Shown: positions 1-24,110 of the stretch, piece by piece
Layout of the letters: each line of letters starts with the position of its first letter
Numbering within the stretch: position 1 is the first letter of the stretch
Origin: a virus
Taxonomy: Duplodnaviria; Caudoviricetes
Length of the DNA: 24,110 nucleotides
IMG/VR virus record: IMGVR_UViG_3300043414_001006
Coordinates: 1-24,110 of that record
Strand: one strand, 5' to 3'
Notes under the pieces: model-generated
The model's database searches: none
Seen by the model: only the letters and a program-made list of their open reading frames with translations
Told to the model about the DNA's origin: nothing
Program-made: the position numbers and the translations under genes

Positions 1-48
1 GGTTCCGTGAGGCGCGTGTTTTAACCGATCGTTGAAATTCAAGGACTT

Positions 49-633
49 ATGTCAACGAAAATGACCCAAATTGAGCTCTCTAGGCAGCTTGGAATGGACC
101 CAGGGCAACTGTCTCTTATGAAAAAGAAGGGCATGCCAGTGACCAACGTAGAGAACGCTAAGATCTGGCTACAGCGAAATCGGATGAGGTCTAAAAAGCA
201 GTCGCCCAAAACCGCTCCGCAGTCCATTTCCATGACAGGCGGGGCGTCTGGAAACCCCTTGCTTGCAAGGCAAAGGGCACGCGATGCCGAGGAGGGTTGT
301 TACAAGGTGATGACCGAGGCCATCACCCGCGGGATACCGATTGAAATTAAGACGGCAGCACAGGCATGGCGCGACGCGCAGAAGGCAGTATCAGAGTCGG
401 AAAGGCAGCTATTTGACTATGAGACCAAGAGCCGCACCACCGTCGGCCTTGATGAAATCAACGAAGTGTTCGCTCGGCACCTCGGCGGCCTGCGGCAGTT
501 GATTGATTCCTTGCCCGCCTCCTTGGCCGGTAAGTGCAATCCCGCCGACTCCGACCTTGCAAGGCAGGTACTAGAGGACGGGGTGGCCCAGATCTTTGTC
601 CAAATCGAAAAGGCGGAGGGCGCCTTCTCTTGA
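49..633 (+). CDS. terS: Terminase small subunit (Nu1-like)
   Basis: N-terminal HTH-like segment TQIELSRQLGMDPGQLSLMKKKGMP and helical C-terminus; directly upstream of the large terminase; AAGGA at 41-45. Confidence 0.8.
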   Translation: MSTKMTQIELSRQLGMDPGQLSLMKKKGMPVTNVENAKIWLQRNRMRSKKQSPKTAPQSISMTGGASGNPLLARQRARDAEEGCYKVMTEAITRGIPIEIKTAAQAWRDAQKAVSESERQLFDYETKSRTTVGLDEINEVFARHLGGLRQLIDSLPASLAGKCNPADSDLARQVLEDGVAQIFVQIEKAEGAFS

Positions 634-2426
634 GCGCACTGGATAAGGCAGAGATCGGAAGGATGATCAGATCCTACCTACTGCCAAGGGAGAAGCTGGG
701 GCCGGTAGAGTGGGCAGAGAGGAACCTAATCCTTAGCCCTCGAACCACCAACAGCCCCGGCCCTTACAGGACGATCACCACCCCATACTGCCGAGAGCCG
801 CTAGAGTGCTTTGGCAGAACAAACGTAAGGGATTTGACCTTGGTATGGGCGGCTCAAACCGCGAAGACACAGACCATCCTCGCCGGCATAGCGTACGTTT
901 TAGACCGCGATCCTGCTCCGACCATGTGGGTGGCGCCAAGTGAGAGCATGGCTCGGAGCTTTTCAGAGACGCGATGGATTCCCCTAGTGGACGATTGTCC
1001 GGCGTTAGCCGCTCACAAGCCGAGCGACCTAGACAAGTTCAAGCTACTGGAACAGCACTACGACAAAATGAGCCTTTGGTTTGTTGGCAGTAATAGCCCG
1101 GCGAATCTGGCATCACGCGCCGTGCGCTTTTTAATAATGGACGAAGTCGATAAGATGGCCGATGCGGGCAAGCGGGAAAGCGGCGCCGTCCAACTAGCCG
1201 AGGCCCGCACCTCCACCTATCCCACTGCTCTGCGCGTGAAGACCAGCACGCCAACAATCGAGGAGGGGCCGATCTGGATTGAGTGGCTCAAAGGGGATAT
1301 GCGGTATTATTTTATTCCATGCCCGCACTGTGGCGAATATCAGCGCCTAGTTTGGTCGCAGGTTAAGTGGGACGGGAAAACTGAAAACGGATGGGACATG
1401 ATCCAAGTTAGGAACACCGCCCACTACGAGTGCGAGAAATGCCAGGGCAAAATATCGGACGGGCAAAAATCCGCATCGTTAAGGAAGGGTGAGTGGCGTG
1501 CCACCAATCCCATCGCTGAGCCAGGGCGCCGGTCCTATCACCTCTCGGCGATTTATTCCAGCTGGTCGACGTTCGGGCAGTTGGCAGTAAAATTTCTGCA
1601 AGATCGATCGAACGGCCTTATCGGACTGCAGGACTTTGTGAACAGAGTCTTGGCCGAGCCTTGGGTCGAACAAAACGAGGAGCAACAAACAGGCGCTAGT
1701 TTTGGCGGGTACCGAATGGGCGAGCCGGCGCCCATCGGAAGTAAGGTGATTGTCTCTGCCGATATTCAAGAGAGCGGCGGCTGGCACTGCTGGGTCGCGG
1801 TGAGGGCGTGGCAGGCCAACGCAGGATCGCGGCTGCTTTGGTGCGGCCGCCTTGAAAGCTGGGATGAGCTACGCGCCAAGCAGCTCGAGTTTGCCGTCCC
1901 TGATGAGAACGTCTTTTGCGACGCGGCGGATCAAACCAGATCCGTGTACTGGAACGCATGCCGCTTTGGTTGGGTCTGCCTTTGGGGATCTGATCTAAAA
2001 CATTTCGCACACTTCACAAAAGGCGGCCGAGCCAATCGCCCATTCAGCCCAGTGAGCGTCGGAGATCCGCTAGCGGGCAAGGCAGGGGACACCACCGGGC
2101 TCACGCGTCGTTACGCCCGCGTATTTAAATGGAGCAACCCAGCCGTCAAAGACATGCTCCTCACCCTTCGCCTGTCTGGATCTTTCCTGGTGCCGGACGA
2201 CGTGCCAGCAGTTTACCAAGAGCACATCACATCAGAGATTAAGAAAGAAGTCAGGAATCCCATGACCGGGCGGGTGCGTGTGATTTGGAAGCAGGTTAAA
2301 AAGCAGAACCACTTACTCGATTCGGAGCTGATGGGCGTTGTCGGAGCTTTGCTCCACGGGTTAATCAATGCAGATCCAGCGGCAATCCAAGAAGCTAATT
2401 TAACCCCGGATTCGTCTTCGAAATAA
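630..2426 (+). CDS. terL: Terminase large subunit, lambda gpA family
   Basis: EWAERN...PGPY...TPY N-terminus, Walker A-like AAQTAKT, Walker B FLIMDEVD, STPT coupling motif, CPHC...CEKC zinc motif, C-terminal NHLLD. Start moved from 534 to the in-frame TTG at 630, which overlaps the terS stop (TTGA); ATG 663 is an alternative. Confidence 0.95.
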   Translation: MSALDKAEIGRMIRSYLLPREKLGPVEWAERNLILSPRTTNSPGPYRTITTPYCREPLECFGRTNVRDLTLVWAAQTAKTQTILAGIAYVLDRDPAPTMWVAPSESMARSFSETRWIPLVDDCPALAAHKPSDLDKFKLLEQHYDKMSLWFVGSNSPANLASRAVRFLIMDEVDKMADAGKRESGAVQLAEARTSTYPTALRVKTSTPTIEEGPIWIEWLKGDMRYYFIPCPHCGEYQRLVWSQVKWDGKTENGWDMIQVRNTAHYECEKCQGKISDGQKSASLRKGEWRATNPIAEPGRRSYHLSAIYSSWSTFGQLAVKFLQDRSNGLIGLQDFVNRVLAEPWVEQNEEQQTGASFGGYRMGEPAPIGSKVIVSADIQESGGWHCWVAVRAWQANAGSRLLWCGRLESWDELRAKQLEFAVPDENVFCDAADQTRSVYWNACRFGWVCLWGSDLKHFAHFTKGGRANRPFSPVSVGDPLAGKAGDTTGLTRRYARVFKWSNPAVKDMLLTLRLSGSFLVPDDVPAVYQEHITSEIKKEVRNPMTGRVRVIWKQVKKQNHLLDSELMGVVGALLHGLINADPAAIQEANLTPDSSSK

Positions 2427-2685
2427 TCTCGTTTTGCTTTTCTTGGCTCAGATTACTCTGCTCTAGCTGCTCTAAGATTCTTCTTTGTAACTCAAGCCCC
2501 TCCTGCCTCTTGCACTCTTCCACGTTAGCCAGCGCCCGATTCAACGCCCGCTTCTTGCCGATCCAAATACAGATGTAGGCGATTACAGCGACCCACAGAA
2601 GAGTGTTGTAGACCACAGGGTGAACCGAAGAAATTGCGTCAGTTATTTTGATAGACAGAGGATAATCGCACAGATTCATACCCAC
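2395..2685 (-). CDS. Small single-pass membrane protein, moron-like
   Basis: Only credible minus-strand ORF; fills the gap between terL and the next gene; hydrophobic stretch TLLWVAVIAYICIWIG followed by KKR and a coiled-coil-like tail. Confidence 0.6.
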   Translation of the reverse strand: MGMNLCDYPLSIKITDAISSVHPVVYNTLLWVAVIAYICIWIGKKRALNRALANVEECKRQEGLELQRRILEQLEQSNLSQEKQNEIISKTNPGLN

Positions 2686-2699
2686 AGGTTACCCGTCTG

Positions 2700-2705
2700 T
2701 TGACA
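2700..2705 (+). promoter_or_regulatory. TTGACA start-proximal motif, 13 nt before ATG 2719
   Basis: TTGACA-cgtagcaaacaca-ATG; one of eight similarly spaced copies. Confidence 0.7.
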
Positions 2706-2718
2706 CGTAGCAAACACA

Positions 2719-3015
2719 ATGGCCGCCCTTTCCCGCAGACTGATCCGGGCAGTCGCCACCGATTACTTAGCGCAAGCAAGCGGGGTGACTGCGTCCGCCC
2801 TGGTATCGCTCGCCGCGGACCGCAACACCGCCATGAGTGGCGCCGCCTCTGGCCGTGCGCTAGTAGGATCTTCAGCCGGTGGCCAATCCGCCAGTTTCCA
2901 GATCGATCTCAAACCCACCGACCGCGTTGAACTCTTTCAAAGCGCCATCGATTACCTCGGCGGTCGCACCCTCACCCGAACCACAGCGGACTTTACGTTC
3001 GTGATTGATAGCTAA
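2719..3015 (+). CDS. Putative head-tail joining protein (gpW position)
   Basis: 98 aa ORF between terminase and portal, with its stop overlapping the portal ATG (TAATG); call rests on synteny with lambda. Confidence 0.6.
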   Translation: MAALSRRLIRAVATDYLAQASGVTASALVSLAADRNTAMSGAASGRALVGSSAGGQSASFQIDLKPTDRVELFQSAIDYLGGRTLTRTTADFTFVIDS

Positions 3016-4823
3016 TGGCTAGCGTCTCCCTCGTTCGTCGGTTAGGCGCTGGCATCAAAAGCTTTAGTGCTGGATTCGGGTCTGGGATCTCCACCTTCCA
3101 GCCTTACGAGGCGGCAGGATTCTCCCGCAAGAGGCCAGTCATCTACGGTGCACACGCTCGGGATTCGTCACTGGATTTAAGCGAATGGACAAGAACGGAA
3201 CTTCTTAAGCTTGCTCGGCACATGTACCGCAATGTCGGCCTGATTAAAGGCGCAGTGGATTCGATCGCCGCCTACTCCGTCGGCCCAGGGCTCCGCCCAC
3301 AATATCGCGGGGCAGATGTAGAGTTTGGGAAGTTAGCCGAGCAGTACTGGCGGGACGTAGTGGCGCCCAACCCAGAAGTCACCGGCCGCATGACCTGGAC
3401 AGATCTACTCTTAGCACTCAGCCGATCCATCGACGTCGACGGCGACGTGTTCGTCATTATGACCGACAAAGGAAAGCTCCAAGTCGTTGAAGGTCACAGA
3501 GTTTGCGAGGGCGACAACTACGAATCCACCGACGGCGTTTTCCTTGGTAAGATGGGCGAGCCCACCGCCTACCTGCTTGAGCTCGGCGACACCTACCGAA
3601 AAATAAACGCCGATCTCGTTATTCATCTTATGGAAATGGAACGGCCAGATCAGATCCGTGGCGGATCTAACTTGGCTCGCGCACTCAATCACGTCCGCGA
3701 TCTGAAACTCTTGGGCGAGTTTGAAAAAGACGCGCTCAAGTTACAGGGATCGATCGCCGCCGTTATCACGTCTAACGAAGGCGACGCACTCGCCGGCAGC
3801 GGAGGATTCTTTGGTAACATAGCCACCGCAGATCTTGGCGATACGTCCATCGCACGGGAACAGATCACCAGCTCCGCCACCATTCCGCGACTCGCCCCTG
3901 GGGAAAAGATTGAGATGGTCGCACCCAACCGGCCAAACAACGGATTCGAGCCCTTTGCAAAATTCTTAATTCGTGACGTGGCCATGGGCCTTGGTCTGCC
4001 GATAGAGTTTGTTTACGATCCAGCCAGCGTCGGCGGGGCAGGGATGCGATTTATCGTGGCCAAGGCACAGCGCCGCTTTGAGCAACGCCAACGTCTTTTG
4101 ATCGATCGATTCTGTAACAGGTCGTGGTCGTACTTTATTGGCCGGGCAATAGCCAACGGGGATCTACCACCCGCGGAAGATTATCGAAAAGTAAGCTGGC
4201 AGACTCCAAAGTCACTCACCGTGGACGCCGGCCGCGAAGAAATGCAGGCACGCGAGTCGTATAAAGCGGGCCTCATAAGTCTACAAACCTACCACGGAGA
4301 ACTAGGAGAGGATTGGGTAGAACAAGTTGATCAGATTAAAGCCGAGCAAACATACATGAGCGGGGGGACAGAAGTCTCGCAAGCACCTCTCATCACAAAA
4401 ATCGGCGACCAAGGGGCTCGGTCTATTACCGCGATCCTTCAATCCATTGGCATGGGACAAATTACGCCAGAACAAGCCGAAGTTATCCTTGTGACAGTCT
4501 ATGGTTTAAACAAAGAAGACGCGGCCAAAATTGCTCGCGGCGGCTCGACTGCCCAGCGCTTACCAGTTGCCGCACCGATCGTCGCAGAACCAGAAGAAGA
4601 TCCTATCCCGCAAGAACCCAAGGCCGACGCTACCGCCACCGACACCACTACCCCTACCGATATCGTCACAGACGTACCCGAGAACACCCCACCCGAGCAG
4701 CTCGCCGCCCCATCCTTTATTATGCCCGACGACGCACCCGATTTTAACCTCAGCGCTAAAGAGCTCAACATGATCGTCACTGCCCTCGGCATCGGTAAGG
4801 CCAAAGCTAAGAAAAAGAAGTAA
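3015..4823 (+). CDS. Portal protein, lambda family, with C-terminal extension
   Basis: YEAA...ARHMYRN...VGPGLRP, DGDVF, VIHL...RPDQIRG, RLAPGE and GLGLPIE motifs typical of lambda gpB-type portals; position after terminase. Confidence 0.93.
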   Translation: MASVSLVRRLGAGIKSFSAGFGSGISTFQPYEAAGFSRKRPVIYGAHARDSSLDLSEWTRTELLKLARHMYRNVGLIKGAVDSIAAYSVGPGLRPQYRGADVEFGKLAEQYWRDVVAPNPEVTGRMTWTDLLLALSRSIDVDGDVFVIMTDKGKLQVVEGHRVCEGDNYESTDGVFLGKMGEPTAYLLELGDTYRKINADLVIHLMEMERPDQIRGGSNLARALNHVRDLKLLGEFEKDALKLQGSIAAVITSNEGDALAGSGGFFGNIATADLGDTSIAREQITSSATIPRLAPGEKIEMVAPNRPNNGFEPFAKFLIRDVAMGLGLPIEFVYDPASVGGAGMRFIVAKAQRRFEQRQRLLIDRFCNRSWSYFIGRAIANGDLPPAEDYRKVSWQTPKSLTVDAGREEMQARESYKAGLISLQTYHGELGEDWVEQVDQIKAEQTYMSGGTEVSQAPLITKIGDQGARSITAILQSIGMGQITPEQAEVILVTVYGLNKEDAAKIARGGSTAQRLPVAAPIVAEPEEDPIPQEPKADATATDTTTPTDIVTDVPENTPPEQLAAPSFIMPDDAPDFNLSAKELNMIVTALGIGKAKAKKKK

Positions 4824-4824
4824 T

Positions 4825-4830
4825 TTGACA
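4825..4830 (+). promoter_or_regulatory. TTGACA start-proximal motif, 14 nt before ATG 4845
   Basis: TTGACA-cgcgctggccgagt-ATG. Confidence 0.7.
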
Positions 4831-4844
4831 CGCGCTGGCCGAGT

Positions 4845-5738
4845 ATGGCCAACAAACTCCCGTCCGTTTCAATCTTAACTGTAGGCGAGGCTAAAGGCCA
4901 CGACCTCCTTATCGACCAAACCTCACTCGAACAAGCGCTCGCCGTAGCGCAGACCATGAAGCGGATCAAAGTCACCATGGGCCACGGCGCCCAAGTCGAC
5001 GGCATTCTTGGCTACATCGACGGCTTTGTGATCAAAGGCGATCGGCTCATGGGCGATCTGACCTTGTTCAGCACCACCCAAGCCCAGTTCGTCCAGCAGC
5101 TCGCCAAGGAACTACCCGAGGGATTCGGCCTGTCCCTCACGTTTAGCGGCGTACCCGCCGAAGTGGGTGGCAATCGGTACGCCAGGGTAGATGAGATATT
5201 TGATATTTCCGTAGTGAGCAGTCCTGCCGCAAACAGCGCAGGGCTTTTTTCAGCCTTCACTGCAGTTGACATCCAAAAACTACAAATGATCGAAGCACCT
5301 ATCGTCGAGAAAATCGAAGCGGCCCCCGTGGTCGAAGTCATCGCCACCCCCGAAGTCGCGCCCGTCGTAGCTGCCTTGGCCGAAGCGCCTGCCGCCACGC
5401 CAGACGCGCCCGTCGAAACCAAAGCCGCTGAGCCCACCTTGGTGGATATCGCCGCCATGCTCACCGAACTGCTCGGCTTAATGAAAGTCGACGCAGCCTC
5501 CGACATCACCGAAGAGCCCGCCATGGATATGGCCAAAAAAGAAGTCGCCGCCATGAGCGCCGTCATCGACGAAAAAACTGTCATCACTCTAGAAAAAGCG
5601 AAGACCGATTCTGCAGGTGCAGAACCGATTCCCGCTGAATCCGCCCAGCCGGTTGGCCGCGGTGAGATCCTTAATCAATTCAACCAGGAGAAAGACGGCT
5701 CAAAACGAGTCAAACTTCTCCGCAAGTTAGGTCTGTAA
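4845..5738 (+). CDS. Prohead protease fused to scaffold
   Basis: N-terminal domain with GH, GLSL and DISVVSSPAAN..LFS motifs resembling HK97/herpes-fold maturation proteases; acidic Ala/Pro/Glu-rich C-terminal half; lies between portal and capsid. Confidence 0.8.
   Translation: MANKLPSVSILTVGEAKGHDLLIDQTSLEQALAVAQTMKRIKVTMGHGAQVDGILGYIDGFVIKGDRLMGDLTLFSTTQAQFVQQLAKELPEGFGLSLTFSGVPAEVGGNRYARVDEIFDISVVSSPAANSAGLFSAFTAVDIQKLQMIEAPIVEKIEAAPVVEVIATPEVAPVVAALAEAPAATPDAPVETKAAEPTLVDIAAMLTELLGLMKVDAASDITEEPAMDMAKKEVAAMSAVIDEKTVITLEKAKTDSAGAEPIPAESAQPVGRGEILNQFNQEKDGSKRVKLLRKLGL
5266..5271 (+). promoter_or_regulatory. TTGACA motif inside protease gene, 14 nt before in-frame ATG 5286
   Basis: TTGACA-tccaaaaactacaa-ATG at the protease/scaffold boundary. 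Confidence 0.65.
5286..5738 (+). CDS. Nested in-frame scaffold protein (internal start)
   Basis: In-frame ATG (MIEAPIVEK...) preceded by the TTGACA-N14 motif and an A-rich leader; analogous to lambda Nu3 within gene C. Confidence 0.6.
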   Translation: MIEAPIVEKIEAAPVVEVIATPEVAPVVAALAEAPAATPDAPVETKAAEPTLVDIAAMLTELLGLMKVDAASDITEEPAMDMAKKEVAAMSAVIDEKTVITLEKAKTDSAGAEPIPAESAQPVGRGEILNQFNQEKDGSKRVKLLRKLGL

Positions 5739-5769
5739 AAAGATCTAAAGAAAAAAGGAACAAACCACC

Positions 5770-6660
5770 ATGGCAAATACACTCGGCACAACCAATGCAA
5801 ACGTAATCGCGCAGAGGGCGTTAGAAATCCTCGTCGCCGATTACAGCTTCCTCCGCTCAGGAGTAACTGATTTTTCGGACGAGGCAGCCAAGTACGGCGC
5901 CTCCGTCTTCACGTCCCGCCTCAGCGCGCTCACCGCTGCTAACTACAGCCAGAGCACCGGCTACGCGGCCGCCGCTGTCACACAAACGGACGTGTCCATC
6001 ACCTTGGATAAGTTCAAGCACGTTTCCTACTCGGTGGACGATCAGGAGCGCACCAGCTCGAACGTGAACTTGATCGAGCGTTTCGCAGGTGCGGCCGCTC
6101 ACGCAATCGGGTTGCAGATGGTGGGCGATTTGCTCACCCTCGTCACCTCGGCCACCTTCACCTCCGCCCTCACAGTTGCTTCCACCGCGTTTAACTATCG
6201 CTCGGTAGTGTCTGCCGGTGCAACGCTCAACGCGAACAACTCGCCCGTCAACGGACGCTACTGCGTGTTGGCGCCCTTGTACTACGGTGCGCTGATGAAT
6301 GATACCACGGTCGTGGCGAATCCTCAGATCACTGGGGACATCGTTCGCGCCGGTGGGATTGGCAAAGTTGCTGGGTTCGATGTGAACCAGTACAGCGCCA
6401 TTCCTGCTAACGGCATCACCCTCGGCGGATTCTTTGCCCAACAGGAAGCGCTGCTCATCGCAGCCCGCGTGCCCGAAGTGCCCACAGGCGTTCCGATCCC
6501 TGGAGACATCTCGATCGTAACGGAACCCCGCACAGGTCTGAGCGTTATGGTTCGTGAGAGCTATAACATCACCCTCGGCACCCTCCAACGCACCTACGCC
6601 TTGATCTACGGCGTGAAAGCTGGGGAGCCCAACAGCCTAGTCCGCATCAACGGAGCCTAA
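5770..6660 (+). CDS. Major capsid protein
   Basis: 296 aa after protease/scaffold; ITLDKFKH, GRYCVLAP and GKVAGFDV segments resemble HK97-fold (P22-coat-like) capsids; A-rich leader with AAGGA at 5755-5759; followed by a strong hairpin. Confidence 0.88.
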   Translation: MANTLGTTNANVIAQRALEILVADYSFLRSGVTDFSDEAAKYGASVFTSRLSALTAANYSQSTGYAAAAVTQTDVSITLDKFKHVSYSVDDQERTSSNVNLIERFAGAAAHAIGLQMVGDLLTLVTSATFTSALTVASTAFNYRSVVSAGATLNANNSPVNGRYCVLAPLYYGALMNDTTVVANPQITGDIVRAGGIGKVAGFDVNQYSAIPANGITLGGFFAQQEALLIAARVPEVPTGVPIPGDISIVTEPRTGLSVMVRESYNITLGTLQRTYALIYGVKAGEPNSLVRINGA

Positions 6661-6667
6661 GTCAGTC

Positions 6668-6721
6668 GGAACGGGCGGTGGTCCAATCGGATCACCGCCC
6701 CTTCCACCCTAAAGAAATCCT
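6668..6721 (+). promoter_or_regulatory. Stem-loop plus GAAATCCT element after the capsid gene
   Basis: GGGCGGTGGTCC-AATC-GGATCACCGCCC (12 bp with one G-U, extendable by GGAA/TTCC), no U-tract, then ACCCTAAAGAAATCCT. Confidence 0.75.
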
Positions 6722-6727
6722 CGATCC

Positions 6728-7027
6728 ATGTCTGAATTCACAGAAGCCCTTAAAGAATCGCTCGCCGTTTTGCACGAGCAAACAGGCACCACCGTCACCA
6801 TCGGATCTACCGCCGTCACCGGCATCCTTTCCACCATCACCCGCAAAGAGAACGTCGAGCTCGGCGGATTCGATCTCGATCTAAATAGCACCTTCACCAT
6901 CGACGTCTCCTTACTAGCCACTGCACCCACCATCGGATCTGTCCTGGTGGCGAACTCTGTCTCTTACCGCATCGTCTCAGTCGACACCTCCGTTGGCTCC
7001 TACCTCCTCGGCCTTAGAGAAAAGTAA
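6728..7027 (+). CDS. Putative head-closure / head-tail joining protein (gpFII-like)
   Basis: 99 aa beta-rich protein right after the capsid gene with PTIGSVL...YRIVSV pattern; synteny. Confidence 0.65.
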   Translation: MSEFTEALKESLAVLHEQTGTTVTIGSTAVTGILSTITRKENVELGGFDLDLNSTFTIDVSLLATAPTIGSVLVANSVSYRIVSVDTSVGSYLLGLREK

Positions 7028-7036
7028 GCCGTAGTT

Positions 7037-8728
7037 ATGGCACCCCGAAATCCTCCCAAAATATCGATTTACTTTATCGCAGGCCATGAGGCCCAATTTA
7101 TAGCCAGAGCCTTGGCTGCTTTCCGTCCTTTCTGTAGCGAGATCATCGTGGCACTCGCCCAGGGTAACCGGCCGGACGACGGCACCCGCGAGATCGCTGA
7201 GAAAGCAGGCGCCACCGTCATCACCTACCACAACTCAGCCACCGGCGCTGATTGGCCCCACGTCGATAATTTTGCCCACGCCCGTAACTGCGCACTCAAT
7301 GCGTGTACCGGGGACTACGCCGTCTGGTTCGATTGCGACGATCTACCCGCCACAAACCTCGATAAATGCTTCACAAGGGCCGTGGAAGCGTTTGAAAAAG
7401 ATTCAGCCCTCGGGATCTACGCAGGCGTCTACAGCGTTTTAAACGCCAAATTAAACCCGATTAGGGAAAGAATGGTAAAGCGCTTGCCGGATGGCGGCTG
7501 GTCCGGCACTTGGCACTACGCCGTCCATGAGGCGCTCCTGCCGATCGCTGGGCTGAAATCCATAGGGGAACAGAACGTCTGGTGCGAACACCACTGCGGT
7601 GGCTACAAGCCCGGAAGCGCAGATCGTAACCTCCGCATCCTAGGAGGTGAACTCAGCCAGGCGGGCAAGTACGCATATTATTACCAGCAGGAACTATTCT
7701 TAGGGAATAAGCGGAACGAGAGCGGCGTCTGGTCCCGCGTCGCCGCCTACTGGCCCGGCCAAGATCACACCCTGCAGTACGAGGCCATGTGCAACTACGC
7801 GGCCGCCCACCCCGATAGGGAAGCCCGCATGAAACTTTATGCTGAAGCGCATCAGCTCCAGCCCGGCCGCCGTGAGGCGCTGTACTACATGGCCCGCGAG
7901 GAAGCATCCACCGGCAGGTGGGGCGCCGTGTACTACATGCTGAAGGCGGCCATGGTACAGCCCGATCCCGGCATCTCGATTTGGAACTGCCAGCGATCCA
8001 TCTACGACTTTGAGTGCATCGACCTCTACATCGCTGCCGCCCGCATGGCAGGCGATATGGCCGAAGTGGAGAAGATCACAACCTCTTGGCGTAAGCAGTC
8101 ACCCATTAAAATTTCCATTCTACACGCCACCCGCGGCCGCCCTCAGGATGCCATCAACGCCCGCGTCCTATGGATGAAAAAAGCATCTAACCCGCAGAAT
8201 ATAGAGTGGATCTTCTCCTGCGATAACGACGATACCACCGCCGCCGTCCTCAAACCGTGGAACCCCGTCATGGGCGATGGCAGTTGCGTAGCCGCATGGA
8301 ACAGGGCGGCAGTTCAAGCCCAGGGCGAAATCCTTATCCAAGCTAGCGACGATTGGGACCCACCCCTCTACTGGGACACCATCGTGACGGAGCGCCTAGG
8401 CGATCTCAGTAAGCCCAAAGTCCTGGCGATCTCCGACGGGCACCGCACCGACGAACTCCTTTGTATGGCCATTTTAACAAAAGCTCGGCTTATCCAGCAG
8501 AGCTCACTTTTTGCCGAGGAATACGACGCCTGCTCGGGCATCTTTAGCGATAACGAGTACAGCCACAGAGCAAAAAAAGACGGCGTCATCGTTCAGGCAA
8601 AGGACGTCGTCTTTACCCATAATAATCCAATGTTCACGGGTGCAGTACAAGACGCAGAATTTAAAAAGCATAACGCACAGGAAAACTACGTTTTAGGCGA
8701 AAAGATATTTAAGGAGCGTAACTCGTGA
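7037..8728 (+). CDS. Glycosyltransferase: GT2 domain, TPR-like linker, second GT-A-like domain
   Basis: DDGTREIA, NFAHARN and WFDCDD (DxD) in the N-terminus; helical repeats with QPGRREALYYMA; C-terminal ISILHATRGRP, DNDD, AAWNRAA, GEILIQASDD and SDNE motifs. Confidence 0.88.
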   Translation: MAPRNPPKISIYFIAGHEAQFIARALAAFRPFCSEIIVALAQGNRPDDGTREIAEKAGATVITYHNSATGADWPHVDNFAHARNCALNACTGDYAVWFDCDDLPATNLDKCFTRAVEAFEKDSALGIYAGVYSVLNAKLNPIRERMVKRLPDGGWSGTWHYAVHEALLPIAGLKSIGEQNVWCEHHCGGYKPGSADRNLRILGGELSQAGKYAYYYQQELFLGNKRNESGVWSRVAAYWPGQDHTLQYEAMCNYAAAHPDREARMKLYAEAHQLQPGRREALYYMAREEASTGRWGAVYYMLKAAMVQPDPGISIWNCQRSIYDFECIDLYIAAARMAGDMAEVEKITTSWRKQSPIKISILHATRGRPQDAINARVLWMKKASNPQNIEWIFSCDNDDTTAAVLKPWNPVMGDGSCVAAWNRAAVQAQGEILIQASDDWDPPLYWDTIVTERLGDLSKPKVLAISDGHRTDELLCMAILTKARLIQQSSLFAEEYDACSGIFSDNEYSHRAKKDGVIVQAKDVVFTHNNPMFTGAVQDAEFKKHNAQENYVLGEKIFKERNS

Positions 8729-9360
8729 TCGAAGGGTACCGCAGAATTCACGGCGGCCACTGGTGGCAAGAGGAACGCACCGGCCAAAGTCCATCGTATG
8801 ACCTCGCGTACGTAAAGGAGCGCTACGACACCTACACCACTACTCAGGCTATGAGCGCACTGCGCTACGATATTATCCGCGCCTACTTTGGCAGTTTTTC
8901 CAGCGTGCTCGATGTGGGCTACGGCAACGGAGATTTTCTGCGCTACTGCCATGCCCGTAATCACCAGGCGTTCGGCTACGACATCAGCGGTTATCCTTTA
9001 CCCGCCGGAGTGGAAAGAAGCGAAACCATGTCCAAGTCAGTCAGCATCGTCAGCTTCTTCGACAGCCTAGAACACTTTGAGGATGCGGATCTAAGTGGAA
9101 CCCTTCGCGGCCTGCGAGCTGAGGCCGTCGTCATCTCATGCCCGCTTCTTCACGAAACGGCTGGGGCAGATTCTTTTCGCGATTGGAAACACCGCCGGCC
9201 TAACGAGCATTACCACCACTTTAACGAACGCGGCCTGCGCACCCTTCTTTCCTATTCGGACTACACCGTCACTTGGACGGGATGCCCGGAGGATCAGATC
9301 CGTGGCGTACTACCTGACGGAAAGGCGAACATCATCACCGTCATCGCCGAACGTAATTGA
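8725..9360 (+). CDS. Class I SAM-dependent methyltransferase
   Basis: Motif I VLDVGYGNGDFL, GYDIS and FFDSLEHF; GTGA overlap with the upstream gene. Confidence 0.88.
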   Translation: MIEGYRRIHGGHWWQEERTGQSPSYDLAYVKERYDTYTTTQAMSALRYDIIRAYFGSFSSVLDVGYGNGDFLRYCHARNHQAFGYDISGYPLPAGVERSETMSKSVSIVSFFDSLEHFEDADLSGTLRGLRAEAVVISCPLLHETAGADSFRDWKHRRPNEHYHHFNERGLRTLLSYSDYTVTWTGCPEDQIRGVLPDGKANIITVIAERN

Positions 9361-10022
9361 AAACCATCGTCTACCACCAACGCCTTGGCGACGTGTTGCA
9401 ATGTCTTCCCGCTGCTCGCTACCTAGCGCAAACCGACGAAGTGCAGATCGAGTGCCTGCCACAATATAAAGGCGTGCTCGATCTTGTTTCCTACGCCACT
9501 TGGGTGGCGCCAGGACAAGGGGCAGGGGAACGGATCGAATTAGAGATCTGGCCAAAAAGATATAACGATTACCGCGCCTCTGGATTGTCTTGGATGGATT
9601 TTGTTTACCAGCACCCAGCGATCGCAGCCGCCGATCGCCGGATCGTGCTCGATCGCGTCCCAGACGGTCCGCCGCCCGGCCTGCCAGATCAGTATAACCT
9701 GCTAGCGCCTATGGGTATTAGCCAAGCGTGGAATTACCCAACCTTAGATATCCAGCTTAAGGCGGAAGAACTCATGGGCGATTATCTGATAATGTGCGAA
9801 AAACAGTACTACTTCCACAGGCGTCACTGGACTGCGGACAACGTAGTCCAAATGGCACAAGCCATTAAACACGCAGACAAGTTTATGACGATTAACTCAT
9901 CGCCGGTCGTACTGGCCTCCGCCTTGCGTCAGAATCGCCCAACTTATTTTCTTCCTCAAAAAGAACAGTGGGCCCAAGACAACGTCGCTCCGTGGCCTGG
10001 GCGCGTTGACGTGGAGCTCTAA
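9357..10022 (+). CDS. GT-B fold glycosyltransferase, GT9 (heptosyltransferase)-like
   Basis: N-terminal RLGDVLQCLP and C-terminal INSSPVVLASAL resemble the GT9 LGD..P and DSGP.HLA.A motifs; TTG start overlapping the previous gene. Confidence 0.7.
   Translation: MKTIVYHQRLGDVLQCLPAARYLAQTDEVQIECLPQYKGVLDLVSYATWVAPGQGAGERIELEIWPKRYNDYRASGLSWMDFVYQHPAIAAADRRIVLDRVPDGPPPGLPDQYNLLAPMGISQAWNYPTLDIQLKAEELMGDYLIMCEKQYYFHRRHWTADNVVQMAQAIKHADKFMTINSSPVVLASALRQNRPTYFLPQKEQWAQDNVAPWPGRVDVEL
10006..10011 (+). promoter_or_regulatory. TTGACG variant of start-proximal motif, 14 nt before ATG 10026
   Basis: TTGACG-tggagctctaatct-ATG. Confidence 0.55.
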
Positions 10023-10025
10023 TCT

Positions 10026-10472
10026 ATGCCCGCCGTCACCATGCTCGATCGTTTAATTGAAGCTGCTTTCAAAGAGCTGATCTCACCCGTAGTTACCGCT
10101 CCTACCTACCACCTTTCCCACGATCAATCGGAGAACATGCCTCCGTCCATCGTGATTAAAGCGTCCATGGGCTCAGAGGAACCCGTGCGCGGCAGTGGCG
10201 TATTCAGCATCCCAGTAGAAATCATCTTTGAAGAAAGTTACGATGACGCCACCCCCGCCTCCCACAGCGCCCAGTGCAGCCAGATCCTGCAGTGCTTTTA
10301 TGATTCCACCAATCTCTCGGCTAGGCTTAACGCCACCACCGCCATCGGCTCAGCCCGCACCTACTCCGCTAAGTTAGAATCTAGCGAGGCCAGTGCCAAC
10401 AATGAGGAGCGCAATTACACCCAAAACTATAAGCTCACCGTCATCGCCTACCCGAATTCCACTGCCAGTTGA
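10026..10472 (+). CDS. Putative tail terminator / tail completion protein
   Basis: 148 aa directly upstream of the tail tube candidate; P.IVI segment; synteny. Confidence 0.55.
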   Translation: MPAVTMLDRLIEAAFKELISPVVTAPTYHLSHDQSENMPPSIVIKASMGSEEPVRGSGVFSIPVEIIFEESYDDATPASHSAQCSQILQCFYDSTNLSARLNATTAIGSARTYSAKLESSEASANNEERNYTQNYKLTVIAYPNSTAS

Positions 10473-10474
10473 CA
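10469..10474 (+). promoter_or_regulatory. TTGACA motif, 16 nt before ATG 10491
   Basis: TTGACA-ccaataaaagaacatt-ATG; the motif contains the upstream TGA stop. Confidence 0.65.
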
Positions 10475-10490
10475 CCAATAAAAGAACATT

Positions 10491-10838
10491 ATGGCAGCAA
10501 CAACAATCGGAACGAGCGGCTTAAGCTTTGGTATCACAGCAGAATCTGGCGGTCTAGTTCAGTCCTTTACGGAAGCACGTAACATCCAGCGAGCAGAAGT
10601 GCGCAACGCCTCGGGCGAGGTGGTCGGCGCAGCCATGTATAACCCCACAGATACCTTTACCTTTACCACCACCATCACAGGCGCCTACGCCACTACGGCC
10701 GGCGCAGTAATCACCACCCTAGCCAATGCCACCAGCACGGGCGGGAAAATGATCATCGATTCAGTCACGACGAATAAAAGCTCAGATGGATTCGTCACCG
10801 TGAACGTCTCCGTCACCCGCTTCCCTAACATGTCCTAA
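10491..10838 (+). CDS. Putative tail tube (major tail) protein
   Basis: 115 aa Thr/Gly-rich beta protein followed by a hairpin and then the chaperone region. Confidence 0.65.
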   Translation: MAATTIGTSGLSFGITAESGGLVQSFTEARNIQRAEVRNASGEVVGAAMYNPTDTFTFTTTITGAYATTAGAVITTLANATSTGGKMIIDSVTTNKSSDGFVTVNVSVTRFPNMS

Positions 10839-10839
10839 C

Positions 10840-10862
10840 TTCCCTTGCGGGAACGAAATCCT
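10840..10862 (+). promoter_or_regulatory. Stem-loop plus GAAATCCT element after tail tube gene
   Basis: TTCCC-TTGC-GGGAA followed by CGAAATCCT, 7 nt before ATG 10870. Confidence 0.7.
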
Positions 10863-10869
10863 CTTATTT

Positions 10870-11241
10870 ATGATCGAGACATTTTGGGGAACCACAAATT
10901 TAAAAGTAGCTGCCGCTGTGGCTACTTATGGGGCGGTGCTCCGGCCGGTCGATCCCGTCACCTGCATTGTGAAAGACGGCCGGCGCCAGTTTACCTTTTG
11001 GTTTAATGATTCTGGCACGGGTAACGCTAAGGAGGAAATGGAGTGCGGCTGGGCCCAGATGCAGTCAGAACCAGAGGCGGCCATTCGCTACATCAGAGCC
11101 GCCCTTGAGAATCGTGAAACATTGCTTGGCCTAATGAAACGGGCGGAACCTATCACCGCCATCAAGCGGGGCGAGCAAACCCTTCTAGTCAGCGAACGGG
11201 CAAAACCAGAACTCAAGAGGGCACTCCTCAATAAAATGTAA
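10870..11241 (+). CDS. Hypothetical protein in tail module
   Basis: 123 aa ORF whose stop overlaps the next ATG (TAATG). Confidence 0.8.
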   Translation: MIETFWGTTNLKVAAAVATYGAVLRPVDPVTCIVKDGRRQFTFWFNDSGTGNAKEEMECGWAQMQSEPEAAIRYIRAALENRETLLGLMKRAEPITAIKRGEQTLLVSERAKPELKRALLNKM

Positions 11242-11624
11242 TGGACGACAACTCTTTAGATCTGGAACTAAACAACGCCTTTATCAGCCCCGCAAAAACG
11301 TGGCAGGGGCAAGAGCTGGCGCCCTACACCGAGGGATCTCGGCTTATCATGAGCCAAGTACGCAACAAAGAAGACAGCGGGATGTATTTCATCTACTCCT
11401 TTTTATTCATTCACTTGGAACTCAAGAAAGATCGTAAGGCACTACTTCGCCTGGCGTGGAATGTGGAGGAGTTTAGATCCCGCGTCATGGACTTTGCCTG
11501 CACCATAAAAAACAGCGAGGCGGCAACTGCCTTTGTCTCGGCCATTTTTGACGAAGCCTCTTTAGCTCAGTATGAGATAGTCGACAACACGGGCGGCCTG
11601 TTGGCTCCACCGGGAAACGCCTGA
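11241..11624 (+). CDS. Tail assembly chaperone (gpG-like)
   Basis: Ends in a G-GGA-AAC slippery heptamer one codon before the stop; lies upstream of the tape measure. Confidence 0.8.
   Translation: MDDNSLDLELNNAFISPAKTWQGQELAPYTEGSRLIMSQVRNKEDSGMYFIYSFLFIHLELKKDRKALLRLAWNVEEFRSRVMDFACTIKNSEAATAFVSAIFDEASLAQYEIVDNTGGLLAPPGNA
11612..11618 (+). other. Programmed -1 ribosomal frameshift site GGGAAAC
   Basis: X-XXY-YYZ in the correct phase (CCG GGA AAC GCC TGA); the -1 frame is open (CGC CTG ACG CCA GCG AAC GCC GCC ATG) into ORF 11642-11824. Confidence 0.85.
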
Positions 11625-11824
11625 CGCCAGCGAACGCCGCCATGGGCGCCTTTCCGCTGGCTCAAGAGTTTGGCTGGTCCTTTGAATATATTCTTTGGGA
11701 TCTGCCCTTAAGCCTGTTTCACCAGGCTCACTCTTGGCTTTTCTGGAAGAAAGGAATTCCTATGCGATATTTTTATAAGAGCGAAGAGGACAGGGATGAC
11801 ATAGCTCGCCTGCTTGGAATATGA
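11618..11824 (+). CDS. C-terminal part of the frameshifted chaperone (gpT-like)
   Basis: In the -1 frame relative to 11241; GWSFEYILWDLP segment resembles gpT-type extensions. Confidence 0.75.
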   Translation, partial: RLTPANAAMGAFPLAQEFGWSFEYILWDLPLSLFHQAHSWLFWKKGIPMRYFYKSEEDRDDIARLLGI

Positions 11825-12618
11825 CTGCCAATAAATTTACCGTAGATAGCGCCATGGCCGCACTGCGCACCGAGATGAAGGACTATCTGGCCTACACCTC
11901 CAAGAGCGTAGAGGAAGCACTGGCCCACACCGCCCGCAAAGTAATCCTAGGCTCAGGCGGCGGAGACTACGGAAATAGGAGAGAGGGACTTTATGGCCTC
12001 ACCCGGTCCCTTGCTTTTAATAAACGCACAGAAATTGATTCCATGATGCAGGCTAAAAACTATCGGATCAAACGCATCTACTCCAGCAGAGTAACTGGCG
12101 GGATGGGCGCCCCCCTTGTCGGAGCTAAGGGATTAAGTGGCAAAATGTATCGGTCGGCAGACAGCGCAAACTACAAAAAGCAGACGGCCGCTATGTTTGC
12201 TAAAGGGATTTTAACCAGGGCAAAAGGCACCAAGGAAATCGTCTACACCAGAAAAAAGGATATTGATTACAGCACTAGCGAGGCCATGCGTCGTTTTAAG
12301 TTTTCACGGTTCCTTTCCGTTGGATGGTTGCCCGCCACCTACGTCTGGAAAAATGTTTGGAAAACGGGCCAAGTTAAAACATCCGCCCTTAAGCCTAACG
12401 CTTCCAAGTATGGATCGATTAGTTTTTCGGGTAACGACTACAGCTTTGCCGTCGTTATCACCAACCTCCTACCGGGCTTTGGTGTGGTAGATAAAAAGTA
12501 CGGCATCGTAGCTAATGCGCTGGCCAACACCGCCCAAGACATCCGCACCTATCTTGCGGGCAAATTTAGTTTCCGTAGGGATTGGAAGTTTATTAAAGGC
12601 CAACCGGTAATGGCATGA
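11821..12618 (+). CDS. Basic hypothetical protein, possibly neck/tail completion
   Basis: 265 aa Lys/Arg-rich ORF with ATGA overlaps at both ends; function unresolved. Confidence 0.7.
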   Translation: MTANKFTVDSAMAALRTEMKDYLAYTSKSVEEALAHTARKVILGSGGGDYGNRREGLYGLTRSLAFNKRTEIDSMMQAKNYRIKRIYSSRVTGGMGAPLVGAKGLSGKMYRSADSANYKKQTAAMFAKGILTRAKGTKEIVYTRKKDIDYSTSEAMRRFKFSRFLSVGWLPATYVWKNVWKTGQVKTSALKPNASKYGSISFSGNDYSFAVVITNLLPGFGVVDKKYGIVANALANTAQDIRTYLAGKFSFRRDWKFIKGQPVMA

Positions 12619-14006
12619 GCGCAACCATTAGAATAGATGCAGAGGGATCGGCCCCAGAATTTGCGGATAGGGTAGCAGGCTCATTCGATCGCCTTTCCTT
12701 GTCTGAGGGGAAGGTTAAGGGGGCGATGCGAGGGATCGGTCAAGCGCTTGACGGCGCCACTAGCGCGGCCGAGCTAGCCACCAGAGGCGCGGATGTATTG
12801 GCGGATAAGCTGGTTAAGGGAGTGGGTGGTGCGGCCGCCGTCGGGGCGGGTAAGCTGATTGCGGATGCCATGCGTAGGGTAGGGGCGGATCTTACGGCCG
12901 CCGCAGAATCGGCTAGCGCAGCGTCCAAGTCCTTTAACGCCTTAGACTTTAAAAGCGCCATCGCCTCCTCCGCTCAAATGAGCGCGGCCATTGATAAGAT
13001 CAGGGCCAGCGCAGACGCCATTCGTGAGTCACCTAATCCTTTTGTTCGGATGGCTAACGAATACTATCACGCAGCAGACGCTATGGACGAGCTGGCCGCG
13101 GCCACAGAGCGCGAGAGGCAGGCACTCCTTGGCCTAGCCGCTCAGCAAGATCGTATGTCGGCAGAAGCTAAGGTGGGCAAGACACCTGGGCAACGTGCAG
13201 AGATCGATCGCCTAGCACAGAACAAAAAAGAGCTAGATCAAGCGGGTGCAATCTCAGATCCCGCCACCCGCGCCAGAGCTCAAGCAGATATCGCCAGGCG
13301 CCAGGCGGCTGAGGAACAAATCAAAGAAGACGATCGACACGCAAAATCTGTCGCTGAAGTGGGCAAAGAAGCGGCTATCCAAGACGAAAAGATTAGAGAT
13401 GCAGCCGCTAAGGGCGATGCGGAAGCTCAGAAACTTGTCGATGAGTTTGACGCCAAGAAAGCCGCAGAGGCACAGAAGGCGCAGGAAGAGGCAGACAAGG
13501 CAGCAAAAGAACAGGCGCCTAAACCGTCCTACGGTGGAGGAACATCAGGTGGAGTGCCTTCCGGCATGTCCTCGCGCGACGTGGCGAATCAATCTGATTA
13601 CGGTCGCCAGTTAAACCAGCAGAGCGATAAAGCAACTCAGAGGGCTATTAAGGCGGAAAACGCTAGAGACGCCCAGCAATCCTTAGATTCCACTAAGGAA
13701 CAGATTCGCAAAGAACGCACTGAAGCGGACAAATACCAAAACCACAAAGACGATCAAATCAGCAACACAGAGGCGTTAAACAGGCAGAGAAAAGACAGAG
13801 AGGAAGCAGAAAAAAAAGCCAGGGAAGAACAAAAAAAAGGAAGCGGCAAAGGAGAGGCCGGAACTGCAGGAGGCAAGAGCAAGGGCGAGGGCGATAAGGG
13901 CGCCGATAAGGGCGGAGCCGATAGCGGCGACAAAGGACTTAATGAAATTTACAACCTCCTAGATGACAACCTCAAAGAGATGCGTACCTACGCTTTTGTG
14001 AAGTAA
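12615..14006 (+). CDS. Tape measure-like protein (short)
   Basis: 463 aa, Ala-rich helical, begins MSATIRIDAEG, charged coiled-coil C-terminal half; downstream of the frameshifted chaperone. Confidence 0.7.
   Translation: MSATIRIDAEGSAPEFADRVAGSFDRLSLSEGKVKGAMRGIGQALDGATSAAELATRGADVLADKLVKGVGGAAAVGAGKLIADAMRRVGADLTAAAESASAASKSFNALDFKSAIASSAQMSAAIDKIRASADAIRESPNPFVRMANEYYHAADAMDELAAATERERQALLGLAAQQDRMSAEAKVGKTPGQRAEIDRLAQNKKELDQAGAISDPATRARAQADIARRQAAEEQIKEDDRHAKSVAEVGKEAAIQDEKIRDAAAKGDAEAQKLVDEFDAKKAAEAQKAQEEADKAAKEQAPKPSYGGGTSGGVPSGMSSRDVANQSDYGRQLNQQSDKATQRAIKAENARDAQQSLDSTKEQIRKERTEADKYQNHKDDQISNTEALNRQRKDREEAEKKAREEQKKGSGKGEAGTAGGKSKGEGDKGADKGGADSGDKGLNEIYNLLDDNLKEMRTYAFVK
13890..13937 (+). 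repeat. Short (G/A)DKG repeats in tape measure C-terminus
   Basis: GDKGADKGGADSGDKG encoded by repeated CGATAAGGGCG-like units. Confidence 0.55.
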
Positions 14007-14010
14007 TTAT

Positions 14011-14784
14011 ATGGCAACTTCAATTCTCGGAACATTTCCCATCCTTAACCACAAAAAGTCTCAAACAGACGAGTATGGTTTCGATTACGTGACGTATCAA
14101 TACACCATCAAGACGTCAGACTTGGAAAGTTATAGCATAAAAAAAGACGATGAATTTTACGGATTCAGTTCGTTGGGCTCAATTATTTCCACAAAAACCC
14201 TAGCCACTGGATTAACCTACGTTGTGGAAAGTGTAGACACAAAAAATACATCAGGCGGATTAACCGAGCTGGTCGTGCAGACAGTTGGCTCAAAAAATAC
14301 CGCAGAAAATAACACGCCAAGAGTTTCAATTATTTCGGGTGGGCCACTCATATTCGGATTAGCCGGAACACTTCCGTCTAGTGCAGAAGCAGGCGAGTAC
14401 GGCGTTGCTGGTGCTGGTCAAACCGTAGAGGTAAAATTCCTTGCTAGCGGCGGAGCCTCCGGACAGCAAGCGGTCTTGACGCAATATATCGGATCTTTAA
14501 TGCCTACTGCCTTTCGAGGAATAAGCCTACCAGTTCCAACAAGAGGCCCTGGGCCTTTTGGTAATCAAACAACTTATGAAACAGTTGATAATGTAGGGAA
14601 TCCAGTATTCAGCTATGCTGGGATTGATGGGAATTATTATGGTTTTCGTTGTCGAACAATTTCAACGGAAAGGCGCGGAAGCCTCATTCTGGTTACCCTG
14701 TTATTTTCAGAGGCTGGAATAAAATTTACATACGGAACAGGCGCCCAAACAACGCTAATATGGAATTTCCCAATCTTTGGGTAG
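14011..14784 (+). CDS. Putative tail tip / baseplate-hub protein
   Basis: 257 aa beta-rich ORF directly after the tape measure; synteny only. Confidence 0.55.
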   Translation: MATSILGTFPILNHKKSQTDEYGFDYVTYQYTIKTSDLESYSIKKDDEFYGFSSLGSIISTKTLATGLTYVVESVDTKNTSGGLTELVVQTVGSKNTAENNTPRVSIISGGPLIFGLAGTLPSSAEAGEYGVAGAGQTVEVKFLASGGASGQQAVLTQYIGSLMPTAFRGISLPVPTRGPGPFGNQTTYETVDNVGNPVFSYAGIDGNYYGFRCRTISTERRGSLILVTLLFSEAGIKFTYGTGAQTTLIWNFPIFG

Positions 14785-14791
14785 AAATATA

Positions 14792-15121
14792 ATGCCACAA
14801 GAACCTAAGCTAGATATGTTGCCAGATAAGGATATGAAACTATCTGGGGCGCATTTTCGCAAAGTAGTAAGGCGGATTGAGTCTATTGTTCCGCTTGCTG
14901 GGGACGGAATAAAGGTAACACCTAAAGATGGTGGCTATGAAATAGAAAACGCCGCACCCGCGCCTTATGGCGCGTGTGGGTTTATTTCGCAAGGCTATGC
15001 ACTTGTCTTTGATACAGTAGATTTAAATGTTTGTAGTAACGGCCAACCAGACGTCCTTACTGTTGTAATACTTGCAGATGGGCGCAACTCTTTTGCTGAG
15101 GTTTGTGAATCAGTGCTCTAG
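14792..15121 (+). CDS. Hypothetical tail-associated protein
   Basis: In-frame ATG 14792 preferred over TTG 14777; PLAGDGIKVT segment. Confidence 0.7.
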   Translation: MPQEPKLDMLPDKDMKLSGAHFRKVVRRIESIVPLAGDGIKVTPKDGGYEIENAAPAPYGACGFISQGYALVFDTVDLNVCSNGQPDVLTVVILADGRNSFAEVCESVL

Positions 15122-15127
15122 GTGACA
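15122..15127 (+). promoter_or_regulatory. GTGACA variant of start-proximal motif, 13 nt before ATG 15141
   Basis: GTGACA-aggtatttaagtt-ATG. Confidence 0.55.
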
Positions 15128-15140
15128 AGGTATTTAAGTT

Positions 15141-16883
15141 ATGGCAAGCAACATTGACATTCTTTTAAACAAATCCAGCGGCCTGCTCCTAGGCGGCTCG
15201 GCCCCCGCTGGTGTCTTGCCAGCCTTTACTAGGAACGATGTCTACCCATTTCGGCTCCGTGTACTAGAGCGCAACGCAGACGGCTCCTACACCGACGCCG
15301 CTCTCTCTAGTCCATCTTTCTCGCTAGGCATCGGTAACATCGACGCGGTGGCCACAGACGGCCAGTTTAAGCTCACCACCACCACCGGCACCTCCACCGC
15401 CATCTCCTTTAACGCCACCACCGCTCAGGTACTTTCAGCCGTCAGCGCAATCGCAGGAAACGTGGGCGTGGTAACCTATGGTAATTCTGGATCGGCCTGG
15501 ATCATCACGGCCGCCACTGCTAACACGGCGCTCAGCTTTGGAGCGCTGCCCTTTACGCTTTTCCCAACTGCGGCCGTCCAGGTCAACACACGAAGAGTCC
15601 CAACCGCCTCCGTCTACGCCCAGCAGATCGTTTCGTTAAGCCGCAACCCTGCCGTCTTTTCTAGTTCATTCACCGCCGTTTCTGGGGATGGCGTTGCCCT
15701 CACAAAAACACAAGATGGCTCGGCATCATTAAACGAGACCTACGCTCTCACTATTGGTAACGATGTTTATGGCGGCTCGTACAGCTTGGCTTATGGCGGC
15801 TACTCGGTGGGGATTGGGTACAATCAGAGTGCGGCTAATGTAACCACCATGCTCTCGGCCGTAACCGGGATCGGGGCTAATAATATATCCGTTGTTAGCG
15901 ATTCAAAGAGGGGTTTGATTATATCTTTTGTAAATGCTTTGGGCCTGCAAAACGTAACTACCGCCCTTACGCTAGATTCCTCAGGCATACAAACTTACAG
16001 CTACTACACCTCCACCGTCACCATGTCTACGAGCGAGATGGAGGAACTATTTAACGAGGCAGGTACGGACACTATCACTCCCACGCTAGAGATTGAAATG
16101 ACGGAGAGTGGTCAAACAAAAACCCTTCTTCAGTACACCACCACAATCAGTAAGGATCTAATTTTAACTGGGGCACTGGTCCCTGCCGATTTGGCGCTGT
16201 ACTACACCGCCGCCCAGGTGAACGCCGGATTCATCGCGGATTCTGGGACGAATGTAAACGCTGCTAACCGTGCTTTAAAATCTTACACTGGCGTCACTGC
16301 CGTGAACTACGGCGGCCGCACCCTAGTGAACAGTTCTGGCGCAAATGTCGTTAGCTTTGCTACTGGCCTAGCCCTTTCTGGTGTGATGGGTTTTTATGGC
16401 AACACGCCCACCGCTCAACCCTCTGGAACAAACATCGTGTCTGGACTTACAAACATTGGCTTAATTTCCTACACCCAGCCTACTGGAACAAACATTGTCT
16501 CTGGACTCACAAACACCGGATTGCTTTTATACACTCAGCCAACGGCAGTTAATGTTGTTTCTGGCCTAATCAATACTGGCTTAATTGCAAGCGGAGTTAG
16601 CTACGGCGTTTTTCCACAATCCTCCTACACCGTCACCACCCTTACCTCCGTTACCTTTGGAACTTTAGCGGGTAACGACCAGCATTATCGAGATGTGGTC
16701 GTGACAGGTGCAACCGTTAATGGGATTGTTTTAGTTGGCTTGCCCTCGGCAGTTTCGGCGGGAGCAATTATTCAGGGTGTAGTTTATCAGACCAATACTG
16801 TCTGTCTATCTTGCGTAAATGCCGATAGTGCCTCGATTGATGTGAACACCGCCACCTACCGCATTACCGTCATCGGTTATTAA
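15141..16883 (+). CDS. Tail fibre / baseplate structural protein
   Basis: 580 aa Thr/Ser/Ala/Gly-rich; two similar segments (TAISFNATTAQV, VGIGYNQSAANV), GFYGNTPTAQP motif and internal 20-aa repeats. Confidence 0.7.
   Translation: MASNIDILLNKSSGLLLGGSAPAGVLPAFTRNDVYPFRLRVLERNADGSYTDAALSSPSFSLGIGNIDAVATDGQFKLTTTTGTSTAISFNATTAQVLSAVSAIAGNVGVVTYGNSGSAWIITAATANTALSFGALPFTLFPTAAVQVNTRRVPTASVYAQQIVSLSRNPAVFSSSFTAVSGDGVALTKTQDGSASLNETYALTIGNDVYGGSYSLAYGGYSVGIGYNQSAANVTTMLSAVTGIGANNISVVSDSKRGLIISFVNALGLQNVTTALTLDSSGIQTYSYYTSTVTMSTSEMEELFNEAGTDTITPTLEIEMTESGQTKTLLQYTTTISKDLILTGALVPADLALYYTAAQVNAGFIADSGTNVNAANRALKSYTGVTAVNYGGRTLVNSSGANVVSFATGLALSGVMGFYGNTPTAQPSGTNIVSGLTNIGLISYTQPTGTNIVSGLTNTGLLLYTQPTAVNVVSGLINTGLIASGVSYGVFPQSSYTVTTLTSVTFGTLAGNDQHYRDVVVTGATVNGIVLVGLPSAVSAGAIIQGVVYQTNTVCLSCVNADSASIDVNTATYRITVIGY
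16410..16588 (+). repeat. Three tandem 60-nt (20-aa) coding repeats
   Basis: QPSGTNIVSGLTNIGLISYT / QPTGTNIVSGLTNTGLLLYT / QPTAVNVVSGLINTGLIA. Confidence 0.9.
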
Positions 16884-16884
16884 C

Positions 16885-16911
16885 TAGGGGCTAGTCCCCT
16901 AACGAAATCCT
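16885..16911 (+). promoter_or_regulatory. Stem-loop plus GAAATCCT element after fibre gene
   Basis: TAGGGG-CTAGT-CCCCTA followed by ACGAAATCCT, abutting ATG 16912. Confidence 0.75.
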
Positions 16912-17562
16912 ATGGGAAAGATTCTTCACGCTAGTGCTAGCGGGTATTTTCCAAATTGTATTAAAATCGGTCCTCGTGATGAACCAACCCAAAGCCTTCC
17001 GTTTACTGGCTTTACTGATATGACGCTTGACCAAGCTATGGGCTTGCTTTGGAGGGTAAAAACCTGGGAATGCCTTGTTTCTGGTAGTTCAGAGTATCTT
17101 CCACCAGAAGGGCCGGGTGCCAGTTATATTACAACTTTTACAGACACTACATATCGAGAAATGTTTACATTTACGCCAATAAATCAAGAGGAAGATTTGG
17201 TTTGTGGTATTCAGTTTCAATATCGATTAGATGATATACCGGCCCTTTTTACTTTCCTAGATGGCTCAATGAATATTCCTCAGACTTGTAAATTTTATAT
17301 TGGTTCTAATGACATTTCAAAAGTTGGAGATGTATATTTTCCTACATTATCTACTAATTGTTGGTCGTTTTCGTCTATTGGTTCCGTAGGTGAATTTAGT
17401 CAAGCCATTGGAACATATAATATAAGCTTTTTAGGTTATGTAATTACACGCACTACATATAATGGTATTTATGTTTTTGGTTCTCAAACTATCAACATTA
17501 GAGCCAAAGAATACTGGTCTTACGGAGGAACATACGACACGGCAACTGGCGAACCCTTGTGA
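16912..17562 (+). CDS. Hypothetical tail-associated protein with AT-rich core
   Basis: 216 aa ORF with a visibly AT-richer central portion. Confidence 0.8.
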   Translation: MGKILHASASGYFPNCIKIGPRDEPTQSLPFTGFTDMTLDQAMGLLWRVKTWECLVSGSSEYLPPEGPGASYITTFTDTTYREMFTFTPINQEEDLVCGIQFQYRLDDIPALFTFLDGSMNIPQTCKFYIGSNDISKVGDVYFPTLSTNCWSFSSIGSVGEFSQAIGTYNISFLGYVITRTTYNGIYVFGSQTINIRAKEYWSYGGTYDTATGEPL

Positions 17563-17780
17563 GTTGTTCCGTTTGTGGCAAGGCAAGAAGCTTGTCTGGC
17601 TCCGTCTTAGAATGGACTAGGGCGGGGATGCCGATTGCAAATTCTGCCACGCTTGAAAGTCGACAGGGCACTTGTCGAGCGTGCGAATTTTACAAGAAAC
17701 CCATATGCCAGCGGTGCGGTTGTGTCATAGCCATGAAAGCAAGGCTGCAGACTAGCAAGTGTCCAGAGGGCAAGTGGTAG
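17559..17780 (+). CDS. Small Cys-rich, probably metal-binding protein (DUF6171-like)
   Basis: CxxC, CRAC, CQRCGC...K.....KCPEGKW; GTGA overlap with the upstream gene. Confidence 0.75.
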   Translation: MSCSVCGKARSLSGSVLEWTRAGMPIANSATLESRQGTCRACEFYKKPICQRCGCVIAMKARLQTSKCPEGKW

Positions 17781-17783
17781 TCT

Positions 17784-17789
17784 TTGACA
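17784..17789 (+). promoter_or_regulatory. TTGACA motif, 13 nt before ATG 17803
   Basis: TTGACA-cccacagtccaga-ATG. Confidence 0.7.
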
Positions 17790-17802
17790 CCCACAGTCCA
17801 GA

Positions 17803-18138
17803 ATGGCCGCTGGCGTCTATAATTTAACAATCGAGCAGGGCGTGGATCTCGCCCTTGAGGTGGCCGTAAAAGACAGCACCGCCGCCACCTACTCGCTCAC
17901 TGGCGCCACTGCGGCCGCTCAGATCCGTGATACCTACAACGGTTCTCTGCTAGCCACCTTTGCCACCGTCACTGCCACTGGCACCACTGGCTCTCTTACC
18001 CTAGCGTTGAGCGCCGTCACCGCCTCCGCCTTGCCGTTGTCTGGCGGGTACTGGGATCTGCTCCTTACCACTAGCGCCGCCACAAAAGTCCGCCTGCTTC
18101 AAGGAAGCGTATCCATCGCAGGTGAGGTGACAGAGTAA
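17803..18138 (+). CDS. Ig-like fibre adaptor (BppU N-terminal-like) protein
   Basis: YNLTIEQG...YSLTGATAAAQIR...YWDLLL...RLLQG pattern typical of phage fibre-attachment domains. Confidence 0.7.
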   Translation: MAAGVYNLTIEQGVDLALEVAVKDSTAATYSLTGATAAAQIRDTYNGSLLATFATVTATGTTGSLTLALSAVTASALPLSGGYWDLLLTTSAATKVRLLQGSVSIAGEVTE

Positions 18139-18272
18139 TGGCCCTTACCGCCACCGTCTGCGGTCCGGCCTCCATAAGCGTAGCCGTCGGCACGCCCATC
18201 GTCACTGGCTCAGCCGGGGCAGGGGGCGTGACTACTGGCACGGCCGTGGCGCTGGCAGTGGCGCTAGGATGA
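18138..18272 (+). CDS. 44-aa protein ending in AVALAVALG (not in ORF track)
   Basis: MALTATVCGPASISVAVGTPIVTGSAGAGGVTTGTAVALAVALG; TAATG coupling to the upstream gene; fills the gap. Confidence 0.75.
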   Translation: MALTATVCGPASISVAVGTPIVTGSAGAGGVTTGTAVALAVALG

Positions 18273-18297
18273 CATAGGAAAGCATAGAAAGAATAAA

Positions 18298-19335
18298 ATG
18301 AAACAAGTCTGGCCAAATTACTCATACTCGCCCACAACCAACGTGCTCACCCTCACGGGCCTTAACATAGACCGCGACCAACTTCTGCTCGTCACGGCCG
18401 CCGATCGCGGGCGGATCATGTATAACTTTGCCGATAGTACAGTTACCGCATCCGCCTTCACCGCTGGGGCAAACACTGGGCTCACCTTGGTGGCGTCTAC
18501 CGCGGGCCTCACCACCACGGCCGCGCTTGTAATCTACTACGACGATCAGCTACAAAGCGCCGCCATTACTGGGACAGTCACCGTCTCCTCCCTCCCCGCC
18601 ATCTCTGGCACGGTGACGGTGGGTAGTTTACAAACTATAGTTATAGACGCTATAAATAATGTTGGTAACAATGACGGTTTTCCAGATTATCGTTTAGGTA
18701 CTGCTATCTACGAGGGAAATAGTGAAATTTCACCCGCAAGATTTATCGGAGTTGGATACACCGATGCAAATAGTGCTGGTAGGCTTGTCACCGATTCAAC
18801 CCCATTTCCAGTAAGACTTTTAAGCACAATCGGTGTACAGGCGGTGGCAGGAACTGCCCGAATCGGCGTGGTGACGATTGGAGCAGGAACGGTAACAATA
18901 GGAGCAGGGACGGCACAGATTGGCTCAGTCACCGCATCCATATCTAACTTTCCCGCCACTCAACCCATCAGCATCTCCTCCGTCACGATTGGCAATAGCG
19001 TCACCATCGGTTCTCTCCCTGCAATTAGCGGGACGGTAACTGCCAACTCATCTAACGGATCTCTGACAACAAGGTTCGGCTCGGTCGCTACTGCCAACAC
19101 AGCCTTTGCAACATCTGCCGTTACTAACGCAAATAGAAAATATCTACTGATTCAGAATGTCACTACGGCCTCAAATGTAATTACAGTAGGAATTGGCTTT
19201 ACCCCCACCACCACCCAAGGCATCCAACTTTCCTCTGGGGCAGGGCTAACCTTTGAGGGCAATTATATCCCGACTGGAACTGTTAATTTGTTGTCCAGCG
19301 TAACCGCTTCTTGCTTTACCATTCTGGAGGCGTAA
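18298..19335 (+). CDS. Tail fibre-like protein
   Basis: 345 aa Thr-rich with SLPAISGTVT twice and VTIGAGT repeats; C-terminal NANRKYLLIQN beta-sandwich-like domain. Confidence 0.7.
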   Translation: MKQVWPNYSYSPTTNVLTLTGLNIDRDQLLLVTAADRGRIMYNFADSTVTASAFTAGANTGLTLVASTAGLTTTAALVIYYDDQLQSAAITGTVTVSSLPAISGTVTVGSLQTIVIDAINNVGNNDGFPDYRLGTAIYEGNSEISPARFIGVGYTDANSAGRLVTDSTPFPVRLLSTIGVQAVAGTARIGVVTIGAGTVTIGAGTAQIGSVTASISNFPATQPISISSVTIGNSVTIGSLPAISGTVTANSSNGSLTTRFGSVATANTAFATSAVTNANRKYLLIQNVTTASNVITVGIGFTPTTTQGIQLSSGAGLTFEGNYIPTGTVNLLSSVTASCFTILEA

Positions 19336-20703
19336 GTGGGCTTCTTTGCCACAAGCGGAATCCTCAATCGCAGGGGGTTCTTTGGTGGAGCTACAGCCTT
19401 TAACCCATCCAACATCGCTGGTCTTTCCCTCTGGCTGAAGGCTGATGCTGGGGTAACACAAAGCACATCACTGTTAAACGGCCTCCTCGCTTACTGGAAA
19501 CTTGATACTGATAGCTGGATAGATTCAAGCGGGAATGGAATTGATCTGCTAAGCTATAGTGGGGTAACTGTTGGGACAGGGATTATTTCTGGTTGTGCTT
19601 TAATTTCTCCAAGCGGTGGATATCTTGATAATTCTTCAACAAATTTTAATGTTGGAACCGCAGATATCTCAGCCTCTGTATGGATTAAGCCATTAACTTA
19701 TGGAGCTATAGCATATGATATTTTAGCTGGAACAGTTTTTGATTTAAGAAATGGCTCGGTAGGCGATTGGCTTTTAATTTTTGGCGATACTGGTAAATTA
19801 TTAGTTTGGGAGCTGGGCGTGGTTTATGAATCGACAGTTACAATTTCATTAAATACTTGGACGCATATAGCTATTTCAAGAAGCTCTGGAACAACAAGTT
19901 TTTATATAAATGGCTCACTTGATGGAACTTTTAGTGATGCGCAAGATTTCCAATCTCAATTAATCACAATCGGCGGTGTTTTTGATTTTGCAGGAGACCC
20001 AGATACTTTGCAATACGATGGGAATATAGACGAACTTGGATTCTGGAATCGAGCCTTATCCGAAACAGAAATCGCATCTCTCTACAACGCTGGGGCTGGG
20101 AATACCTATCCTTTCATAGATGCAGGAGTCCAAGATGTAACAGCTTGGGCAGATCAGAGTGGGAATGGAAATGATGCTACTGCCACAGACACGCCATCAC
20201 TAAGCACAGTAAGCGGAAAAACATTTGTAGATTTTGCTGGTGGTTACTTTAGCGGAAACGAGTTAATCACATCTCCATATGTAACAATTATGTTTGTAGC
20301 AAGGTTTTCTGACTATCAAGAAATTGGAGTAATATTTCAGCAATATTCAGATGCAGATAATTTAGCTTTCTATATAGGATTTAGTTCGGGTACTGCATGC
20401 AGAATATACAACGGCGACAATTTAAGCTCTCTTACAGAAACAAATAACAATCAAACATATTTATTTGGAACAACTGTTGAGGGCGATCAAGGAGAATTAT
20501 TTCTAAATGGGGTTAGTGACGGTGATGGCTATTGTGGAGAGATAACACCCGCTGGAGCATATTATATAGGGAGATGGGTTAGTGGCGCAGCTACAACTAC
20601 TATAATGAAAATGGCTGAAATTGTTATTTATGATCGAGTCCTTACAACTCCTGAAAGAATACAAGTTGAGGCGTATCTGAACACTAAATACGCAATTTAT
20701 TAA
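19336..20703 (+). CDS. LamG / concanavalin-A-like lectin domain protein (candidate receptor-binding or decoration protein)
   Basis: LWLKAD...WADQSGNGN...EIVIYDRVLT and AYWKLD...DSSGNG...WIKP...WTHIA...YING...IDELGFWNRALS motifs. Confidence 0.85.
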   Translation: MGFFATSGILNRRGFFGGATAFNPSNIAGLSLWLKADAGVTQSTSLLNGLLAYWKLDTDSWIDSSGNGIDLLSYSGVTVGTGIISGCALISPSGGYLDNSSTNFNVGTADISASVWIKPLTYGAIAYDILAGTVFDLRNGSVGDWLLIFGDTGKLLVWELGVVYESTVTISLNTWTHIAISRSSGTTSFYINGSLDGTFSDAQDFQSQLITIGGVFDFAGDPDTLQYDGNIDELGFWNRALSETEIASLYNAGAGNTYPFIDAGVQDVTAWADQSGNGNDATATDTPSLSTVSGKTFVDFAGGYFSGNELITSPYVTIMFVARFSDYQEIGVIFQQYSDADNLAFYIGFSSGTACRIYNGDNLSSLTETNNNQTYLFGTTVEGDQGELFLNGVSDGDGYCGEITPAGAYYIGRWVSGAATTTIMKMAEIVIYDRVLTTPERIQVEAYLNTKYAIY

Positions 20704-20704
20704 A

Positions 20705-20872
20705 ATGCCCCTCCTCCTCCTCGCTCTCTGCCTCTGCTCATGTTCTCCACGGCAACATGACCAGTGGAACATGAACGTGTTATTAGATTATAGCGACATG
20801 GGAGCCGCCGAGGATGCAGGCCGTACCCCCGCTTTTAGCCCTGCTCAACCAGAATCGGCAGGGGTCAAATGA
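20705..20872 (+). CDS. 55-aa putative lipoprotein (not in ORF track)
   Basis: MPLLLLALCLCSCSPRQ...YSDMGAAEDAG...; lipobox-like LCSC; starts 1 nt after the upstream stop. Confidence 0.6.
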   Translation: MPLLLLALCLCSCSPRQHDQWNMNVLLDYSDMGAAEDAGRTPAFSPAQPESAGVK

Positions 20873-20883
20873 TCAAGCCGTTC

Positions 20884-20939
20884 TCCCTTATTCAGCCAGC
20901 AAGCAATATGAATCCCTTATTCCGCCAGCCTGTAATATG
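20884..20939. repeat. 27-bp direct repeat, two copies, 29-bp period
   Basis: TCCCTTATTCAGCCAGCAAGCAATATG (20884-20910) and TCCCTTATTCCGCCAGCCTGTAATATG (20913-20939), 23/27 identical. Confidence 0.85.
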
Positions 20940-20989
20940 CCGTTTTCAACTCAAATAGCAAAGCGTTATAAATCAAGCGCTGTATTTAT

Positions 20990-21196
20990 ATGAAGCTACA
21001 CAATACATATAAAAAAAAGCAATCTGTTGTGCCTTCTAATTTGCAAAAGAAAGCTAAAGCCTCTGCTATACATGTAGATAAACGGCGTTCGCTTAACACA
21101 ACTAAGCGGACGTGCAAAGGAAACCGCAGTTTTGAGGGCCTCACCTTTCCAGATAACCTCTTAGCGCTTTTCGGCTATCGCAGGAAGAACGCTTGA
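20990..21196 (+). CDS. Doubtful 68-aa basic ORF
   Basis: Open frame, but AT-rich, Lys-rich, without an RBS and overlapping several hairpins; may be non-coding. Confidence 0.3.
   Translation: MKLHNTYKKKQSVVPSNLQKKAKASAIHVDKRRSLNTTKRTCKGNRSFEGLTFPDNLLALFGYRRKNA
21086..21112. other. 10-bp stem-loop
   Basis: CGTTCGCTTA-ACACAAC-TAAGCGGACG (one G-U pair on the + strand). Confidence 0.65.
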
Positions 21197-21221
21197 ATAA
21201 GGCACAGCGTTATTAAAGTGT

Positions 21222-21383
21222 ATGACTATCGCCAATGATACAGGAGACAACGGCCCCGGCTGGCGTGAGTTTTGGCAAAGCCTAAAATGGCTAGAGGCAG
21301 AGGGCTACATCGAACTATTTTACGACGATAACGGGGAAGAGACCGTCCGCATAGCCGAAGGTGCGGAAGGCTACACCCTATGA
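21222..21383 (+). CDS. 53-aa acidic hypothetical protein (not in ORF track)
   Basis: MTIANDTGDNGPGWREFWQSLKWLEAEGYIELFYDDNGEETVRIAEGAEGYTL; ATGA coupling with the next gene. Confidence 0.7.
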   Translation: MTIANDTGDNGPGWREFWQSLKWLEAEGYIELFYDDNGEETVRIAEGAEGYTL

Positions 21384-21640
21384 GCTCCGACCAAGTGGCC
21401 GACCTTTCCGAACGTCTATCAGAGGTAAGAATTTCTGTGGCTAGGATTGAGACCCGTCAGTCCGTTATCCTAGACATGCTAGAACGGTCGCAAGCAAGCC
21501 TGGGGGAGTACCACGGGCGCCTCCGCGAAATGGAAAACTCCGCTCACTCCCTCCGCACTAAGATCTGGCTTATCTCTGTCTGTGCCGGGGCGGCCTGCTC
21601 AATGATCTGGGAGCTGGTAAAGCGCCGGATCGGCCTTTGA
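21380..21640 (+). CDS. Coiled-coil protein with C-terminal TM helix (lysis-associated, XhlA-like architecture)
   Basis: Heptad-like N-terminus (VARIETRQ) and hydrophobic IWLISVCAGAACSMIW before a basic tail. Confidence 0.7.
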   Translation: MSSDQVADLSERLSEVRISVARIETRQSVILDMLERSQASLGEYHGRLREMENSAHSLRTKIWLISVCAGAACSMIWELVKRRIGL

Positions 21641-21642
21641 CA
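21637..21642 (+). promoter_or_regulatory. TTGACA motif, 14 nt before ATG 21657
   Basis: TTGACA-ccccactggtttgc-ATG; contains the upstream TGA stop. Confidence 0.7.
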
Positions 21643-21656
21643 CCCCACTGGTTTGC

Positions 21657-21824
21657 ATGGACATATTAAACAACATCCTCAATAACTGGCAGACCTACCT
21701 TGGCGCCCTCTCGGCCGTGCTTGTGGCCGCGATCGCCGTGGCCGCCATGATCCCAGGGGACGAGCCGGAAGCCACCCTTCAAAAGATCGTAGACTTCATC
21801 GCCCGCTTCTCCGCTAAGAAGTAA
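21657..21824 (+). CDS. 55-aa putative holin (not in ORF track)
   Basis: MDILNNILNNWQTYLGALSAVLVAAIAVAAMIPGDEPEATLQKIVDFIARFSAKK; one TM helix, amphipathic basic C-terminus; in the lysis cluster. Confidence 0.65.
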   Translation: MDILNNILNNWQTYLGALSAVLVAAIAVAAMIPGDEPEATLQKIVDFIARFSAKK

Positions 21825-21830
21825 AAGCAG

Positions 21831-21998
21831 ATGATCGCCGGGATCCTAGCTTTGCTGGGGACGGTGGCGGGGATTGTTCTGTGGGTAATGAAAAGACGCA
21901 CTCCCTTGCAAAGGGATTACGAACAGATCGAGGTGGCTCGATTAAAAAGGAACCGAGACATTGACTCATGGTGGTCTAATAAGCCTCCTGGCTCTTAG
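21831..21998 (+). CDS. 55-aa putative inner-membrane spanin (not in ORF track)
   Basis: MIAGILALLGTVAGIVLWVMKRRTPLQRDYEQIEVARLKRNRDIDSWWSNKPPGS; N-terminal TM helix; overlaps the lipoprotein gene. Confidence 0.6.
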   Translation: MIAGILALLGTVAGIVLWVMKRRTPLQRDYEQIEVARLKRNRDIDSWWSNKPPGS

Positions 21999-22209
21999 TG
22001 TCCTGACCAGCTGTGCTACGCTCCCACGCACAGACGGCCCGCCACCGACGCCGGACACGATCACCGATCTCATTATGCGTTGGGACGCCATCGAGCGCCG
22101 TGTCGGTCATTGCGATCCGGCTTACCGCGACCAGTACGTCCAGGCGCTTAAGGCGCTTTCTGATAGCTTGGCGGAAACTGCAAAGTCAAATGCTAGGGAG
22201 GGGCGATGA
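21961..22209 (+). CDS. Lipoprotein, putative outer-membrane spanin
   Basis: Signal peptide with lipobox LTSC, then Pro-rich GPPPTP; overlaps the previous gene in another frame. Confidence 0.65.
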   Translation: MTHGGLISLLALSVLTSCATLPRTDGPPPTPDTITDLIMRWDAIERRVGHCDPAYRDQYVQALKALSDSLAETAKSNAREGR

Positions 22210-22712
22210 CTACCTTAGCTGAAAGCAACGCCCGCACCCTGCGGGCGATCGAAAGTCTTGCGCCCGCTTTTCAGCGCCAAGTAAGGGGATGGGTGACTGA
22301 GATGGTTAACAGCAAGATCCCGCCACTCATCTACTGCGGCCGCCGGACTATGGAGGAGCAAGCGGCCCTGTATAGTTTGGGCAGATCCGCCCCTGGCCGC
22401 ATTGTGACCAAGGCCAAGGCAGGGGAGAGCTATCATAACTACGGCCTAGCTTTCGACTGGGTGCCGCTGAAGCCCGCGCCTAAGGATCCTACGATGCTCG
22501 TAGTCGACTGGGACGACGAAACCGCGTTCCGTATCGGCGAGCACGTTGGCGGCAGTTTCCAGTTAAATGGCATTAGTTGGGAGGCAGGCCATCTGCAATC
22601 GAGCCAGTACGCAAACTGGCGTGACATTCCACGCAAGGATGTGGAACAACCCACCCAGCAAATCGTTGCAAAAAGTGTAAGTACCCGTCGCGTAAAAATG
22701 AGGAAGCCATGA
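22206..22712 (+). CDS. Endolysin, peptidase M15 (L-Ala-D-Glu peptidase-like)
   Basis: RTMEEQAALY..GR, IVTKAKAGESYHNYGLAFD (SxHxxGxAxD) and E.GHLQ motifs. Confidence 0.92.
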   Translation: MTTLAESNARTLRAIESLAPAFQRQVRGWVTEMVNSKIPPLIYCGRRTMEEQAALYSLGRSAPGRIVTKAKAGESYHNYGLAFDWVPLKPAPKDPTMLVVDWDDETAFRIGEHVGGSFQLNGISWEAGHLQSSQYANWRDIPRKDVEQPTQQIVAKSVSTRRVKMRKP

Positions 22713-23053
22713 CTGAATCGCCTGCCATCCATAGCCCTATGTCCGAGGAACACGAAAAGCACCTGGCCGGGATCCTTGTCGACCTTACAAGGGACGTGTC
22801 CAAAAAATATCGCAAGGGCCAAGAGGAGCACGGTGGCGCCCTGTGGCGTCGCCCGGTGTGGAAGGATACGTGGGATGAGGTCTTAGACCTTTGTACGTAC
22901 GTCCACACCCTCCGGCTACAGCTGGGCGTCATCGCCGAGCTCGCCCTGCAAGGCGCGGCCGACGAGTCGCTCGCAGCCTCTCAGAGCAGGGAAAACTGTA
23001 GACAAATTTTAGCAGTCCTACAGGGATTCCCAAGCGCACACGACAAAAAGTGA
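22709..23053 (+). CDS. Hypothetical helical protein, possibly MazG-like all-alpha nucleotide pyrophosphatase fold
   Basis: KY.KG..EHG...DEVLD...Y pattern; weak resemblance only. Confidence 0.5.
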   Translation: MTESPAIHSPMSEEHEKHLAGILVDLTRDVSKKYRKGQEEHGGALWRRPVWKDTWDEVLDLCTYVHTLRLQLGVIAELALQGAADESLAASQSRENCRQILAVLQGFPSAHDKK

Positions 23054-23808
23054 AAGTCTTAAAGAAGTGGAAACGGTGGCTAGCCGTATCCTGCTCCCAC
23101 GGTCACCTGGCTAATCCGGCCGCCTGTGCCGCCGCTTTAGAGATGAAGCGCAGGTGGATCCGACCAAACAGTGGGGACAAAGTCCTGCATCTCGGTGATT
23201 TTCTTGATCTGAGTTCATTAATGGGCTCAGCCCGTAAAGATCCTGATAATCCTGAGCGATCAATTTCTATCCGTGAGGACTTCGACGCTGGGCTAAATTT
23301 CGTCCGCCAGCTTGCCCCAAACTACCTTTATGAAGGGAATCATGAACATAGACTCACGGCATTACAGACCTCACCTAGCGCCATCGTGGCTCACTGCTGC
23401 ATGTCTGCAAAGTCGGAGATCTACAACCTGTGTAAGGATCTAAAGGCAGAGTGGGTGCCGTATGATATTGAGAAAGGGTGGCGGGATCTGGGTGGTACTG
23501 CTTTCGGCCACGGGTTCATGTTTTCAGAATCCAGCGCAGTAAGGGATCACGTAGAGATGACCCGCAAACCCGTAGTCATCGGCCATCTGCACAGGATCGA
23601 TCGATCGTCTGGCCGTAGCTTTGGCGCCCCAGTGGGATGGACTATTGGATGCCTAGCAGATATCGGATCTATGCACTACGCCAGGCGGCAAAGATCCGTG
23701 ACCAGGTGGCAACACGGCGTCGCCTGGGGCGAGTACGTAGACGGAGGGCAGGGGTGTACAGTGCAAGTCCTCAGCCCAGTGGAGGGTCAATGGCGGTATC
23801 CGATTTAA
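23050..23808 (+). CDS. Calcineurin-like metallophosphoesterase
   Basis: GDFLD, GNHE, HG and GHLH motifs; motif I reads SCSHG. Confidence 0.88.
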   Translation: MKVLKKWKRWLAVSCSHGHLANPAACAAALEMKRRWIRPNSGDKVLHLGDFLDLSSLMGSARKDPDNPERSISIREDFDAGLNFVRQLAPNYLYEGNHEHRLTALQTSPSAIVAHCCMSAKSEIYNLCKDLKAEWVPYDIEKGWRDLGGTAFGHGFMFSESSAVRDHVEMTRKPVVIGHLHRIDRSSGRSFGAPVGWTIGCLADIGSMHYARRQRSVTRWQHGVAWGEYVDGGQGCTVQVLSPVEGQWRYPI

Positions 23809-24107
23809 CCCGCGACTGGGCGTTGGCCCTGCAGGAGCATGTTTCGGAACGAGTAGAACGCCCAGCGCCACCGGGTTGGCTGACGACAAAGGGCATCGCC
23901 GATCTTTTAAAAATTACTCCGCCACATGCGAGTCGCGTTTTGTCTTCGATGGTCAAAGCAGGAAAAGCGGAGATGAAAAAATTTTCTTCTCCCGTGCAGG
24001 TTCGCCATAAAAACGCGCTCACCGCCTACGGCCCTCGCCGTGCTTACACTCGGCTCACACCTTTTTTCCGTTTAATAAAAACAAATCAATCCAGCAAGAA
24101 AGTTTAG
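23790..24107 (+). CDS. Winged-helix / HTH DNA-binding protein
   Basis: GGAGG at 23781-23785 before in-frame ATG 23790; WLTTKGIADLLKITPPHASRVLSSMVKAG helix-turn-helix pattern. Confidence 0.7.
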   Translation: MAVSDLTRDWALALQEHVSERVERPAPPGWLTTKGIADLLKITPPHASRVLSSMVKAGKAEMKKFSSPVQVRHKNALTAYGPRRAYTRLTPFFRLIKTNQSSKKV

Positions 24108-24110
24108 GCT

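Follow-up and report, generated by a model that had tools for sequence, protein, structure and literature searches.

Opening of a promoter by RNA polymerase of the sigma70 family is held to require a −10 element, and T4 middle promoters retain this element. T4 AsiA/MotA and other sigma4-remodelling factors are examples of phage proteins that reprogramme the host polymerase via region 4 (excerpts of PMC7403470). According to the same excerpts the MotA box replaces the −35 element, whereas the phage family described here keeps the −35 word and lacks the −10. At the lambda promoter PR', Q brings sigma region 4, otherwise approximately 17 bp upstream, onto a −35-like site directly upstream of region 2 (excerpts of PMC9388147); the PR' sequence has a TTGACT that ends 1 bp before +1 (excerpts of PMC4604602). 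As described in the former excerpts, lambda Q antiterminates and works on a single paused elongation complex, for which both a −10-like pause element and a Q-binding element are required. Our family differs by its many dispersed sites, which have no −10-like element and apparently start transcription. The Thermus phage Lalka27a uses many gene-level late promoters with leaderless messages and an inferred phage factor, and divergent genes were taken there as promoter evidence (excerpts of bioRxiv 10.64898/2026.04.20.719267). Its promoters contain a TAGGGT −10 six bases before +1 (same excerpts); in our family there is none.

The cultured Verrucomicrobia phage P8625 (NC_029047) carries TTGACA-N30-ATG at three syntenic late genes; a term search of the main text of its genome paper (PMC4642752) gave no occurrence of "promoter". 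A host gene at the junction of the L198 prophage reads TTGGCG-N17-TAAAAT-N6-ATG. These canonical leaderless sigma70 promoters have the TTGACA word in common with our family, and in P8625 as in our family it stands at the syntenic first genes of late blocks. In these promoters the start codon is apparently located at +1, 29–31 nt from the −35 word and with a −10-like hexamer between, whereas in our family the distance is 13–17 nt and the hexamer is missing. With the P8625 word 30 nt upstream at syntenic genes, our family is thus 16 bp more compact, about the size of the lambda Q displacement as given in the excerpts of PMC9388147. No paper on this compact signal appeared among the results of the literature searches.

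The DNA analysed here (the window) comprises the 24,110 nucleotides of IMG/VR record IMGVR_UViG_3300043414_001006, from a freshwater phage whose hosts are likely Verrucomicrobia bacteria. A sequence-only reading had listed eight sites at which TTGACA or a one-mismatch variant precedes an ATG at a fixed distance. All eight were reproduced at the positions and spacers given below, as were the five copies reading TTGACAC. Six of the seven exact plus-strand copies are followed by ATG after 13–16 nt (background 5.4%, P = 1.6e-7), the sole exception being the copy at 15154. The word is ordinary in abundance, with 8 copies on both strands versus 9.9 expected; the signal is its position. In a scan of all hexamers in 40 distance windows (~164,000 tests) against 38 selected ORF starts, TTGACA at 13–16 nt ranked first (P = 4e-13). 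An artefact of stop codons was rejected, as TGA is the upstream stop at just 2 of the 6 exact sites.

All sites are on the plus strand. The first (TTGACAC, 2700..2706) lies 13 nt before ATG 2719 of a 98-residue gene upstream of the portal gene. This gene has no family match and is, by position, a putative head-tail adaptor; the exact word is found in 29 of 31 distinct upstreams of its orthologues. TTGACAC at 4825..4831 is located 14 nt before ATG 4845 of a putative prohead-protease/scaffold gene, likewise assigned by position and lacking a family match, with TTGACA at 32 and TTGACG at 8 of 40 orthologues. Within this ORF (4845–5738), TTGACAT at 5266..5272 precedes the in-frame internal ATG 5286 by 14 nt, from which a nested scaffold-like product may be translated. 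The codons GTT-GAC-A are kept in 45 of 47 contexts (background 20% for GTT and 53% for GAC), and the word is conserved at synonymous sites. The region 5286..6710 is likely one transcription unit, composed of the nested 150-residue product, the major capsid gene (5770–6660) and a hairpin of −31 kcal/mol following it. The capsid gene itself has an SD-like AGGA upstream and no compact motif.

TTGACAC at 10469..10475 overlaps the preceding gene's TGA stop codon and lies 16 nt before ATG 10491 of a gene that is, by position, the putative tail tube; the word is present in all 22 orthologous upstreams. The copies at 17784..17790 (TTGACAC, 13 nt to ATG 17803, LtfC-like gene, PHROG 1084/3304) and 21637..21643 (TTGACAC overlapping the previous gene's stop, 14 nt to ATG 21657, the gene of a small membrane protein that precedes the endolysin gene) recur in 5 of 5 orthologues, two of them with GTG starts, and in 6 of 6. 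A degenerate member, GTGACA at 15122..15127, precedes ATG 15141 of a 580-residue tail gene by 13 nt; its orthologues have exact TTGACA in 10 and GTGACA in 2 of 14 cases. The exact word at 15154..15159, within the N-terminal codons of this gene, has no start codon at 13–17 nt and may not belong to the compact sites or may have a function of another kind. Membership of TTGACG at 10006..10011 (14 nt to ATG 10026) is doubtful, because GGAG follows it and AGGA/GGAG occurs in 15 of 31 distinct orthologous upstreams; the word there reads TTGACG in 15, GTGACA in 14, and TTGACA and ATGACA in one each.

Among the relatives we counted 235 distinct plus-strand contexts from 178 sequences; these, like all our counts in relatives, represent related genomes rather than independent cases. 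An ATG is found at spacer lengths of 12, 13, 14, 15, 16 and 17 nt in 0, 47, 92, 1, 31 and 10 contexts, respectively. The spacing is one-sided with a hard floor at 13. An exception is GTG at spacer 11, which opens at least 40 codons in 13 contexts. The word is exactly the sigma70 −35 hexamer. In agreement with the sequence-only reading, the spacers share no sequence (the logo is TTGACAY alone) and hold no −10 box: TANNNT occurs at spacer positions 15–19 in 0 of 137 sites (background 5%) and at 0–3 in just 6 of 137, and in window positions 1–20000 none lies 16–18 bp downstream of the word. Spacer GC content is at least 75% in 28 of 137 sites, so that, with no −10, melting should be hard. The claim that the spacers lack a Shine-Dalgarno sequence held for the exact-motif genes and failed for the 10006 copy with its GGAG. 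For the exact-motif genes the median duplex energies with a 16S 3' tail (taken from a non-host 16S) lay between −0.6 and −2.8 kcal/mol, compared with −6.0 for the capsid gene, and no Shine-Dalgarno pairing with this non-host tail was seen at the former. Two further assignments were discarded. A sigma54 promoter has a −12 TTGC five bases after its −24 element; here the −12 element is missing and the distance is wrong. The TG of ATG as an extended −10 fails as no TANNNT follows.

In the close family, 27 of 28 TTGACA copies in 188 kb of late region are start-linked, while 486 kb of early region contain a single copy, which is not. The family's own early promoter reads TTGACA-N30-GTG. In the distant group the motif is not confined strictly to late genes: 14 sites have a spacer of 18, most of them ahead of an AAA-ATPase-like gene that lies upstream of the HTH gene described below. 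No compact site was found on 6.6 kb of host DNA, a small sample. G004 (reached via L028) and its relatives were set aside as host genomes, being probably not hosts; the 16S of one of them, G020, is presumably not verrucomicrobial. Stretches of G036 and G038 were excluded from the host background as phage or island DNA.

Four tests bear on whether the word acts in DNA or in RNA. On the antisense strand of eight related genomes TTGACA occurs 5 times versus 31.2 expected, the seventh strongest depletion of 4075 hexamers; in the control phage P8625 it occurs 6 times versus 7.9. In the gene preceding the tape-measure gene, an internal xTT-GAC-ATx is kept in 31 of 31 contexts, of which 8 have no start codon at 13–17 nt. 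In G003, an inverted, Cys-rich gene reads TTGACAC-N15-ATG on the minus strand, and 14 nt away the plus strand reads TTGACAC-N14-GTG; IMG/VR gave no relative of this gene outside its own record, which leaves the natural experiment as a single case. Finally, in distinct upstreams of the capsid gene the compact motif is found in 0 of 33 and an SD-like word in 33 of 33. Their outcome speaks for a promoter in the DNA rather than for a signal in the RNA. Of the two alternatives initially proposed, a compact late promoter is therefore supported by the antisense depletion, the retention without a start codon, the inverted cassette, the lack of start-linked copies in the early region of the close family and an HTH protein that co-occurs with the motif; replacement of the Shine-Dalgarno sequence at the RNA level is disfavoured by the same tests and by the motif-less capsid gene.

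The search for an activator, also suggested from the window, led to an unnamed HTH family (410 clusters at 50% identity) that co-occurs with the compact motif; its member in G001 is encoded at L029:18250-18759. Among 80 loci picked solely by a distant HTH subfamily, whose terminases are 24–29% identical to that of the window, 64 have TTGACA 12–18 nt before a start. Control words gave 1–14% versus 42% for the word, except for TTGACT (36%), which is also in use among distant relatives. P8625 and the Akkermansia phage Moulinsart, the only two negative controls, have neither the HTH family nor the motif; the co-occurrence may reflect shared ancestry or host. In G001 and G002 the HTH gene occupies the Q position, and in the distant group many motif copies lie within its 3' end. 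The predicted recognition helix, TRAAVSK, is nearly invariant (sigma70: TRERIRQ). Similarity to RpoD regions 3–4 is weak (E = 0.02), Sigma70_r4 was detected in 2 of 60 distant members scanned, and no match to sigma region 2 was seen in the family. There was no whole-family match to curated Pfam or PHROG entries, no match at E ≤ 0.001 for two models in Foldseek, none among cultured phages for the HTH protein and integrase, and only unnamed viral clusters in the ESM Atlas. The model matched only generic three-helix HTH folds (best Z 4.9, r.m.s.d. 3.0, 49 aligned), with AlpA among tied weak matches (Z 4.6, r.m.s.d. 2.0, 46 aligned). Modelling the HTH domain together with residues 528–613 of E. 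coli sigma70 was uninformative (score 0.02). The close family also carries a second conserved protein, which is HTH_11-like (L029:15423-15671) and present in 21 of 21 long loci.

Contigs of relatives from lake metatranscriptomes, which have no DNA control and cannot rank genes, concentrate at 5337–6670; the runs contained 5–6% of words, and uncovered parts of the window carry no evidence. A contig of greater depth starts 10–40 nt past ATG 5286 in 3 of 4 runs, a weak hint, with a depth step at 5296–5326 that fits a start at 5286 or near 5301 equally; run X2 has no locatable step. Low-depth contigs bridge 4825, 5266 and 17784. The start of one contig, at 10498, precedes the canonical position of 10504.

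Based on these results we propose, as the rather probable overall explanation, a single-element late promoter at which host polymerase, probably redirected by the HTH protein, makes near-leaderless messages. That the compact TTGACA site is a promoter we consider highly probable. In several late blocks TTGACA stands 13–17 bases ahead of the first start codon and would act in the DNA as the sole promoter element, and leaderless or nearly leaderless messages would begin 13–14 bases downstream of the word. The +1 is probably at spacer position 13–14, which places the ATG or GTG at +1 to +4. That the HTH protein is the switch is slightly favoured. Tentatively, it may shift host sigma region 4 by ~16 bp toward region 2, by analogy with lambda Q in the paused complex; a gap of 1 bp, a 6-bp region-2 site and a further 6–7 bp would give the spacer of 13–14. 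Downstream genes of each block would be translated via a Shine-Dalgarno sequence (capsid), by overlap coupling, or after a hairpin and GA[AG]ATCC.

Four other explanations were weighed. The least improbable, though unlikely, is a compact promoter read by a host factor or an alternative verrucomicrobial sigma, or by the HTH protein binding TTGACA in place of sigma region 4, without repositioning of sigma. The near-invariant helix, different from that of sigma70, fits one fixed DNA word; however, this word equals the sigma70 −35 consensus and also stands at N30 in P8625 and in the family's early promoter. Against a host factor, the 6.6 kb of host DNA sampled has no compact site, and the confinement of the word to late regions in the close family implies that the phage is in control. 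Direct HTH binding may be a variant of the single-element late promoter. It is very unlikely that the sites are ordinary sigma70 promoters, with a −10 in the first codons, that initiate ~15 nt within the gene to express the one after it, or that they are sites of sigma-dependent pausing or of antiterminator reloading. The contig starts at 5296–5326 would allow a start near 5301, and the Q position of the HTH gene and the AlpA match suit a pause or antiterminator site. However, ordinary promoters leave the 0 of 137 TANNNT count and the ATG register unexplained, the contig start at 10498 precedes the canonical position, and a tail-tube transcript without its ATG, ending at the hairpin past the gene, would be useless.

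At the RNA level, an initiation element UUGACAY replacing the Shine-Dalgarno sequence on long late transcripts is improbable. It accounts for the fixed distance to start codons, the motif genes without Shine-Dalgarno sequence, the bridging contigs and the GC-rich spacers, which would need no melting, but not for the antisense depletion, the one-sided spacing, the word kept without a start codon in 8 of 31 contexts and inside the HTH gene, or the capsid gene. MazF-like enzymes cleave at ACA. Sequence-specific processing of this kind, cutting the late transcript into short-leader messages, would likewise account for the depth step and place 5' ends close to the ATG, but is the least probable of all: the antisense depletion, the inverted copy, which needs its own promoter, and the N30 copies in P8625 are left unexplained, and no ribonuclease family was found among the 11 early proteins scanned.

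The single-element late promoter is likely an undescribed promoter type in the window phage and many of its relatives. It could, though we hold this at less than even probability, represent a new class of bacterial promoter in Verrucomicrobia phages, with the −35 word 13–14 bp before +1 and no −10, at which the HTH protein keeps host sigma contracted during initiation, much as Q does, so that any sequence is melted and transcription starts on the start codon. If true, a −35 kept, a −10 dropped and a start 16 bp nearer would be a new route to bacterial transcription initiation, and the sigma contraction of Q loading would be usable at initiation. A candidate activator family is named and testable. 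The site would then be a compact 20-bp orthogonal module of promoter plus start and, in a phylum whose genetic toolbox is small, could serve as a very short element for inducible expression.

The window holds a tailed-phage late region, with family matches to a lambda-type terminase and portal, a major head protein and an endolysin. The adaptor, protease/scaffold, tail terminator, tube and tape measure genes were named from position alone, and a family search of these gave no match. Complete relatives of the phage comprise about 33 kb, carry an integrase adjoining a tRNA-like att core and are temperate. One of 24 metagenome contigs carrying this core (L198) contained a prophage-host junction, and of the organism-labelled cluster members listed for its host proteins, 4 of 5 are Verrucomicrobiota. 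Among cultured phages, Verrucomicrobia phage P8625 has the nearest capsid (31.6%). The att core corresponds to the 3' half of a tRNA, which we read as Arg-like, and part of it is repeated on the host flank of the junction (L198 6545–6672; 11199–11235 and 12545–12590 of L029, the sequence of the related phage genome G001). In locus L184 a long GGCA(A/T)G-type tandem repeat lies between early genes, approximately 2950–3330 from the att side. A glycosyltransferase, a methyltransferase and an unassigned gene between the head and tail genes of the window (7037–10022) suggest that the virion or the host surface may be glycosylated.

The abundance of TTGACA in the window is ordinary (8 copies vs 9.9 expected), but its position is unusual. 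The sequence-only reading had placed it at a near-constant distance upstream of start codons, and its coordinates and spacers (nucleotides between word and start) were all correct on re-checking. An ATG follows six of the seven plus-strand copies at 13–16 nt (P = 1.6e-7), and TTGACA ranked first in a scan of all hexamers (P = 4e-13, ~164,000 tests). The 178 related sequences yielded 235 distinct contexts on the plus strand and 21 on the minus strand. For ORFs of at least 40 codons in these sequences, ATG was never found at spacer 12 and occurred 47, 92, 1, 31 and 10 times at 13, 14, 15, 16 and 17, respectively; GTG followed at spacer 11 in 13 contexts. The logo reads TTGACAY, and spacer and flanks carry no information.

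The motif is specific to certain genes. It precedes the adaptor (2700; 29/31 orthologous upstream regions), the protease (4825; 32/40, with TTGACG in the other 8), the internal scaffold start (5266; 18/19), the tube (10469; 22/22), a tail gene (15122, GTGACA in the window; 10/14), the LtfC-like gene (17784; 5/5) and the pre-lysis gene (21637; 6/6), and was absent from the capsid (0/33), portal (0/30) and head-tail gene (0/23). These counts, which omit matches starting past query residue 15 or without a nearby in-frame start, reflect conservation and not independent events, because the genomes are related. The start of the terminase small subunit lacks the compact motif in the window (30–55) and in G001; other lineages have TTGACA-N14/15-ATG there. 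On the minus strand, a TTGACA that overlaps the window's ATG at position 49 lies within a GTTGA...TCAAC inverted repeat.

Normal promoter geometry exists in both host and phage. A host gene in L198 shows TTGGCG-N17-TAAAAT-N6-ATG and the early promoter of G001 reads TTGACA-N30-GTG; in P8625 three syntenic late genes, and one later gene, each carry TTGACA at a distance of exactly 30 nt from the ATG. Compared with these, the late sites of the window family, which share the same word with P8625, are 16 bp shorter, and TANNNT at 15–19 was found in 0 of 137 sites. The spacings have a hard floor at 13 and tail off to 17, as a fixed transcription start at spacer 13–14 followed by a leader of 0–4 bases would produce, and we infer such a start. 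In detail, the G001 early promoter is TTGACA-N16/17-TATGCG-N8-GTG and faces a small repressor-like ORF (L029 11199–11235, 12545–12590). The three syntenic promoters of P8625 lie at 5412–5448, 10736–10772 and 15558–15594; GTATC and GATAC flank the -10 position in two of them and the third has a one-mismatch form, likely marking the site of a late regulator. The main text of the P8625 genome paper (PMC4642752) does not contain the term 'promoter'.

The motif could act on DNA, as a promoter, or on RNA, as a translation signal. Antisense TTGACA is rarer than chance in eight genomes (5 vs 31.2 expected; 7th of 4075 hexamers by ratio), whereas in P8625, our control, it is not depleted (6 vs 7.9). 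This speaks against an RNA signal, since such a signal would not be purged from the untranscribed strand. Inside the gene preceding the tape-measure gene, xTT-GAC-ATx is kept in 31/31 distinct contexts; 23 of them have an ATG at 14, from which a short frame runs to the tape-measure start or ends just ahead of it, and the other 8 lack a start codon at 13–17. In the window this gene is divergent and the site is missing. In the related genome G003, a single case, an inverted gene cassette carries a minus-strand TTGACAC-N15-ATG, and the following plus-strand gene has TTGACAC-N14-GTG beside it in divergent orientation. The capsid gene, without the motif, has an SD-like word in 33/33 upstream regions, and exact-motif genes almost never have one. 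At the internal scaffold start GTT-GAC-A codons are used in 45/47 contexts (elsewhere in the gene GTT 20%, GAC 53%). Among 80 close-family loci, the early region contains one TTGACA in 486 kb; in their late DNA (188 kb) 27/28 copies are start-linked. Taken together, antisense depletion, the start-less site, the inverted cassette, the capsid SD, codon choice and absence from the early region lead us to favour a promoter role for TTGACA in front of each late block. The capsid, tube and tail genes are followed by hairpins.

These hairpins (6667–6727, 10840–10869, 16885–16911) are followed by GAAATCC(T) right before an ATG and have no U-tract. GA[AG]ATCC recurs in 23/23 and 30/30 orthologous upstream regions and also ahead of early ATGs; together with the hairpin it may direct SD-independent translation or act as an unusual terminator/attenuator. 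In Akkermansia phage Moulinsart another word, GGGGA/GGGATATAGTTAT, recurs upstream of late ATGs (ahead of 2808, 4684, 10632 and 15339).

Five lake metatranscriptomes contain 5–6% of the sequence words, as contigs of relatives, which can neither show transcript starts nor rank genes. Contig cover, examined in four of the five runs, is concentrated at 5337–6670. Depth steps near the internal scaffold ATG (5286) were read in four of five: 6.5 to 54 in X5 (contig from ~5296), 4.5 to 25 in X4 (~5299) and 7.9 to 34 in X1 (5326), the X4 and X1 contigs being fused to what we take to be sequencing adapter. X2 has a single bridging contig with no locatable step. Further contigs start at 10498 and ~10504, near the tube ATG (10491), and the sites at 4825 and 17784 are spanned by contigs. 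These data hint only weakly at a 5' end near 5286.

The window has no early region. In G001 the candidate activator, a 170-residue HTH protein (L029:18250–18759), is encoded after the primase-helicase and directly before the late genes. Its family, with a conserved helix TRAAVSK, comprises 205 IMG/VR loci by close profile and 410 clusters at 50% identity. The model (pLDDT 88) shows a three-helix HTH and a long C-terminal helix with only generic fold matches; RpoD regions 3–4 match at only E = 0.02. For a blind test, a distant HTH subfamily was used to find 146 loci, of which we took the best 80; the terminases of these loci are 24–29% identical to that of the window. TTGACA lies 12–18 nt before a start in 64/80, with ATG counts of 0, 9, 22 and 25 at spacers 12, 13, 14 and 15 and a further peak at 18 (14 ATGs); the start-linked share of contexts is 42% for TTGACA and 36% for TTGACT, vs 1–14% for 12 control words. 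P8625 and Moulinsart lack both the HTH family and the compact motif. A second, small HTH_11-like protein (L029:15423–15671), likewise conserved in the close family, is an alternative candidate. In the distant loci (L206–L285) the HTH gene also contains, at its 3' end, a conserved start-less TTGACA (for example L206:10436, L257:10486). It occupies one of two positions, in Val-Asp-Ile or in Ser-Leu-Thr codons, and may serve for feedback or as the first late promoter.

Lambda Q shifts sigma region 4 from ~17 bp upstream to a -35-like site directly upstream of region 2 (PMC9388147), and at PR' TTGACT lies 1 bp before +1 (PMC4604602). A similar sigma contraction at the compact sites would require 1 base, a 6-base region-2 site and 6–7 bases, i.e. 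13–14. We prefer it as the detailed mechanism because this equals the observed floor and mode. Lambda Q acts at the PR' pause element, which begins at +1, whereas a -10-like sequence is present in the spacer of just 6/137 compact sites; this and spacers of up to 92% GC argue against sigma contraction. That the HTH protein itself recognises TTGACA directly is about as likely. A literature search for the compact signal found no description. The signal is real and strongly selected, and most likely represents an undescribed promoter class.
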